Of a stretch of 64,000 bases of DNA, positions 1-64,000 are shown piece by piece; position 1 is the stretch's first letter; each line of letters starts with the position of its first letter. The position numbers were made by a program, and so were the translations under genes. Where the stretch lies: contig MEDY01000660.1 in the NCBI GenBank assembly GCA_001724265.1, forward strand, positions 1 through 64,000, given 5' to 3'. The DNA comes from Rhizaria sp. SCN 62-66. Taxonomy: Eukaryota. The notes under the pieces are model-generated. The model ran no database searches. It had not been told where the DNA came from and saw only the letters and a list, made by a program, of their open reading frames with translations.

Positions 1-1116
1 GGCCTCGGCGGCGGCGGCGCGGGCCGCGGCCTCGGCGGCGAGCGCGGCGTCCTTGGCGGCCTGCGCGGCGGCGCAGCGGTCCCTGGCGGCGGCGAGCGCA
101 GCGGTCACTGCGCTGGACGCGGCGGCGTCGGCGGCCGTGGCCGTCAGCGCGGGCGCCGGTGCGCAGCCCGGGTGGCGGTTCAGCGTCGCGATCGCGTGCG
201 CCGCCGCCGCGCGCGCGCCCAGCCGCAGCAGCGCGCGCGCGGATGGCGCCGCCGCGTCGCCGTGCTGCGCCGCTGGGGGGGCGGGCGGGGGCGACGGGTG
301 CGCGCTGCACTCGTCCGACACGGCCAGCAGCAGCTGTGCGAAGGGGTTCTGTGGCGCCGCCGCGGCGGAAACAGCAGCTGCGGCCGAGCCGGGCTCCGCG
401 GCAGAGATCGAGACGGAGACTGAGACAGTAGCTGTTGCGGTAACCGTCGTGCCGGCGCCAGAGCCAGAGCAGGGCAGCGAAGGGTCCTGCAAGTGGCGCG
501 CGCCGGCAAGCGTGGCGGCGGCGTGCTGGTGCGTCGCGTACGCGGTCGCCGTGGCGGCGTGCGCGGCGACGAACGAGGCCGAGGGCGCGAGAGAGCCCGA
601 GCTCACGGCGCACCGGGCCGGCGGCGCGGCGCGGCGGCCGGTGCCGAAGACGGCGCTGTTCATTGCGGCTGCGGGCTGCGCGTCGAGTCCGCTGTGCTGC
701 ATGCTGGCGTCGGCGAAGCGCTGGCGATGTGCGCAGGCGGCGACGAAGTCGGTGACGTCGAAGACGAGGCTGGCGGCGAGGTGGGCCGGGAAGTCGCAGG
801 CGGGGATGTTGCGCAGGCGGCGGTACTCGGCGCAGCGCGCGACAAATAAACAATAATCATCAAAGTAAATGCGGCCCTGGAGTCGCGTGTCAAGTGCAAA
901 GAGCACGAATATGTCGGCAAAGTTGACTGTGAAGCCGAACTTCTCTGGCACGGCGAGGTGAATCATCTCGGGCAACGTGATCCAAATTGGTCGCAGGTGG
1001 CTCACTAACGTCTCCAGCTCGAACTCGGATCGTGGGTTGAGCCGCGCCGCGCGCATAAACGACTGCGACAACGCGAGGATCTGTTCGGTCTTGAAGTACT
1101 CGAGCAGGCCCCTCAT
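1..1116 (-). CDS. Hypothetical protein with an EF-hand-like motif, partial (3' end runs off the window)
   Basis: Not in the ORF track. Read by hand from ATG at 1116: MRGLLEYFKTEQILALSQSF...ADIFVLFALDTRLQGRIYFDDYCLFVARCAEYRR..., open to base 1. DTRLQGRIYFDD resembles an EF-hand loop; an Ala-rich region follows. Confidence 0.65.
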   Translation of the reverse strand, partial: MRGLLEYFKTEQILALSQSFMRAARLNPRSEFELETLVSHLRPIWITLPEMIHLAVPEKFGFTVNFADIFVLFALDTRLQGRIYFDDYCLFVARCAEYRRLRNIPACDFPAHLAASLVFDVTDFVAACAHRQRFADASMQHSGLDAQPAAAMNSAVFGTGRRAAPPARCAVSSGSLAPSASFVAAHAATATAYATHQHAAATLAGARHLQDPSLPCSGSGAGTTVTATATVSVSVSISAAEPGSAAAAVSAAAAPQNPFAQLLLAVSDECSAHPSPPPAPPAAQHGDAAAPSARALLRLGARAAAAHAIATLNRHPGCAPAPALTATAADAAASSAVTAALAAARDRCAAAQAAKDAALAAEAAARAAAAEA

Positions 1117-1500
1117 TGTGCGTGTGTCGGCTTACAGCAGTGCGCGAAAGGAGAGAGAAGGGGAACCCCAGTGTGTGGGGAAGAGGATGTGGGAATGTGC
1201 CTCTAGTAGAGGCAAAACCTAAATTTGGAAAGTTTAATTTAGTCAAAATATATTATAGTGATCACTAGTTTACATACTTCAAACGTGTTCTTGTTTGACG
1301 AAAACGCAAGTCAGTATAACTGCTGAAAGTTTGGTCTTCTAAGTTGAGGTTCCAGGCTGCTGTGAGAGGACGGTCACCTGCGGACTCTTGCAACCGCGAT
1401 TTGTACAAGCACTCATATGCCCCATTGACCGTCCCGTACAAAGCAACACACGTGCCCAGATACTAACATCTCTTTTCTATTCTGTATTTGTTTTATTTAG

Positions 1501-4500
1501 ATGTCTTCTTCAAACGACGAGGAGTGGTTGGACATCACAGACGAGATCAAGGCGGCCGCTGTCGGCATGTCCGTCGGCCAGCAAATCGTCAATAAGGTAC
1601 GTCTCAATCAATGCATATTGCTATATAGACGACACATGTGCAATACTACTTCGTCGCATTTGTGTCTCAATTGCTATCACTTATCCCACTATCCTCTACT
1701 CTATCCGTATCCCACCGTCATTATTGCACTTCACTTGCACGCCTGCACTCGCTTCTGCAATTCGCTCGTGCACGAACTGTTCCGCTAATCCCGCATCAAC
1801 CCGTCTTGTGTCCGCGTACGCATCGGCGCACAGGACTTCAACCCGCAGAAGTCGCTCGTGGCGCTGCAGCTGATGGGCGGCCAGATGGACCCCGAGGCCG
1901 CCGCTTCGGCCGCGCACAACGGGCCCGACGCAGTCTTCGCCGCCGCGCCGACGATTCTCGACGGCGCCCTCTCCCTCGACGAGACGCTCTCGCTCGTCGA
2001 CCACGCCGCGTCGCTTGAGGCCGCCGCGCTGGCCGGCGCGCCCACGGCCACTGCGCTCTTCTGCTGCCTCTACCTGCACCGCGCGCGCTTGCTTCCCGCC
2101 GAGAGCCCCCTCGGCGCCTTCCTCCGCGCGCTGCTCGTGTCGGTGCGCCTCGCCAACGCCGTGATCGAGGCCAGCGACGTGCACGACGAGAGCGAGTTCC
2201 TCGAGTTCCGCGGCGCGTTTGACTTCCTCGACGACCTCTCGCCGCGCGCCGCCGCCGAGGCCGCGCTCGCCGCCGCCGCCGCGCTCGACGCTCACGGCGA
2301 CAAGGCCGACAGCGACGCGCCGGCTGCAGCTGCCCTCGCGCAGCGGCTGCGCGTGCGCGCGGGGTACGTGCTGTTGCTGTGGTCCCTCTCGGCGGCGGCG
2401 AGCACGGGCCTGGTCTCGGCGCTGCCTGTCGTCGCCCCGCTCGCGCATAGCGTCGCCGCCGCCGCGACCGCCGCGCTGGCGGGCCCGCGGCCGCCCGCGC
2501 CGCACGGCTTCCGCTCCGCCCCGCTGCCGCCGCTGCAGGCCGGCCACGGGCCTTCGGTTGCCGTTGACGCCACGGCGATCCCGCGCGACCCCGCGGCCGC
2601 CGCCGCTGACGCCGCCGAGGCCGCCGCGGCGCCCGCGCCCGCCGCGGTGTACCCGGCCGCCGTGGCGGCTGCGCTGCCCACTGCTGTGGGCCCCAGCCCC
2701 GCGCGCGGCGTGTTCCCGCATCTGTGCCCCGCACTCACCGAGTACGGCCGCGCCTGCAAGCCCATCGCGTTTCCCTCCCCGCGCGCCGCGCTGCGGGGGC
2801 TGCGCGACGCCGCCGCCGACATCGCTGCGCTCGCCGACGCGCTGCTCGCCGCCGTCCCGCTGCCCGTGCCCGCGCCCGGCGCCGCGGCCGTTGCCGCGCT
2901 CGCGCTGCTGGGGCTGACTCCGCTGGCGCAGAGCGCCGCGCCGCCCGCGCCCGCGCGCCTGCAGCAGCTGTCGGTGGCCGAGCGCGTGCTCACGGCGCTG
3001 CGCTGCTTCCGCGCGCGCCGCCCCGCGCTCCTCGCGCGCGCCGCCGCCGTGCGCGCGATGCACTCCAAGTCGGCGTTCCTGGGCCTGGGCCGCTACGGCA
3101 CGGTGGTCGAGCAGCACGTCCGCTCGGTCTGCCCCTCGCTGACGGGCTGGGTCGAGACGCCGTCGCTGCGGTCGCAAGATGCCTCGCTGCCGCCCGCCGC
3201 CGCCGAGCTGGCCGCGCGCTTGCTGGCCGAGTTCAACGGCGACCCTGCCGCCGTGGGCGCGCGCGCGGCCGCCAACGCTGCCAACGCCAAGGCCGTGGCG
3301 GCCGCCGCGGGCAAGAAGGGCGGCAAAGGCGCCGCCTCCGCGCCCGCGCTCACGCTCGAGCTGCAGGGCGCGGACGCGATCCTGCGCGCGGCGAGCGAGA
3401 CGCCCGCGGGTGCGGCGCGTGCCGTGGTGGCGCGCTGCGAGCCGGTGCTGATGGGGCTGCTGCGCGCGTGCGCGGAGCAGGACGTGCGCGTGCAGCGCGC
3501 GGTGCTGCGGCCGCTGCTCGCGCTGGGGTCGACCCAGAACGACGCCGACGCCGTGGACGCGGCCATAGCGGCCGAGCTCGCCGCCGCGGGGCTCCGGCCT
3601 GTCGCGGCCCCCGCCGGGTCGCTCTCGCCGTGCCCCTACAAGCACGGGCTCTTCTCCTGGGCCGCTGAGCTTGCGACGCTGGCGCTGGCCGAGAACATGA
3701 CCACGATGCTCGCGCTGCGCCTAGTGCGCCCGCAGGAGCTGCTGGCCGTGTATTGGCAGCTCGAGCACCTGGGCCGGTTCGCCGCCACCAACGCGGCGCA
3801 CAAGGCGCGCGCGCCGCTGCAGCACAACATGGTCGGCGCTGGCCCCATGACCGCGCCGAACACGCTCGCGCCTCCGCCCGCGTTCAACGAAGACCCCGCC
3901 GCGTCCGGCGCGTCCGGCGCCTCTGCGGCTGCCGCAGAGGGCGGCGTGCTCGGTGCCATTGCCGCGGCCGCTGCTGCTGCAACTGCGGCGGCCGCTGCCC
4001 CTGCACCGACTGCTGCTTCTGCTGCTCCTGCGGCTGCTGCGCCAAAGAGCGCCGCGGGCGGCAAGAAGGGCAAGAAGAAGGCCAACGACGACGACGACGA
4101 CTTTGACTTTGACGACGCCCCCAGCGCAAGCAAGACTGCGGCCTCTGCTACTGCTGCTGGTAAGACCGCGGCTGGCGGCGAGCAGCTGTCTCTGGCCACG
4201 CTGGCGTGTTTGCCGCCGCTGGCCGCGACGGGCGGCCTCCGCGCGCGCCGCGCCGCATACTATACGGCGAAGCAGGCGGAGCAGCACGCGCGCGCGACGG
4301 TGCCCGCGGCGGCGGCGGGCGGCGCGACGGCCGAGGCGCTGCTGCTGCAGGTGCACGCCGCAGCGGCCTCGCTGACCAAGGGGCTGCTGCTGGCGGCGCT
4401 GCGCGTGGGCGTGGCCGTGCCGCAGCTGCCGCAGGCCGTCGAAGCGCTGCCCGCCACCTGCGTGGCGCTGCGCGAGCCGCCGCTGCGCAAGGACGACCTG

Positions 4501-4938
4501 TGGGAGGTGTGGTACTACTGCCGCTTCTCGTCGTTCCTCAAGGTCGTGTACCCGTCGCTGCCGCAGCTCTCGGCGCTGCGCGACGCCATCGCCGCCGCGC
4601 GCAAGCAGGAGCCCAAGACGCTGCTGGCGGCCGTCTCGGCGAGCGCCAAGACCGTCGCCGCAGCCGTGGCCGAGGTGCTGGCGGCGTTCCCGGCCGACGG
4701 GGCCGGGCTCTGGGCCGAGCCCGCGCGCGCGGCGCAGAGCGTTGCGGCCGTCGCCAAGGCAAACGCCGGCGGCGCACTGCTCGAGCTGCTCAAGCTCAGC
4801 AAGGACCCCGCGGCCGCGGCCGCCACGGCCGTCGAGTTCGACTTCAGCGCGGACCCCGTGTTCCCGCTTCTGCGGTTTGTGCCGGCGAAACCGGTTAAGG
4901 CCGCTGCGGCGGCGGCGGCGGCTGCCAAGCCCGAGTGA
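1501..4938 (+). CDS. NAA35: N-alpha-acetyltransferase 35, NatC auxiliary subunit (Mak10 family); exons 1501-1596 and 1834-4938, about 1066 aa
   Basis: The spliced N-terminus EEWLDITDEIKAAAVGMSVGQQIVNK|DFNPQKSLVALQLMGGQMDP resembles the Mak10 N-terminal signature (W-DIT...F-L-EAMSA-E-MD-KMD). Also has ALFCCLYLH, ASDVHDESEF, ELLAVYWQL and RFSSF motifs. Stop is TGA. Confidence 0.85.
1597..1833 (+). other. Spliceosomal intron of NAA35 (phase 0)
   Basis: AAG|GTACGT donor, GCTAAT branch-like site near 1784, CACAG acceptor. Removal restores the frame. Confidence 0.85.
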
Positions 4939-5305
4939 GCGAAGAAACAAAAAGCTGTTACGTTGCACTGACAACTGGTTAACTTTATTGGGTATTGATC
5001 GGGCCTGTAATAACACAGGACACTACTTTTATTAAATGAAAACGATATGTAGACGCACAAATAAAAAGACGTTCGTTGTACATCAATTCATGTTATGTTC
5101 TCTTGCGATCAACTCCATGAGGCGTATAAAAAGCGCTATGTAATGTTGTTTTTTTTTGTGCACTGAACAGGGATATACTCATTGGCCAGTCGCAATAAAT
5201 TAAGGTGTGTGCCTCGCAAAAATCCTCGGATGAATGACTGGGCAACAGTGTCTCGGAAGACTTCGACATCGCATCCTCAAACGAAGTGTGAGGTATCCTC
5301 ATAGC

Positions 5306-6423
5306 TCACATGCCCTCGAGTTCGATGCCGGCGGCGCGCAGCTGGCGCATGGCGGCCCAGTGTCCCTGCGTGATCCACGAGGCGAGCGCGGCCTCGCGCT
5401 CCTCCTGCGCCAGCGCGCACGGATACAGCACGGGCGCGGGCAACGGCGCGTCGGTCACCACCACGGGCCCCGTCTCCGGCGGCGCGGGCGCGACGGGGCT
5501 GGGCTGCCGCCAGACGGGGTACACGCGGCGCCCGTCGGAGATGCTGACCAGCGGCAGCCGCGCAGCGTCGCCCTCTGGCGGCGGCGCCAGCGGCTCGTGG
5601 GGCGTCGCGGCGGTGAGGCGTGCAAGCACAGTGGCGGCGGCGACCGAGACGTTGAGAGACTGCGCAAAGCCGCGCATGGGCAGCGTGACGTGCACGTCGG
5701 CCATCGCGGCCGCGGTGCGCGACACGCCGTTGTGCTCGTTGCCGCAGAGCAGCGCGATGCGCCGGTTACTCAGGTCCACGCAACGCAGGTCGACGGCCTT
5801 GGGCGAGAGCGTGGTGGCCACGATAGTGAAGCCGGCGGCCTTAAGCTCAGCGGCGCAGCTCGCGGCGTCGGGGTGCCGGTGCACGGTAAGCCAACGCGCG
5901 TACTCGTAGCTGCTGGGCTGGAAGGGTGACAGCGACTCGATCTGGTGGAAGTGCTGCAGGCCCAGGGACTCGGCGGTGCGCAGCACGGCGTCGATGTTGC
6001 CCGGGTCCGCAACGTTCTCGAACACAACGCGGATGTTGTCGCGGCGGTACTTAAGCACGTCCAAGTACCGCAGCATGCGCTCGGGGCGCGTGTACGGGAT
6101 CAGCGTCTGTCGTTGGAGGCGCATGGGCGATAAATGGGGGGCAGAGCACAGTGAGTCAAGTGAAGGGGGAAGAACACGCAAAAATGAGTGCGGAGGCGTG
6201 GGGGCTGCATAGACGCAGAAAACAACAACGGGTTACGGTGTAACAGCAACAAATTGGTATGCATATACTGTGCTTATCGTCACGTAAAAGAGGTTGCAGG
6301 CGCTATGCCATGCTCAAAGTTGCTTGGAGCGGGTAACTCCAACTTGCAAAAGCCGAGAAGTGAAGAGGTAAGACGTACGTCGATAACGCGGCTGCGGAGA
6401 TGCTTAGGAATTTTGATGAGCAT
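5306..6423 (-). CDS. SpoU/TrmH-family (SPOUT) tRNA/rRNA 2'-O-methyltransferase; exons 6423-6379 and 6106-5306, about 281 aa
   Basis: SPOUT motifs ENVADPGNIDAVLRTAESLG, GNEHNGVS and LPMRGFAQSLNVSVAAA, plus a TrmH-like C-terminal LAQEEREAALASW. Inferred exon 1 MLIKIPKHLRSRVID ends at a GTACGT donor in phase with the GACAG acceptor. Stop is TGA. Confidence 0.85.
6107..6378 (-). other. Intron of the TrmH-like gene (phase 0)
   Basis: GAC|GTACGT ... pyrimidine-rich ... GACAG|ACG on the minus strand; frame-compatible. Confidence 0.7.
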
Positions 6424-6946
6424 TGTGTACGCGTTTGGCGCGAACGCTCAGAAATTAAGCGCCTTAACGGCCCCTATCATGCAGTGGAACATGTTTTCTG
6501 AACGCCTCAACTCCCTCTTCAGGCTGCCTCGATTTTTTTGTGGTGTGACTGCGGGCCTCCCGAAGTAGATGGATATTGCATGTTCAAATCGCTCCTGAGA
6601 GAAAATCATTGCTTCTTGTGGCACAAAGTACTGTTTTCAGCACTATTTTGTTTTTACGTCGCCTTTGTCATTTTTTACGGGGAGCTATGCGCGAAGGCAC
6701 TGCATGACCTGTCTGTTGCAAGCCTGCTCTGAACTTGGACACGGAATGCGTTGTATATGGCTCGAAGCTGAGTGCCTCGTCTGTCTCACACTTTGATTGA
6801 ACTCGGCACTCTTTTTTATAGCTTTTCAGGACACCCTTTTTTTCTACATCCTTACCACACGTGCGCACAGCGCCCCGCTCCCCAGTCTCAGATATTGCTC
6901 CCCTGCAGTCGAACCTGTGTCGGCTCTCCCGTGACCCGCCTGCTCG

Positions 6947-9900
6947 ATGGCGACGCTGTTCCAGAATGAGGATGCGTCGGCAGCTGTCGTAAAACAGGGC
7001 TGGTTGATCAAGCAGGGTGGCTCGCGTGGCTTCGGCTGGAAGACTTGGAAGCGCCGCTGGTTCGTCCTCACTCTCCAGGGCCTGAGCTACTACGAAAGCG
7101 AAGAGACCTACCGCGCCGGCCACCGCGAGCTTGGTTATCTACACGCCGACGCGACGTTTCACGCTTCGGCGACGCACCCCTCGCTTCCGCCTGACACGGC
7201 CGACGAGGTCCACCTCGTCTTCATCTGCTCCAATCGCACCTTGCTCGTGCGCGCCCGCTCCGACGCCCGCCGCGCGGACTGGCTCGCTGCCGTCGCTGCG
7301 CGCGCCGCCGACCTCCGCAAGCGCGCGCTCCGCCTCTCGGAGCCGTCCTACAACACCATCGACGCCGAGTCCGTTGCCGCAGCCGCTGCCGTGCTCGCCG
7401 CGGCCGCCGCAGCCGCCGGCCCCGCCACTCCGTCTCTCGCGCCCCACGCGAGCGCACACGCCAACTCGGCGCTAATGGGCTCGCCCTCGCGCCTGCGCCT
7501 GGGGTCGATGTTCGCGCCCCCGCAGCGCGGCTACCAACCCTCGCCGTCCTTCACCGCCGCGCCCGCGCCCGTGCACGGTCCCGTGGTCGCGTCCTCGGCG
7601 GCGGCCTACTACGCGCACCTGCTCCCTCAGCAGCAGCTCACGCACTCGCAGTCACTCGTACAGAGCCACCAGCAGCTCGCGCAGACGCAGTCGCAGTGGG
7701 CGCTCGGCCGCAACGCCGCGCCGTCCTTCACGCCGTTGATGCTGGCGCCGCTCAACGCGGTCGCGCCCGGTGCGCCAGTGGCCGTCACCGCTTCAGCCTC
7801 GTCGTCGACGCCGCTGTTTGGCCCCGGGCTGCCCCCCGTCGCTCCCGGCACCGCGCCCGGACGCCTCAGCGCCTCGGCCGCGCGCCCACCCGCCGGCTCG
7901 ATTAGTGCCGCGCTTGTGGGCTCTGGCGCTGCCGCTGGGGGCGCTCTGCAGCTGCCCCCGCAGCACCCGCACCAACAGCAACAGCATGTGCGCGCGCGCA
8001 ATGCGAGCACCATGTGCATTACATCGCCAGTGCCACCGCCCCCGCCCGGGCCTGTGTCTGCGGCAGCGCAGCAGGGCGCGGCTGCGTCCGCTTCACGCGC
8101 GCCGCAGCCGCCGCCGCGGCCGGCGTACGCGCTCGCCCAGATGCAGCAGCACCAGCACATGCAGACGCAGACGCAGACGCAGACGGTGCCCTCGCTGGTG
8201 ACGATGGGCCGGCCGGGCTCCCGCTCGCACTCGCGCGCCGACCCGCCCATCTCGCTGACGGCGGCCGCGGCCGCCGCTGCCGCAGCTGCCGCCGCCGAGG
8301 CCGCTATGGCCGCCGCTGCGGCCGCGACGGAAGCCGGCCTCGACTTCGACAGCGTGAGCGATGATAGCGATAGCGCTGACGAAGGCGACGGTGGCGACTG
8401 CGACGACGCCTGCGATGCTGACGGCGACGGCGACATTGATGACGGTGAGATGTCTGACGACGGCGCCGCGGCTCATGCCAACGCCGACGCTGCTAACGCC
8501 GGGCTCAGTGCTGCGCCTGCGCCATCGGCGACGCTGACGGGCACGCGCGTCACTTCAGGGCAGCGTGTCGGCGGCTGCCACAGCGGGCTTGCAGTGAGCA
8601 GCACAAGAGACGACGACGGCAGCGAGTGCGCCAACGCGGCGACCGCGGGCGACTAGTCCGTCTCCGGCGCGGGCTTTGGCGTAAGTCGCGAACCCAGCGT
8701 CTGCGACACTGCGGCCGTGGCCTCGCCCGGCGCCGACGCGAGCGAAGGGGACGCGCACTCGCCCTCTCTTGCCGCTGCGACTGCATCGTCTTCCTTCGGC
8801 TCCGCAGCTGCTGCTGCTGCAAATGCGCCGGCCACTGCAGCGAACGCGGCACGGCCGCGCACGCACTCGCAGCAGGCGCAGGCGCCGACGGCCGCGCAGA
8901 CGCACGCGCAGGCTCGCGCGCAGGCCCGCTGCAGCGTCGTGGCACTCTCGCCCGCCTCCGTCGGTGGCGCGGCAGCCGCAGCAGCCGCCGCAGCCGCGAC
9001 CGCCGCAATGAGCGCCGCAGTGAGCGCGGACCAGAGCGGGCACGGCTACTACGCGAGCGGCGTGGCGGGCTCGCGGCTGAGCGCGACGTCGAGCCTGGCG
9101 CCCAGCTGGAGCACCGCCGCGGGGCTGCCGACGCTGGCGCCAGCGACCACGGCGCCGCCGCCGACGCTGCCGCACGCGGGGGGCTCGCCCGCGCCGTCGC
9201 ACGCGCACTCGAACACGCACTCGTTCGCGCCTACGCTCGCCGACACCGTCGCGGACACTGTGGCGACCGAGACTGCCGCAGACGCCGCCGTGGCCGCTGG
9301 CGCTGACGCAGACACGCTGTCGGCGCTGCCGTCTGCGGCGGCGCTGCCGTCCGCGGTGACGCTGCGGCCCTCGTCGCGCCAGTCCGTGCTGCACGCGCCG
9401 CACCCGCACCAGCACCCCGCGCTCGCGCCGCGCCAGTCGGTCACGCGCCGCTCCGTGCTGCGCTCCGCGTCGCGCGCCTCGGTCACCGCCACGCCCGGCC
9501 TCAGCGGCACCGGCTCCGGCGCCGCCTCCAAGCGCGGCTCAATCTCGTCCCGCCTGTCCGTGGTGGGCGCCGCGCCGTCGCCGTCGCCGCTGCAGACGCG
9601 GTCGTCGCGCGCGTCGGTCGCGCTGGCGGCCCCGCGGCTTGCATCGCTGTCACTGTGCTACGCGGGCGCCGAGGCCGTGCGTGAGCTGCTCGACGACGAG
9701 GCCGCCGCGCGCGCGCTCGCTCTGCGCGCCATGGAGGCCGTCGCGGAGCCCGCTGCCGCCGACGATAGCTCTGCCGCTGATGTTCCTGTCGCGGATGCAA
9801 ACGCAAACTCTGCTCGCGACAGCGCGACAGAGCGGCAGCAACAGAAGGTGTTCACGCGCACTCGCGGCAGCAGCGCTGATGCTACAGTGCAGCCCCTCAA

Positions 9901-12900
9901 CGTTGCCGCCTCCGACGCCGCCGCTGCCACTGCGACGACGTCGCCGACGTCTGCGACTGCCGCCTCGTTCGCGAGTGCGCTCGCGACTGTGAACGCGCAG
10001 CCCCCGCGCGTGGGCCCGCCCCCGGTGCCGGCGCGCCCTGGCATCTTGCCGCCGCCTCCGCCGCAGCCCCCAGCGCCCCTGTCTCAGCCGCAGTCGATCA
10101 ACCAGCCGCTGCCCGCGCCGCCGCTGACGACTGTGTTTTCGTCCCCCAGCGGCGCTGGCCCGGCTGCGCTCTCCGTGAACCCCGCGAACCCGCCGCCGCC
10201 GCTGCTGCCGGTGCCGTCAATGGGTCAGTGCCCCACCGCCTCGGTCACCGCCTCGGTCACCGGCGCTGGCGCTGGCACTGGCACTGGTACGGGCACTGGA
10301 GGCACACCAGTGGGCACGCCCAGCGGCTCTGTGGCCGCCGCGGCTGCCTTCTTTGGCCCCGCGAAGCAGCGCAGCGCCGCGGCTGTGGCCTCATTCTTCA
10401 CGCCCGCGTCGACCTCTGCGACGCCCGCGGCCTCCGCTGCAGGCAGCGCGTCCGCGACGACGCCGCCGGCCTCCGCTATGACTCCGCCCTCGACTGCGAC
10501 TGCCGCGGCCGCGATGGCTAGCCCCGGGACGCCGGCGATACCATCCAACCGCGCGGCCGGGTATTCGCCGGCGCTCTTTTTCACCCGCGCTGTCTCTGGG
10601 GCATTTGCGCCCGTCGCGCCGCTCAACTCGACCGCCGCTGGCGCTAGCGCTGGCACGGCCGCTGGCGCAGCGCAAGGCGCTGCGGCCTCGCCGGGCGCTG
10701 TCAACGGTACCGGCGCTGGCGCGGCTGCCGGTGGGAGCCCCGGCACTCAGTCGCGCCGTGCAGCGCGCGGCGGCGGCGGCGCGTTTGCACCTGTGCTGTC
10801 GCCAGCGACTACTGTGAGCACTGCGCCTCAGCACCAGGTCTCGTTACTCGACGCCGCCGCGGCCCACGACGACGCCGCCGCGACCGCCGCCGCCGCTGCC
10901 GCGGGTGACACGGCTGCGCGGGGCGCCGACGCGAGCCCTGGTGCGACGGCCGCTGTTTCCCCTGCTGCCGGCGCGGGCGGCACCTCAGCTGCTGCCGGCG
11001 ACGACTGCGCGAGCCCGTGGGACGACGCCGCGATGGGCCTACCCGCGCTGCCTGCGGACCAGGGCCGGTTCCACGCCACGTCGCTGCACGAGTCGTACGT
11101 GTACCACTGCGCTGGGCAGCCCGGCGACGAGGACGGGCTCGGCGCCGCGCCGCGCTTCGCCAAGACGCGCGTGCGCTACGCAGTGCTCTTCGCCAACACG
11201 CTCGAGCTCTACGACGGGCACTACAGCCGCAAGCCTGAGCTGTCGCTGCCACTCTCCCTCGCGGCCAGCGCCGCACCCGCCGCGGCCTGCGTGTGGCCCA
11301 GCGCCGCCGCGGGCGCCGCCGCGCCGCGCTGCCCGACTCTGACGTCGGCCGCGGCGCGCACGGCGCACCGCTCGCTGTTCCTCTGCGTGTCCCCGCCGCG
11401 CCCGGACGCTAACTCGGCCGCCGACGCGCCGTTGCCGCCGCTGATGATGCTGACTGCCAACGCGGCGGCGCGCGACGCTTGGTTCGTGGCGCTGCGCTCC
11501 ACGCGCCTCGTGCACGTCACGCTGCCGCCCGCGCCCGTGCCCTCGACCGCCGCGGCCTCGGCGCTCGCGGCCGCCGCAGTCGCCATGGGCGGCGGCCGCG
11601 GCGGCGCGTCGTTCACCACGGCTTACTCGGAGACGGACAACTCGCCGCTGGTCACGCCCTCGCTCGGCCCCGGCGGCGCGCGCAGCGGCAGTGGCAGTTT
11701 CGTCGGCGGCGGCGCGGGGGGCAGCACTCACTCGCCCGCGGGCGCTGGCGCGCCGCTCTCGGTGGCGAGCTCGCAGACCTCGGTGCCCTCGATGCCGCCG
11801 CTCATCGGCCTCGCGCGCTCCCCGCTCTGGGCGCCGCCCGGCTCGCCCTTTGTCGCCGCCGCTGCAACGGGCTCGGCCACGGCGCTCGCTGCGCCCGCCG
11901 CGGCCGTGAGCGGTGCTGGCTACCCCATGACGCCCGGCACCGTGCATCTGGCCAACTCGGCCGTCGCCACGGCGGCGGGGCGGACCCCCGTGGTCATGCC
12001 CAGCCTCGGCGCCGTGCCGCCCTCCCCAGGGAGCTGGCTCTCGCCCGCCCAGCAGCAGCAGCAGGCGCTGTCCGCCGCGCCGGCGCCCGAGGCGCCGTGT
12101 CTACTGCCGTTCCTCCGCACGCGCGCGGTGCGCGTGGCGCTCGTGACGCTCGCGCAGCGCGCGGCCGACGCGGACGCCGAGGCCGTCGCTGCGGCCAACG
12201 CCGCCGTTGCCGCCTCAAATGCCGCTGCGACCGAGGCCGCTGTCGACGCCGCCGCTGCGGCGGAGGCGGCGGGCACTGCTCCCGCCGCGGTACCGGTGTC
12301 GCCGGTGCTGATGCCAGAGGTCGTGTCGGCGCTGCCCGCGCAGTTCGTGCACAAGGCGCACATGCTGGCGCTGCTCTCGGTAGCGATGCCGCCCGTGCTG
12401 CTGCGCGCGCCCACGGCGGCCAGCGCGGCGGCCGTAGGCGCGGCGTCCACGGCGGCGCTGCCGTCGCTACTAGTCGGGCTGGCGGCCCACGAGGCGCACC
12501 TGCGGCCGCACGCGCCGCTGCCCGTCGCGCTGCCCGCGGCCGTTGCGCGCCCGCTCGCCGCCGTCGTCACCGCGCAGCGCGCCGCGCTGGCCGCCCGCGC
12601 CGCGACGCCGCTGGCGACCGTGGCCGCGCAGCCCGCGCTGCCCGTGGCGCTGGCGCCGCTCTCGTTGCTGCCCGCGGCGCGCGCGCTGTCGGTGGAGCTG
12701 GCGCCGCTGCTGCTGCAGCCGCTGGCGCGCCTGCTGGTCGACCCCGCGCGCGCGGCCGAAATCGATGACATGGTGGCCGCGGCTGACGCCGCCGCGCCCA
12801 CCTTCGCCTCCGTCGGCGGCGCTGGCCTCGGGCTCGCGCTGGGCATGGGGCCCGGCCGGCAGGGGCCCGACTCGGCGGTGTCGTTGCCGCTGCTGCTGTT

Positions 12901-15900
12901 GCGCCTTACAAGCCCTGAGGCCGGGCAGACAGACCCCGCCGCGCACGCCGCGGCGCGCCGCGCGTTCCTGCTCTTCCGCCCGCAGTTTGCGTCCCCGCGC
13001 GCGGTGCTGGCACTGCTGCTGCCGCTCATCGGCACGCACGCGGCCGCGCCCCACGCGCTGGGCCCCGACGGCGCCGCGCTGGTGCCCGTTGCGGCCGACG
13101 TCAGCGCGCCCGTCCCCACGCCCGCGGCGACGCGCGCGCTGGCGGCGTCGCTGCTGCACGACTGGCTCGCGCTGCACCCCGAGGACTTCAGCGAGCTGGG
13201 CGGCCGCCAGGCCGTGCTCGCCGCGTCCGCCGCCGTTACCGTCGCGCTGCCGCCCGCGTCCGCCGCGGCCGCGGCGGCCGTGCCCGCGCCCGCGCCCGCG
13301 CCCGGCGGCGCGCTGCCGCCCGCCGACCTGACGGCACTGCTGGGCTACATGCGCGCAGCCAACGCGGCCGCGAGCCGCGAGCTCTGCGGCGCGCCCACGC
13401 TGCCCGCCGATGTGCGCGAGCGCGCGCGCGGGCACGAGCTGCCCGAGGCCGCGCGCTCGATGGCCTACGATGATGCCGCGCTCGCCGCCGAGGACGCCGC
13501 CGCCGCCGCGGCCGCCGCGCTCGAGACCGCTGCGACTGGCGCTGCCGGTGGTCGCTCTGCTGCGGGCTTGGCGCCGCCGGTGGCCGCGACGCCGGAGCAC
13601 GCAGGCGCGCTTGAGGTGGCCGTGGCAGAGCTGCGGTGTGCGCTCGCGCTCATGCTGCGGCTGTCCAAGACCACGATGACCGAAATCGAGGCCGTCGTCG
13701 TGAACACGCCCTTCGACAACACCGCGCACGCGAGCAGTAAGCGGCTCACTGGCGCGGCGGCCGCGATGGCGCCTCCGACGGCATCGCTGCCGTCGATCAC
13801 CAGCAGCAACGCGCCGTCGGTGGCGCCCCTCGCGGTCAGCCCCGGCGCCGACCGCGCCAGCGCCCACGACGGCGACAGCGCCGACGGCGACGGCGACGGC
13901 GACGGCGGTGGCCACAACAACGTCGCCGCGCCCATGCCGATCCACGCCCCGTCCCCGCGCGCGCTCACCAGCACCGAGCAGCACAAGTCACGCCGCAGCT
14001 CCAAGCGCCCCTCAGCCGCGGGCGGCGCTGCGGGCGGCGAGTCCGCGGGCAGTGGCGGCCGCCAGCGCAGCTCGACGACTGCGACCTTGCCGCCCGATGC
14101 ACTCACGGTCGAGCGCGCCGCCGCCGCGGCCGCAGCCGCAGCCGCCGCGGACCCCGCCGGCCGCGAGCGCGCCGCCACGGCCTCGGCCATGCTCGCGGGC
14201 CCCGCCTCGGCGCGCTCCGCCGTCGGCTCTGGTTCCGGCTCTGGTTCCGGCAGTGACGAGCTGTCGCCGGTCGGTCTGGAACTGGGTCCTGCCGCCGCAG
14301 TGCTGCTGGGGTCCCCTGAGGTGGAGACTGAGGAGGCCCCGTCGCCGCTCGCGCCCGTCGCGGAGGCGTCCGCTGAGGCTGAGGCTGAGGCTGAAGCTTC
14401 CGCTGCCGCTGCCGCTGCCGCTGCTGCTGACCTTGACGCGCGCGTGCGCGCCGAGTCGGAGCACGGTCCGATCCGGCTGGGCCGCGTGCTGCCGCCGCCG
14501 CCGCCGCCGCTGCCGCCCGTCACGGCCGCGATGCGCGACAGACGCCCGCCAAACGTGCAGGTGCCGTTGCCGGTACCGCTGTCGGCCGACGCCGCCGCGA
14601 GCGCTGCGGCCGCGGCGCTGGGCAGCGCGGGCGCGCCGTCGCCCAACTCGGTCGCGCGCACCGCCGCGCTCTTCTCGTTCGGCGCCACCGCCGTGGGGGC
14701 CGCGCCCGCGTCGCCCGGGACCGCTGGGACCGCGGCGGCGGCGGCTGCTGCGACGGCGGCGGCCGCGGCGCAGAGAGAGGTCGCCGCTGCGCGCAGCTGC
14801 GTCATCTCGGCCGCGGACGGCGGCGTGTCGGTCGCGGCGCGGCGCGCGGCGCTGGAGGCGCGGCTGGCACAACACCGCGCCGCGCAGGCCGTGCTGGACG
14901 GCGGCATGCGCGCGCGCGGTAGACCGGCATTCGCGGCGCAGCTGCCGCCGCCGACGCCGCCCTCGGTCGTGTCAGTCGGCACTGGGCCCGCCAGCGCGCC
15001 AGAGCACGGACTGCCCGGCTCGCCTGCCAAGGACAACGCTGCACACAACAACGATAAGTCTGCGGCTGGCTCGCCTGCGCGTGAGGCTGCGACGACGGCA
15101 CCGGAGTCGACGGTGTCGCCTGTCTTCGATCGTGCCGCAGACATCCCCGTCACTCCTGCTACTGCTGCTGGCGCCTCAACTGCGACGGCGGTGGCGAACC
15201 AGCCGCCCACCGAGTCGAGACGCGGGTGCGAGTGGTCCTCGCGCGCGTCGCTGCCCGCTCTGTCGCCCTCCCCCGCGCCCTCGCACGCCTCGACCGCGGC
15301 CACTAGCGGCGGCGGCGGCGGCAACGCGGGGCACAAGCGCAGCAGTCGGCTGCCCGCGGCGCTGGCCGCGACGCGCGACGCCGCCGCCGCCGCCACGGCC
15401 GCCGCGGCCAGCCTGCCCGACGACGACACCAGCGACGAACACTCGCCCGGCTCCAGCCCCACTGCTGCTGCTGCCGCTGCCGCTGCTGCGGCGGCGGCCG
15501 CGAGTAAGCCCGGCACCAACGACAGCGCCGTCAACGGCGGCAGCGACCGCCTTTTTGCGGAAGCGTCCTCCCCATCGCCCGCACCCTCGGCCTCGGGCTC
15601 CGCTGGCGCAGGCTCCGCTGGCGCCTCTGCTGCGGCCTCGGCCGCAGCGTCAGCCTCCGTCTCGGCGCCCGCGTCCTCCGGTGCCGCCGTCTCCGGCTCT
15701 GCCAACGCCGTCTCCCCGAAAACGGCCGTCTCGCCCTCCGCGGCGGCGGCGGCCGGCTTCGGCGCGGTGTCCGCCGCGGCCGTGCGCGCGCGCGCGCCCC
15801 ACGCGGCGCTGCCGGCGCTGCAGTCGGTGGCGCCGCGCGCGCTGGCCGTGGAGCTCACACGGCTCGACCACGCGCTGCTGCTGCGGCTGCGCGCGCGCGA

Positions 15901-17737
15901 GTTCGTCGGCTGCGCCTGGGTCAAGAACCCCCCCACGGCGCCCGTGCTGACCGCGCTTACTGAGCTCTTCAACACGCGCTCCTTCTGGGTCACCGCGGAG
16001 ATCCTCCTGGCCGCCCCGGTCCCCGCCGCGCCCGCCGCGCCCGTGGCGCCCGCCGTGCCTGCGCTTCCGCCCGTCCCGACGCTGCCCGCGGCGCCCGTGG
16101 CGCCCGTGCCGCCGCAAATCCCTGCCGTCGTCCCACTCCCGCTCCCGCTGCCTCTGCCTCTGCCGCTGTCGCAAGGCGGTCTCGCCGGCGCCGGCGCTGG
16201 CGCTGGCGTTGGCCTCGGCGGCGGGGACGCGGCGACTGCGACGGCGACCGCGGCGGCGACGTTGCTGCCGGGCTCGCTCGCGCCCCACCCCACGCTGGCC
16301 TCCGTCCCGACCCTGGCCCACGGAAGTCACAACGCGCCCGCCAACAGGCTCAGCCCGTATCCCAACATGCTCTCGGCGGCTGCTGCGACCACCGCGACGA
16401 CTGGGGGCGCGCATGGTGTGCTGTCGGTCTCGCCTGCCCCCACGACCTCGCCCGCGCCGACCAGCTTCACCGACGCCAGCGCCGGCGCCAGCGCCAGCGC
16501 CAGCGTCAACTCGAGCGCGCAGGGCGCCGCGGGGGCGCCGTCGCAGCCGGTCTCCCCGAGCGGCTCCGCGGCCGCGCCCGCGTCGGTGCTCGCTGCGACG
16601 ACGCTGTCATGCGCGCCTTCGGCCTCGGGCGCGGGCTCTGATGCCGCCGTCGCGTCCTTCTTCACCCCTGCCATCCATGCCACCGCTTCTCCCGCCACCG
16701 CTGCCGCGCCTGCCGGCCCGGGACTGGTGCGCGCGCCCTCGTTCACGTCTCCGTCGCTCACCTCCACTGCGGCGCCGTCGGCCGTAACGTCGCCCTCGTG
16801 CGCGCTCTCCGCCGCGTCGGGCCTCAGCTCGCCCCTGGCTGCCACGCCGGTTACGGCCGCTGCTGCGCAGACTGCCGCCGCGCCCACCGCCGCGACGACC
16901 AGCGCGTCCGCTGCAACTGCTGCCGCCGCCGCCGCCGCTGCTGCTGCTGCCGCTGCCGCCGCTGCGGGCGCGATGACCGAGTACGCCGCGCCGCGCGTAG
17001 CCGCGCTGCGGTACTCGATCAGCGTGCTAGTGGAGCTGCTGCGGCTGCGCAACTACTTCTCCGCCTTCGCCGTGGGTGCCGCGCTGTCCGCGATCCCCGT
17101 CTACCGTCTGCGCCAGCTCTGGGCGCGCCTCCCCAGCTCCTCCGAGGCCTCGTACGCGCAGGCGCAGGCGCTGGTCACGGTGATGCGCAACTTCGCGCCC
17201 TACCGGCGCGCTGCGCGCGCCGCGCTGGGGCAGCCGCTGGTGCCGCACATCGCGCTGCTGTGCAATGACTGCTTCCTCATCCAGGAGGCCGCCGACGCGC
17301 GCACGGTCTTCCACAAGGCCGACGCCGCGGCGGCCGCGGCAGCAGCGGCGGACGCGGCGGCGGCGGCGGTCGCGGCGGTCGCGGCGGCTGATGCAGCGGA
17401 GACGCCCAAGCAGACCCATGCAACGGGCACGCCTGCGTCCGACACGGACTCGTCCGCGACTGCAGCTTTAACGAACGCCGATTCCTCAGCGACTTCTGCT
17501 GTTGCAGAGCCCCCCGTTGAGTTCCCCGCAGTGACTGATGTCGTGCGCCTGGCGCCGTGCATGCGGCAGTGGCGCGAGCTGGAGCCCTTGCTACTGTGCC
17601 AGCGGCAGCGCTACCACCTGCCTGAGGCCGATTTCGCGGCGGCGATGCTCGTGGCGCGCTGCCAGGAGCGCGCGCTGAGCGAGGACGAGCTCTGGGAGGT
17701 TTCGTGCCGTATCAAGCCCGATACACGCGGGGATTAA
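6947..17737 (+). CDS. Giant Ras guanine-nucleotide exchange factor (PH, second divergent PH, REM, split CDC25 domain), about 3596 codons, with one in-frame TAG at 8654-8656
   Basis: ORFs 6947-8656 and 8717-17737 share a frame and only TAG 8654 separates them. PH: VVKQGWLIKQGG..WKTWKRRWFVL..RRADWLAAV. PH2: KTRVRYAVLFANTLELYD..ARDAWFVAL. REM: RAFLLFRPQFASPRAVL..LLHDWLALHPEDF. CDC25: PRALAVELTRLDH..LTELFNTRSFWVTAEIL..LRNYFSAFAVGAALSAIPVYRL..NFAPYR..PLVPHIALL. Stop is TAA. Confidence 0.75.
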
Positions 17738-18183
17738 TTCAAGTGGATACTTCGTTTCTATAGTCACTGATTCTTTATTAAGCACAATTGTGAAGAAATA
17801 CAAATGTCTTTTCTGTTCCAATCACTCTTTTTTTTGTTCCATTACTGGACGTTTGTGGCGGACTGGTGGGCTCTCGCCCAGTCAGCCGCCTTGGCGAAGC
17901 GCGCTTGCAAGTTAAATATGTCGGTGCAATCTCCGCGAAAAGCACTGTATCTGCCTTGTCTTGTGTTGCTCGTTATGCTTGTTTTTAAGTTTGTAATTAG
18001 ACGTTTGAAATCGCTCGTCTGTGTATAGTTCTCTCGAGCTCCATTTTTCACGGCGTCGCCTTAACCCATGCTTCCTTCCTTCCCAGCGAAACCGGTCTCC
18101 TTGAACAGCGTGAACTGAGAACGGACTGATAGATCAGCGCCCAAGCACGCACCGCGGTGTTTTACTTGTTAACCGCGTTTAAA

Positions 18184-19941
18184 ATGACCCGCCGTGTCCA
18201 AAACATGCTGCTGGCGCTCGTGGCGCTTCTCGCGCTCTTTTGCCACTTCGCCTTCGCTGCCATCACGCCCGGCGGCCACGCTTCGCTGTCCGTTACGGTT
18301 GCCGAAGGCGCGAACGTCGACATGATGGCCGCATACCGTGTTGGACCTTCATTTTCTGAAGTTCTGCCCTGGACGCTTGTGCAGAACCCCTCGACGGACG
18401 GTTCCGACTTCTCCGGCTGCGCCATCAGCGCCCGCCCTGTGCGCTCCTCCTTCGTCTTCCTCGCGCTCTCCACCTGCCCCATCTCCATTGCGCTAAACAA
18501 CGCCAAGGCGCAGGGCTTTCGCGGCGTGTTGTTTATGCTTATCAGCGACGTGCAGCCCTCGGTCTTCCCCGAGACGTCTGACCTGATCGTGATGACTGTG
18601 AGCAAGCAGGCCGGCATGCGGCTCATCGACGCGCAGCTCACCGCTGCCGTCCCGCTCTCCGTGCGCGCCTACGAGCTGGACCCCTTCGACGCCTCGGGGC
18701 TCGCGCTCCTTGGCCTCGCGCTGCTCGGCTTTATTGCCTCGGCCTTCTACGGCGCGCACCGCGAGCGCCAGGTCTACTCGTTGTACAAGTCGGGCCTCTC
18801 CGGCGTCGCGGGTTCCGACGAGGACGGGCCCGCTACGCAGGGCGCTGTGGACGCCGGCCAGGACACGGCCGTCGCGCTCTCGCTGCTCGCCGTGCTGGGC
18901 TACCTTGCGCTTTCCGCGGCCTCGTTCCTGCTGCTCTTCTTCGTCCCCGCGCTGGCCCCCGCCGCGGCCGCCGGCTTCGCCACGGTTGCCGCGCTGTCAC
19001 TCTACTCGCTGCTCGTGGCCGCCGCCAAGGCGCTGGGGCTGCGCGAGCGCCTTGCCGCGCCGGGCGTTACCCTCGGCGACACGCCCGTCGGGCTGCTGAC
19101 CCTCGCGCTCGCCGCCGCCGCCGTGGCCGCCGCCGCGACGTGGCTGCTTCTGTGCGCGCTGCCGGGCGCGTGGATCGCGCAGGTGCTGCTCGGCCTCGCA
19201 GTGCTGCTCTGCGCCCAGCGCTTTGTCAAGGTCTCCTCGCTGCGCGCCGCCGCGCTTGTGCTCGTCGCCGCGGCCGCGCTGGACGTGTTCTGGGTCTACG
19301 GCGCGCCCGCGGCGCTTGGCGCGCCCGTGTTCGCGCGCCTCTCCGCCACCGACGCCGCCGCCGCGGACAACGCCGCCGCGCCCGCCGCCGCCGTACTGCC
19401 CGCGCTGCTGCGGCTCCCGCGCGCCGCCGCGCTGTCGGACCCTGCGGGCGGCATGTGGACGTGGGCCGTGCTAGCGCTGGGCGACGTCGCCGTGCCCGCG
19501 CTGCTCGCCACGCTGCTGCTCAAGCGCGACTACCTCGCCGGCGCGGGCGCGCTGCGGGGCTTCTTCCCCGTCGCCGTCGTTGGATACGTGTTGGGGCTGG
19601 TCGCGGCCGCGGGCGCCGCGCTGGCGACGCAGCAGCCGCAGGCGCCGCTGGCGTTCGTGGCGCCGGCGGTACTGCTGAGCGTGGCGCTAGCGGGCGTGGC
19701 GCGCGGACAGCTGCGCGCGCTGTGGGCTGGCGTGGGGGAGCAGGCGCGGCGCGACGGCGCGGCGGCCGTGGCGGCGCGCAAGGGCGGCAAGCTGGGCCGC
19801 GGCACGCAGCTGGACACGGGCGACGTGGAGATGGCGGGCGCGTACGGGCAACTGGACCCGCGCGACGGCGAGCTCGACATGGACAACGACCCCGACGACG
19901 GGTTCATGCACGTCGTGGGGCTGCGACCCGACGAGCTCTGA
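18184..19941 (+). CDS. Signal peptide peptidase-like (SPPL2-type, peptidase A22B) membrane protein with a luminal PA-like domain
   Basis: Signal peptide (MLLALVALLALFCHFAFA), PA-like segment (CPISIALNNAKAQGFRGVLF), multiple TM helices, and degenerate SPP motifs ALDVFWV, LALGD and QQPQAPLAFVAP. Stop is TGA. Confidence 0.8.
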   Translation: MTRRVQNMLLALVALLALFCHFAFAAITPGGHASLSVTVAEGANVDMMAAYRVGPSFSEVLPWTLVQNPSTDGSDFSGCAISARPVRSSFVFLALSTCPISIALNNAKAQGFRGVLFMLISDVQPSVFPETSDLIVMTVSKQAGMRLIDAQLTAAVPLSVRAYELDPFDASGLALLGLALLGFIASAFYGAHRERQVYSLYKSGLSGVAGSDEDGPATQGAVDAGQDTAVALSLLAVLGYLALSAASFLLLFFVPALAPAAAAGFATVAALSLYSLLVAAAKALGLRERLAAPGVTLGDTPVGLLTLALAAAAVAAAATWLLLCALPGAWIAQVLLGLAVLLCAQRFVKVSSLRAAALVLVAAAALDVFWVYGAPAALGAPVFARLSATDAAAADNAAAPAAAVLPALLRLPRAAALSDPAGGMWTWAVLALGDVAVPALLATLLLKRDYLAGAGALRGFFPVAVVGYVLGLVAAAGAALATQQPQAPLAFVAPAVLLSVALAGVARGQLRALWAGVGEQARRDGAAAVAARKGGKLGRGTQLDTGDVEMAGAYGQLDPRDGELDMDNDPDDGFMHVVGLRPDEL

Positions 19942-21009
19942 GTGTGGCGTGTGACAGCCAAGCCGTGTTGCCCTGTGTTACAGTGTGTTCAGCTTTGCGG
20001 TGGGGTTGGACTGCGGGCACCAAGTGGCGTCACGTGTTGTCTGAATGAGATGCCATGTGACGGCTGGTGTGATAACTCGCAATAACTAGGTCTTAAGCTT
20101 ATTATGATACTGATAGTCTTTGTTATGACGATAACCATGTTGTTTCTGTTTTTCTTTTGGTCTTTTTTGTTCTGCAACTGTAAATCTGACGGTTGTGTTC
20201 GTGTTAATAGTTACGTGTTGGACCGGGCTACGACAAGAGCCGGATTCAAACAAGCAACGAAACAATCAAAAGGTGCACTTTTCTCCTGTGCACCACAATG
20301 GATATTGCGTACGCACATGTTGTGGTTTTGCATGTCTCCTTTTTTAAAGTTTTTGCAAAGTTTACGTTTTCACCCCCCGTCAAGACGGCATAAGAGCGTG
20401 TGGTCGCTATGTGTCGTTTTGCTCTTTCTGTGAATGACTCTTCTCATAAGGAGGTATTTCACATAAAATCTCATTACTATTCTTTTAAAAATCATTTATT
20501 GCATAAAAATCTCCAGATTTTTTTTTAAACATCTTTTGTCTTGAACTTGAACAACTTCAATTTCGCATGTGTTAGTGCTGCTTATGAAACTCCACATTGA
20601 AGATCAACTTCGGGCGATATTTTTATCGATCGCCCGAAATGATTTCTTAAACTTTGTAATTTGAATTATTGTGCCGATCATAATTTGAATTACTAACACA
20701 AAACATTTCATCGACGCAATATAAACTTTAGAAAGGCGCGAAACAGTCACACTTGAACATCACTTGAACGGTATCAACGCAAAGTAGGAAACGAAGGCTC
20801 ACTAATAAACTTTATTGCTGCGACAAGTACAAATCGTATACATGCAGTACATGTTTTTCCGCTAATCACAAAACCACTGTGTTCACAAACATCGTAAATT
20901 ACAGTCGTAAAACACCCGTCAGTCAATCCCGACTCTGCAAGCTTCGCTTCTGCTCACAGCGTCAGCTTCTGAGGTGACTCACAGCACGTACGCCAGTCTG
21001 CGGAGGAAC

Positions 21010-22995
21010 TTACGCGCGGATGGGCTTGGTGTTCTCCTCGAGCCACTTGGCGGCGAGCGCGTCGCCGGCGACCAGCGGGCCTACGACGGCCTTGCACTCG
21101 GCGTGGTAGCTGTCGAGGTACTTGATGTCGTCCGCGGAGAGCAGCTCGACGTCGATGAGGCGGCGGTCCACGGGCACGAGCGTGAGGTTCTCGAAGCCTA
21201 AGTACTTGTCCGAGTGCTCAGCAGCCTTGCGGGTGCAGAAGACGAGGTTCTCAATGCGGATGCCGAACTCGCCGTCGTGGTAGTAGCCGGGCTCGTTAGA
21301 GAGCACCATGCCGGGCACGATGGGCGTGGTGCACATCGACCCGCCGCGGTTCATCATCGCGATACCCTGGGGCCCCTCGTGCACGTTGAGGTAGGAGCCG
21401 ACGCCATGGCCCGTGCCGTGGAGGAAGTTGAGCCCGTCGCGCCAAAGGAACTGGCGCGCAAGCGTGTCGAGCGCGGGGCCCATGGTGTTGGGCGGGAAGA
21501 TCTGCGCCGCGAGCGAGATGTGGCCCTGCAGCACGCGCGTGTTGGCGCGGCGCTGGAAGCGCGACGGCGCGCCGTCCGTCTCGGCGTCGCCGACCGTGGC
21601 GTCGGCGCCGGGGCGCGCGAGGAACACAGTGCGCGTGATGTCGGTGGTACCATCGAGGTACTGGCCTCCGGAGTCGAGCAAGAAGACCTTGCCCGTGGTC
21701 AGCGGCGACGAGGTCGTCGCACTGGGCGAGTAGTGGATCACGGCACCGTTGGGGCCGATGGAGCTGATGGTGTCAAACGACAGGCCAACGCATGACGCGC
21801 ACTCGCGGCGGAACGCCTCGAGCTTCTCCGCAGCCGAGTACTCGGTGAGCGGCGACTTAGCGATGACGTCGGCGGGGTCGGTGGCCTTGGGTAGCGAGGG
21901 CAGCTGCGCCTCGAGCCAGGCGAGGAAGCGGCACACGGCGACGGCATCGTTGATGTGCGCGCGCTTCATGCCCTCGAGCTCGGCCTCGTTCTTGATCGCC
22001 TTGGCGAGCGTGATGGGCGTCGCGTCCTTGTTGACCAGCGCGGCCTCGGTGCCCGCGGCGGCCTTGCTCACCAGCGCGCGGTCCACCGCCACCGTCGTCG
22101 TCTTGGCGTTGGTCCAGATCTTGTACTGGGCCTCGCCGGCGGCCAGACGCGCGGCGCAGACGCCCGAGAGCGTCTCCATGGCGGCGAGCGCGGCGCCGTA
22201 GGGCGCGACGGCCACACTGGCCTCGGCGAGGTGCGCGGCGACGTCGGGCGCAAACTTGTTCTCGTCGACGAAGAGCGTGGCGGCGTCAGCGGTGACGACA
22301 GCGTAGGACATGAACACCGGGTTGTAGTCGATGTCAGAGCCGCGGAGGTTATAGAGCCAGGCGACCTCGTCCAGCGCAGAGACGACGACGGCGAAGGCGC
22401 CCTGCTTGGCCATCTCCTCGCGGAGCTTGGCGAGCTTGTCGGCAACGGACTGGCCGGCGAAGGCGACGGGGTGCGTCTTGATCACGCCCGCGGGCGCGGC
22501 GGGGCGTACCTCGGTCTCACCGTCGATCTGGCCGGCTGCGGTGGGCCAGATGGCGTCGACGAGGTTGTCCGCGATCGGGGTCATCGAGACCTTCTTGGGC
22601 TGCAGCGCCTTGTCGTAGCTCTCGAGCTGCGCGAGCGAGACGAGGAAGGGGTCGAAACCGACCTTGCCCGAGGCGGTGACGTTGTCGGCGAGCCACTTGT
22701 GGATCGAAGGCACGCCGTCGGTGCCGTCCTTCATCAGCTGCCAGCACGACGCGTCGAGCTGGCGCTCGGCCTGCAGGAAGTAGCGGCCGTCAGTCCACAG
22801 CAGCGCCGCGGTGGGGGTCACCACGGCCGTGCCCGCGGAGCCGTCGAAGCCGGAGAGGAAGTCGCGGCGCTTATCGTACAGCGCGGTGTACTCCGACTGG
22901 TGGGCGTCGGCGGAAGGGATGATGTACGCGTCGATCGCGTGCTTGCTCAGCAGCGTGCGGATGCGTGCGAGACGCGCAGCGGCAGGAGTGGCCAT
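21010..22995 (-). CDS. XPNPEP1: Xaa-Pro aminopeptidase (aminopeptidase P, M24B)
   Basis: DAYIIPSADAHQSEY, FLSGFDGSAG, LWTDGRYFLQA, LDSGGQYLDGTTDITRT, HGTGHGVGSYLNVHEGP, SNEPGYYHDGEFGIRIEN. The ATG directly follows CACAG, so an upstream exon is possible. Stop is TAA. Confidence 0.95.
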   Translation of the reverse strand: MATPAAARLARIRTLLSKHAIDAYIIPSADAHQSEYTALYDKRRDFLSGFDGSAGTAVVTPTAALLWTDGRYFLQAERQLDASCWQLMKDGTDGVPSIHKWLADNVTASGKVGFDPFLVSLAQLESYDKALQPKKVSMTPIADNLVDAIWPTAAGQIDGETEVRPAAPAGVIKTHPVAFAGQSVADKLAKLREEMAKQGAFAVVVSALDEVAWLYNLRGSDIDYNPVFMSYAVVTADAATLFVDENKFAPDVAAHLAEASVAVAPYGAALAAMETLSGVCAARLAAGEAQYKIWTNAKTTTVAVDRALVSKAAAGTEAALVNKDATPITLAKAIKNEAELEGMKRAHINDAVAVCRFLAWLEAQLPSLPKATDPADVIAKSPLTEYSAAEKLEAFRRECASCVGLSFDTISSIGPNGAVIHYSPSATTSSPLTTGKVFLLDSGGQYLDGTTDITRTVFLARPGADATVGDAETDGAPSRFQRRANTRVLQGHISLAAQIFPPNTMGPALDTLARQFLWRDGLNFLHGTGHGVGSYLNVHEGPQGIAMMNRGGSMCTTPIVPGMVLSNEPGYYHDGEFGIRIENLVFCTRKAAEHSDKYLGFENLTLVPVDRRLIDVELLSADDIKYLDSYHAECKAVVGPLVAGDALAAKWLEENTKPIRA

Positions 22996-23606
22996 CTGTG
23001 TTGTCCATGGGAAACAGTGGGGATGCAGATATAGTTGAGTAGAGTCAAGGCGGACGGAGCAAAACGGAGCCAAGAGAGCATCGGCCGAAACAGAGGTCGA
23101 GTGGGTGTTTGAAAAAGAGGATAAAAAGAGTGAAAGTCGCCAAGTGAGTGAGATAGAAGTTGATTCTGGTTGAAAACTATGGTCTGTGCGTGAATCATGA
23201 TACCACATTCACTTCCAGGGCCGTGAATGATGTCAACAAAGGAGATCTAGGATGGTGCGTCGTCTCTGATGGCCGGATCAAGGAACCGACGCCATCACGG
23301 CGTCATACACCATGATGCACGTTTTCTCCAGCAGTAAAAATAATATACACACACAAGAAACAATGTGGCCACTCACGAAACATCAAGTAAATCTACTTTG
23401 GATTCGTGTTTCGTGTGTATGTTCTTTTCCAGTTGCATCCGGAGTCTGGTTATGGACCGAAGGCAGAACGACCACAAACGCAATGGAAGTGTGCGCAGAT
23501 CTATGAAAATAGGATACAGGCAGTGTATTCATGGCCCCTTCAGGCCCAGCGCAAAGCACCTTTTCGTACATAGAATAAATCACATTTTTTTAGTCAATCC
23601 CCCTTT

Positions 23607-26600
23607 TCACGTGCTGGCCTCGCCCCAGAGCCCGCGGATGAGCGCCGCCAGCGCGGGGTCGGGGCGCGTGTCCCGGTCGATGGCGAGCGTGCGCGAGCGC
23701 GGGGTGGCGCGCGCGGACGCAAGCAGCGAGGACGAGAACGCAGCCGCCGGGTCCGCGCGCACGGGCTCCTCGCTCAGCATCTCCAGCGCGGCCTCGGTCG
23801 GCACCGCGCGCGACGCCATCCCGAGCAGATCGCTGTCGGTATTCGCGGCGCCTACAGTCGCAGCGTCGCCGAAGGCGTTGTCGTCGACGCGACACACGAG
23901 CTCGCCGAAGACGAGCTGCTCGGGGCGCATCACTCCCAGCGCGCAGAGCTGCGGCGCGTCGACCTCGATCACGTACTGGCACGCCGCGACCTCGGTGACG
24001 GCTACAATCGACGCGGGGCCACGCGTCTTACCCGACGGCGGGCAGAAGAAGCGCGCCTCGGTGCGCCGCGGGGTCCCGTCGTCGCAGGCGGCGCCGCCCT
24101 CGTACCACTGCGCGATGTAGTTGTCGCTCCACTTGCCCGCCTTGACCACGGCCAGAGAGCGCGCCCACGCCGCGGCCGCCGGGTCGCGCGCCACGGGGCC
24201 CGCGGCGGCGACGGCGGCGACGGCGGCGGCGGCGGACGCGGCCACAGGCAGAGGGCCCGACGGCACGGCGCCAAGCCCGTAGCTGGCCGTCGTCTGGAAC
24301 GTCGTCTGCGGCTTATTCCCGCCCGCCGCCGTCGTCGCGGCCTGACCCTTGCCGGGGCCGGTGGTCTCGACGTGCACGTGGTACTGCACGATGTCACGCC
24401 CGGGGCACAGCGTGTACGTCCACCACCCGGCGTTGTGGGTGAGGCACCCCACCGCGGCCACGGATGACAGCGCGCGCCCGGCCTCGAGCAGCTGCAGTGG
24501 GCCAGCGGGCTCTGCGCTCGCAGCGTCCGCCGCGCCCGCACCCGCAACGGGCAGCCGCGGCGCGCGACCGCCGCTCACCGCCGCCGTGGAGGCCGGCTTC
24601 GCGGCGGTGGCGGTGGCGGGGCGGACGAGGGCCTCGCGCTCAGCCTCTGGCGCGGCGGCGAGCGCGGCGAGCGCGCAGGCGGCGTCGGTGGCCACGGTGA
24701 TGACGTAGTCGTGCGGCCGCGGCTCGCTGATGTGCGCGATCCACGCCTCCCAGCCCGCCGCGCTCACGGCGCTCTTGCCAGCCTTGCTACTGCTCTTGCT
24801 CTTGGAGTCACTCTGGCTCTTGGAGTCACTCTTGCTCTTAGGGTCACTAGCGGCAGGAGACGCAGTCGTGGGCGCAGTGGCCGTCGATGCCGTTGAGCCC
24901 TTCTTAACGTCATTGTTGTCGAGAGCACTGCGCACCTTGCCCTGCTTACCACTGTCCTTACCCTGCTTGCTGTCCTTGCTACTGCCGGCTTTGCTGGCGG
25001 TCTTGTCCTTGGCGCTGGCCCGGAGCAGGTTGCCCTCGCTGTCGGTGGCGTACGTTGTGCCACGCACCTTGCTCATGTCGACCTCGCCTTCGCTCTCGTC
25101 GTCGCCCTCGTCGTCGAGCTCGGCGCCAGCGTCGCTCTCGCTGTCATCCGCAGCCGCAGCCTCAGAGGCTTGCTGGGTATCCGTCTCCGCGGCGACAGCG
25201 GCGGCGGCCGCGTCCGCGGCCTGGCGCTCCTCCGCGGCCGCTGCAATCGCCGTCGCCGCGGCCTCGATCGCGGGCCGCGGCGGGCGCAACGCCACTGCGG
25301 GGCCCTGCGGGCGCAGGCGCGGGCGCTGCATCGCCGCCGAGGGGCACACGAAGAGCACGCGCGTGTTGCGGTGCGAGGTGCCGCCGGAGAAAAACTGCGC
25401 GTACACGCCCTCGGTCGCAATTGTGCGCGGGCCGGCGGGCAGCGAGACTGCAGGCGCAGCCGGCGTAGCAGCAGCAGCAGTAGAGGCAGCAGCAGGGGCA
25501 GGCTTAGTCGCGGTCGCGGCAGGCGCAGGCGTCGTCTCGGTCGCACTTGCACTGTCACTAAGTTGCGACTGCGCCTGTTCTGCCTGCAGCTGGCTGGCGT
25601 CCGCGGGCGCAAGCGTGAGCCCAAGCTCGTGCGCGGCGTCCTCGACCACGCCGACGATGTCGACATCAACCACGGCGTCGCCGGCCTCGGCGCCGCGCTC
25701 CATCGACTCGGCGACAATGTCCGCTGCCGTCTCGCGCAGCCGCCGCAGCGCGTCGTCGTCAAGCGCGCCCAGCCCTAGCGCAGCCAGCTCGCGCGCCATC
25801 AGACTCACGCCGTCGCCGTCGCCGTCGCCGCCGGCGGGCAGCGCGTCCAGCGGCACGGTCCCGTCGGCCCCCGCGGCGCCGATGATCACGTCCGAGTCAA
25901 AGCCCAGCGCCTCGAGCATCTCCGCCGCGCCGCGCCGCAGCCCGTCCGCGTCGCCCTCCGCGCCCGGATCACCGGCACCGGCGTTGGCGGCGGCGTTGGC
26001 GGCGTCGTTGGCGGTGAGCGCGTGGTCCGGAGCGCCCACGTCGGCGAGGAGGTCGCGCACCCACCGGTGCAGGAAGTCGGCCGGCCGCGACGACAGCGCA
26101 GCGGCGCGCGCGGCCGCGGCGGCCTCGGCGGCGGCGAGCGCCGGGGACACCGTCGTTGTCGCAGAGGCAGAGGCAGAGGCAGCGTTCGCCGACGAGTCGC
26201 TGCCAGCAGGGTTCGCGGCCGCAGCAGCAGTGGTGGCAGCTTCAGCCGCCTTAGCCTCGGCCGCCAGGTCTGCCCAGGCGCGTGCCGCGACGCCCTCGCC
26301 GCGAACGCCGGGGATGCGGGACAGCGCTGCGAAGGCCGCGGGCAGCGGGGCCGTCTCGTCCGCGCTGCTCGCCGCGTACTGGCCCAGCAGGAACGTCGTC
26401 TCGTGCGGCGCGGCGGCGCCACTGGCGCTGCCCTGCGCACGGCGGAACTGCGTCACGTTGGCGAACGGGCAGACCGCGTAGGACCAGTAGCCGTGGTCGT
26501 GCTCGACGCAGAGCCCCTGCAGCGCCGTCGCAAGCAGCTCGGCGCGCCGCGCCGCGGGCACGCGCGCGCCCAGCACGAGCTCGTCGCCGGGGGCCGCAGG

Positions 26601-27275
26601 GGCCGAGCTGGCGGCGGAGGCGGCGTCGGCGGCGGGCGAGGCGGCGCCGTAGGCCGATACGAAGGCCGGGTCCGTGCCCTGCGCTGCGAGCGCGCGCCAG
26701 TGCGCAAGCGCGGCCGGGTGCGGCGACAGCAGCGCGTCCAGCGGCGGCACGGCGGGCAGCGCGGTCGCCGACGCGGCGGGCGCGGCGGTGCCGCCCGCAG
26801 CTGCTGAGGCTGCGGCTGCGGCGGCGTCCTCGGCGGCGGCCGCGGCGGGCTCGGCGTAGCGCTGGAAGGTCTGCGCGATGGGCCGCGCGGACAGCGCGGG
26901 CACGGGGAACACAAAGCCCGCGGCGGAGGCGGCGGCGGCGCCCGAGGCGGAGCGCTGCGAGCCGAAGGGCGTGCGCAGCGGCACGGCGCAGGTGAAGTCC
27001 TGGCGCTCGATGCGAACGGGAACGGTCAGGGGGGACGCGCCGTAGTTTTGCGGGGGCAGCAGCGCGTCGGCGCGCGCGCGGTCAAAGTCCTTGCTAAGAA
27101 AACCGACAATGTACTGCGGGTCCGCGCGCGAGACGGGCGTCAGTACGGGGTACAGGTTCGCGGGGACGAGCTGAGCCAGGGCGCCTACCAGGCACGACGC
27201 GACCAGCAGCGCGAGCAGCGCTGCACGCGGCGGACGGGAGCAGCTATGCGTACCCTGAACAGGCAGGCGGCTCAT
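23607..27275 (-). CDS. ER lectin of the OS-9/ERLEC1 (XTP3-B) type with two MRH (PRKCSH) domains
   Basis: Signal peptide RAALLALLVASCLVGALA. MRH1: CVEHDHGYWSYAVCPFANVTQF..FLLGQY. MRH2: CLTHNAGWWTYTLCPGRDIVQYH..QWYEGGAACDDGTPRRTEARFFC..VTEVAACQYVIEVDAPQLC. Stop is TGA. Confidence 0.85.
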   Translation of the reverse strand: MSRLPVQGTHSCSRPPRAALLALLVASCLVGALAQLVPANLYPVLTPVSRADPQYIVGFLSKDFDRARADALLPPQNYGASPLTVPVRIERQDFTCAVPLRTPFGSQRSASGAAAASAAGFVFPVPALSARPIAQTFQRYAEPAAAAAEDAAAAAASAAAGGTAAPAASATALPAVPPLDALLSPHPAALAHWRALAAQGTDPAFVSAYGAASPAADAASAASSAPAAPGDELVLGARVPAARRAELLATALQGLCVEHDHGYWSYAVCPFANVTQFRRAQGSASGAAAPHETTFLLGQYAASSADETAPLPAAFAALSRIPGVRGEGVAARAWADLAAEAKAAEAATTAAAAANPAGSDSSANAASASASATTTVSPALAAAEAAAAARAAALSSRPADFLHRWVRDLLADVGAPDHALTANDAANAAANAGAGDPGAEGDADGLRRGAAEMLEALGFDSDVIIGAAGADGTVPLDALPAGGDGDGDGVSLMARELAALGLGALDDDALRRLRETAADIVAESMERGAEAGDAVVDVDIVGVVEDAAHELGLTLAPADASQLQAEQAQSQLSDSASATETTPAPAATATKPAPAAASTAAAATPAAPAVSLPAGPRTIATEGVYAQFFSGGTSHRNTRVLFVCPSAAMQRPRLRPQGPAVALRPPRPAIEAAATAIAAAAEERQAADAAAAAVAAETDTQQASEAAAADDSESDAGAELDDEGDDESEGEVDMSKVRGTTYATDSEGNLLRASAKDKTASKAGSSKDSKQGKDSGKQGKVRSALDNNDVKKGSTASTATAPTTASPAASDPKSKSDSKSQSDSKSKSSSKAGKSAVSAAGWEAWIAHISEPRPHDYVITVATDAACALAALAAAPEAEREALVRPATATAAKPASTAAVSGGRAPRLPVAGAGAADAASAEPAGPLQLLEAGRALSSVAAVGCLTHNAGWWTYTLCPGRDIVQYHVHVETTGPGKGQAATTAAGGNKPQTTFQTTASYGLGAVPSGPLPVAASAAAAVAAVAAAGPVARDPAAAAWARSLAVVKAGKWSDNYIAQWYEGGAACDDGTPRRTEARFFCPPSGKTRGPASIVAVTEVAACQYVIEVDAPQLCALGVMRPEQLVFGELVCRVDDNAFGDAATVGAANTDSDLLGMASRAVPTEAALEMLSEEPVRADPAAAFSSSLLASARATPRSRTLAIDRDTRPDPALAALIRGLWGEAST

Positions 27276-27989
27276 CGGCGGTTAGATGTAGCGAAATACA
27301 AGGTATACGATGATGTGGCACAAAGGGAGCGCCTTTGGGCGGAGGCGATACGAGACGAGAAGACGTCAGACGAATCTCGACGAGTTTGTCGCTGGATGAA
27401 GCCTAAACGGAGCAGTGGGAAAAAATCGAAATAAATATAAAATAAAAATGCCAGCGTTGATTTACCACAAAGAGACCCAGCCACATTAGACGAACAGGAT
27501 ATCGCGCACGATGACCGAGGATTTTGCTGACAGGAGATAGCCAGATGGCCCCCCTTTGTCGAACCGGTGGCCGTGGTTGGAACGAGCAGCAGTATTTGTG
27601 TCATTTTATGGTTGAATTGTAATTGAAGGCTGATCAGATGAAGGATTCGAGGACTAAAATATGCAGGATTCTGTTTTATTTGGGGAAAAAATGCTGCAGT
27701 CTGGAGCTATGTTTAAACTGTTATGGTTAACGTTTGACAATAACATTCGTGCGCACGAAAGAATACTGCTGACATGCAGTGCCAGTGATTATTCTTGACG
27801 TCCAAGCACGAGTAAGAGGATAAGGTAGGACAAACAAACAGAAGACAAGAGGGACACAAATATTATAAACAAGAACACAACAATAGACAAACAGAAATCA
27901 GTATTATACGGTCTATACTTGCTGTTTAGTTAGAGGAGTAATGAGTATGCGCTTAAAGGCGAAGCTGTGCGCGATCAGAAGTTGTTGCG

Positions 27990-30900
27990 TCACTGGTTGG
28001 ACACTTTCCACGCGCCGCCACTCTGGAACTGGAACGCGTTGGCGTCCGACGCGCTGCTCAGCGGCCCGGCTGCGCGCGAGTTGGACCGCGGCAGCCCGGG
28101 GGCCGGGCTCGCCGCGCCGACCCGGGACTTGGACCGGCCGCGCGCCGCCGCCGCCGCGCCCGCGCTCGCGGTGGTGCTGAACAAGGAGCGCGCGCGCGGC
28201 GAGAGCGCGCGCTCGCTCCCGAGCCCGGGGCCGGGGCCGGGCGACGGGGCGGGCTTGCGCGGCGACAGCGCGCGGCGCGGCGGCTGCGACGGCGACTGCG
28301 ACGGCGGCACCGGCAACAGCGACGGGGACAGGGCGCCGCCCGCGCGCGGCGTCGGCGACACGGTGCCGCTGGCCTTGGGGATGGCGTTTGCGGCGGCGGA
28401 TGCGGTGAGCAGCGGGGACTTGTTGGTCGACGGCGAGGTCGTGGCGTCGCTCTCACTGGCGCTGCCTACAGCAACGGTGACTCCAGCAGCGGCAGCTGCG
28501 GGCTTCACGGCTGCGGACGCGGTTGCTGCACTGGCTGCAGTTGTGGCTACGGCGGGAGTGGGGGCCGCAGCGGGTTGAGCCGGCGCCGGATGCGACTGCT
28601 GCTGCTGCTGAGGTTGCAGGAGAGAAAGCGCGGCTGCAGGCGGCATCGGGGGGTCAAAGAAACCACCGCCGTAGCCGTTGCCACCGTTGCCAGCGTTGTT
28701 ATTGTGATTGTTGCTGCTGCCGCCATAGGTGCTGAGGCTGCTCTGCGCGCGCGGCATCGACGGGCTGAACGGCTGTTGCTGTTGCTGCTGTTGCTGCTGC
28801 TGGTGGGGGTAACCACCCTGATACTGCTGCTGCTGCTGTTGTTGTTGGGGGTAGCCCTGGCCCTGATAATGCTGACCCTGGTAATGCTGCTGCTGCTGCT
28901 GCTGGTTATGATTCTGGTACTGCTGCTGGTAATGCTGCTGGAACTGCACCGGCGTGGAGCCGTACTCGGCCTCGGGCGCGCCGAGCCCGGGCCCCGCAGA
29001 CGCGGCAGCCGCGGCCGCCGCGGTGGCGGCGCGGTGGGCGCGCAGCACGCCGCCCAGGATCGGCGCGGGCGCGGCCCATGACAGCGCCTTGTCGAGCAGG
29101 CGGTGGTGCAGTGCGGGCAACAGCGGCGCGGGCGGCAGCGCGGCGGCGGGCGCCAGCACCTCGGCCGCCACAGCTGGGTCGTCCAGCAGCGGCGCGACGT
29201 CGGCAACCGTGGCCAACAACACGTCCAGCGACAGCGGCCGCGCCGCCGAGGCCGAGCCCGAGCCCGGCGCGGCGCCGGCGGCGGGGCCCGCGGGGGGCGA
29301 GCCTCTCGACACGGTGCGCGACCGCGACTGCTGCTGCTGCTGCTGGTGCTGCTGGAACTGATGCGAGTAGCCGTTGCTATTGCTATTGTTATTGCGCGCG
29401 GCGGAGGGAGCGTGAGGCAGGTCGCCCATGAGCGGCGGCAGCGGACTAACGCGGCCCTGCGCGCCGTTGCCGCCAGCGCCGGGGTACACGAGCGGCTGCT
29501 GCGGCGGCGCGGCGGCGAGCGCGGCGTCGACCGAGTTGGCGAGCTGCGGCAGCGCGGCGCGGACGACCTTAAGCGCGTTCTGCATGCGCAGCGTGGCCTG
29601 CGCAAGCGCGGCGCGGCGGCGCGCGGCGTCGCGCAGCAGCTCCGCGAGCGCGGCGGCGTGCGCGGCGACGACGCCCTCGCGCCATTCGGCCTCGCGGGCC
29701 AGCGCATCGCCCTCCTGCTGCACGGCAGACAGCCACATGTGCGTGCGCAGGCGCTCGTAGTCGTTGTGCGCGCGGACCTCGGCGCGCAGCGTGTTGAGCT
29801 GCTGCAGCAGGCGTGCCACACGCTCGCGCTCGACGCCGAGCGCCAGAGACGTCACGTGGCCCGGCAGTCCTGCCACGGGCGTCGCCCCGCCGGAGCTGAC
29901 GCTGGCGTTGAGGCCGGCGGGCACGAGCGCGGTCGACATCTCGCCGGCGCTGTGGTCGTTGCCAATGTTGCCATTGCTGTTGTAGTTAAGGAGCGGGAGC
30001 GGCACATCGACGCCCAGCAGCACCGCGTTCTCGCGAGCGATCGCCTCCGCGGCCGCCAGCGCAGTCGGGTCGATCCCGGCCGCGTCGGCCGCGCCCCACC
30101 CAGCCAGGCCGCCGGCCTGCGACGACTGCGACGGGACGAGCGCGGCGGTGGTGTCCGGCGCGTCCGCGGGCGCGAGCGAGGCCGCCGTGGTGTTGGCGGC
30201 GGCGGCCAGCGCGCGCGCCTGCTGCGCGGGGGCGGCGGCCAGCGCCGCCGAGGCCGCGGCGAGGATCTGGAGCGTTTGCTGCAGCTCGAGCCGTAGGCGC
30301 TGTACGACGAGCACCTGGTGCGCGGGCGCGAGGGCCTCCTGCGCGCGCGCGGCCTCTGCGAGCAGCGTGTCCTCGGCGGCGACGGCGGCGAGCCACGCGT
30401 CGGCCTCAGCGACGTCGGCCGGCATCGCCAGCGCCACCAGCGCGTCCGCGGGGGACGCAGCCGGCGCGGGTGCGGACGCGGGCGCGGAGGCCGGCGCCGA
30501 GGCCGGGGACGCGGAGACAGGCGCAGATGCATGCGTGGGCACGGAGACGGGGGCGGACATGGAGGGGGGCGCAGATGCGGACGAAGGCGTGGGCGGGGAA
30601 ACGGGTGTCGCAGCCGCCGACGCGGTCGCGGGCGTAGGAGCAGTGTTGGCCCCAGCTGCCGCGGGCGCCGATAGCGCTGCGGGCTGCTTGGGCGAGGATT
30701 GTTCAAAAGACGCCACAGTCGCATTGATGCTCTTAGCGCTCGCATTCGCAGCTTTGCTGTGGGGGACAAGCTGGAAGGACTTCTTCTTGGCCTTCCAGGG
30801 CTTCACGCCGACTGCGGCGGCCTCCGTGTCAATGGAAGTCGTGCTGCCGGCGTGGCCAGCCGATTCAGCGGCGGCGGCCGCGGCGTCAGCAGCAACAGCG

Positions 30901-33335
30901 GCAGCAGCGGCCGCGACAGTCGCCGACACAGACGGACGAGGAGTCTCGGCATCAGCACCAGCAGCTGTGGGCTCGGCATCGGCGCTCTCAGAAGCAGCAG
31001 CAACAGCAGCAGCAGCAGCCTCAGGCTCGCCCTTGGCCTCAGACTCAGGCTCCGACACGCTGGGCTCGCGAGGGAGCTCGCGCTTCGCCTTGGGGCTGGG
31101 GCTGGGCAGCGGGCTCGGCCCGGGACTCGCCTCCAACACGGGCGCCAGCGGACTGCCGTTGATCACGGTGTGCACCGCACCGGCGCCGATGCTGTCGTTA
31201 GCGTTGTTATTGACAGTCAGACTCGCATTCGAGAGCGGGAGCCCGACGCCGCCTGCGATGGTGGCCATGTCGCCGCAGCCCAGCTCGTCCTCGCCGCTGG
31301 CCGCGATCGCCACCGCAGGCACACTCGCCCCCGCGCCCACAGCCGCAGAGCCCTGCCACCGCTGCTGCTGCTGCTGCTGTTGCTGCTGTTGCTGCTCGGC
31401 GCTGCCGGCCGCGCTCGCAGTGCCCGGGACGGGCAGGCCGAGCCCCAGCAGGCGCTCTTGCTCGCGCCGAACTTCGCGCGCGCACACCACGACGGCGAGC
31501 GCGCGCCGCTGCAGCCGCTCCTCGGCGGCGCGCAGACGCGTCTCGCGCGTGGCAGCGAGCCGCTCGCGGCGCAGCGCCTCGCGTTCGCGCTCCAGCAGCA
31601 GGATCACGCGCGCCTGCAGCGTCGAAGTCGGGTACGGCCCCAGCGCGAAGAGCGGGTCTGCGGTCACAGGCAGCGCCGTCAGCTCGCGCGCCGCCGCCGC
31701 GGCCTCGGCGTCGGCCGCGCCGTGGCCCGGGTCCGCCGGCGAGCCCGCAGCGCCGTAGGCGGAGAGGTAGGCGCGCGCGTACGCTACGCGTGCGCGCGCG
31801 CTCATGACCGCAGCCAGCGGCGTGGGGGTGTTTTCGTCAGCGCCCGCCGAGGCAGACGCAGAGCTCGCAGTTTGCTGCTGTCCCTGCTGTGTGTGTTCCG
31901 AGGGCAGAGGCGCCATGGCGAGCGCGGCGGCGACGGCGGCGTCGGGCCCCGTCGCGAGCGCCAGTGCGGCGTCGGGCCCGTAGCGGAACGGCATCGCGGC
32001 GACTGCCAGCGAGTCCAGCTCGCTGCGCAGGCGGTCCTCCTGGGCGCGCAGAGACGCGGCCGCGGCCTCGGCTTCGGCCTTGACGGCGGCGGCTTCGGCC
32101 TTGGCGGCGGCGGCTTCGGCCTTGGCCGCTGCGGCCTCGGCCTGGGCAGTGGCGGCGGCCACAAGCGCAGCTGAGAGGGCCTCGGCAGCTTCGACAGCCG
32201 CGGCGGCAGCGGCCGCATCATGCTCGGCCCTCTTGACACCGGCAGCGGAGTCTGCGCTCTCAGAGCCCGCGGGAACGGCGGCGGACGCCGCGACCGAGGC
32301 CGTGAGCGAAGCCGCCATGGACGCGGTGATCGAGTCAATGCCGACGCTCACGCTCGCGTTCGCGGCGCCGTTGCCGGCGCCGTTGCAGGGGCCGGGCGCC
32401 GGGGACGGGGTGGGCGTCGGTGCAGCGGTGCCGGTCACGGTCGCTGTGGCGTTGCCGGCGCCCGCAGCAGCAGCGGCGGCAGCGGCAGCGGCGGCAGCAC
32501 CGGTACGGCGCGCCGAGGGGGCGGCGGGCGACGTCGAAGCGCTGGAGCCGGCGGTGACGGCGGCGGCGGCAGCAGCGGCCGCGGCGGCGCTGGCGGTGGC
32601 GCTGGCGTTGGAGTGCTTGCCCAGCCGCAGCCGCGACTGCGGGACGCCATGGGCGCCGCCGTTGTTGTTGTGGCCACTGGTGTTGCCGCTGCTGGCGTTG
32701 TTGCCGCCGACGCTGTTACTGACTGTGCCGAAGGGTTGCTGCGCCAGACGCACCGTTGTGCGGCGCGGCGACGCGCTGGTGTCTTTGCCCGCCACGGCGG
32801 AGGTGGCGGCATCCTTGCCCGCAACGGCGGCGGCGGCGACTGCGGCCGAGGCGTCGGGCGCGCCGACCGCAAGGGACGAGCGGCGGTTCGTCATCGTTAG
32901 ACGTGTGCGGCGTGCGGCGCCGGCCGCGGGCGCGGGCGCCAGTGTAGAGCGGCCCTTAACGCCCAACGTAGCAGCGCCACCGGTGGCACCGGAGCCGGTC
33001 GCAGCGGAGGGCGCAGCGGTGGCGGAGGCGGCTGTGGACGTCGACGAAGTCGATGAAGAGGAGGCACCAGCAGCTGAAGCGGCGGCAGCGGAGGCCGGCT
33101 CGTGGACGCGGGTCGGAGACACGGCGTCGGCGTCCACAGAGGCGTGCGGCTTGGTGTCGGTGAGGCGACGCGGTGACTTGAAAGTGCTCTGTTGGTGCGA
33201 GGCGGACTGCTTGGTGGGCGTGAGGCCCTCCTGCGAAGCACGCTTCGAGTCGTGGGGCGGCACGGGCCCTGCCTTGGGAGGCGAGAGCTGATGCGCTCCC
33301 GTCTGCGGGTCAATCCCTTTGGGCTTTGAGGCCAT
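27990..33335 (-). CDS. Hypothetical low-complexity protein with coiled-coil segments and poly-Q tracts
   Basis: About 1780-aa ORF with the same GC-rich codon style as its neighbours and AT-rich flanks. Helical charged segments (LLEREREALRRERL, ERERVARLLQQLNTLRAEV) and a Q/Y/H-rich tract. No family recognised. Stop is TGA. Confidence 0.7.
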   Translation of the reverse strand: MASKPKGIDPQTGAHQLSPPKAGPVPPHDSKRASQEGLTPTKQSASHQQSTFKSPRRLTDTKPHASVDADAVSPTRVHEPASAAAASAAGASSSSTSSTSTAASATAAPSAATGSGATGGAATLGVKGRSTLAPAPAAGAARRTRLTMTNRRSSLAVGAPDASAAVAAAAVAGKDAATSAVAGKDTSASPRRTTVRLAQQPFGTVSNSVGGNNASSGNTSGHNNNGGAHGVPQSRLRLGKHSNASATASAAAAAAAAAAVTAGSSASTSPAAPSARRTGAAAAAAAAAAAAGAGNATATVTGTAAPTPTPSPAPGPCNGAGNGAANASVSVGIDSITASMAASLTASVAASAAVPAGSESADSAAGVKRAEHDAAAAAAAVEAAEALSAALVAAATAQAEAAAAKAEAAAAKAEAAAVKAEAEAAAASLRAQEDRLRSELDSLAVAAMPFRYGPDAALALATGPDAAVAAALAMAPLPSEHTQQGQQQTASSASASAGADENTPTPLAAVMSARARVAYARAYLSAYGAAGSPADPGHGAADAEAAAAARELTALPVTADPLFALGPYPTSTLQARVILLLEREREALRRERLAATRETRLRAAEERLQRRALAVVVCAREVRREQERLLGLGLPVPGTASAAGSAEQQQQQQQQQQQRWQGSAAVGAGASVPAVAIAASGEDELGCGDMATIAGGVGLPLSNASLTVNNNANDSIGAGAVHTVINGSPLAPVLEASPGPSPLPSPSPKAKRELPREPSVSEPESEAKGEPEAAAAAVAAASESADAEPTAAGADAETPRPSVSATVAAAAAAVAADAAAAAAESAGHAGSTTSIDTEAAAVGVKPWKAKKKSFQLVPHSKAANASAKSINATVASFEQSSPKQPAALSAPAAAGANTAPTPATASAAATPVSPPTPSSASAPPSMSAPVSVPTHASAPVSASPASAPASAPASAPAPAASPADALVALAMPADVAEADAWLAAVAAEDTLLAEAARAQEALAPAHQVLVVQRLRLELQQTLQILAAASAALAAAPAQQARALAAAANTTAASLAPADAPDTTAALVPSQSSQAGGLAGWGAADAAGIDPTALAAAEAIARENAVLLGVDVPLPLLNYNSNGNIGNDHSAGEMSTALVPAGLNASVSSGGATPVAGLPGHVTSLALGVERERVARLLQQLNTLRAEVRAHNDYERLRTHMWLSAVQQEGDALAREAEWREGVVAAHAAALAELLRDAARRRAALAQATLRMQNALKVVRAALPQLANSVDAALAAAPPQQPLVYPGAGGNGAQGRVSPLPPLMGDLPHAPSAARNNNSNSNGYSHQFQQHQQQQQQSRSRTVSRGSPPAGPAAGAAPGSGSASAARPLSLDVLLATVADVAPLLDDPAVAAEVLAPAAALPPAPLLPALHHRLLDKALSWAAPAPILGGVLRAHRAATAAAAAAASAGPGLGAPEAEYGSTPVQFQQHYQQQYQNHNQQQQQQHYQGQHYQGQGYPQQQQQQQQYQGGYPHQQQQQQQQQQPFSPSMPRAQSSLSTYGGSSNNHNNNAGNGGNGYGGGFFDPPMPPAAALSLLQPQQQQQSHPAPAQPAAAPTPAVATTAASAATASAAVKPAAAAAGVTVAVGSASESDATTSPSTNKSPLLTASAAANAIPKASGTVSPTPRAGGALSPSLLPVPPSQSPSQPPRRALSPRKPAPSPGPGPGLGSERALSPRARSLFSTTASAGAAAAARGRSKSRVGAASPAPGLPRSNSRAAGPLSSASDANAFQFQSGGAWKVSNQ

Positions 33336-33929
33336 GGGACGTTGCACAGACGTGCTGAAGATCGAAGAAGGGACTGGATACAGGCAAGCAGGGGCAAAAT
33401 AAGATTGCTAAGGATGAGTCGTTATTTTGATCGGCCAATTAAGAATAAAAATAACAAGACAAAGAAGTGACAAAGAGGTGCGCCATGATAGATATGAAAT
33501 CGCGACACATAATTTTATATTATCAAATTAAAGTATGCACAGAACACCTCATTAAACAGCATGGGTGCTCGTATTTAGTGCATGTTGAGTCGATTCGCGG
33601 TGACCATCGGAGTAATCCTTTTAGTCGTCTGTGAGTTGTTGACTGGCCTCTTAGTGGAGTCAAGAAAAAGCAAAGTTAAGACAATAGAAGCCGTCATTCC
33701 GGATTTTACTGTCCTCATTCGAAGCAATTATTATGTTTGTGTTTTTTAATTTTATTACACACGCACTAGTGTGCGTTTGTGTTGTACTCATATTGTTCGT
33801 AAGTTGAGTAGGTGGTTGGTTCAAAGGAGCAACATCTCACACTTTCCTTCTTAAACACGCTTCAGTCTTGGTTTTTTGCATAGCTATACTTCCCCACAAG
33901 GAGCACTCGTCTACGTTTACCTTCGTTCA

Positions 33930-36900
33930 ATGTCCGGGTGGCGTCTTTCCGCCTCGGCCATGAGCAGGCTGCTGCTCATTGTCGCCGCTTTGGTACGTTC
34001 AAACGCTTTTGCTTCCTCCTCTCCGATGCTCGTCAGTTCATCGCAGGAGACTTTCTATCATTTTGCACCACGTTCACAATCTTGATCACTAACTAATATA
34101 CCTTTTCAATCAGTTTACTTCCCTAACTCACTCATATTGTTCCACTTTCTTGCTTCTTACCTCTCGACGTCGCGCGAATCATGCAGGTGGCCTACGCCGC
34201 CGCGGCCACGCCCGTGTTCGGCTCCAGCGACGTCGCCGAGAACCGCGTGCTGTCTCTGCCGCGCAACACTCAGGTTGGCAGCACGGACAACACGGTTACC
34301 ATTAGCCACTTCTTCAAGGGACGCTATCGTGGCACCCCGCTGTCATCTGGCGACCTCGTCGCCATCCGCGTGCCAAACGACCTCCTCACCACCAGCACGG
34401 CGTGCTCCTTCACCTTCGGTGGCTCCTCGGTTCCGCTCACCCCCGCCGCGCTCGCCACTGTTTCAGGTGTGACCCCGGTCTCGTCGTCGAAGCCCTACAA
34501 CCTCGCCTACACCGTCGGCGCCGCGGCTTCGCTGGCCTCGGAGGCCGTGTCCGCGACAGACGACCGCATCTTCGTCATCGACTGCGTCTTCACAGCGCCG
34601 TCCAAGAAGATCCTGCCGTCGATGGTGCACGTCGCCATCGCCACGCCGGGCACGACGCCCGTGGTGCGCGCCGCGACTGCGTGGAACCTGCCCACGCCCG
34701 AGATCCAGGGCCTCCTGCGCGAAGGCCCCACCCTGACGTTTAACGGCCGCCCCTCGGTCAAGCAGGTCGTCGAGCTCTCGGTCGCCTTCAAGCTCGCAGC
34801 CGCCGTGACCAACACGCCAGTACTTCAGATCCAGGTCCCGCGCGGGTTCGTCCTCGCGCAGACCGTCGTCAACGGCAGCTCCGTGTCGGGCCTCACCATG
34901 ACTGTCGCCAACAGCACTCTCACGGCGCGCTTTCCGGCCTCGTACATCATCACCACCGGACTCACGACGCTGCGCTTTATTGGCGCGCTGGGATCGAAGG
35001 AGCAGCCCGCGTACACGGACGGTCTCTTTGTGCTGTTCAACTCGCAGACGTGCCGGATGACGGAGGAAACAGGCCCGGGGTCGTGTAATATGGCCGATCC
35101 GCTCGGCTCGCGCGACGAGAACCTCATCTTCTCGCGCTCGCTCTCGCTGCCCGCCATCACGGCCGACGTCGACAACTACGGGCTTGACAGCTCCGAGGCC
35201 CTGGTCGCGTTTCCGTCGACGTCGTCCATGACCCTGACGATCACACCATTCGGCCTGCAGCTGCCGCTGGAAAACTTCGCCTCGCAGCTGCACCTCTCCG
35301 TGGCGCTGCCCAACGCCACGATCATGTACCCGGTAGATACGACGCCCCAATGCGTGATTGCTAACAGCACAACGACTGTCAGTGCATCCATGACGTCGAT
35401 CCAAGAGATGCGCCTGGCTCTCACTTCCGACCTGTACAGTACGGCGACGAGCCTCAAGTCTCTCAGCATCGTGTGCACTGTAGGCTCGGAATCCTCGGTG
35501 AACTCGTACATCAACGCGGACTCGGTCGGCGTGCGCCTGTCTATCATCTACATCTCCGACGGCACTACGCTCATCACCCACTACGCGGCCACGACGGGCC
35601 GCGCGGCGTCCGAGGTCACTGCTATCCCCGACTACGACGGCGTCACTGTCCTGCACCAGCTCCTCATCGGATTGGCCGGCGGTACCTCTCTGAGCACGGG
35701 CGCGGAGATGACCCTCACAGGCGAGATTGTTTTCCCGGCCAGCCACCCCTTGCCGTCGAGGCTGCAGTATACCATCGATGTTCCTTCTGCGGGCGTGCTT
35801 TCCAACGCGTCTTGCTCGATGGCTGTAAACAGTTCGGACATTTACAACTCCTCGACCTTCACATTCTACCCGCAGGCGTTCAATGGCGGTGGCATGGTCT
35901 CGATCGTTTTTAAGGCCTCGACGCTAAACATGCAGCTGCCAAGTGTAGATGTGAAGCACACCTTCGGTTGCCTTGGCATTCTCTCCCCCGCTCGCATCTA
36001 CTCATCTTCATCGGCGGCTACCCCGCTGTTCCACGGCCGTTTCTCCGAGTACGAGCTCGGTGGCGGCACCGCCGTTGACCTCCGGTTGACTGCGCGCGTA
36101 TCGATGGCCATCATGGGCACCGTACAGGCCTTTGCCGTCGAGGAAAACATCTTCACGGTCACGTTTGCGAACTCGTCGCTCGTGTACGCCGGTTCCACCG
36201 ATGACATCGTGTTTGCCATCAACACCACCGCACTCCCGCCGATCTTCTACCCGGGTTCCGCGCTCGAGGTGTACATGCCCCTGGGCTACACCACGCCTGG
36301 GCTGTCGCGCGCCGGCCGTGACTCGCTGGGCAACACGTGCTTTGTCAACATCGCGCACGCATCCACGGTCAACGCGACAGGACTGACCGTCGTGGCCAAC
36401 ATGCCGCTGTCGGCCGATGACATGTACTTCCAGCCCTTGTCCGAAGTTCCAGCAACGGATACGGTCTACGCCGTGCGTTTGCGCTTCCCCGACTCGCTCA
36501 CCGCGGCCTTTGTTCAGGGCGACATGGTCAGCTTCCGATGCACCTTCAACCTGCCCGACGCCGCAGACACGACGGGCAAGTACATCGAGGCGCGCGTGCT
36601 GAACCGCTTCACACCTGGCTTCGGCCCCGCGCACCTGTCGGTGTATAACGCCGCCACAGGCTTTGTCGCCGCCACCGAGTCATTCCAGTCTACGGCACAG
36701 CTGTCGCTGCCCGCCGTGCCCTCGGGCACGCCGCTGGGCTACCTCGCCGGCACGGGCCCCATGCGCAGCATCGTCCGCTCCACGCCCTACGTCGGCGCGT
36801 TCGGCACCGTGGACCTCGACCTGCGCCCCATCACCGCGCTCATAGGCGGTATCCGTCTCTATTCCACCGCCGCGGAGCGCTTCGAGCTGCTGCTGCCCGA

Positions 36901-39900
36901 TTCGTTCGTGTACCTGCCCTACACACACTGCGGCGTGGCGTGGAACAACGGCGACCACTCGGTCATCTCGGCCAACCTCAGCAACCACTTCCGCTTTGGC
37001 GTCGCGTCGCCGCAGATGTCGGCCGCGCCGCGCCTCTTTGTCGGTGTGCCCGAGGACGGCGTCGCTATCATGCCCGACGGTTTTTTCCACATGCGGTGCC
37101 TGACGCAGAACCCGCTGCTGCCGGAGCCTGACTACCGCGGCATGTCGGCCACGTTCCACCTCGTGAGCGATCCCGTCAGCACGCTCAACTCGGTCCGCTT
37201 CAACGGCACGCAAGTGGCCGACTTCCTGCCCCGCAACAACACGCTGTCGTACGTCAACTTCACCGAGTTCGGCATTGCTGGCGGCGTCCTGGTTTTCACC
37301 GTCACGCCCAACGCCTTCACGATGGAGAACTACCGTCTGCACCTCGCCGTGCCGGAGCTCACGGTCATCACCTACGTGGCCGCCAACAGCACGGTGGCGC
37401 CCACGCCGGATGCCAGCTGGATCGAGTGCTCCGTCGACAAGGGCACCTTCACGGCCGCCGCGGCGCTGGGGTTCTCGTCCGCGCTCGACCTCCTCGCGCC
37501 GCCGACCGAGGTGGACACGATCGTGGTGTCGCTGCAGTCGCGCGTGTTCCACTGGCCGCAGGACATTATCGAGGTTGTGTGCCGCGCCTCGGCCAACGCC
37601 ACGGCGCCCGTGATCTACCTCCCGCGCGAGCTCATCACAGCGGCCCCGCTGCCCGAGGTGTCGGCCACGCTTCACAGCGCGCCGCCGCTGTCGGCGCTAA
37701 TCTCGGGCGTGCTCGTCGAGCAGGCCGGAGACCCCGGCGTGGCGGTGCAGCCCGTGTCGCTGGTCTACGACACGGCCATGACGCGCGTTGTCACCGCGGC
37801 AGACTACAACTCCACCAACTGGGTGTCGTTTGAGCTCTCTGCGCTCGGGTTCGAACTTCCGTTGTACTCGACCTTTGAGTTCCGCCTCCCGCGCGGCGGC
37901 ACCAATTACTCTGCCACGTTCGCCGTGCCACGCAACCTTACGCGCATCCCGTGCACTTTCACCGTCGGCAACGTCTCGATCCCGCTGTCGTCGGGTGACA
38001 TCTCACTCACCCACCCTGCGGGACTCTCGTACTCTGTGCTCAAGTTCTTCACCGGCTCCTCCGTGCCGGCCCGCGCCAGCGTCACTACGGGCGGCTCTGA
38101 CGCCGCGGACCTGTACCACATTGAGTGCCTGATGCTTCACCCGACCGCGACCATCGACCCGATGAACATGCATGCGCTCGTGTACGCCGGCCAGGCGCCG
38201 CTACACAAGTTCCTCGACATCCCCGATGTGCTGTTTAAGGGCGTGTTCCACATGATCGACCCCGACCCGGTGCCCGCGTCGGCGACGACGCTGACAACGA
38301 CGATGAAGTCGCAGTTCACGCTCACCACGCTCACCATCACGCTCAACGACATCGGCGTCGACATGCTGCTCTACGACGAGATCGAGATCGAGTTTCCCAC
38401 GACGCACTTGTACGAGTTCCGCCCTTCGCAGCACGGAACCGAGCACGAGGTCTCGCCGTTTCCGCCCGAGCAGGCCAGCAACGGCTCCTACGTCGCTCCG
38501 GCCCTTGCCACGCTTTCCCTCGAGGACAGCGCCGGCTCCGGCACGCGCGCCACGGTCCGCTCTCGCCCCACTGGCACTGGCGGCGCAAAGCAGCGCGGCG
38601 ACCGCGCGGGCCGCTCCGTCCCGCGTGCCCTGCGTCGCCGCGAGGCGTTGGCCCACTCGGTGGACCGGAGCGCGGGCTCCGCGCCCCGCCTGCAGCGCAT
38701 GCTTACCGCCGCGCTGCCCGCGCCGTACGACGGTGACAGCGACTTTGACGAAGATTACAACTACACTGGCGGCTACAGCGGCGCCAGCGTGGGCGCCTCG
38801 ACGCTGGCGGCCGAGGTGGTCCTGCCCGTTGCGCAGACATCCCCGTGCACAGTCAACGGTGAGCCGGCGTTGTACACCGTGCCGCTGCGCGAGGACCACA
38901 TCACCAACACGGCTTCGACGTGCGCAGTCTCGGACGACGTGTGCTCGACGCGCACGCTCATCGTCGCGCTGCCGTTCGACCTGTACCGGTCCGAGATCAC
39001 CAACAAGTCGTCGGCTGTAATTGTGTGCCAGAACGTGCGCACGCCGCTGGCCACGCCCATCGTCGCGGGCGTCGGGCCGCAGGCCGCGTCGGCTAAGTTC
39101 CGCCTCACGCGTCCGTCGTACACGTCGCGGTCCAACTACTCGAAGCCGCTGCTGATGGCATACCAGTCGGCCGTGTCGCTGCAGGCACTCGTGGTGCCCG
39201 AGTGGGGCGACTCCGCCCGCACGGCGACGCCGGCCAACGTGACCGCGGGCAGCGAGCACAACGTGTTGACGCTGGCGCTGGAGCCCATGCCGGTGAATAT
39301 GACCAGCGAGTCTGTCATCACAACCGTGCTGCCCATGCTGTGGAGCATGATCAACGTCGCTTCCGGGTCGTCCCGTGAGAACGCCACGTGCGCAGCCTCG
39401 GTAGACAACGCGATTCGCACGCAGGCCGACATTACGGGCCGCACGGCGATGGACAATACACTGCGCACCATCACGTTCCGGCCCGCGACTGCGGTGGCGG
39501 CGACGAACCTCACGTTCCGCATCTTCTGCGACGACGTGCGCGTGCCGTCCATCGTGCGGCCCGCCGAGGCGACGACGACGATGCGCGTCAACGACTACGT
39601 GGCGCAGTACGGCAACAACGCGCCCACCACGGCCGACTACGCCAACGCCACGTTTGCGCGCCGCTGGCTGCTAACGGCCGAGACGACGCGCGTGTCGACC
39701 TCCGCCATCATCGCCGGCCTGGCCGACCGTGAGTTCGTCTCGCACACGCTCGCCATCGAGTTGCGGCTGCCGCTCAACACGACCATGATGGACAAATACG
39801 TGAGCGCGTACATGGGTGTGCTGAGTCCGTACGCTACCGAGGCGAACCTCATCTTCACGGCGTCGATCCGCCGCAACGTGCTGGTGAAGGTGCCCAAGGT

Positions 39901-40378
39901 GATTGACGACCCGCAGGTCATCGAGTATGACCAGTACATCAACGTCGAGATCGTCTTCGAAGGTACTTCCAACACGAATAACTTCGACGTGCTGCAGCTG
40001 CTGATCAACCACCGGCTTAGAGTGGCTGCCGCCGTCACCACGCTCACGGGCGCGTTCATCATCAAGAACAACGAGCCCGTCATCGCGGGCGTGCCCGGCA
40101 CGTGCTTCAACTCGCAAGTCGATGTCGGCGAGTCTGACCGCGACTGCGGCTCCGAGTGCATGGCCTGCTCGCTCAACTCGGCCTGCAGCGTCGACGCCGA
40201 CTGCCTCACGTCCTACTGCAGCAAGTCGCTCTGCGCCGAGCGTACGCTCGTCGCCGAGACCGGCACGGACGTCACGGGCGGCCAGGTCAGCGCGGCACCG
40301 CGCGGCGCCGCGCTCGGCGCTCTCTCCTGGGCGCTTGCCGCCGTTGCCACCGCCGCGGCGCTCTTCGTGCTCGGTTGA
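33930..40378 (+). CDS. Large secreted, probably GPI-anchored cell-surface glycoprotein; exons 33930-33992 and 34187-40378, about 2084 aa
   Basis: Spliced signal peptide MSGWRLSASAMSRLLLIVAAL|VAYAAA, many N-x-S/T sites, beta-rich repeats, a C-terminal 8-Cys module and a hydrophobic tail SAAPRGAALGALSWALAAVATAAALFVLG with no cytosolic tail. Stop is TGA. Confidence 0.8.
33993..34186 (+). other. Intron of the surface-protein gene (phase 0)
   Basis: TTG|GTACGT donor, ACTAAC/CCTAAC branch-like sites, TGCAG acceptor; removal joins the signal peptide in frame. Confidence 0.85.
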
Positions 40379-41051
40379 GCCTGAAGCCTTATCGCCGCCG
40401 GTAGGTGTGCGCGTCAACAAACCGTGATCCAGTTATGAAACCGCTTCATTTTTATTTGTTTGATTCACCTTACTTTGTTTGCTGCTGATTTATTTTTTTC
40501 TTAAGCAAACTTACTCAAGTTTTTGTTTGATGCGAGCTCGATCTGCCTCTTCTCGTTTGAGAGACTTCGAGGCGGTCGCCCAGCGTCATGAACAAACACA
40601 CTCGCCTCTCTAATCAGTAACTTTTTCTAACCTTAGTCTAGTATCACATGGTTTGTTCTCGTATGTATAGCACTGGTATATATTATTATCCATCACTAGG
40701 TGTATGTTTTATCCTAAGGCCAAAACGCCGAATACAAAGTACTTCTTCCATCGTTTTCTCGGAACCTGTGCCTCTAAGCTTCCCGACTGACTCGCTCATC
40801 GCAAATTTTTAGGAACCGGAAAGACAATTACTTTTACAAGCAAGGTCCGCGCAGGGCAACGGATTGTTTCTCACGTTGGCGGGTCGTTAGCGAAGTTAAC
40901 GCGATCGTGTGCGGGTGTAATTAAATCACAGCATTGATTAATCAAAGGCACGCTTTGGGTACTGCGCTAAAAGTGGAATAACGGTTCTACCACAGCCCCA
41001 TACACCTTTGATTGACGGACCAGACCGCCCCCACAGTACAAACACATCCCC

Positions 41052-43213
41052 ATGAAGTACGTCCCCGTTGCACTGTCTAATCATTTTTTGTACCACTGTT
41101 TTAGAGTTTAATAAGTACGTCGTGCTCACAAAGATTGGATATTTCCGTCATAATGCGTAACAGCTTCGGGAAGCCTGCCGCTAGTGGGTTCTCTTTCGGG
41201 GCGAAGCCTGCGGCTCCCGCTGGTGCTGCTCCCGCTGCCGGAGGCTTCTCCTTCGGCGCCAAGCCCGCCGTCGGCGCTGCCCCCGCTGCTGCGCCTGCCG
41301 CTGGTGGGTTTTCCTTTGGTGCTAAGCCCGCTGCCCCTGCTGCGGCCGGTGGCTTCTCGTTCGGCGGCGCCGCTGCCGCCCCTGCCGCCGCCGCCGCCCC
41401 CGCTGCCGGCGGCTTTTCCTTTGGCGCCAAGCCCGCTGCCGCCGCCGCGCCTGCCGCGGGTGGCTTTTCCTTCGGCGCCAAGCCCGCAGCCGCGACTAAC
41501 GCGTTCTCTTTTGCCGGCGGCGCGACGGCGGCCGCTGCCGCCGCGACGGCGGCCGCGGTGGCCGCGCAGGAGCCGCTGGTGCTGCTCAAGCCCGACCAGT
41601 CATTCGGCTCGCTCTCCGAAGAGCACAAGAAGCAGCTGGCGACGCTGGAGCGCATTATCACGGGCCAGACGGCGCACTGTGAGCGCGTGCAGGACCACCT
41701 GAACCTGTGGGCGACGGCGCCGACGCGCCCTGTGCAGGCCGTGGCGGCCGCACTCGACGTCGTGTCGCAGCGCCTTGCCGCCGCCAACCTGGGCCTCGTG
41801 CACCAGCTCGCGCAGATGGAGGAGGTCGCCGCCGCCGAGAGCAAGACGCGCGCAGACGTCGCGGCCTGCTCCGCCGCCGCCGAGCGCCTCTCGGCCTCGG
41901 CCGCAGGCGCGGGCGCGGGCGCGGGCGCCGCGGGTGTGGGCGGATACTACGGATTCGCCGAGCCGCTCTGCCTGCCCTCTAAGTACCACTGGCTCAAGGC
42001 GAACGAGTTTGTTACGCGGCTGCAGGACGTCTCGCAGCGCGTGGCGCAGCTCGAGGCCGCGCTGGCCGACGTGGACCCCGACCTGGCCGCCGCGCTCGGC
42101 GCCGCCGGCGCGGACATGGGCGACACCTACGGCGGCTCCGGCTACGGGGCCAGCTCGTCCTCCGTCTCCGGCGGCGGCGCGCTGGCGCGGTTGGACGCGG
42201 CGCTCTCGGGCCAGCAGCAGGCGCTGGTGTCTGTCGCGGCGGCCGTGGCCCCTCTAGCGCGCCGCGCGGAGCAGCTGCGCGAGGCCGTCATCGCGCTCGC
42301 CCGCGCGCGCGCCGGTTCCGCGGGCTCTGACCCCGCGGCCGCCGCCGCCGCCGCCGGGCTTGCCGCGGGCTCTCAGGCGCCACCGCAGCCGCGCGCGTTT
42401 GGCGTGGTGGGCCCGCTGCCCGCCGCGGCCGCCGCGCTGGCCTCGGCCGTCGGCTCGGGCGCGGGTGCCGCGCTGTCGACGGCGCAGTGGGAGCGCATGC
42501 TCTTCCGTCATCGCGCCGAGGACCCCTTCGCGGTTGCGCGCGCCGCGGGCCACGTCGGGCTGGACACGCTGACCGCTCTCGCGCTGGCGTTGGGCACCAC
42601 GGTCTCTGCCCTCCAGGCCGACCTCGCGCTCGAGGCCTCCACCTCGGCCTCCTCGGCCGCGGCCGCCGATGCCGCCGCGCCCGCTGACGCCGCCGCGGTA
42701 GCCGCGGGGACCAACTCGTCGACGGTGCCGGTGCGGCCGACCGCGCCCGCGCACGTTGTGCTCTCGGTCCCCACTGCCACCGGCATCGCGATGCCCGCCT
42801 CGACCGCGCTCGGTCAGCCCGCGCCCGCGGCCGCCGCGCCCGCCGCCGCGCCCGCCGCCGCCGCCGGCGGCTTCTCATTCGGCGCCAAGCCCGCGGTCGG
42901 CGCGGCCCCGGCGGCGGGCGGTTTCAGCTTCGCCGCCAAGCCTGCCGCCCCCGCTGCAGCGCCCGCGGCGGGCGGCTTCTCTTTTGCACCCGCGGCCGCC
43001 GCTGCCCCTGCTGCGGCCCCCGCGGCCGGCGGCTTCTCCTTTGCACCCGCGGCCGCCGCTGCCCCCGCGGCCGCGCCAGCTGCCGGTGGCTTCTCCTTCG
43101 CCCCCGCGGCCGGTGCGGCGCCCGCCGCGGGCGGCTTCTCGTTCTCGCCCGCAGGCGCTGCCAACGCCACGCGCGTGCCCTCGGCCAGCAAGCCCACGGT
43201 GCGCCGCCGCTGA
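41052..43213 (+). CDS. FG-repeat nucleoporin, Nup58/Nup49-like architecture; exons 41052-41056 and 41164-43213, about 684 aa
   Basis: AAGGFSFG(AKP) repeats at both termini flank a central coiled-coil region (FGSLSEEHKKQLATLERII..LPSKYH..FVTRLQDVSQRVAQLEAAL). Stop is TGA. Confidence 0.8.
41057..41163 (+). other. Intron of the nucleoporin gene (phase 2)
   Basis: ATGAA|GTACGT ... TAACAG|CTTC gives M-N-F-G-K in frame. Confidence 0.75.
41165..41520 (+). repeat. Coding tandem repeats of GGFSFG(AKP), N-terminal block
   Basis: Repeated GG(C/T)TT(C/T)TC(N)TT(C/T)GG units spaced by Ala/Pro codons. Confidence 0.85.
42860..43150 (+). repeat. Coding tandem repeats of AAGGFSF(G/A/S), C-terminal block
   Basis: Six AAGGFSF units are visible in the translation. 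Confidence 0.85.
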
Positions 43214-43721
43214 GCAGCATGAGGCGTGCAGCGGGCGTGGATGTGCAGGCGCACGAAGCGAAACAGTTTATGTGCTATCCACCGTGCGATCAAGCATCAC
43301 ACTTTTAAATTGTATTTACGAAGGTCAAGTGTCATGATCTGGAAATAAAGACATGATGGTCGTGCTATCGCTTATTGGAGGCACGTTTGTGTCATGTCTC
43401 GTTTGTTGGAACCAACCATAATAAAGATACAGCTATTCACCGGTGCAAGTAAAAACAGCAATGTGGGAGAGTTTGGTTAAAGTGAATAGGGAGTCTTGTA
43501 TTGAAAGAAAAATCATGTCTTTGTGAAAAGAAAAGACACTAATGATACTAGTATACTATACTTGAAGATATATTATTACAGCTCATGGCCAGCTTGAAGT
43601 AACAACGATCACGCATGTGCACGGTGTGCACGGAGACATCACCACCAACAACAAACAAAGAAACACAACACAAAGTGTTGTTGTTGCTGTAGTTGTTGTT
43701 TTAAAATGTGTGTAGAGTTGC

Positions 43722-46700
43722 TCAGCGCTTCTTGGGGTGCGCCTTGCGCCAGGCCTCACGCTTCTTGCCGAGCTTGTCCGACTTCATACGCGAGTCGACG
43801 TGGACCTTGATGGTCTTGCCCATGCCCTTGGTCTTCATCTTGGCCGTCTTGGCGTTCTGGCCGCGCGCGTTGACAACGTACTCGCGCGCAGGCTTCATGC
43901 GCTGCTGCTTGCGCGCGCCCTGGTACAGCTTCTCGATCTGGCGCATCTTCTCGTCTGCGCCCACGTCCGACTGCGCGATGATGCTGTTGGCCTGGATCTT
44001 GGCGCGCTCGAGCATGCGCAGCGCCTTCTTCTTCTTGCGCGCGCTCGACTCAGCGACCTTGCGCATGGAGCGCGCGTCGATGTCCTTGAGCTGCTGCTTC
44101 ACGGCCTCGACCTCGGCCTTGGTGATGGGCAGCTGTGCCTTGTTGTGCTGGTTCTCCTCGTCCACGAACCAGTCGGGCAGCCCGTCGTGGTCGTTGTACG
44201 AGTACTTGTTGTACGCCGCATCCACCATCGCGTTGCGCTCCTTCTTCCGCAGCATCTTGGTCCCCATCGCAAGGATCTCGGCGCGCGCGTCCGAGTCGTC
44301 CGAGTAATCGCTCAGTGGGGCGTCGCCGAACGCCTCAGAGTTGGCCTTGCCGCGCGCGGCCTGCGCCGCCATGAGCGCCTTGGCGCGCTTGGCGTCCTGC
44401 TTGACCTGCTCCTCGGCCGAGCCCAGCCAGCGCGAGCGCGCCTCGCGAGTGTCCTCATCGTCCGTCGTGTCCGTGTCGTCCGAGTCAGACGGCGCCATTT
44501 GCGCCGCGCGGCGCCGCGACATCGGCGCAGCGCCGGCGCCGTTGCTGGCGGCGGTGGCGGGGGCGACCTCGAAGCCACCGTCCTCCTCCTCGTCCTCGTC
44601 GTCAGAGACAGAAGATGCGGTGGCCGTGGCGGGGCGCTTGGTGCGGGAGGTCGCGGCGGCGCCAGCGGCGGCGGCGAGCGCGGCGGCGCCCTTGGCGCCG
44701 AGCGACTTGTCCTTGGCGAGCTTGGCCGTGTGGGCCGACAGCGCGGCGCGGGCGCGGGCGAGCGCGGCGGCGCGCTCCTCGTCCGAGTCGTCGTCGTCGT
44801 CGTCATTGTCGTCGCCGGAGAGGCCCAGGTCGACGTCGGCGAAGGCGCCCTGGCTGAACCAGCGCTCGGCGCGCACAGCCGCTGTCTCGGAGGCGCCCTC
44901 GGAGAGTTGAGAGAGCTTGTTGCGGCCCTGCGCCACGTGATCGCGCGCGCGCTGCAGCGCGTCGGAGCGCGGGCGAGCGGCGTCGTCCTCGGAGCTGTCC
45001 TCGCCCGCCTCGCCGTCGTCGTCAGAGTCCAGCTTCACGGGGCCGTTCTTGCTGGTGCCCGCGCCCGCAGCAGAGCCGCCCCCGACAAGCGCGGTGGCGA
45101 ACTCGTCAGAGTCGAGGCCGAGCACGCGCTTGTCTTTCTTCTTGTCGACGATATTGCGGCGCTTCTTGTACTCATCGTAGAGGTACGACACAGAGCGCTC
45201 CTGTTCGCGCACGCGGCGCTCCGTGTCCGAAATGTCCTCCTCCTCCTCCTCGTCCTCGTCCTCGTCCTCCTCGGCGCCCGAGCTCACCTGCGCCTCATCC
45301 AGCAGCTGGTTGGTCGTGATGATCTCGCGGAACTTGGCCGCGTCCATGCCGCCCAGCTTCTCGCCGTCAGTGTCGTCGACGGCGCGTCCGTGCGCGCGCA
45401 GCGCCTTGGCCACGTCGTCGGAGCCCATGGCGCGCATCCGGAACACGCCGTCGTCGGCGTTGGCGTCAGAGTCCTTCTGCGAGTTGACGTTGAGCGCCAG
45501 ACGGCGGATCTCCTTCATCTTCTCTTCGTGGCGCTTCTTCTTCTCGCGCTTCTTGCGCGTGTCGAGCTTCTCGAACAGCGCGTTGAGCTCCAGGTCCTTG
45601 GCCGCCTTCTCATTCGCGGCGATCTCCTCGGCAGTCTGCTCCACCAGCGCGTCGGCGGCGCTGGCGCCCGCGGCGGCGGCGCGCGCGGCGGCCTCGGCGG
45701 CCTCGGCCATGGCGATCTCGTACTGGAGCTCGTTCTTGAAGCGGTGCATCTTCTTGTGCCAGCGGATGAGCTGGCCAAAGTCGCTCGTGCCCAGAACCTT
45801 GATGTCCTTAAACAGCTCCGAAATCTCGGGCGTCGTCGCGCGGTGCTTGCGGTAAACCTCAGCCTCGGGGTCCCACTCGAGCACGTTGGCACGGGCCAGC
45901 ACCGTCGTGGGGTTCTCGGCGTTGATGAACTCCGACACCGGGAGCACCTCGTGCAGCGCAAGCTTGTCCGACGAGTAGCCGGAGCGGTTGGGGCGCTTCT
46001 GGTGCGACTGGCCGAAGAGGCCCGTGGCCGACTTGGCGGCGGCCTGGTCCGAAGCGACCGTGGTGGGGCGGAACACCACCGTCGGGTCGAACAGCTTCGG
46101 GTCGATCTTCTTGGGCGCGAGGTAGCCCTGGCACACGGCGAAGATTTCGGCCGAAACCTGACGCGAGGCAACGGGGCGCGTGACGTCGACGCGGCGGAAG
46201 AACTGCTTCAGCACCCAGATGAGAGCCATGTAGTCGGCGGAGCGGAAGATCTTGGTGACGAATGTGCCGCCCTCGCAGAGGAACTCGGAGGCAAGCTTGA
46301 GCGAGTGCAGCACGAGCTCAACCTGCACAAAAGCGTCCTTCGCCCAGGTACCACCGCCACCGACGTTAGGGGCACCGTCGTGGAGCACGAGGTCGACCTG
46401 CCAGCTCTGGAGCTTCTTCTTGATGGCGGCGCGGCACGACTGCGTCGTGATGTCCTCGACGAGCGTGATGACGTTCGGCAGCGGGCGGATCGGCAGCAAA
46501 TCAATGCCGATAAGCAGGGAAGAGACGGGCATGTACTTGGCCGCGACCTGGAGCCAACCACCGGGCGCAGCGCAGAGATCGAGACAGGCCTTCGAGTTGG
46601 CCAAGAAGTTGAACTTCTTGTTAAGCTGAATCAGTTTGAAAGCAGCACGACTACGGTAGCCCTGCTGCTTCGCAAGCTGATAGAACTTCTCGCGACGCTT

Positions 46701-46727
46701 CTGCACGTGCGATTTGTGCGACGACAT
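43722..46727 (-). CDS. SPB1: pre-rRNA 2'-O-ribose methyltransferase Spb1/FTSJ3
   Basis: LAKQQGYRSRAAFKLIQLN, LDLCAAPGGWLQVA, VLHDGAPNVG, GTFVTKIFRS, ASRQVSAEIFAVC, and the Spb1 C-terminal DAAYNKYSYNDHDGLPDWFVDEE..VDSRMKSD. Stop is TGA. Confidence 0.96.
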   Translation of the reverse strand: MSSHKSHVQKRREKFYQLAKQQGYRSRAAFKLIQLNKKFNFLANSKACLDLCAAPGGWLQVAAKYMPVSSLLIGIDLLPIRPLPNVITLVEDITTQSCRAAIKKKLQSWQVDLVLHDGAPNVGGGGTWAKDAFVQVELVLHSLKLASEFLCEGGTFVTKIFRSADYMALIWVLKQFFRRVDVTRPVASRQVSAEIFAVCQGYLAPKKIDPKLFDPTVVFRPTTVASDQAAAKSATGLFGQSHQKRPNRSGYSSDKLALHEVLPVSEFINAENPTTVLARANVLEWDPEAEVYRKHRATTPEISELFKDIKVLGTSDFGQLIRWHKKMHRFKNELQYEIAMAEAAEAAARAAAAGASAADALVEQTAEEIAANEKAAKDLELNALFEKLDTRKKREKKKRHEEKMKEIRRLALNVNSQKDSDANADDGVFRMRAMGSDDVAKALRAHGRAVDDTDGEKLGGMDAAKFREIITTNQLLDEAQVSSGAEEDEDEDEEEEEDISDTERRVREQERSVSYLYDEYKKRRNIVDKKKDKRVLGLDSDEFATALVGGGSAAGAGTSKNGPVKLDSDDDGEAGEDSSEDDAARPRSDALQRARDHVAQGRNKLSQLSEGASETAAVRAERWFSQGAFADVDLGLSGDDNDDDDDDSDEERAAALARARAALSAHTAKLAKDKSLGAKGAAALAAAAGAAATSRTKRPATATASSVSDDEDEEEDGGFEVAPATAASNGAGAAPMSRRRAAQMAPSDSDDTDTTDDEDTREARSRWLGSAEEQVKQDAKRAKALMAAQAARGKANSEAFGDAPLSDYSDDSDARAEILAMGTKMLRKKERNAMVDAAYNKYSYNDHDGLPDWFVDEENQHNKAQLPITKAEVEAVKQQLKDIDARSMRKVAESSARKKKKALRMLERAKIQANSIIAQSDVGADEKMRQIEKLYQGARKQQRMKPAREYVVNARGQNAKTAKMKTKGMGKTIKVHVDSRMKSDKLGKKREAWRKAHPKKR

Positions 46728-47335
46728 GGTGGTCCTTGCACTGCAACAGGGAGTGAGTGCGAGCAGCCGAGAAGAGAGAGCAAGGAGTGAGAAAGTGGAC
46801 ACACAAAGCGACGTAGAAATAGGGGGAAACAAGCGCGTTTAGGGCTGTAAAAGGAAAAGTAGATATAACACACCAGCGAACTGCTATTAAAAAGCCCATA
46901 TAGTATTCTGACGTTAGCATTATGGCTAATTCGGCATTGTCCGTAGTCGATTGACACGGACGGCGCAGCCCACTTTGCGGCCTGACTTTCGTCCCACAGT
47001 CACCAAATCGACTGGCGCCTACTAGAAGCAACTGGAAGGACTGGCCAGTCCAGTCGGTCGACCGACTCTGCACTTTGACAAGAAATATGAAGAGAGTAAT
47101 CAAGGCAAGTGACTTGAAAAATAAAATAAAATGTGTTGGTAGATGTAAATAAAATCTAGGAAACTGTATTATTTCAGTACAGCAGCTGTTGTCTGCTCTG
47201 TACTGCGTGTTTGTTCTTGCGACATTCCGCGCTCCTCTTCTTCACTTAAAAATACTTTCTGGATTACCAATATATACTGAGTACGACTGCTGCCATTCGA
47301 AACGATCGCAGCGATGTGTGTTCCAATCTGAATAC

Positions 47336-48442
47336 TTACTCGGCGGCGGCAGCGGGCTCGGCGGCGAGGAGGTCGGCGTAGATGATGCCGAGCTTCTTCT
47401 TGAACTCAATCAGCGCGTCGCGGAACATCGTCTCCGGTGTGATCTGCCCCGCGCTCTCGATGGAGAAGATGTAGTGCTCGCGCACGCGGCGCAGCTTGAT
47501 GCGCTTCTCGCGCTCCGGCTCGCGCACGCACTCGCGGCAGACGGTGCAGTCGCGCGGGCGCGCCGCCACGGCCTGTGGGCCGTTGCCCAGATCCTCGATG
47601 TCGAAGACGTTCATCGGGCACAGCGCCTTGAGCGCCTGCGCCTCGGCGCCGTAAAAGGGCTCCGTGAAGGACACGTCGGGCAGCTGGCGGTAGAAAACGG
47701 TGGCGGCGGGGGACCACTTGGCGTGGTCGCGGCCAATGCCCTTGACGACGTGGAGCTCGGCCTCGATGCTCTGTCCGGGGCGCAGCTTGGCGAGGATGAT
47801 GTCGTCGTGCACGGGCGCGATGGGCTCGGCCGCGAACTTCTCCGCCTGCGCGCCCTGCGGCACCCACTTAAGCGCGTTCGAGTACACGACGCCGTTGATG
47901 TAGGCCTGCGCGGGGGGCGCAGAGGGCGCCGCCTTGGGGTTGCGCGCGCAGGCGACTTCGAGCGTGAAGACGGTGGTGTTGTCCTCGGTGGCCTCGCCGT
48001 TGCACTCAGAGACATACTTGAACTTGTGCGGGTCGGCGTTGATGGGGATGAGGCCCAAGCGGTGCGCGAGCACTTCGTCCTGGATGAGGCTTGTGTTCTG
48101 GAACAGGATCACCTTCTCGATCGCCATCGTCGGCACGTCCGAGATGAGGATGCGACGCAGCGCGTTGGCGATGGGCGCACCGACGCCAACCATGTCAAAC
48201 ACCATCTTCTCGTCGCTCTTCTCAATCACGGTAATCTTGAACTTCTTCTTGAAGTCCTCGAGCGTGAACGAGTTGTCAAAGTCGACGGCGCGGAACGCAT
48301 CGGGGTCCTCGGCCGCGTTGGTGTGGTCGAGGTGGGTCGAGTGAACGAAGACCTTGTCGCGGATCTCCTGCAGGTGCGCCGGGAGCACGCCGGAGGCGTC
48401 CGCGGAAGAGGTGGACTTGGTCGACTTCTTGCTCTTGCTCAT
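47336..48442 (-). CDS. POLR1C: RNA polymerase I/III shared subunit RPAC1 (AC40)
   Basis: IANALRRILISDVPTMAIEKV, NTSLIQDEVLAHRLGLIPI, DIILAKLRPGQ, KGIGRDHAKWSP, CPMNVFDIED, RDCTVCREC, HYIFSIESAG. Stop is TAA. Confidence 0.97.
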   Translation of the reverse strand: MSKSKKSTKSTSSADASGVLPAHLQEIRDKVFVHSTHLDHTNAAEDPDAFRAVDFDNSFTLEDFKKKFKITVIEKSDEKMVFDMVGVGAPIANALRRILISDVPTMAIEKVILFQNTSLIQDEVLAHRLGLIPINADPHKFKYVSECNGEATEDNTTVFTLEVACARNPKAAPSAPPAQAYINGVVYSNALKWVPQGAQAEKFAAEPIAPVHDDIILAKLRPGQSIEAELHVVKGIGRDHAKWSPAATVFYRQLPDVSFTEPFYGAEAQALKALCPMNVFDIEDLGNGPQAVAARPRDCTVCRECVREPEREKRIKLRRVREHYIFSIESAGQITPETMFRDALIEFKKKLGIIYADLLAAEPAAAAE

Positions 48443-48964
48443 ACGCAGTCAAGGAAGGCCCAAGGAAAAGGGCTCGGGCTGTAAACAGGGGCTGGGCGCA
48501 CGGGCAGAAAGGGTGGTCGGGTCGGAAGAGAGCTGTTTCGGGCAACACGCAACAGGGCAAAAGAAGATATTTGAAAATAAGCCCTACATATATAACATAC
48601 TTAATTGCATGAACTGTCGCAAAATGTTATAAAAATCGTTCTGCACGATGAAATGACCTGCATATGGGACAATTCCCGTGTCGTCTCGGTTCGCAGCGAG
48701 CGCTCCAGACCGAGGACAAAGTTAAGCCGCTGGGCACCGACTGACCACAAGCAGCTTCTGTCAAGTCACAGAGTAATCACTAGAAAATTGCACTAAACCA
48801 AATGCACCACTCGAAGGCCAAGCTATTATCAAATAAAAATGGGCATATGTATCTATTTTAACACTTGTCTACCGCATATAGAGGCACAATAAACAATCTA
48901 GGTCTAATTCAGAGATACAACGGGGGATTCTGAAAAGCACAGCGACACGACGACGACGCAGTAT

Positions 48965-51900
48965 TTAGAACCAGAGGAAGCCTGACTTCTCGGACGTATC
49001 CCTGTTCTGCGCGCCCGCGCTGCCCTTAACGGGGCTGGAGTTAACCGCGCCGCCCGCGCTCTCGACCTCGTGCAGCGGCCTCGCGTGCGCGCCGACAACG
49101 GGCGAGCTTAACAGCGCGAAGGTGGCCCAGGTGCCCACCTCGATCTTGCTGTGCAAGCGCACCAGCGTCTGCGCCATCTCGCCTGCGCCAGTCACGGCGC
49201 TGCCGCTGCCGCTGCTGCTGGCGCCCGCGTTGGCGGGGGACGCGGGATCCGCAGCGGCGCCGGCGCGCGCGACGATCGACTGCCCGCGCCCGCGCAGGCC
49301 GTTGTTGCCGCCAGCAGCACCCGCACCAGAGCGGAGCCCGCCGACGCCGGCGCCGGCACCGTTGGCCGCAGCCGAATTATAGCGATCGAGCCCGGCGCAA
49401 AGCGGGCACTCCTCGCCCGCCGCCGCGGCGGCCGTCGCCGCCGCCGCGCCGGCGCCGGTGGCGGCCGACTGTGCGAAGCCGCGCGCGCAGTCTGCGTGCC
49501 ACGAGTGGCCGCACGCGTGTACGTGCGCGAGCCCGCCACGGCGCCGCAGCAGCGGGCCGAACAGCGGGCCCGTGCAGCCCTGGCAGCGGCACCCCGCGGC
49601 GGGACCCAGCGCGCGCGCCTGCGCCCGCACGCGGGTCCGCAACAGCCGCGCGCGGTCCTCCGCGAGCAGGCCCAGTGCGGCGCCCAGGTTGCGGCCCTCG
49701 AAGGCGCAGGAGGACAGCATGTCGGTCAGCGAGGCGCGGAAGGGCCCCACGGCGTCGCCCGCGTGGTCGGCTGTGAGCTTCGTGAGCAGCGCGCGCACCG
49801 TGACGTGCCCGTCCATGCCCAGCAGCGCCTGCTGCACCGACCGCGACAGGTGCCATGACAGCAACTGCGACACGGCGGCCAGTGCCGCGCGCGACAGAGA
49901 CGTCGGCAGCCCCGTCGCCGGGTTCACGCCCGCGGCGGCGGCAGAGGCGGCGGCCGCGGAGGCGCCGCGGGCCGCGGGCTTGGCGTCATGAAGCGAAACG
50001 GACAGGCCGAGAGCGGCCAGCGCGGCGGGCGCGGCGTTGCTCGAGTTACCGCCGGCCAGCGCGGGGTCGATCGACTGCGCCTGCGCGTACAGGTGCACGA
50101 GCCCGTCGAGCAGCGCAAACCAGAGGCGTTCTGCGTCCGGCGTGCGCGCGCACAGCGCGGTGCACTGCCCCACGGCGGCGTCGAGCGTGCGCGTGAGATC
50201 GCGCGGCGTCAGCGCCAGCAGCGGCTGCAGCGCCAGCGGGGCCGCGGCCACGGCGGCGTCCACGGCGTCGGCCACGGGCACGGGCGCTGCAGCGGAGCCA
50301 GCGGCGCGCGCGGGCGAGGGGCCGACGGTGGAGAGCTGGCCCGCGGCGATGAGCTCGCGCGCGGCGGCGCCGAGCACGCCCTGCGGCGCAGCGGCGGCAG
50401 TCTGCAGCCCGCCGTCAGGCTTCGGCTGCTGTTGCTGCTGCTGTGCGTCAGAGGCGAGCGCAGCGGCGATGAGCAGCGCGCGCTCGAGCGACTCGCCGGC
50501 GCCCGCGGCGTGGGCGCGCAGCGCGCGCGCGGCGGCCTGGACGGAGCCGAGGTGCAGCCCCAGTGCGGCGGCGACGTCGCCGGTGCGCTCGAGCAGGTAG
50601 GCAGACGCGTCGGCGATGTTGTGTTGCTGACACAGGCGCAGCACGGTGTCGATGTTGTAGCTGTGGTGTGCGAGCAGGTGCGGCAGCACCTTGGCGGGCG
50701 CGTGCACACACAGCAAACGCACGAACTGCTCGTTGAGCTTGGGCGTGAACGGCACACCCGTGGCCTCGAGCAGCTCCGTCAGCGCGGGCTGCGTGTTGCC
50801 GACGCTGAAGGCGGCCATTTCACTCAACGCGCGAGATGTCTTGCCAGTCACCGGCGACAGCATCGGCGCATCCGCAGGAGCACCGGCGGCGGCCGTTGCG
50901 GCGGCAGCAGCAGCGGCCGTCGCGGAGGGCGGAGCACCGGGGGTCGCGTAGGCGTTGTTGCGCGCCGTGGTGGCCATGAACTCGCGCGCCGCCATGAGCG
51001 ACGACAGGTACAGGAACAGCGCCAGGGGGTGGCCCTCGAGCGCCTCGATCACGCGATCGTGCTCGTGCGCCAGGTGCAGCAGCGCAACGCGCGCCGCGCC
51101 GCCGGGGCAGATGCGCACCAGCGAGACGAGGTGGCCCAGCAGTAGCGCGCGCCGGTCGCGGCCGCGGGAGCGCTGCGACAGCGGCTCGCGGGCAAGGTAC
51201 TCGAACAGGTCGCCAGCAAGCCGTGCAGCGCGCGCGCTCAGCACGGGCGCGACGGGCGGCGCGGCGGTCGCAGCGTTGTTGTTTGCATTGTTGTTATTAG
51301 CATTGCTACTGTTCGCGGGTCCGGCGCGGCCGGTCATTGAGGGCGGCAGGAAGGCTGCGTTGAGCGGGTGGAACGACGACTGCGTGCCCTGGTCCTCGAC
51401 GTCGGCGGCGACAACGGCGGCGACGCTGGCGCTGATAACCTTGTCGTAGTCGCGCGCGAGCGTGTACACGACCAGCCCCACGCGAGGCAGCCGCGCGGCC
51501 TCGACCGCGGCCAACACCACGGGCGACGCCGCCACGGACGGCGGCGCGGCGGAGAGGAGCAGGATCGCCTCGTCCTCGCGCTGCTTCAGCGCGTCCGCCT
51601 CGGACACGGCGGCGCTCGCGGCACCGGCAGAGGGCTCCCAGGCAGGCGAGCATGCGAAAAGCACGAGCGCGTGCGCGAGCGCGGGCGGCGCGTCGGCCAG
51701 CGGCACCGCGCGGAGCCGCACGAAGACCTCATACGTGAACGCCAGCGCGGCGAGCGTGCTCGCGGCGGGCCACGGCGCCGCGGCGGCCACGGCGGCGGCC
51801 GAGCCGGGCAGCGGCAGCGCGCCCGCCACGGGGGCTGGCGGCAGCGATGCGCGCAGCAGGGCGACAGCGCGCTCGGCGGCAGCCGCGCTGGCGCCGGCGG

Positions 51901-54900
51901 CGGCGGCGGCGGAAGCTGCGCGGGCGCCAGCGTTGTTCGCGGCGCTGGCGCTGCTGCTCGCGGCACAGGCCGGCACCAGCGAGCGCGAGAGACCCAGCGC
52001 GCGCGACACCGCGGCCAGGTCGTCCCCGGCAGCGGCGGCGGCGGCGGCGGCGGCGGGAGTGCCCTGGGCGAGCGAGAGAGCGGGCGGGAGCGCCGAGGTC
52101 GAGGCGCGCAGCAGCGGGGACCCGGCGGCGGAGTGCGCGGACGCCTGCGGCAGCCCGGTCACGGCGGCCACGATCGCGGCGGCAGACATCTGCTCGCCCG
52201 TCGGGCTGTTACCGTTGCCCGCGGCCACGCTCGCGAGCGTCGGGGCGCGGGGCGCGAAGCCGGCGACGAGGGCGACGTGCGGCGCCACCGCGGCCGCGGC
52301 GGCCACGACAGTGGGCTCGGCGAGCGGGCCGACTGACGCGCGCAAAGAGCCGACGCTGCCGGCAGATCCCGAGCCGCTGGCGCCGAAAGAGCCCGGCTTC
52401 GCAGGCGAACCAATGGGGCCGAAGCGCGGGGTCCGGGCGCTACCACTGCCGGCAGCAGCGCTCGAGCCAGAGCTCGAGCTAGAGCTGCTTCCCCTTGCAG
52501 AAGAGTCCGCCGTCGTGGCGTTGCCTGCAGTAGCGCCGCTGGCGGGGTCGGCGTCGCAGGCGGCAGGCGACGGCATGCGCAGGTTCGCGAGCCCCATCGC
52601 GGATAGCACGGAGAAGACCAGCGCGCGCACGGTCGGCGCGCCGGCCGCGAGGACCTGCGCCAGCGGCACGGCCACAGTCTCGGGCAACGAGTCCGCGCTG
52701 GGGCCCGCTGAGGCGGCCGCGGCAGCGAGGTCGGGCCCGCCCGTGGACACGGCCGGGACGGTGCGCGGGTACAGCAGCGAGGCCGGCGCGGCGGCGCGCG
52801 CGGCGGGTACCGGCGTGAACGCGTACGACGGGTCGCTGACCCAGCCCAGCGCGGCGGCGCCGGCCACGCCCGCGGGCGCCGCGGCGTCGATGGTGGCGAG
52901 CGCGGACCACGAAAGCGGCACGGGCGGCACGAAGCCGGGCAGCACCGAGGCGCCGGCGGGCACCGCGGGGGCGTCGGTGGCCTCGGCCGCGGCCACCACG
53001 GACAGCAGCAGCGCCAGGACGTCGGGCGCGGCGAGACGAAGCGCGAGGGACAGGTACGGGAACGGCCCGCCGGGCAACAGTGGCGCGTTGGACGCGGGCG
53101 CGCCCGTGGGGCCGTCGCAGTAGCTCACCGCGGGCGCCAGCGCGGGCGTGCGCTCGCACAGAAGCGCGAGAACCTGCGCGCGCGCGTGCGCGAGCGCGAG
53201 CGCGGGCGCGGCGCGGGACGGCGGCGCGATGACCGGCCCGCGCGGCTCCACGGCGTTCGAGAAGACGGCGGTGAGCGCGGTGAGCTGTGCGACAGTCGGA
53301 AGCGCGGGCGCGGGAGCCGCGGCGGCGGCGGCGAGCTGAGACTGCGGCAGCAGCGGGCGGCAGACGTACAGAGGCACGGCGCCGGGCCCCGCGAAGGGGA
53401 CGCCGTTGACCGAGGCCGGCTGCGACAGCACGGCGGGATCGCCCGTCACCGCGGCGGCCGCGGCGGCGGAGGCGAGCGCCCAGGGCGCAAAGCCCGGGAA
53501 CATGCGGCCCGAGAGGACCGCGGCCAGGAAGGCCAGCGCGCGTGACAGCACGTTGAGCACGCGCGCGGCCGGCGCGTCCTCGCTCAGCGCCAGCAGCGGC
53601 GCGGTCTCGCCCACAGCGTTGGCGTTGTTGCTGTTATTCGCGATGATGGCGGAAACGGGGTTGAGCGCAAGCAGCACGGCGCGCAGCACCTCGGCGAGGC
53701 CGGTGCGGTAGTCGCCCACGGCGCGCGCAGGCAGCGCGGCGACGGCGGCGGCGAGCCCAGCGCGGCGGGCCAGCGCGAGGAGATGAGGCAGGTCGAGCGC
53801 CCAGACGTGGAGCGAGAGCAGCAGACGCTCCAGCTGCGCGGGCCGCGGCGGCTGCAGCGCCAGCGTCGCGCTAGGACTCACGCCCCCGGAGCTGGCGCCG
53901 CCGGGTGCGCCGACGAGCTTGAGCGCGGCCGTCTCGAGCAGCGCGCGGTCCGCCTGCGGCAGTGCGCCCGCGGAAAGGTACGGCAGCAGCACAGCCTGCA
54001 GCGCCGCCATCGCCGCGGGGCCCGCCTTGGCAAACGTGGGCGCGACGAGACACAGAAGCACGTCGTAGCGGCCCACGCGCACCGCGAAGTCGGCGGCCGC
54101 GGCGGCGATCGTCGTGTACGCGCGCACGTCATCGGCGCTCGCGGGCGCGGACCCGGGGGCAGTGGCGGCCGCGGCGGCCGCGGCGGTCGCGGTAGCCAGC
54201 TCTGCGGGCACAGGACACGTCAGTGCGGCCGCAACACCCGCGCTGGAGCCAGCGCCGCCCCCGAGCGCGGCCGCGGCGGCAGAGGCGGCGGCGGCGGCAG
54301 CGGCGGCGGCGGCGGCGGTGGACGACGGCAGCGCGGCGCGGCGGCGGTCCGACAGGTGGCGCAACGACACGTGCACAAACTGCAGCAAGATGTCGACGAC
54401 GCGGTCCGCCAGCACCGCGCGCAGCGCGCGGCGTGAGCGCGGAAGCCCGACGGGGGCCTTGGCGGCACCGTCGTAAAAGTCGAGCGTGAGCGCGAGCGCG
54501 TCGATCCAGTCCTGCTCGGCGACGAGCGCGACGCGGTCGCCCCAGGCAAGCACGCGCGCGTCGAGCAGCCCCGTGAGCGTGGCGAGCACGAGTGACGAGT
54601 CGCAGCCGCGCACGGCGGGCGCGTAGCTCTTGACGCGCGCAATGCCGCGCTGCTCGGCCGCCGGGAGCGACTGCTGGCGACGCAGCTCCGCGCGGGCCGC
54701 TTCGGGCGACGACGCCACGGTCTGGTCAGGGAAAAACTCGTGGCAGAGCAGCGCGGTGCCAACGGGCAGCGCGAGCGTCTCGATGGGCTGCATCTGCGCG
54801 GGATCAATGGCGACGAGCTGGTTGCGATCAGTCACGGCCACTAGCAGCTGTCCGCCCTGCCAGTGCAACGACACCACGTCGCGGTCCAGGATCACCGCGC

Positions 54901-57402
54901 CCAGCGGGATCAGCCGCAGAGGGACGCCCTCGGCGACGACGCCCGCCGTGGCGGCGCCGGCGCCTACCTCACCCGCGGGCGCGAGCGCGAAAAGCTGCAC
55001 GTGGCCGCCGCGGCCCACGGCCAGCAGCGGGTGCTGCGCCAGCGCCGTCTCCACCGTAAGTGCGGCCACGTCGTCGGCGGACTGCGCCATCGGCACCGGC
55101 ACGGGCGCCGTGGGAGCTGCCGCGGGCGCGGCGGCAAAGGGCGCGAAGAAGGAGGCGAACGCGGAGCTCGCGGAGGTGGACGGACTGGGGTTGCTCCCGC
55201 CGGGGCCCGCGGGGCCGCCGGGAGGGGGTGGCGAGCGCAGGCCTGAGGCCGCGGCAGCCGCGGCGGCGCGGGATGCGGCGGCCGTGGTGGCGGCGTCCGC
55301 GCCGGCGGCGGCGGCAGCGGCGCCCGCGGCGGCCCCCGCGGCGGCGGCCTCCTTGTCGCGCGCGCGCACGGGTCGCCATGCTAAGGAGACGGGGGATCCG
55401 GGACGCGCGGCGGCGTCGCGCGGCACGCGGCAGATGATCTTGACGACAGGCTCGAGCGCGATCAGCAGCGCCATCGTTTCGGTCGCGATCGCAACCAGCG
55501 CGAAGGCGTCGGACGCGTGCGGCGCCGCGGGGGACGCGACAAGCGCGTCCGCGGCGAGCACGTAGCCGGCCTTGCCTTGGATGAGGCACTGATACTGGTG
55601 GGTCCAGGAGAAGGCGAAGAAGGACTTGCTGGCCGTGACCGCCGAGACGGAGCCCTCTGCGTTGACGGCGATGAAATCGACCTTGCCACGCTTGCCACAG
55701 ACGACAGCCGTCACCGGCGAAGTGCCCAGCTCGGTGACCACGCGCAGCAGGGACTTGCCGGCGATGTCCCACAGCACGATGTGGCCGTTCTGGTGGCCCG
55801 CCAGCACGTAGTCGCCGTCAGGAGTGACCGTGAGCGCCGTCACGGCGCCACGCGCGGCGCCGTCGGGCGTGTTGGGCCGCTGCAGCACCGCAGTGACGGT
55901 CTGGAAGTGGTCAAACACGAGCATATGCCCGCGCGACGTGCCGGCCACGATGACGTGCGCGTGCGTCGCCACGCACGTCACGACACCCAGCGCCGCCTTG
56001 GCGCGCTCCAGCTCCGCCGACGACCGGTCCAGCCGCGCCAGCTTGAGAACCGAGACGCCGACGCGCGCGCCGCCCGTGGCGCCGCGGCGGCGCGTCACCG
56101 GCGTGAACGCCGTCGCGGGCGCAGGCGCGGCAGCGGCGCGCACCTCGCGCAGAGCGGCCGCAGCAAGTGTCAGCGGCGTGGGCAGCGTGGCCAGCAGCGC
56201 CTCAACGTCCTCGTCCTCGCGGAGGATCGACGACACGGTGGCCGCGTTGGCGGCGGCGGCGGCGGCAGCGGCGGCGGCCGCGGCCGCGGTGGTCGCAGCG
56301 TTGGTGCTGCTGCTGAGTGCGGACACCGCGGTGGGCGGGCTTAGCGGCAGCGGACCCGACGCGGCCTCGGCCGCAATGGCGTCCGCGGCAGTGGCGCCCG
56401 TGCTGGCTCCCACACCGGCAGCGGCAGTGGCAGCAGCAGCAGCAGCGGCTGCAGCAGGGGCGCCGGTTCTAGCGCCAGCGGCGTTGATGTGAGCGTTTCT
56501 ACCGGCACCGGCGCCGGGGACAACGGGTGAGGTAAGGAACGCGTCGACCGACATCGACGGAGTGCGCTCGCCGAGCGGAGCGGGCCGCCATGAAACCGGC
56601 ACGGACGCGGCGGCCGCGGCGGCCACGGCGGCGGCGGCGTCCGAGGGGTACTTATCCCCGCCGTCGTCTTCGCCGTCGTTGTCGCCGTTCGCGTCCCCAT
56701 CAGCGGCGCTGCTGCTGTTGAGAATGGCGGAGACCGAGACGCCGCGCGGCAGAGGCAGATTGGCTGAGCCGGCGTCGGAGTCTGCGTCTGCGTCTGCGTC
56801 CCCGTCATCACCGTCATTGCCGCCGTCGCCGTCGCCGTCGTCGTCGTCATCGCCGGGGCGCGCGCGGGGACCGGGAATTACAAGCGCGGTGTTGGCGGCG
56901 GCACCGGTGCCGCCGGGCGCGGCTGCGGCTGCGTGGGCCGCAGTGCTGGTCGTGGTTGTGATAGTTGTGATAGTGGTGATGGTGGGGACTTCGGCGCCGT
57001 GGAAGTTGTCGTCGTCCTCGTCGTCGGTCAGGGCGGCGGCGCGCTCAGACTGGGCATGCAGCGCGGACTGCAAGTCACCGGGCTGTGTGTCGCAAAAAGG
57101 GTCGCAGACAAGAAAGGGAGAGAGTGAGAGAGCATAAGCAGGAGATAAGGAGCGAGCGAAGCAGGCAGCAGAGGCGTTAGGCTAAAGCGGAAGACGCGCA
57201 GAGAGGTGGGAAGGCAAAGTATAGCAGACGCAAATAAACGCGGAGATTAAGAGGAGGAAGGAAAACGTACGAGTTCGTCTGCGTCGTCTTCGGCAAGAAT
57301 GGCGTTGACGTCGAGCCCGGCGAGCGCGGTGCCATCGACAGCGGTGTCGTCGAGCTCATGTTCGGCCAAGATGGCGTTCAGATCCTCCTGTGAAGAAGAC
57401 AT
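48965..57402 (-). CDS. VPS8: Vacuolar protein sorting-associated protein 8 (CORVET subunit); exons 57402-57271 and 57082-48965, about 2749 aa
   Basis: WD40 region (IVAGTSRGHMLVFD, AVTALTVTPDGDYVLAGHQNGHIVLWDI), Vps8-like WIDALALTLDFYDG, clathrin-like repeat (FVRLLCVHAPAKVL..ASAYLLERTGD), ERLWFALLD and a C-terminal RING (CQGC..CGHSWHADC..CPLC). Stop is TAA. Confidence 0.88.
57083..57270 (-). other. Intron of VPS8 (phase 0)
   Basis: CTC|GTACGT donor, long pyrimidine tract, CACAG acceptor; joins exon MSSSQEDLNAILAEHEL...DEL in frame. Confidence 0.85.
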
Positions 57403-58013
57403 GATGTTGCGCGCGCAGAAAAGCGGGCCGGCGGAACGCCGAGAAGGGCAGACAGGCTGGGGAAAAGCGTTGGGAAGGTGGAAATGAAAGGGGCCTCACC
57501 ACTGGCAAAGATATGTGATGCTGGGAGTGGGCGAGTCGAGCGGGTCACGAGGGAGCCCCGAGCGAGGTCTATGATCCGTGTGGAGAAATGCGAATAGAAT
57601 AACCAAAAGTGTCTGTAGTGTGAGTATATGTTCATTGAATTATAGCCCTTGCAGACGCAGTTAAGGCATGGATCGTCTTCTTTTTCTACCTCTGACAAGA
57701 GGTCGAAGAAGGTAAGCCGTCCGTCTGGCGGAGCCCGAGTGGTGGCTGGTGGGGAGTAGAGTGTAGAGAGCTTCGAATAGCAGAGCTTGTCTGCAAAGAC
57801 TCCGTTGTTAGCATTATAACTGTTTGATTGGGGTCTTTTTTGTTCTTTTCGATTGTTGTAGCTTATTATTTTTCTCTCAAATCTTATGCATCCCATGTCG
57901 CCTGCTCCCCTCTGCGCCCGTCTAGTGCCCAACCCTGACAGCCGTCGCACCTCGCAGCACACCCCGCGCTACCTTTTACTCAATCCCAGCTTTTCCAGCG
58001 CTCCGCCTGTGGC

Positions 58014-61000
58014 ATGCAGACGTGGTTTACAGACGCGCAGGCGCAGCGCGCACTGCTGCGGCACGCGTCTTATCTCCGGCCCGCTGCCGCCGCCGCGCCG
58101 GGACTGATTGTGTTACGCGAGGACGTCTCCGCGGTGCGCCGCGCTGTCCAGCCCTGGCTCGCTGCGGCCGCGCCTAACGTGCACAACCTCACGCACCTCG
58201 CGCCTGTTGCGGCTGCAGCGCTTGCTGTGTTGCGTGAGACATCAGCACCGCGCCCGAGCTGGCTGCAGCTTTGCGTAACACTGCTTGCGCCACCCATACA
58301 CACCACAGATGCTCACGCAGGAACAGACGTCAACTCAAGCACTGGCGCTAGAAGTGTCACTGGGGTTACTGTGTGCGACGATAAGGCTCTTACAGCGTGG
58401 CTGGCGCGTTTCCGCTTCGTTGAGCTTTTCGCAGAGAGCGACGAAGCCCCCGCGCTCGCCGCTGTCGTCGCACTTAATTCCACACCTGAGACTACCGATG
58501 ATGCCACTAGTGTCTGCGCTGGTTCAGTGCCACGCGCGGTGTTTTGTGGCGAATTTCCTTTGTCTATGGACGAGACTAAGGCCGAGATGCGGCCTGTCCG
58601 CATGGAGAGCTGGGAGAAGCTATTCCTCAGTAGTAGCAATTCTGCCTCGAACTTTACTGTAGCGTCTACGTCGTCCTCTGAGACTGCGGATGCGCACGCC
58701 AGTGACATTGACGACGACAATGATGCTGAGGATAATGAGGATGACGGCAATGCAGCCAAGTATGCGAACACCGATCTAGCTGACCTCGACAGCACCCTAT
58801 ACGACGGCATCGGTGGCGACATTGATGACCACGATGCGAGCGACGACGCCGGCACTCAACAGGGTAACGACACCGCAGCCCCCGTTGGCTCCACTGCGCG
58901 TTCTCTCTCACGCGTCAGTGTGCTTACTGAGCGTAACCTGCGGCTTGCGCGCGGAGTGTCGTTTCTGCCGGGGCATGCATTCGCGGGTGGCGGCCGCTTC
59001 GACTCGACGCTTGCCATTGCAACGAACAACACCAAAGCAGAACCCCCGTTTACTGACAACAAGGTCGGGGCTACAGCGAGTAACGACAACGCTGCCATAG
59101 CTCTACTTGCGTCTCTGACCTCAACCGATATCTGTCAGCACGACTCAAGTCCCGCTGCGCCCAGCACTGGCTCTGCCCTCAGCGCTGCTCTTAGTACTGG
59201 TGGACCCGTGGTGCCCGCGCGGTTCTCCTTCGTGGAGCTCTTTGCTGGCGTTGGCGGCTTCCGCCTCGGGCTGCAGGCGCTGGGCGGCGTGTGCGTGGCT
59301 GCGTGCGAGATCGAGCACAACGCACGCGCAGCGTACGCGGCCGCGCACGGCGCTGCCGCGACGGCCGAGGCCGTGAACAGCCAGAGCGATCGGTGGATGG
59401 AGACGCCGCTCGAGAGCGAAATGCGGGGCATTGCGCAAACTTTGTCTGCTCCGATGCACGACACGTACGGCGGCAACGGCACTAATGGCAAAAGCACTGT
59501 TTCACCGTCAGCCAGCTCAGTGATTGACGCCTCGTTCATGTCCCTCTCTGCGCTGAAGCGAGCCATTACGGACAACATCGCTCTCCGCACCGCTGCCAAC
59601 AACGCGCAGAGCGATGCCAACGGCACTGTGAGCGCCACTGAGAGCGCTCGTGGTGGCGAGAGCACGCTGGTTCCGGTGCCGGCGCTGTTGTTTCCCGACG
59701 TGACCGCGCTGCCCGGCGCGTGGCTGCCCCCGCACGCCGTGCTCACCGCCGGCTTCCCCTGCCAGCCCTTCTCGCGGCTCGGCGCGCAGCCCGGTATGGG
59801 GGACCGCAAGAAGGGGGCGCTCTTCCTCCACGTTGCGCGGCTTGCCGCGGAGTGTAAGCCGCCCGTGGTGCTGCTGGAGAACGTGCCCGGTCTCGTCACC
59901 ATCGACAACTGCAAGGTAAGCGCTCTATCGCATTTCTCTTTCACTTCGAACGTGGTTTTGTTGCGTATGTTACACAGTTTATTTGTTTTCAAACTCACTG
60001 ATTTAAACCTCTTATCTTTGAATGAATTGATCTTGTTTGCCGTCTCTCACTAGACGCTGCTTACGGTGCTGCGCGCCCTGACGCGCGCTGGGTACTCGGT
60101 CGCGTACCGTGTCGCAGACGCCCAGGCCCTTGTGCCTCAAGTCCGGTACGGCTACACTCTGTGGAAAACAAAGACAATGTGTCCCGAATCATTTGAGCAC
60201 GACCTGTGTCTCCGAACTCGCGTGCTCTTATTCTCTCTCACTGTTTGTACATTTGCCTTTTCCGATCCTTCCATAGCCGTCGCATCTACATTGTCGGTCT
60301 GCGCACCGACCTTCTGCCCTCTCGCCACAACATCACTAAGGGCACTGGCAACGCGGAAAGCGCGGACAGCACTGCTCTCGACGACCTCGCCCGCTACCGC
60401 TTCCCCGCTCTGCCCGCGCTTGCCCGCCCCATCGGCTCGTCGCTCGCGCCCCAGCGCGCGCTGCAGCCGCGCCACATTGTGCCCCTGCCGCGCTGGCGCG
60501 CGTTGACCGCGCGCTCGCCCTTCGTCACCACGCCGGCGTGGAAGCTAAGCCGCCCCGCGGAGCCCGCGGGCACGCTTGTGACTGGGTACCGCCGCAGCTA
60601 CGCGTTCTCGGCTCAGCTCGTGCCGCTGGACAAAGAGAGCGTGACTGAGATGACGCCGGCGGCGCGGGACGCTCTGCAGCTGACAGTCGGCTCACAGTCT
60701 CAGGTCCAGCTGGTCGAAACCCAGTCGTAGTCGCCGTTGCCTGCGGACTGGGCGGACGCCGACGCGCGCGCGGAGGCCGCTAGCGGCTTGACTTCTCTGC
60801 GCACGCAGCACCCGCACCTGCCGTGGGGCGTGCGGTGGTTTACTGAGCGCGAGTGTGCGCGCATTATGGGGTTCCCTGAGGCCATGGCGCTGCCGGGCAT
60901 GCCGGTGGCCACGACGACTCCTGCTCAAGACTCTGGAGCGAGTGCTAGTGGCGAGAGTGAGAGAGACGGTGAGCGCGGGCCGACGGTCAAGCGGGCCCGG

Positions 61001-61540
61001 CAAGCGCCTGCCGCTGCGTCTGCTACTGACGCTGCAGTCGCGACTGGAACTGCACAGGCAGATGCTGCTGCGGCTGACAATAGCACCAACAGCAAGAGCT
61101 CTAGCGCAAACAGCAAGAACAACAAGCTCAAGACCACCACGGCTAACACTGCTGTCAAGAGCAAGACCACTGTCGCTGGCACTGGCTCTGACTCTGGCGC
61201 CGACGCCGACTCCGAGGCGGCCCTCGGCAGTGTGGCATATGGTCTACTCGGCAACGCCGTGTGTCCGCCCGTCATTGCCGCGCTGGGCGGCACCGTGCTC
61301 GCGCTGCTGTGGGGCCGTCGCTCTCTTGCTGAGGCCGCAGAGAGTGGCAACAGCGACGGCACGGAGCCGCTAACGGTGACCGTGGGCATGAGTATCGAGG
61401 ACGCGGCGGCCGCGGGGCGCACTGCGGCAGTGAAGCTGGCGCTCGCGGCCGCGCAAGCGGGGGAGCGCGAGAGCATTGTCGCGCGACTGGCAGAGGTCGT
61501 GCAACTGGAGCGGCTGCAGCAGCAACCGAAGCAGCAGTGA
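58014..61540 (+). CDS. C5 cytosine DNA methyltransferase (Dcm/DNMT6-like, no DNMT1/3 accessory domains recognised); exons 58014-59915, 60054-60145 and 60277-61540, with an in-frame TAG at 60728-60730
   Basis: Motifs in canonical order: I FSFVELFAGVGGF, II ACEIE, IV LTAGFPCQPFS, VI LLENVPGL, VIII VPQVRRRIYIVG (formed by splicing), IX RWFTERECARIMGFP, X AYGLLGNAVCPP. The start is uncertain because an upstream exon is possible. Stop is TGA. Confidence 0.85.
59916..60053 (+). other. Intron of the DNA methyltransferase gene (phase 0)
   Basis: AAG|GTAAGC donor, T-rich body, CACTAG acceptor. Confidence 0.85.
60146..60276 (+). other. Intron of the DNA methyltransferase gene (phase 2)
   Basis: CG|GTACGG ... 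CCATAG|C; removal rebuilds motif VIII PQVRRRIYIVG. Confidence 0.88.
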
Positions 61541-61974
61541 GTTCTTTGGTCTGCGCATACTTTTGCGTGCAGATGAGGTATCCGTTACACAGAACACCGA
61601 AGAACTGCATCAACCTGGATATAACGTGGTCTATAGCAGTAAAGCTTACATAGCACTTGAAATTACAAATAAACTAGTTCTATTTATATAATACTTCAAT
61701 TTTTTGTGGACGGGAGCTTAGAAAACAAGTGTATGGCACGCAAACTGGGGATTCCAGAGAGCTTGTTGCTGCGCGTGTCCCAAGATTGTGGTCGCGTCAT
61801 TTGCCTCTCGAATGTTGGAGTTTCGTCAAGCTTTACCGCGAATATCCGTCGTCAGCTGGCCCCATGCTTTTTTTATGAGCCTTAATTGAAGATTTGTACT
61901 TGCTCATATTAACAATTTTTCGCCTTATGTGTGTCTTGTAGGTAACCTGTGTCAGGTTCAGATCTTGGTCGGCA

Positions 61975-64000
61975 ATGCCCCCCAGTGGTAATTTAAAGCC
62001 TCGTTCAGGCGTTCTCGGTCCCCGCTCTTCGGTGTCACAACCACCGAAGAAGAGGTACGCCCCCCTTGGTACGTCTTCTATCTTTATAAATGTTCCCCAA
62101 TTGCTCTACTCGTCGCGATAACCACCGTTCCCGTGCCTTTCCTGGCTCTTCGAATCGCACGCACGCCACCCCTCGAATCTTCTCTCGGCACAAACGCACA
62201 GCCACATCGCCGCCCAAAGCATGCATGTTTTTCTCACACCTCACCGTTTGCGCCTGTTTTTTATCTTTCCGTAAACTTGTTTTTCTCGCCCCACAGCAAA
62301 TCCAACCGCTCTATATCCCGCCATTGTGTGACGTCACGTCGCCCCCAATCTTCACCCATCCAACCCCACTCACCATTCGCCCTCACTATCAATTTCCCTC
62401 ACTTGTTCACTCCCCGCACAGCCGCAAGCAGATTATTGCGCAGAAGCTCGAGCGCTCCGACGAGGGTTCCGCGGACCTGATCGACTGGTACGGCCACGAG
62501 TACGACGTCGACCTGGAGCGCGTACGCTACCTCATCCCCACCTTCGTCGACTCGGAGGCGCAGGAGGAGGCCATCTGGGCCGTCGCCAACACGCCCAGCA
62601 TCATGGGCGCGCCTCGCGGCGACCACACGGCCGACGACCCCTTCTGGGCCTTCAAGCTCATGTCCGTGGCGTCGCCGCCGCCGCCCGCGCCTCCCTGCCC
62701 GCCCCCCAAGATCGAGGTTCCCGCCTCGTCCTCCGCCTTCTCAGCAGCGCATGGCAGCGGCTCGCGGCCCCAGTCGAGGTCGGGTTCCCCCGCGCGCGGC
62801 CGCTCGCCCGCCCGCGCTCCCGCCGCCGCCGCGGCGACTACTGCTGCCGCGGCCCGCAGCTCGCGACCCAGCTCGCGCAACCCCTCTCAATCGCGCAACA
62901 GCAACAATAACAATAACACGCATGCGCACGCGAATGCGAATGTGAACGCTGCCCACGCTGCGGCGGGCACTGGCGCTGCGAAAGTCGCGTCTGCGGCCGC
63001 CTCCCCCAGTCCCGCCCGCACCGGCGGTAGCAACCCAACTACTGCCTCTGCCTCTGCCACTGCTGTTGCTGGTGCCCCGAGCCCGAGCGCCCCGCTGTTC
63101 TCGCTGCTCCGCGGCAGCGACGCCGCCAGCACGGGCGCCGCCGCTAGCAGCAGCAGCAGCAGCAGCAGCAGCGCCGATGCGGCCGAGTCTGGCCACGATA
63201 GCGCCGCCGAGGCTGTGACATCCGAGCTCGCATCGCTGTCCTTGTCGCTGGACGCCTCGGCCTCGATCCCCGCACTGCCACTGCCGCTGCCGCTGCCCAT
63301 GCCCGCCGCCGCCGCCTCGGTCTCCGTCTCTGACGCTGCGATTGTTTCGCTGGCGACGGTGACTGTGACGGGGCCCTCAGGCGCGCCTGTGAGCGCCCCC
63401 CTGGGGTCCGGCTCCTCGGGCGCGAGCGTCAAGGCGATCGTGGCCAAGGAGGCGCTCGAGGCGCGGGGCGAGATCCCTGAGGACGAGGACGAGCTCGACG
63501 AGGATGAGGACGAGGACGAGGATGAGGACGAAGATGAGGATGAGGACGATGAAGTGGACGACGACGATGACGCGCTGTCAGGCAGCAGCAGCAGTAGCAG
63601 TAGCAGTAGCAGCAGCAGCAGCAGCAGCAGCAGCTCTGAGGAAGACGATGACGAGGCGCGCGCCGCCGCCCGCGCCGCTCGCCACGCTGCCAAGGCGGAG
63701 AAGAAGGACAAGAAGGACAAAAAGGACAAGAAGAGCGACAAGGCCGACAAAAAGGACAAAAAGGACAAGAAGTCCGACAAGAAGGACAAAAAGGACAAAA
63801 AAGACAAGAAGGACAAGCCCTTGCACAAGCGCCGCCACCGCCGCCCGCGCACTGCAGGCAACCTCGCGCTCACAAACCAGGAGCTGGACAACGACCCTGA
63901 CCGCGACAACGAGCTTTACCTCGACTACGATGGCGCTACTACAGGCACGGACAGCGCTGGCGCTGTCAGCGCGAAGACAGTGAACATCTTCGCGCAGTGG
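61975..64000 (+). CDS. Hypothetical protein, partial; exons 61975-62054 and 62422->64000
   Basis: Not in the ORF track. MPPSGNLKP..PPKK AG|GTACGC..CACAG|C RKQIIAQKLERSDEGSADLIDWYGHEYDVDLERVRYLIPTF..., then Ser/Ala-rich, acidic and KKDK tracts; open to the window end. Confidence 0.7.
63480..63815 (+). repeat. Coding microsatellites: (GAG GAY)n acidic tract, (AGC/AGT)n poly-Ser and (AAG/AAA AAG GAC)n KKDK tract
   Basis: Seen directly in the sequence. Confidence 0.9.

Follow-up and report, generated by a model that had tools for sequence, protein, structure and literature searches.

Does UAG still mean stop in the genome from which this DNA derives? The question is raised by two in-frame TAG triplets (8654-8656 and 60728-60730), each located inside a continuous coding sequence of the 64-kb window, by which we mean the whole stretch of DNA analyzed. 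Below, we show that the DNA does contain both TAGs, that each is in frame within a single gene, and that neither belongs to an intron. Taken alone, the stretch fits either young nonsense mutations or a rare UAG that is translated. The host is an uncultured GC-rich protist from wastewater reactors.

Genes, introns and terminators of the window

The gene models, comprising 18,168 codons, contain no in-frame TAA, no in-frame TGA, exactly two in-frame TAGs and no frameshifts. The initial annotation had claimed that these two TAGs are the only internal stops and that no gene ends in TAG, and both statements hold: the 13 complete genes terminate with TGA (9/13) or TAA (4/13), and none with TAG (0/13). 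The genes ending in TGA are those for NAA35 (4936-4938, plus strand), a SpoU/TrmH-like protein, a signal-peptide peptidase, a PRKCSH/MRH protein, a hypothetical protein, a "surface" ORF, a "Nup" ORF, SPB1 and a C5 DNA methyltransferase (DNMT); besides that of NAA35, their terminators lie at 19939-19941, 40376-40378, 43211-43213 and 61538-61540 on the plus strand, and at 5306-5308, 23607-23609, 27990-27992 and 43722-43724 on the minus strand. TAA ends the RasGEF gene (17735-17737, plus strand) and the XPNPEP, POLR1C and VPS8-like genes (21010-21012, 47336-47338 and 48965-48967, minus strand), and the C-termini of RasGEF, XPNPEP and POLR1C match those of homologues or the full-length ends of Pfam domains. 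A low-GC spacer of at least 400 nt is present at all 13 true gene boundaries, including those downstream of each TGA. The spacers hold no credible additional gene ending in TAG, and the 18 small ORFs of at least 50 amino acids within them all score as non-coding. In the one gene of a relative that we examined, the terminator is TAA. ARAGORN and Rfam detected no tRNA genes in the 64-kb window and, hence, none with a CUA anticodon there; a gene for eRF1 is likewise absent from it.

Matches to the Pfam families NAA35, SpoU, PH, RasGEF, Peptidase_A22B, M24/XPNPEP, PRKCSH, Spb1, RNA_pol_L/A and DNA_methylase back the gene labels initially given to NAA35, SpoU, RasGEF, Peptidase_A22B, XPNPEP, PRKCSH, Spb1, POLR1C and DNMT; the labels "Nup", "surface", "hypothetical" and "VPS8" received no such confirmation. 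Two of the initial models needed revision: DNMT consists of three exons, and for the VPS8-like gene a further exon at the 5' end (57271-57402, minus strand) and an intron have to be added. The three introns found are of the GT-AG type, have sizes of 131-188 nt and a GC content of 0.37-0.52, and each combine a GTA[AC]G donor with a tail rich in pyrimidines. Two of them are located in DNMT on the plus strand: intron 1 (59916-60053; 138 nt, GTAAGC...CACTAG, GC 0.37), and intron 2 (60146-60276; 131 nt, GTACGG...CCATAG), which is supported by its sequence and by homologues and whose splicing restores motif VIII (Q-V-R-R-R-I-Y-I-V-G). The third, in the VPS8-like gene (57083-57270, minus strand; 188 nt, GTACGT...ACACAG), contains a TAG. 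This triplet, located upstream of the VPS8-like ATG, had been a candidate for a third in-frame TAG; it was dropped because it is inside the intron, and it has no bearing on the code.

Continuity of coding across the two TAGs

The first TAG (8654-8656, plus strand) is codon 570 of the 3596-codon frame of a PH...RasGEF gene (6947-17737, plus strand), which matches Pfam PH and RasGEF and ends in TAA. Its context is GGC GAC TAG TCC GTC (protein ..TAGD*SVSG..), and 3,026 intact codons follow it. The encoded architecture comprises an N-terminal PH domain, a second PH-like region, a RasGEF-N-like region and a C-terminal RasGEF domain. The homologue P0135, which is collinear with the gene in six segments, is one 2038-amino acid protein with a continuous PH...RasGEF order, and therefore TAG 8654 interrupts a single gene. 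In addition, no low-GC spacer follows this TAG, in contrast to 13/13 of the other gene boundaries. A phmmer search with 1200 amino acids across the site yielded 122 matches to PH domains only, none of them below E 1e-30, and no protein aligned over the TAG. The 569- and 2909-amino acid ORFs were absent from the protein collection in an exact look-up, a result that is uninformative.

The second TAG (60728-60730, plus strand) is located in DNMT (58014-61540, plus strand; exons 58014-59915, 60054-60145 and 60277-61540), a gene that ends in TGA, within a variable linker that separates motif VIII from motif IX. Its context is CAG TCG TAG TCG CCG (protein ..ETQS*SPLP..). Pfam PF00145 matches the protein on both sides of the TAG, and the DNMT motifs are all intact, with I, IV and VI in exon 1, VIII across exons 2 and 3, and IX and X past the TAG. 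In the 269 codons that follow it, motifs IX and X are identical to those of homologues. The first in-frame methionine after the TAG is inside motif IX and, thus, a separate C-terminal part cannot be made. TAG 60728 recurs, with 0 differences, in a 4635-nt contig spanning 56610-61244 that is present in the sets X2 and X3, which are identical and were counted as one data set. X2 is another sample, taken a year later, in the study to which the probable source also belongs, and an error of assembly at site 2 is thereby excluded. Among the pieces listed for the polyA metatranscriptome X5, those at 57723-58168 and 61187-61590 do not extend over the TAG, and among the contigs listed for X4 the sequence stops at 60560 and resumes at 60772. 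No read-through ORF of 231-735 amino acids carrying a sense allele was found in the protein collection, a search bounded by this length window and by the content of the database; it returned four matches only, and the sole near-identical one begins past the TAG.

Both TAGs had been described as in frame, followed by a Ser codon (TCC and TCG, respectively) and by a long open frame carrying conserved domains, which the sequence and the Pfam matches confirm. By codon-usage score, frame 0 is the best frame in every 150-nt window on both flanks of both TAGs; GC stays at 0.65-0.79 across both sites, and GC3 marks both flanks as coding. The caveat that both sites lie in unconserved linkers also proved justified, as homologue alignments place them in linkers that are unalignable with P0135, P0008 and P0010, and such linkers make up most of both long genes. 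Because both sites fall in unalignable linkers, the amino acid at the TAGs cannot be inferred.

Nonsense alleles, a translated UAG and other readings

In-frame TAG was absent from the 12,262 training codons, where about 119 were expected from the position-specific composition and TAC occurs 185 times; for comparison, the off-frame TAG counts are 23 and 21. An ordinary codon of like composition would be at least 100 times as frequent in frame as TAG. TAG is therefore no ordinary sense codon in these genes, and the results of the tests we ran argue against an established reassignment of UAG.

It is quite conceivable, if somewhat short of probable, that the code is standard and that both TAGs are young nonsense alleles. 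If so, they would be true premature stops at which translation ends, each one base change away from an abundant codon such as CAG (502 codons), TCG, GAG or AAG. The alleles would be carried by the strain dominating the sampled reactors, and the mutations would be too recent for the downstream frames to have decayed. Several observations fit this reading. Firstly, under this codon usage 73-74% of the one-step nonsense paths lead to TAG; thus, two TAG-only events have a p of ~0.54 and need no special code, and the presence of only TAG among the internal stops is what random nonsense mutation is expected to give. Secondly, with two occurrences in 18,168 codons, TAG behaves as a triplet that is forbidden in frame. 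Thirdly, TAG makes up 20-22% of the stop triplets of the window and of the spacers, and at such a share its absence from the 13 terminators has a p of only ~0.04-0.055; this is marginal alone, and the absence would reflect a small sample together with the general scarcity of TAG triplets. The location of both TAGs in unconserved linkers and the lack of any tRNA gene in the window also agree with nonsense alleles. On the other hand, 2/15 genes would be broken in 64 kb, many times the rate of some 0.3-1.5% per gene expected for a free-living clone, and yet no frameshift, in-frame TGA or in-frame TAA accompanies them. Young nonsense alleles also have to be reconciled with the fully intact frames past both TAGs, with a C-terminal DNMT part that cannot be made separately, with the identity of site 2 in the year-later sample, and with the lack of a sense-allele ORF in the length range searched in the protein collection.

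It is also possible, if less likely, that UAG is translated here, through either an early-stage UAG-only reassignment or strong constitutive read-through, so that both proteins would be full-length. The unbroken coding frame and GC content across both TAGs, without spacers, speak for this, as do the single continuous protein P0135 and the requirement of DNMT for motifs IX and X, both of which are located past the TAG. The terminators, none of which is TAG, the lack of any other disabling lesion in the gene models and the stability of site 2 in a second sample point in the same direction. Against it, the TAGs are only two and neither is at an alignable position, the exclusive occurrence of TAG is predicted by the nonsense model as well, and a sample of 13 terminators is underpowered. 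The window lacks a tRNA(CUA), but it lacks any tRNA. The initial annotation had proposed Gln as the amino acid; the mutational proximity of TAG to CAG favors this guess, which gained no further support, and Leu is equally open.

The placement of the lineage bears on how readily a translated UAG is to be entertained. In a FastTree phylogeny of POLR1C, the clade of the window has as its sister (SH-like 99) one that holds P0096, a sequence labelled Lygus hesperus that is probably from the rhizarian exLh. The source of exLh is a Lygus transcriptome; in this organism UAG encodes Leu and the genes end in UAA (56) or UGA (15) only, and in its relative Guttulinopsis UAG is described as hardly ever a stop (PMC5304391). 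The lineage studied here may be related to exLh, a sainouroid rhizarian, and such a neighborhood raises the prior for a translated UAG; the link is based on a single gene and a single fast tree, with P0096 attributed to exLh by inference. A search with XPNPEP gave no Lygus-labelled protein among the best 120 matches, where the top protist name was Plasmodiophora, at 46% identity and level with several fungi. A scan of metagenome contigs for POLR1C recovered 23 loci, of which only L001 is close (81% identity, 1.3 kb) and the other 22 include none in the clade of the window or in that on the exLh side; a scan of genome contigs found no relative. A tentative proposal, which we regard as doubtful, is that this lineage, possibly an exLh relative, has been caught in an early phase of "codon capture", on the way to a UAG-only reassignment. 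UAG would first have been purged as a terminator and would no longer be read efficiently by eRF1, and it would now be reappearing as a rare sense codon, for Leu or Gln, in the unconstrained linkers of long genes.

An unlikely explanation is that the TAGs never meet the ribosome in frame, being removed or bypassed during RNA processing, for example through GC-rich unconventional introns with the TAG's own AG as 3' end, alternative transcripts or editing. The genome does have GT-AG introns, two of the three ending in TAG, and both in-frame TAGs could formally act as acceptors, with 78 in-frame GT...AG candidates at site 1 and 190 at site 2. However, no intron-like segment with low GC, a GTA[AC]G donor and a pyrimidine tail spans either TAG among the best-ranked 12 candidates per site, those that do span it have a GC of 0.67-0.75 and a donor score of at most 2 of 3, and codon usage and GC3 show one coding frame on both flanks. 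Very improbable, finally, are two further readings of site 1, namely an error in the consensus sequence, or a plain terminator at TAG 8654 between abutting PH and RasGEF ORFs. In their favor, this site was seen in one assembly, its adjoining 30-mer has 0 exact matches in JGI metagenome contigs and an ATG is present at 9008, past the TAG. They are opposed by the missing spacer, the continuing frame and codon usage and the fused homologue P0135, and for site 2 an assembly error is excluded.

Comparison with known systems

To our knowledge, nuclear codes in which only UAG has changed are very rare, and every described case is fully established. A lineage whose UAG is almost unused, never terminates and has only recently entered reading frames would represent a natural midway step in the capture of a stop codon; kinship of that lineage with exLh, if it holds as well, would give the event a date. 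Should UAG be translated, annotation with the standard code would split or truncate genes in this lineage. Ordinary nonsense alleles, on the other hand, would be routine, their sole relevance being the care needed when eukaryotic contigs from metagenomes are annotated.

Like young nonsense alleles in wild microbial eukaryotes, the two genes each have a single premature stop in an otherwise intact frame, and the stop is of the type favored by codon usage; they differ in that 2/15 genes are affected, frameshifts are absent and one of the alleles recurs unchanged in a second sample. Programmed read-through, exemplified by the leaky UAG of the tobamovirus replicase and of retroviral gag-pol, likewise places an essential downstream domain behind a single UAG. 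However, contexts such as UAG-CAR-YYA are absent here; both sites read TAG-TC, and we know of no read-through signal of that form.

The literature we searched reports no UAG change for a wastewater or GC-rich protist, and includes no paper on sainouroid codes after Panek et al. 2017. In the published UAG-sense codes, in-frame TAGs are frequent and occur at conserved residues (PMC5304391). In the fornicate Iotanema spirale, as described there, UAG encodes Gln and accounts for ~8% of the Gln codons, and UAA is the main stop (PMC5304391). The likeness consists of a UAG-only change and of the single C>T step from CAG, which is abundant here, whereas UAG would account for only ~0.4% of the Gln codons in the window (2 versus 555 CAG + CAA); there is no evidence of kinship between Iotanema and this organism. 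In the case of exLh (Sainouroidea), the account in Panek et al. 2017 gives 384 in-frame UAGs in 71 genes, with Leu at 82/86 hyperconserved UAG positions (PMC5304391). Compared with these numbers, the two TAGs in 18,168 codons and 2/15 genes, none at a conserved position, set the present organism apart; what it shares with exLh, as portrayed in that account, is that UAG is the sole in-frame stop triplet, that genes (here the 13 complete ones) end in UAA or UGA and never in UAG, and possibly the phylogenetic neighborhood.

In-frame TAG codons within single genes

The initial annotation had reported that TAG never ends a gene in this window and that the only internal stops are two TAGs, each followed by a Ser codon. 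TAG 8654 and TAG 60728 are indeed present with the Ser codon directly after them, nine of the 13 complete genes are closed by TGA, four by TAA and none by TAG, and the gene models (18,168 codons) have no in-frame TAA or TGA and no TAG besides these two. The placement of both TAGs in unconserved linkers also held, neither position being alignable with homologues. This observation is real, and it has a firmer footing than the sequence alone could have provided, because both TAGs lie inside single genes and outside introns, and one of them is reproducible. Most of the proposed gene names are backed by Pfam; "Nup" and "surface protein" are putative labels, the second given to an ORF of 2065 aa (34181-40378, +). 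Pfam gave no match for the long ORFs at 27990-33335 (-), 41153-43213 (+) and 62090-64000 (+).

Four lines of evidence show that the first TAG lies within one RasGEF gene (6947-17737, +), where the ORF that stops at TAG 8654 is in frame with the one extending to 17737. Firstly, each of the 13 real gene boundaries is marked by a low-GC spacer (0.39-0.49) that measures 400 nt or more, and no such spacer follows TAG 8654. Secondly, a model of codon usage built from 11 other genes preferred the same frame in every 150-nt window scored on both flanks of the TAG. Thirdly, a phmmer search against 1.84 billion representatives retrieved P0135, one 2038-aa protein with the domains PH, PH, RasGEF_N and RasGEF, which is a single chain. 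Fourthly, P0135 is collinear with the window frame over six segments, which lie before as well as after codon 570. The first PH domain extends to aa 132 and the second starts at aa 1373; the TAG lies between them, in an Ala/Ser-rich linker that does not align. The 30-mer adjoining this site had no occurrence in JGI metagenome contigs. TAG 8654 is part of the palindrome ACTAGT, and a donor-like GTAAGT, near consensus, is found 25 nt downstream (8650-8686, +); neither takes the TAG away.

The second TAG interrupts a C5 DNA methyltransferase gene (58014-61540, +). Its first exon carries motifs I, IV and VI, and intron 2 splits the QxRxR motif VIII, which is remade on splicing. Motifs VIII and IX are joined by a linker of variable length (from about 10 up to about 85 residues among homologues); TAG 60728 lies within it and is flanked on either side by PF00145 matches. 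The sequence 3' of the TAG encodes motifs IX (RECARIMGFPE) and X (GNAVCPPV), which are near-identical to those of P0008 to P0010, its homologues, and no catalytic motif is damaged. The first Met past the TAG is inside motif IX, and the C-terminal part could therefore not be produced separately. An assembly error at TAG 60728 is ruled out by a 4635-nt contig from run X2, another sample of the probable source study, which spans 56610-61244 without a single difference to the window. The contig set of run X3 is identical to that of X2, probably through a duplicate deposition of one data set.

In the same comparison, contigs from all four runs had a three-base deletion at 63494 (+), and those from X4, X2 and X3 another at 63773 (+); these would keep the reading frame, as length variants of the low-complexity gene that lies at the right-hand end of the window. 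Summed contig depth was very high in all four runs at 56600-57340 and 63344-64000, where there are many loose ends of GCG/GAC-type repeats, which probably reflects low-complexity coding repeats common to other organisms, not copy number.

Introns of the window

The three definable introns are 131-188 nt long, with a GC content of 0.37-0.52, GTA[AC]G donors and pyrimidine-rich tails. Two belong to the methyltransferase gene (59916-60053, +, GT-AG, 138 nt; and 60146-60276, +, GT-AG, 131 nt, phase 2), both with TAG as their 3' end, and one to the VPS8-like gene (57083-57270, -, GT-AG, 188 nt). The latter gene starts upstream of where its long ORF suggests (57083-57402, -), with an ATG at 57402, a first exon of 44 codons and, after the intron, an open frame to 48965. 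An apparent extension of this ORF with TAG read as sense is false, since it passes through the intron. At both in-frame TAGs, the twelve best-ranked in-frame GT...AG candidates have a GC content of 0.67-0.75 and none has the full donor. A location of either TAG inside an intron was thus rejected, the candidates being unlike the introns of this genome in GC and donor.

Source and relatives of the contig

The window is eukaryotic and GC-rich (0.54-0.79 per 2 kb), with long, mostly intronless genes rich in low-complexity sequence and low-GC spacers between them, and its sequence was found again in bioreactor, wastewater and activated-sludge runs. By protein similarity, POLR1C (47336-48442, -) has metagenome relatives at 66-81% identity versus at most 57% for named matches (120 matches listed), and XPNPEP at 69-76% versus at most 46% (best 120 matches). 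The POLR1C gene of one close relative (81% identity) ends in TAA, as in the window, which tells nothing about the meaning of TAG. A FastTree phylogeny of 59 POLR1C sequences that we chose from the 120 listed (P0011-P0059 and ten later ones) placed the window clade (10 sequences) as sister to a clade of eight (SH-like 99) holding P0096, a UniRef protein labelled Lygus hesperus. Panek et al. 2017 (PMC5304391) showed that transcripts of a sainouroid rhizarian, exLh, are present in the L. hesperus data; in exLh, UAG encodes Leu and genes end in UAA (56) or UGA (15); its relative Guttulinopsis has UAA as stop in all available transcripts but one. Given its placement among protist sequences, in one quick tree of one gene, P0096 is probably an exLh protein, and the sister position of the window clade hints at an undescribed rhizarian lineage. 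No Lygus-labelled protein was among the best 120 XPNPEP matches.

Possible meanings of the TAG codons

We tentatively prefer to regard both TAGs as nonsense mutations of recent origin in a genome with the standard code. Translation of UAG, through a UAG-only reassignment still at an early stage or through leaky termination, is somewhat less likely. It would fit the interruption of two of 15 otherwise flawless genes, with 3,026 and 269 open codons beyond the TAGs, gene models free of frameshifts and other stop types, the lack of a variant ORF reading through TAG 60728 among the 231-735-aa proteins of the collection searched and, perhaps, the putative exLh neighbour in the POLR1C tree. The lack of TAG terminators points the same way, but 0 of 13 has a p of about 0.04-0.055 at a TAG triplet share of 20-22%. 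Against translation, the frequency of in-frame TAG is unlike that of a sense codon: none was observed in 12,262 training codons against about 119 expected from position-specific composition (TAC, 185). If TAG were freely interchangeable with CAG (502 codons), about 48 TAGs would be expected, by our arithmetic from the TTG:CTG ratio (76:796). That TAG is the only internal stop tells us little, since 73-74% of single-step changes to a stop in this codon usage yield TAG. No tRNA or other Rfam family was found within the 64-kb window. The window was presumably chosen from a very large scan for this pattern, from which some chance cases would be expected. Cryptic RNA processing at the TAGs is unlikely, and an error or mis-modelling at TAG 8654 more improbable still.

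The codon counts rule out an established reassignment of the exLh (Leu) or Iotanema (Gln) type, and neither amino acid can be inferred at positions that do not align. Published UAG-sense codes (PMC5304391) have hundreds of UAGs, at conserved residues, whereas this window has two, both at unalignable positions.

Follow-up and report, generated by a model that had tools for sequence, protein, structure and literature searches.

An in-frame TAG divides the coding sequence of an HhaI-type C5 cytosine methyltransferase in the 64,000-nt window (the whole stretch of DNA that we analyzed), a second TAG lies deep within the frame of a PH-RasGEF gene, and no gene in the window uses TAG as its terminator. 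Our leading reading, which we put forward tentatively, is that UAG terminates inefficiently in this host, via reassignment or strong read-through, and that the methyltransferase is made whole. The TAG in the methyltransferase is real and stable across studies, and we infer that ribosomes may pass through it.

The methyltransferase gene comprises three exons and, under the standard code, has no single uninterrupted reading frame, the TAG at 60728 parting motifs I–VIII and the TRD from motifs IX and X (Table 1). The two introns proposed in the original prediction are real; their ends are conventional, and removal of both gives VLLENVPGLVTIDNCK/TLLTVLRAL..VPQVR/RRIYIVG (junctions marked by slashes), which is collinear with the continuous relatives P0131 and P0132. 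Motifs I (FxGxG), IV (PCQ), VI (ENV), VIII (QxRxR), IX (RE..G), and X (GNAV) follow one another in canonical order and align with eight relatives. PF00145 matched the part of the gene in exon 1 (59199-59915) with E=1.5e-28 and 100.6 bits against a gathering cut-off of 22; the part downstream of the TAG, taken alone, scored 20.1 bits, slightly below this cut-off, with motif IX matched. Of solved structures, M.HhaI comes closest (E=8e-19).

Table 1. Coordinates of the methyltransferase gene, the PH-RasGEF gene, and the two deep in-frame TAGs in the window.
Feature	Position	Strand	Remarks
PH-RasGEF gene with deep TAG	6947..17737	+	both parts in one frame; ends TAA
PH-domain part	6947-8653	+	569 codons
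Second in-frame TAG	8654..8656	+	context GGC GAC TAG TCC GTC; +4 base T; seen in this assembly only
RasGEF part	8657-17734	+	3026 codons; RasGEF domain E=1.8e-23
Methyltransferase gene, 3 exons	58014-59915, 60054-60145, 60277-61540	+	HhaI-type C5 cytosine methyltransferase
Exon 1	58014..59915	+	ATG at 58014; motifs I, IV, VI
Motif I FVELFAGVGGFRLG	59229-59270	+	exon 1, direct reading
Motif IV GFPCQPFS	59751-59774	+	exon 1, direct reading
Motif VI LLENVPGLV	59871-59897	+	exon 1, direct reading
Intron 1	59916..60053	+	138 nt, GTAAGC...CACTAG, T-rich, GC ∼0.37
Exon 2	60054..60145	+	92 nt; ends inside motif VIII (..VPQV + CG)
Motif VIII	60132/60277	+	split across intron 2
Intron 2	60146..60276	+	131 nt, GTACGG...CCATAG, GC ∼0.47
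Exon 3	60277..61540	+	remaining motif VIII (R RRIYIVG), TRD block, linker, motifs IX and X, TGA 61538-61540
TRD block AGTLVTGYRRSYAFSAQLVP	60566-60625	+	exon 3
Variable low-complexity linker, TRD to motif IX	60626..60832	+	69 codons including the TAG; from alignment
In-frame TAG	60728..60730	+	context CAG TCG TAG TCG; +4 base T
Motif IX RWFTERECARIMGFPE	60833-60880	+	exon 3, downstream of TAG
Motif X GLLGNAVCPPVIAAL	61241-61285	+	exon 3, downstream of TAG

Bacterial-type C5 methyltransferases (PF00145; M.HhaI) share this motif order, with the TRD between motifs VIII and IX. Relative to them, the gene described here adds an N-terminal extension of ∼400 aa without a Pfam match, two spliceosomal introns, the in-frame TAG, and three long low-complexity inserts: ∼120 aa between motifs I and IV, the 69-codon linker, and, within exon 3, ∼120 aa between motifs IX and X. 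A conserved C-terminal helix follows motif X. Among named relatives, a Chytriomyces hyalinus protein (P0002) ranks first, at 25% identity; environmental proteins are closer, at 37–41%, and neither the homologous-protein search nor the representative search returned a relative above that range. At this distance, the searches gave no related strain that has CAG in place of the TAG, the outcome that would have pointed to strain-specific pseudogenization. P0002 and the environmental proteins P0131–P0137 have the TRD block AGTLxxSYR..SQFV and the motif IX sequence RxxTERECARIMGFPE in common with the methyltransferase studied here. We found no methyltransferase-related loci in JGI metagenomes or GTDB genomes, and querying a protein atlas with P0137, one of the relatives, returned generic bacterial or phage C5-methylase clusters only. 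By family description only, the gene can be likened to DNMT6, a family which the outline in PMC9998398 places in diverse protists and microeukaryotes and describes as a DNMT domain that stands by itself, with no chromatin-reading domains beside it; the DNMT domain of the gene here likewise stands alone.

The codons GAA ACC CAG TCG TAG TCG CCG TTG are present at 60713-60736, as originally reported, with the TAG in frame in exon 3. The frame then stays open to the TGA that had been named as its end, over 269 sense codons; the count of 270 given previously includes the stop. Direct reading bears out that a stop at 60728 would cut off motifs IX and X, both of which are intact downstream; together with the C-terminal helix, these are conserved across the family. 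Motif X is part of the AdoMet site, as established from M.HhaI. The first ATG downstream of the TAG falls inside motif IX, which makes a separate C-terminal subunit, and hence a two-subunit enzyme, unlikely. We also confirmed that the gene has no other lesion, the six motifs, the TRD block, and the C-terminal helix all being intact.

As an independent check on the DNA at 60728, four sequencing runs were compared, of which two (X3 and X4) cover the site and two (X5 and X6) do not. A sense codon in other runs would have spoken against the original prediction, and both covering runs show TAG. The contig from X3, which comes from another study, is 4635 nt long and covers 57900-61244 with no differences (0 in 3345 nt). 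The contig from X4, which comes from a third study dated 2025, is 219 nt long and covers 60551-60769, again with no differences and with the TAG flanked by at least 39 nt in each direction; X4 as a whole differs at 1 position in 1303 nt. A neighboring X4 contig is unspliced through both introns, so X4 behaves as DNA. The ORF that ends at this TAG (P0130) occurs on five contigs, compared with six for a neighboring gene. Given the identity in contigs of two other studies and the recurrence of P0130, we conclude that the TAG is stable and not an assembly error; we found nothing in favor of a sequencing or assembly error at 60728, and we give this explanation next to no weight. Contigs from the poly(A) metatranscriptome run X6 cover 57900-58168, 59713-59866, and 61187-61590 only, which lie outside the TAG and both introns. 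An apparent joint from 59751 to 61400 (GC..AG), present in X3 only, was discounted, having a side of only 21 and the wrong ends.

The TAG interrupts a stretch that, judging by its translation in relatives, is a coding linker. In six of the eight aligned relatives the linker holds ∼25–75 unalignable residues, and in the other two (P0004 and P0169) almost none. GC content is 0.64–0.74 around the TAG versus ∼0.37 and ∼0.47 in the introns, in agreement with the earlier description of the upstream sequence as coding-like and unlike the introns, and GC3 in this frame is 0.83 before the TAG and 0.85 after it. The sequence of the linker is free to vary, and the position of the TAG would accept any residue. 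Both TAGs lie in low-complexity, nonconserved sequence, and it is at such sites, too, that a nonsense allele would least disturb the appearance of a frame. The adjacent hexamers CAGTCG and TAGTCG differ by C/T only, a pairing which hints that the TAG may have descended from CAG (Gln).

Such a site could also be repaired at the RNA level, by a short in-frame intron ending at the TAG or by restorative editing (UAG to UGG, or U-to-C giving CAG), although we regard repair of either kind as unlikely. Both confirmed methyltransferase introns do end in TAG (CACTAG and CCATAG), and in-frame GT..TAG segments lie upstream of both deep TAGs. At 60728, in-frame GTs at 60704, 60698, and 60641 would define introns of 27, 33, and 90 nt (5' ends GTCCAG, GTCTCA, and GTGACT), and in the RasGEF gene the candidate is a 30-nt segment at 8627-8656 with the 5' end GTGCGC. 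However, a GT at codon position 1 is expected by chance within 10 codons about half the time, and the candidate 5' sites are unlike those of the three real introns, GTAAGC, GTACGG, and GTACGT, the last of which is in the VPS8 gene. The real introns are 131, 138, and ∼187 nt long (the third length is estimated) and pyrimidine-rich, with GC of 0.37–0.47 in the two that were measured, whereas the candidates are 27–90 nt long, have coding-like GC with GC3 of ∼0.8, and at 60728 have no pyrimidine tract. Relatives, moreover, translate a linker of similar length.

Editing has a precedent in Fusarium and Neurospora, where, according to the portions of PMC10776026 and PMC11156358 that bear on this, premature UAGs are restored by A-to-I mRNA editing; as here, a genomic in-frame UAG lies in otherwise intact genes, and the full-length protein needs a step after transcription. 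The same accounts describe a preference of the fungal editing for U at −1, often within UAG, and, as far as they go, know the process only from filamentous ascomycetes, where it is specific to the sexual stage. In the window, U at −1 is trivially present at both TAGs, and the hairpin-loop preference is not clearly matched: in the minimum-energy folds, TAG 8654 is part of a 7-nt hairpin loop but TAG 60728 is part of a stem, and neither hairpin is significant (z of −0.99 and −0.95). Editing of the fungal type is further opposed by the position of the host, which lies outside Fungi in a single-gene tree.

That tree was built from the Xaa-Pro aminopeptidase of the window by quick maximum likelihood, using 45 of the 120 matches listed, picked to span named groups. 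Among the matches listed, environmental relatives reach 76%, 69%, and ∼54% identity, and named ones ∼46% or less. The host sits in a clade of ten environmental sequences with 100% support, and on this single gene the clade joins none of the fungal, animal, plant, and amoebozoan groups and is separate from Plasmodiophora. A search for aminopeptidase-related loci returned one 2.4-kb contig (L001, from a 76% relative), which ends in TAA and has no in-frame TAG, and otherwise bacterial loci. The contig under study is GC-rich, intron-poor, and eukaryotic, its host being uncultured, and the same DNA is present in bioreactor, wastewater, and activated-sludge runs.

The second deep in-frame TAG, at 8654, is new beyond the methyltransferase observation. 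A look-up of the 569-aa ORF that ends at it gave no exact match in the protein collection. GC content across it is 0.71–0.73, as against 0.41–0.49 in all 12 of the 12 ordinary intergenic spacers, which are 367–1068 nt long; from this difference and the long frame open downstream, we conclude that TAG 8654 is not a gene boundary. Both TAGs emerged from a scan of every coding-like ORF with 300 codons or more, in which one stop codon at a time was allowed to read through. TAG occurred as a deep in-frame stop twice, at 8654 and 60728, and TGA and TAA did not occur as deep stops in the scanned ORFs; the remaining four TAGs, like all TGAs and TAAs within the scanned ORFs, were located at the ORF end, as the terminator or in the 5' or 3' flank.

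The window has 13 terminators, a small sample, comprising 9 TGA, 4 TAA, and 0 TAG, and if the share of TAG is 20–30%, a figure we take from general background, the chance of finding none among 13 is 0.055–0.010. The two deep TAGs also differ from the terminators in the base that follows: the +4 position is a purine after 11 of the 13 terminators (G in 9) and a T, the first base of TC, after both in-frame TAGs. Together with the existence of TAG 8654, the lack of TAG terminators tilts the balance toward translation. The original prediction had favored either translation through the TAG or a very recent nonsense allele, and these two options stay the leading readings; the window-wide data lean toward the former without settling the matter.

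In the mechanism which we favor, after allowing for the low prior of a variant code, an amino acid would be placed at UAG, either by a suppressor tRNA, as in an early or inefficient reassignment of UAG only, or by unusually strong near-cognate read-through, and UAA and UGA would still end translation. A full-length enzyme with motifs I–X would be made from an intact, expressed-looking gene, the TAG lying in a residue-tolerant linker, and the PH-RasGEF gene would likewise be translated through its TAG. Since both TAGs are located in low-complexity, unalignable stretches, the inserted amino acid cannot be inferred. The window contains no tRNA genes and no Rfam elements, and no significant RNA structure was found 3' of either TAG (z of −0.08 and −0.94).

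We also considered ribosomal hopping, in which peptidyl-tRNA-Ser would leave the TCG before the TAG, skip the stop, and pair again with the TCG after it. Bacteria are known to make short hops over stops when the flanking codons match, and at 60728 identical take-off and landing codons do flank the stop (TCG TAG TCG). Efficient hops need extra signals, however, and neither 3' structure nor an Rfam element in the window provides one; the codons flanking the second TAG (GAC TAG TCC) do not match, so hopping would not explain both TAGs. We consider it very improbable.

The frequency of the codon bears on how far any reassignment could have gone. TAG occurs internally twice in ∼17,300 codons of 14 genes, and a neutral code in which TAG means Gln would predict ∼45 (from a TTG/CTG ratio of 71/780 and 491 CAG codons). 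This count rules against a mature reassignment. The extreme rarity of TAG also fits a different explanation, in which a near-clonal lineage carries both TAGs as ordinary loss-of-function alleles and lacks TAG terminators in the window by chance; the methyltransferase would then have become a pseudogene very recently, or would be a null allele covered by a second copy, and the RasGEF gene would be truncated or reinitiated downstream. We regard this as a lesser but real possibility. By the codon table of the window genes, 73% of one-step nonsense opportunities (2420/3313) lead to TAG, so that the identity of the two deep stops as TAG is weak evidence, and the CAGTCG/TAGTCG pair is consistent with a single C-to-T change on CAG. 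With next to no variation in the population from one run to another, an allele carried by the clone would show up in all of them. Eukaryotes often lose DNA methyltransferases, going by the account in PMC9246332, and the gene has a weaker codon bias than its neighbors (GC3 of 0.67–0.79 versus 0.83–0.93). Long open frames also arise by chance in this GC-rich DNA, where other frames of the same stretch run for 183–219 codons.

Several observations weigh against nonsense alleles. Two premature stops in 14 genes would be a high load for a free-living eukaryote, and neither gene has a second lesion, the frame behind TAG 8654 staying open over its entire remaining length of 3026 codons. Conservation of motif IX, motif X, and the C-terminal helix matches that in intact relatives, and the 0/13 count of TAG terminators would be left to chance. 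No alternative allele is listed at 60728 in the two covering runs, whose contigs drop minor variants.

Reassignments of UAG alone, with UAA and UGA kept as stops, have precedents among nuclear codes. In the sections of PMC5304391 that treat them, these are the rhizarian exLh (UAG=Leu), with 384 in-frame UAGs in 71 genes, and Iotanema spirale (UAG=Gln), and the part of PMC11687900 on phyllopharyngean ciliates describes another. As in the window, in-frame UAGs occur in intact genes in these lineages and the terminators are UAA and UGA only. However, UAG is abundant in these lineages and occupies conserved positions, whereas here it is confined to two low-complexity linkers in a GC-rich genome; compared with the known UAG-only codes, the window would hold at most an incipient or inefficient form. 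The aphelid code was rejected: TAA terminates four genes here, whereas Amoeboaphelidium, as presented in PMC5304391, reassigns both UAA and UAG (UAR).

If UAG decoding in this host is inefficient, it is possible, though we hold this with some doubt, that the lineage, widespread in wastewater reactors, is at an early, ambiguous stage of reassignment, in which UAG no longer marks gene ends and, at a few tolerant sites, is decoded with low efficiency. With the same reserve, a GC-rich nuclear genome at such a stage might offer a living example of the "ambiguous intermediate" or "codon capture" state. Should the two TAGs be plain nonsense alleles instead, the case would be an ordinary one, of a methyltransferase caught just after its inactivation. 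If UAG is read through, standard gene callers would split or truncate genes of this host, as they already did here in giving P0130, P0001, and P0005. The host would, if our leading reading is true, be a GC-rich, nonciliate addition to the few eukaryotes that separate the meaning of UAG from that of UAA, and the rarity of its UAGs would expose the first steps of a reassignment, which have so far mostly been inferred rather than observed.

A second TAG (8654-8656, + strand) lies deep in frame in the RasGEF gene, where a PH-domain ORF of 569 codons is joined to a same-frame RasGEF ORF of 3026 codons. At this TAG, which is known from one assembly only, there was neither a drop in GC nor a spacer between the two ORFs. 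It sits inside the palindrome ACTAGT (within 8650-8658) and within a 7-nt hairpin loop of the minimum-energy fold, a fold which is not significant. Of the 13 terminators in the window, nine are TGA and four TAA; none is TAG. After 11 of these 13 stops the next base is a purine, which is G in nine cases; TC comes directly after each of the two in-frame TAGs (60728 and 8654). A pair of hexamers, CAGTCG and TAGTCG, occupies 60722-60733; TAG 60728 opens the second of the two, which suggests that this codon descended from CAG.

Features of the window, with positions and strands
Feature	Position	Strand	Remarks
Gene with second in-frame TAG	6947-17737	+	PH-domain ORF + RasGEF ORF
Xaa-Pro aminopeptidase	21010-23208	-	Proteins P0006-P0014, P0017
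VPS8 intron	~57084-57270	-	Pyrimidine-rich, 5' end GTACGT
Low-complexity insert, ~120 aa	59300-59700		Methyltransferase catalytic domain, between motifs I and IV
Low-complexity insert, ~120 aa	60900-61230		Methyltransferase catalytic domain, between motifs IX and X
Terminators	4936, 17735, 19939, 40376, 43211, 61538	+
Terminators	5308, 21012, 23609, 27992, 43724, 47338, 48967	-

The codon bias of the methyltransferase gene (57939-61540) is clearly weaker than that of every neighboring gene, with a GC3 of 0.67-0.79 versus 0.83-0.93 in the neighbors, which could possibly mean that the gene is little expressed, that selection on it is relaxed, or that it arrived more recently. Its N-terminal part (58014-59198, ~395 aa) gave no Pfam match; the full-length relatives P0002 (from Chytriomyces hyalinus), P0004, P0137, and P0169 have in common a short N-terminal stretch, conserved as ..(A/V)I(I/V)xPK..(A/T)L..(K/R)xW.., that precedes the catalytic domain. 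Ala/Ser/Asn/Asp-rich runs like those of the two catalytic-domain inserts also occur in the neighboring VPS8, RasGEF, and 62090 genes. The VPS8 gene opens on the minus strand with a short first exon (ATG at 57402), followed by the pyrimidine-rich intron, whose acceptor (ACACAG) is placed approximately, at about 57084; this is a third example of the conventional intron type in Rhizaria sp. SCN 62-66.

In a quick, single-gene maximum-likelihood tree of 45 of the 120 listed hits, the Xaa-Pro aminopeptidase of the window and nine unnamed environmental sequences formed a fully supported clade. This clade falls outside all named groups sampled, and the organism therefore belongs to a lineage without a named representative among the matches listed.
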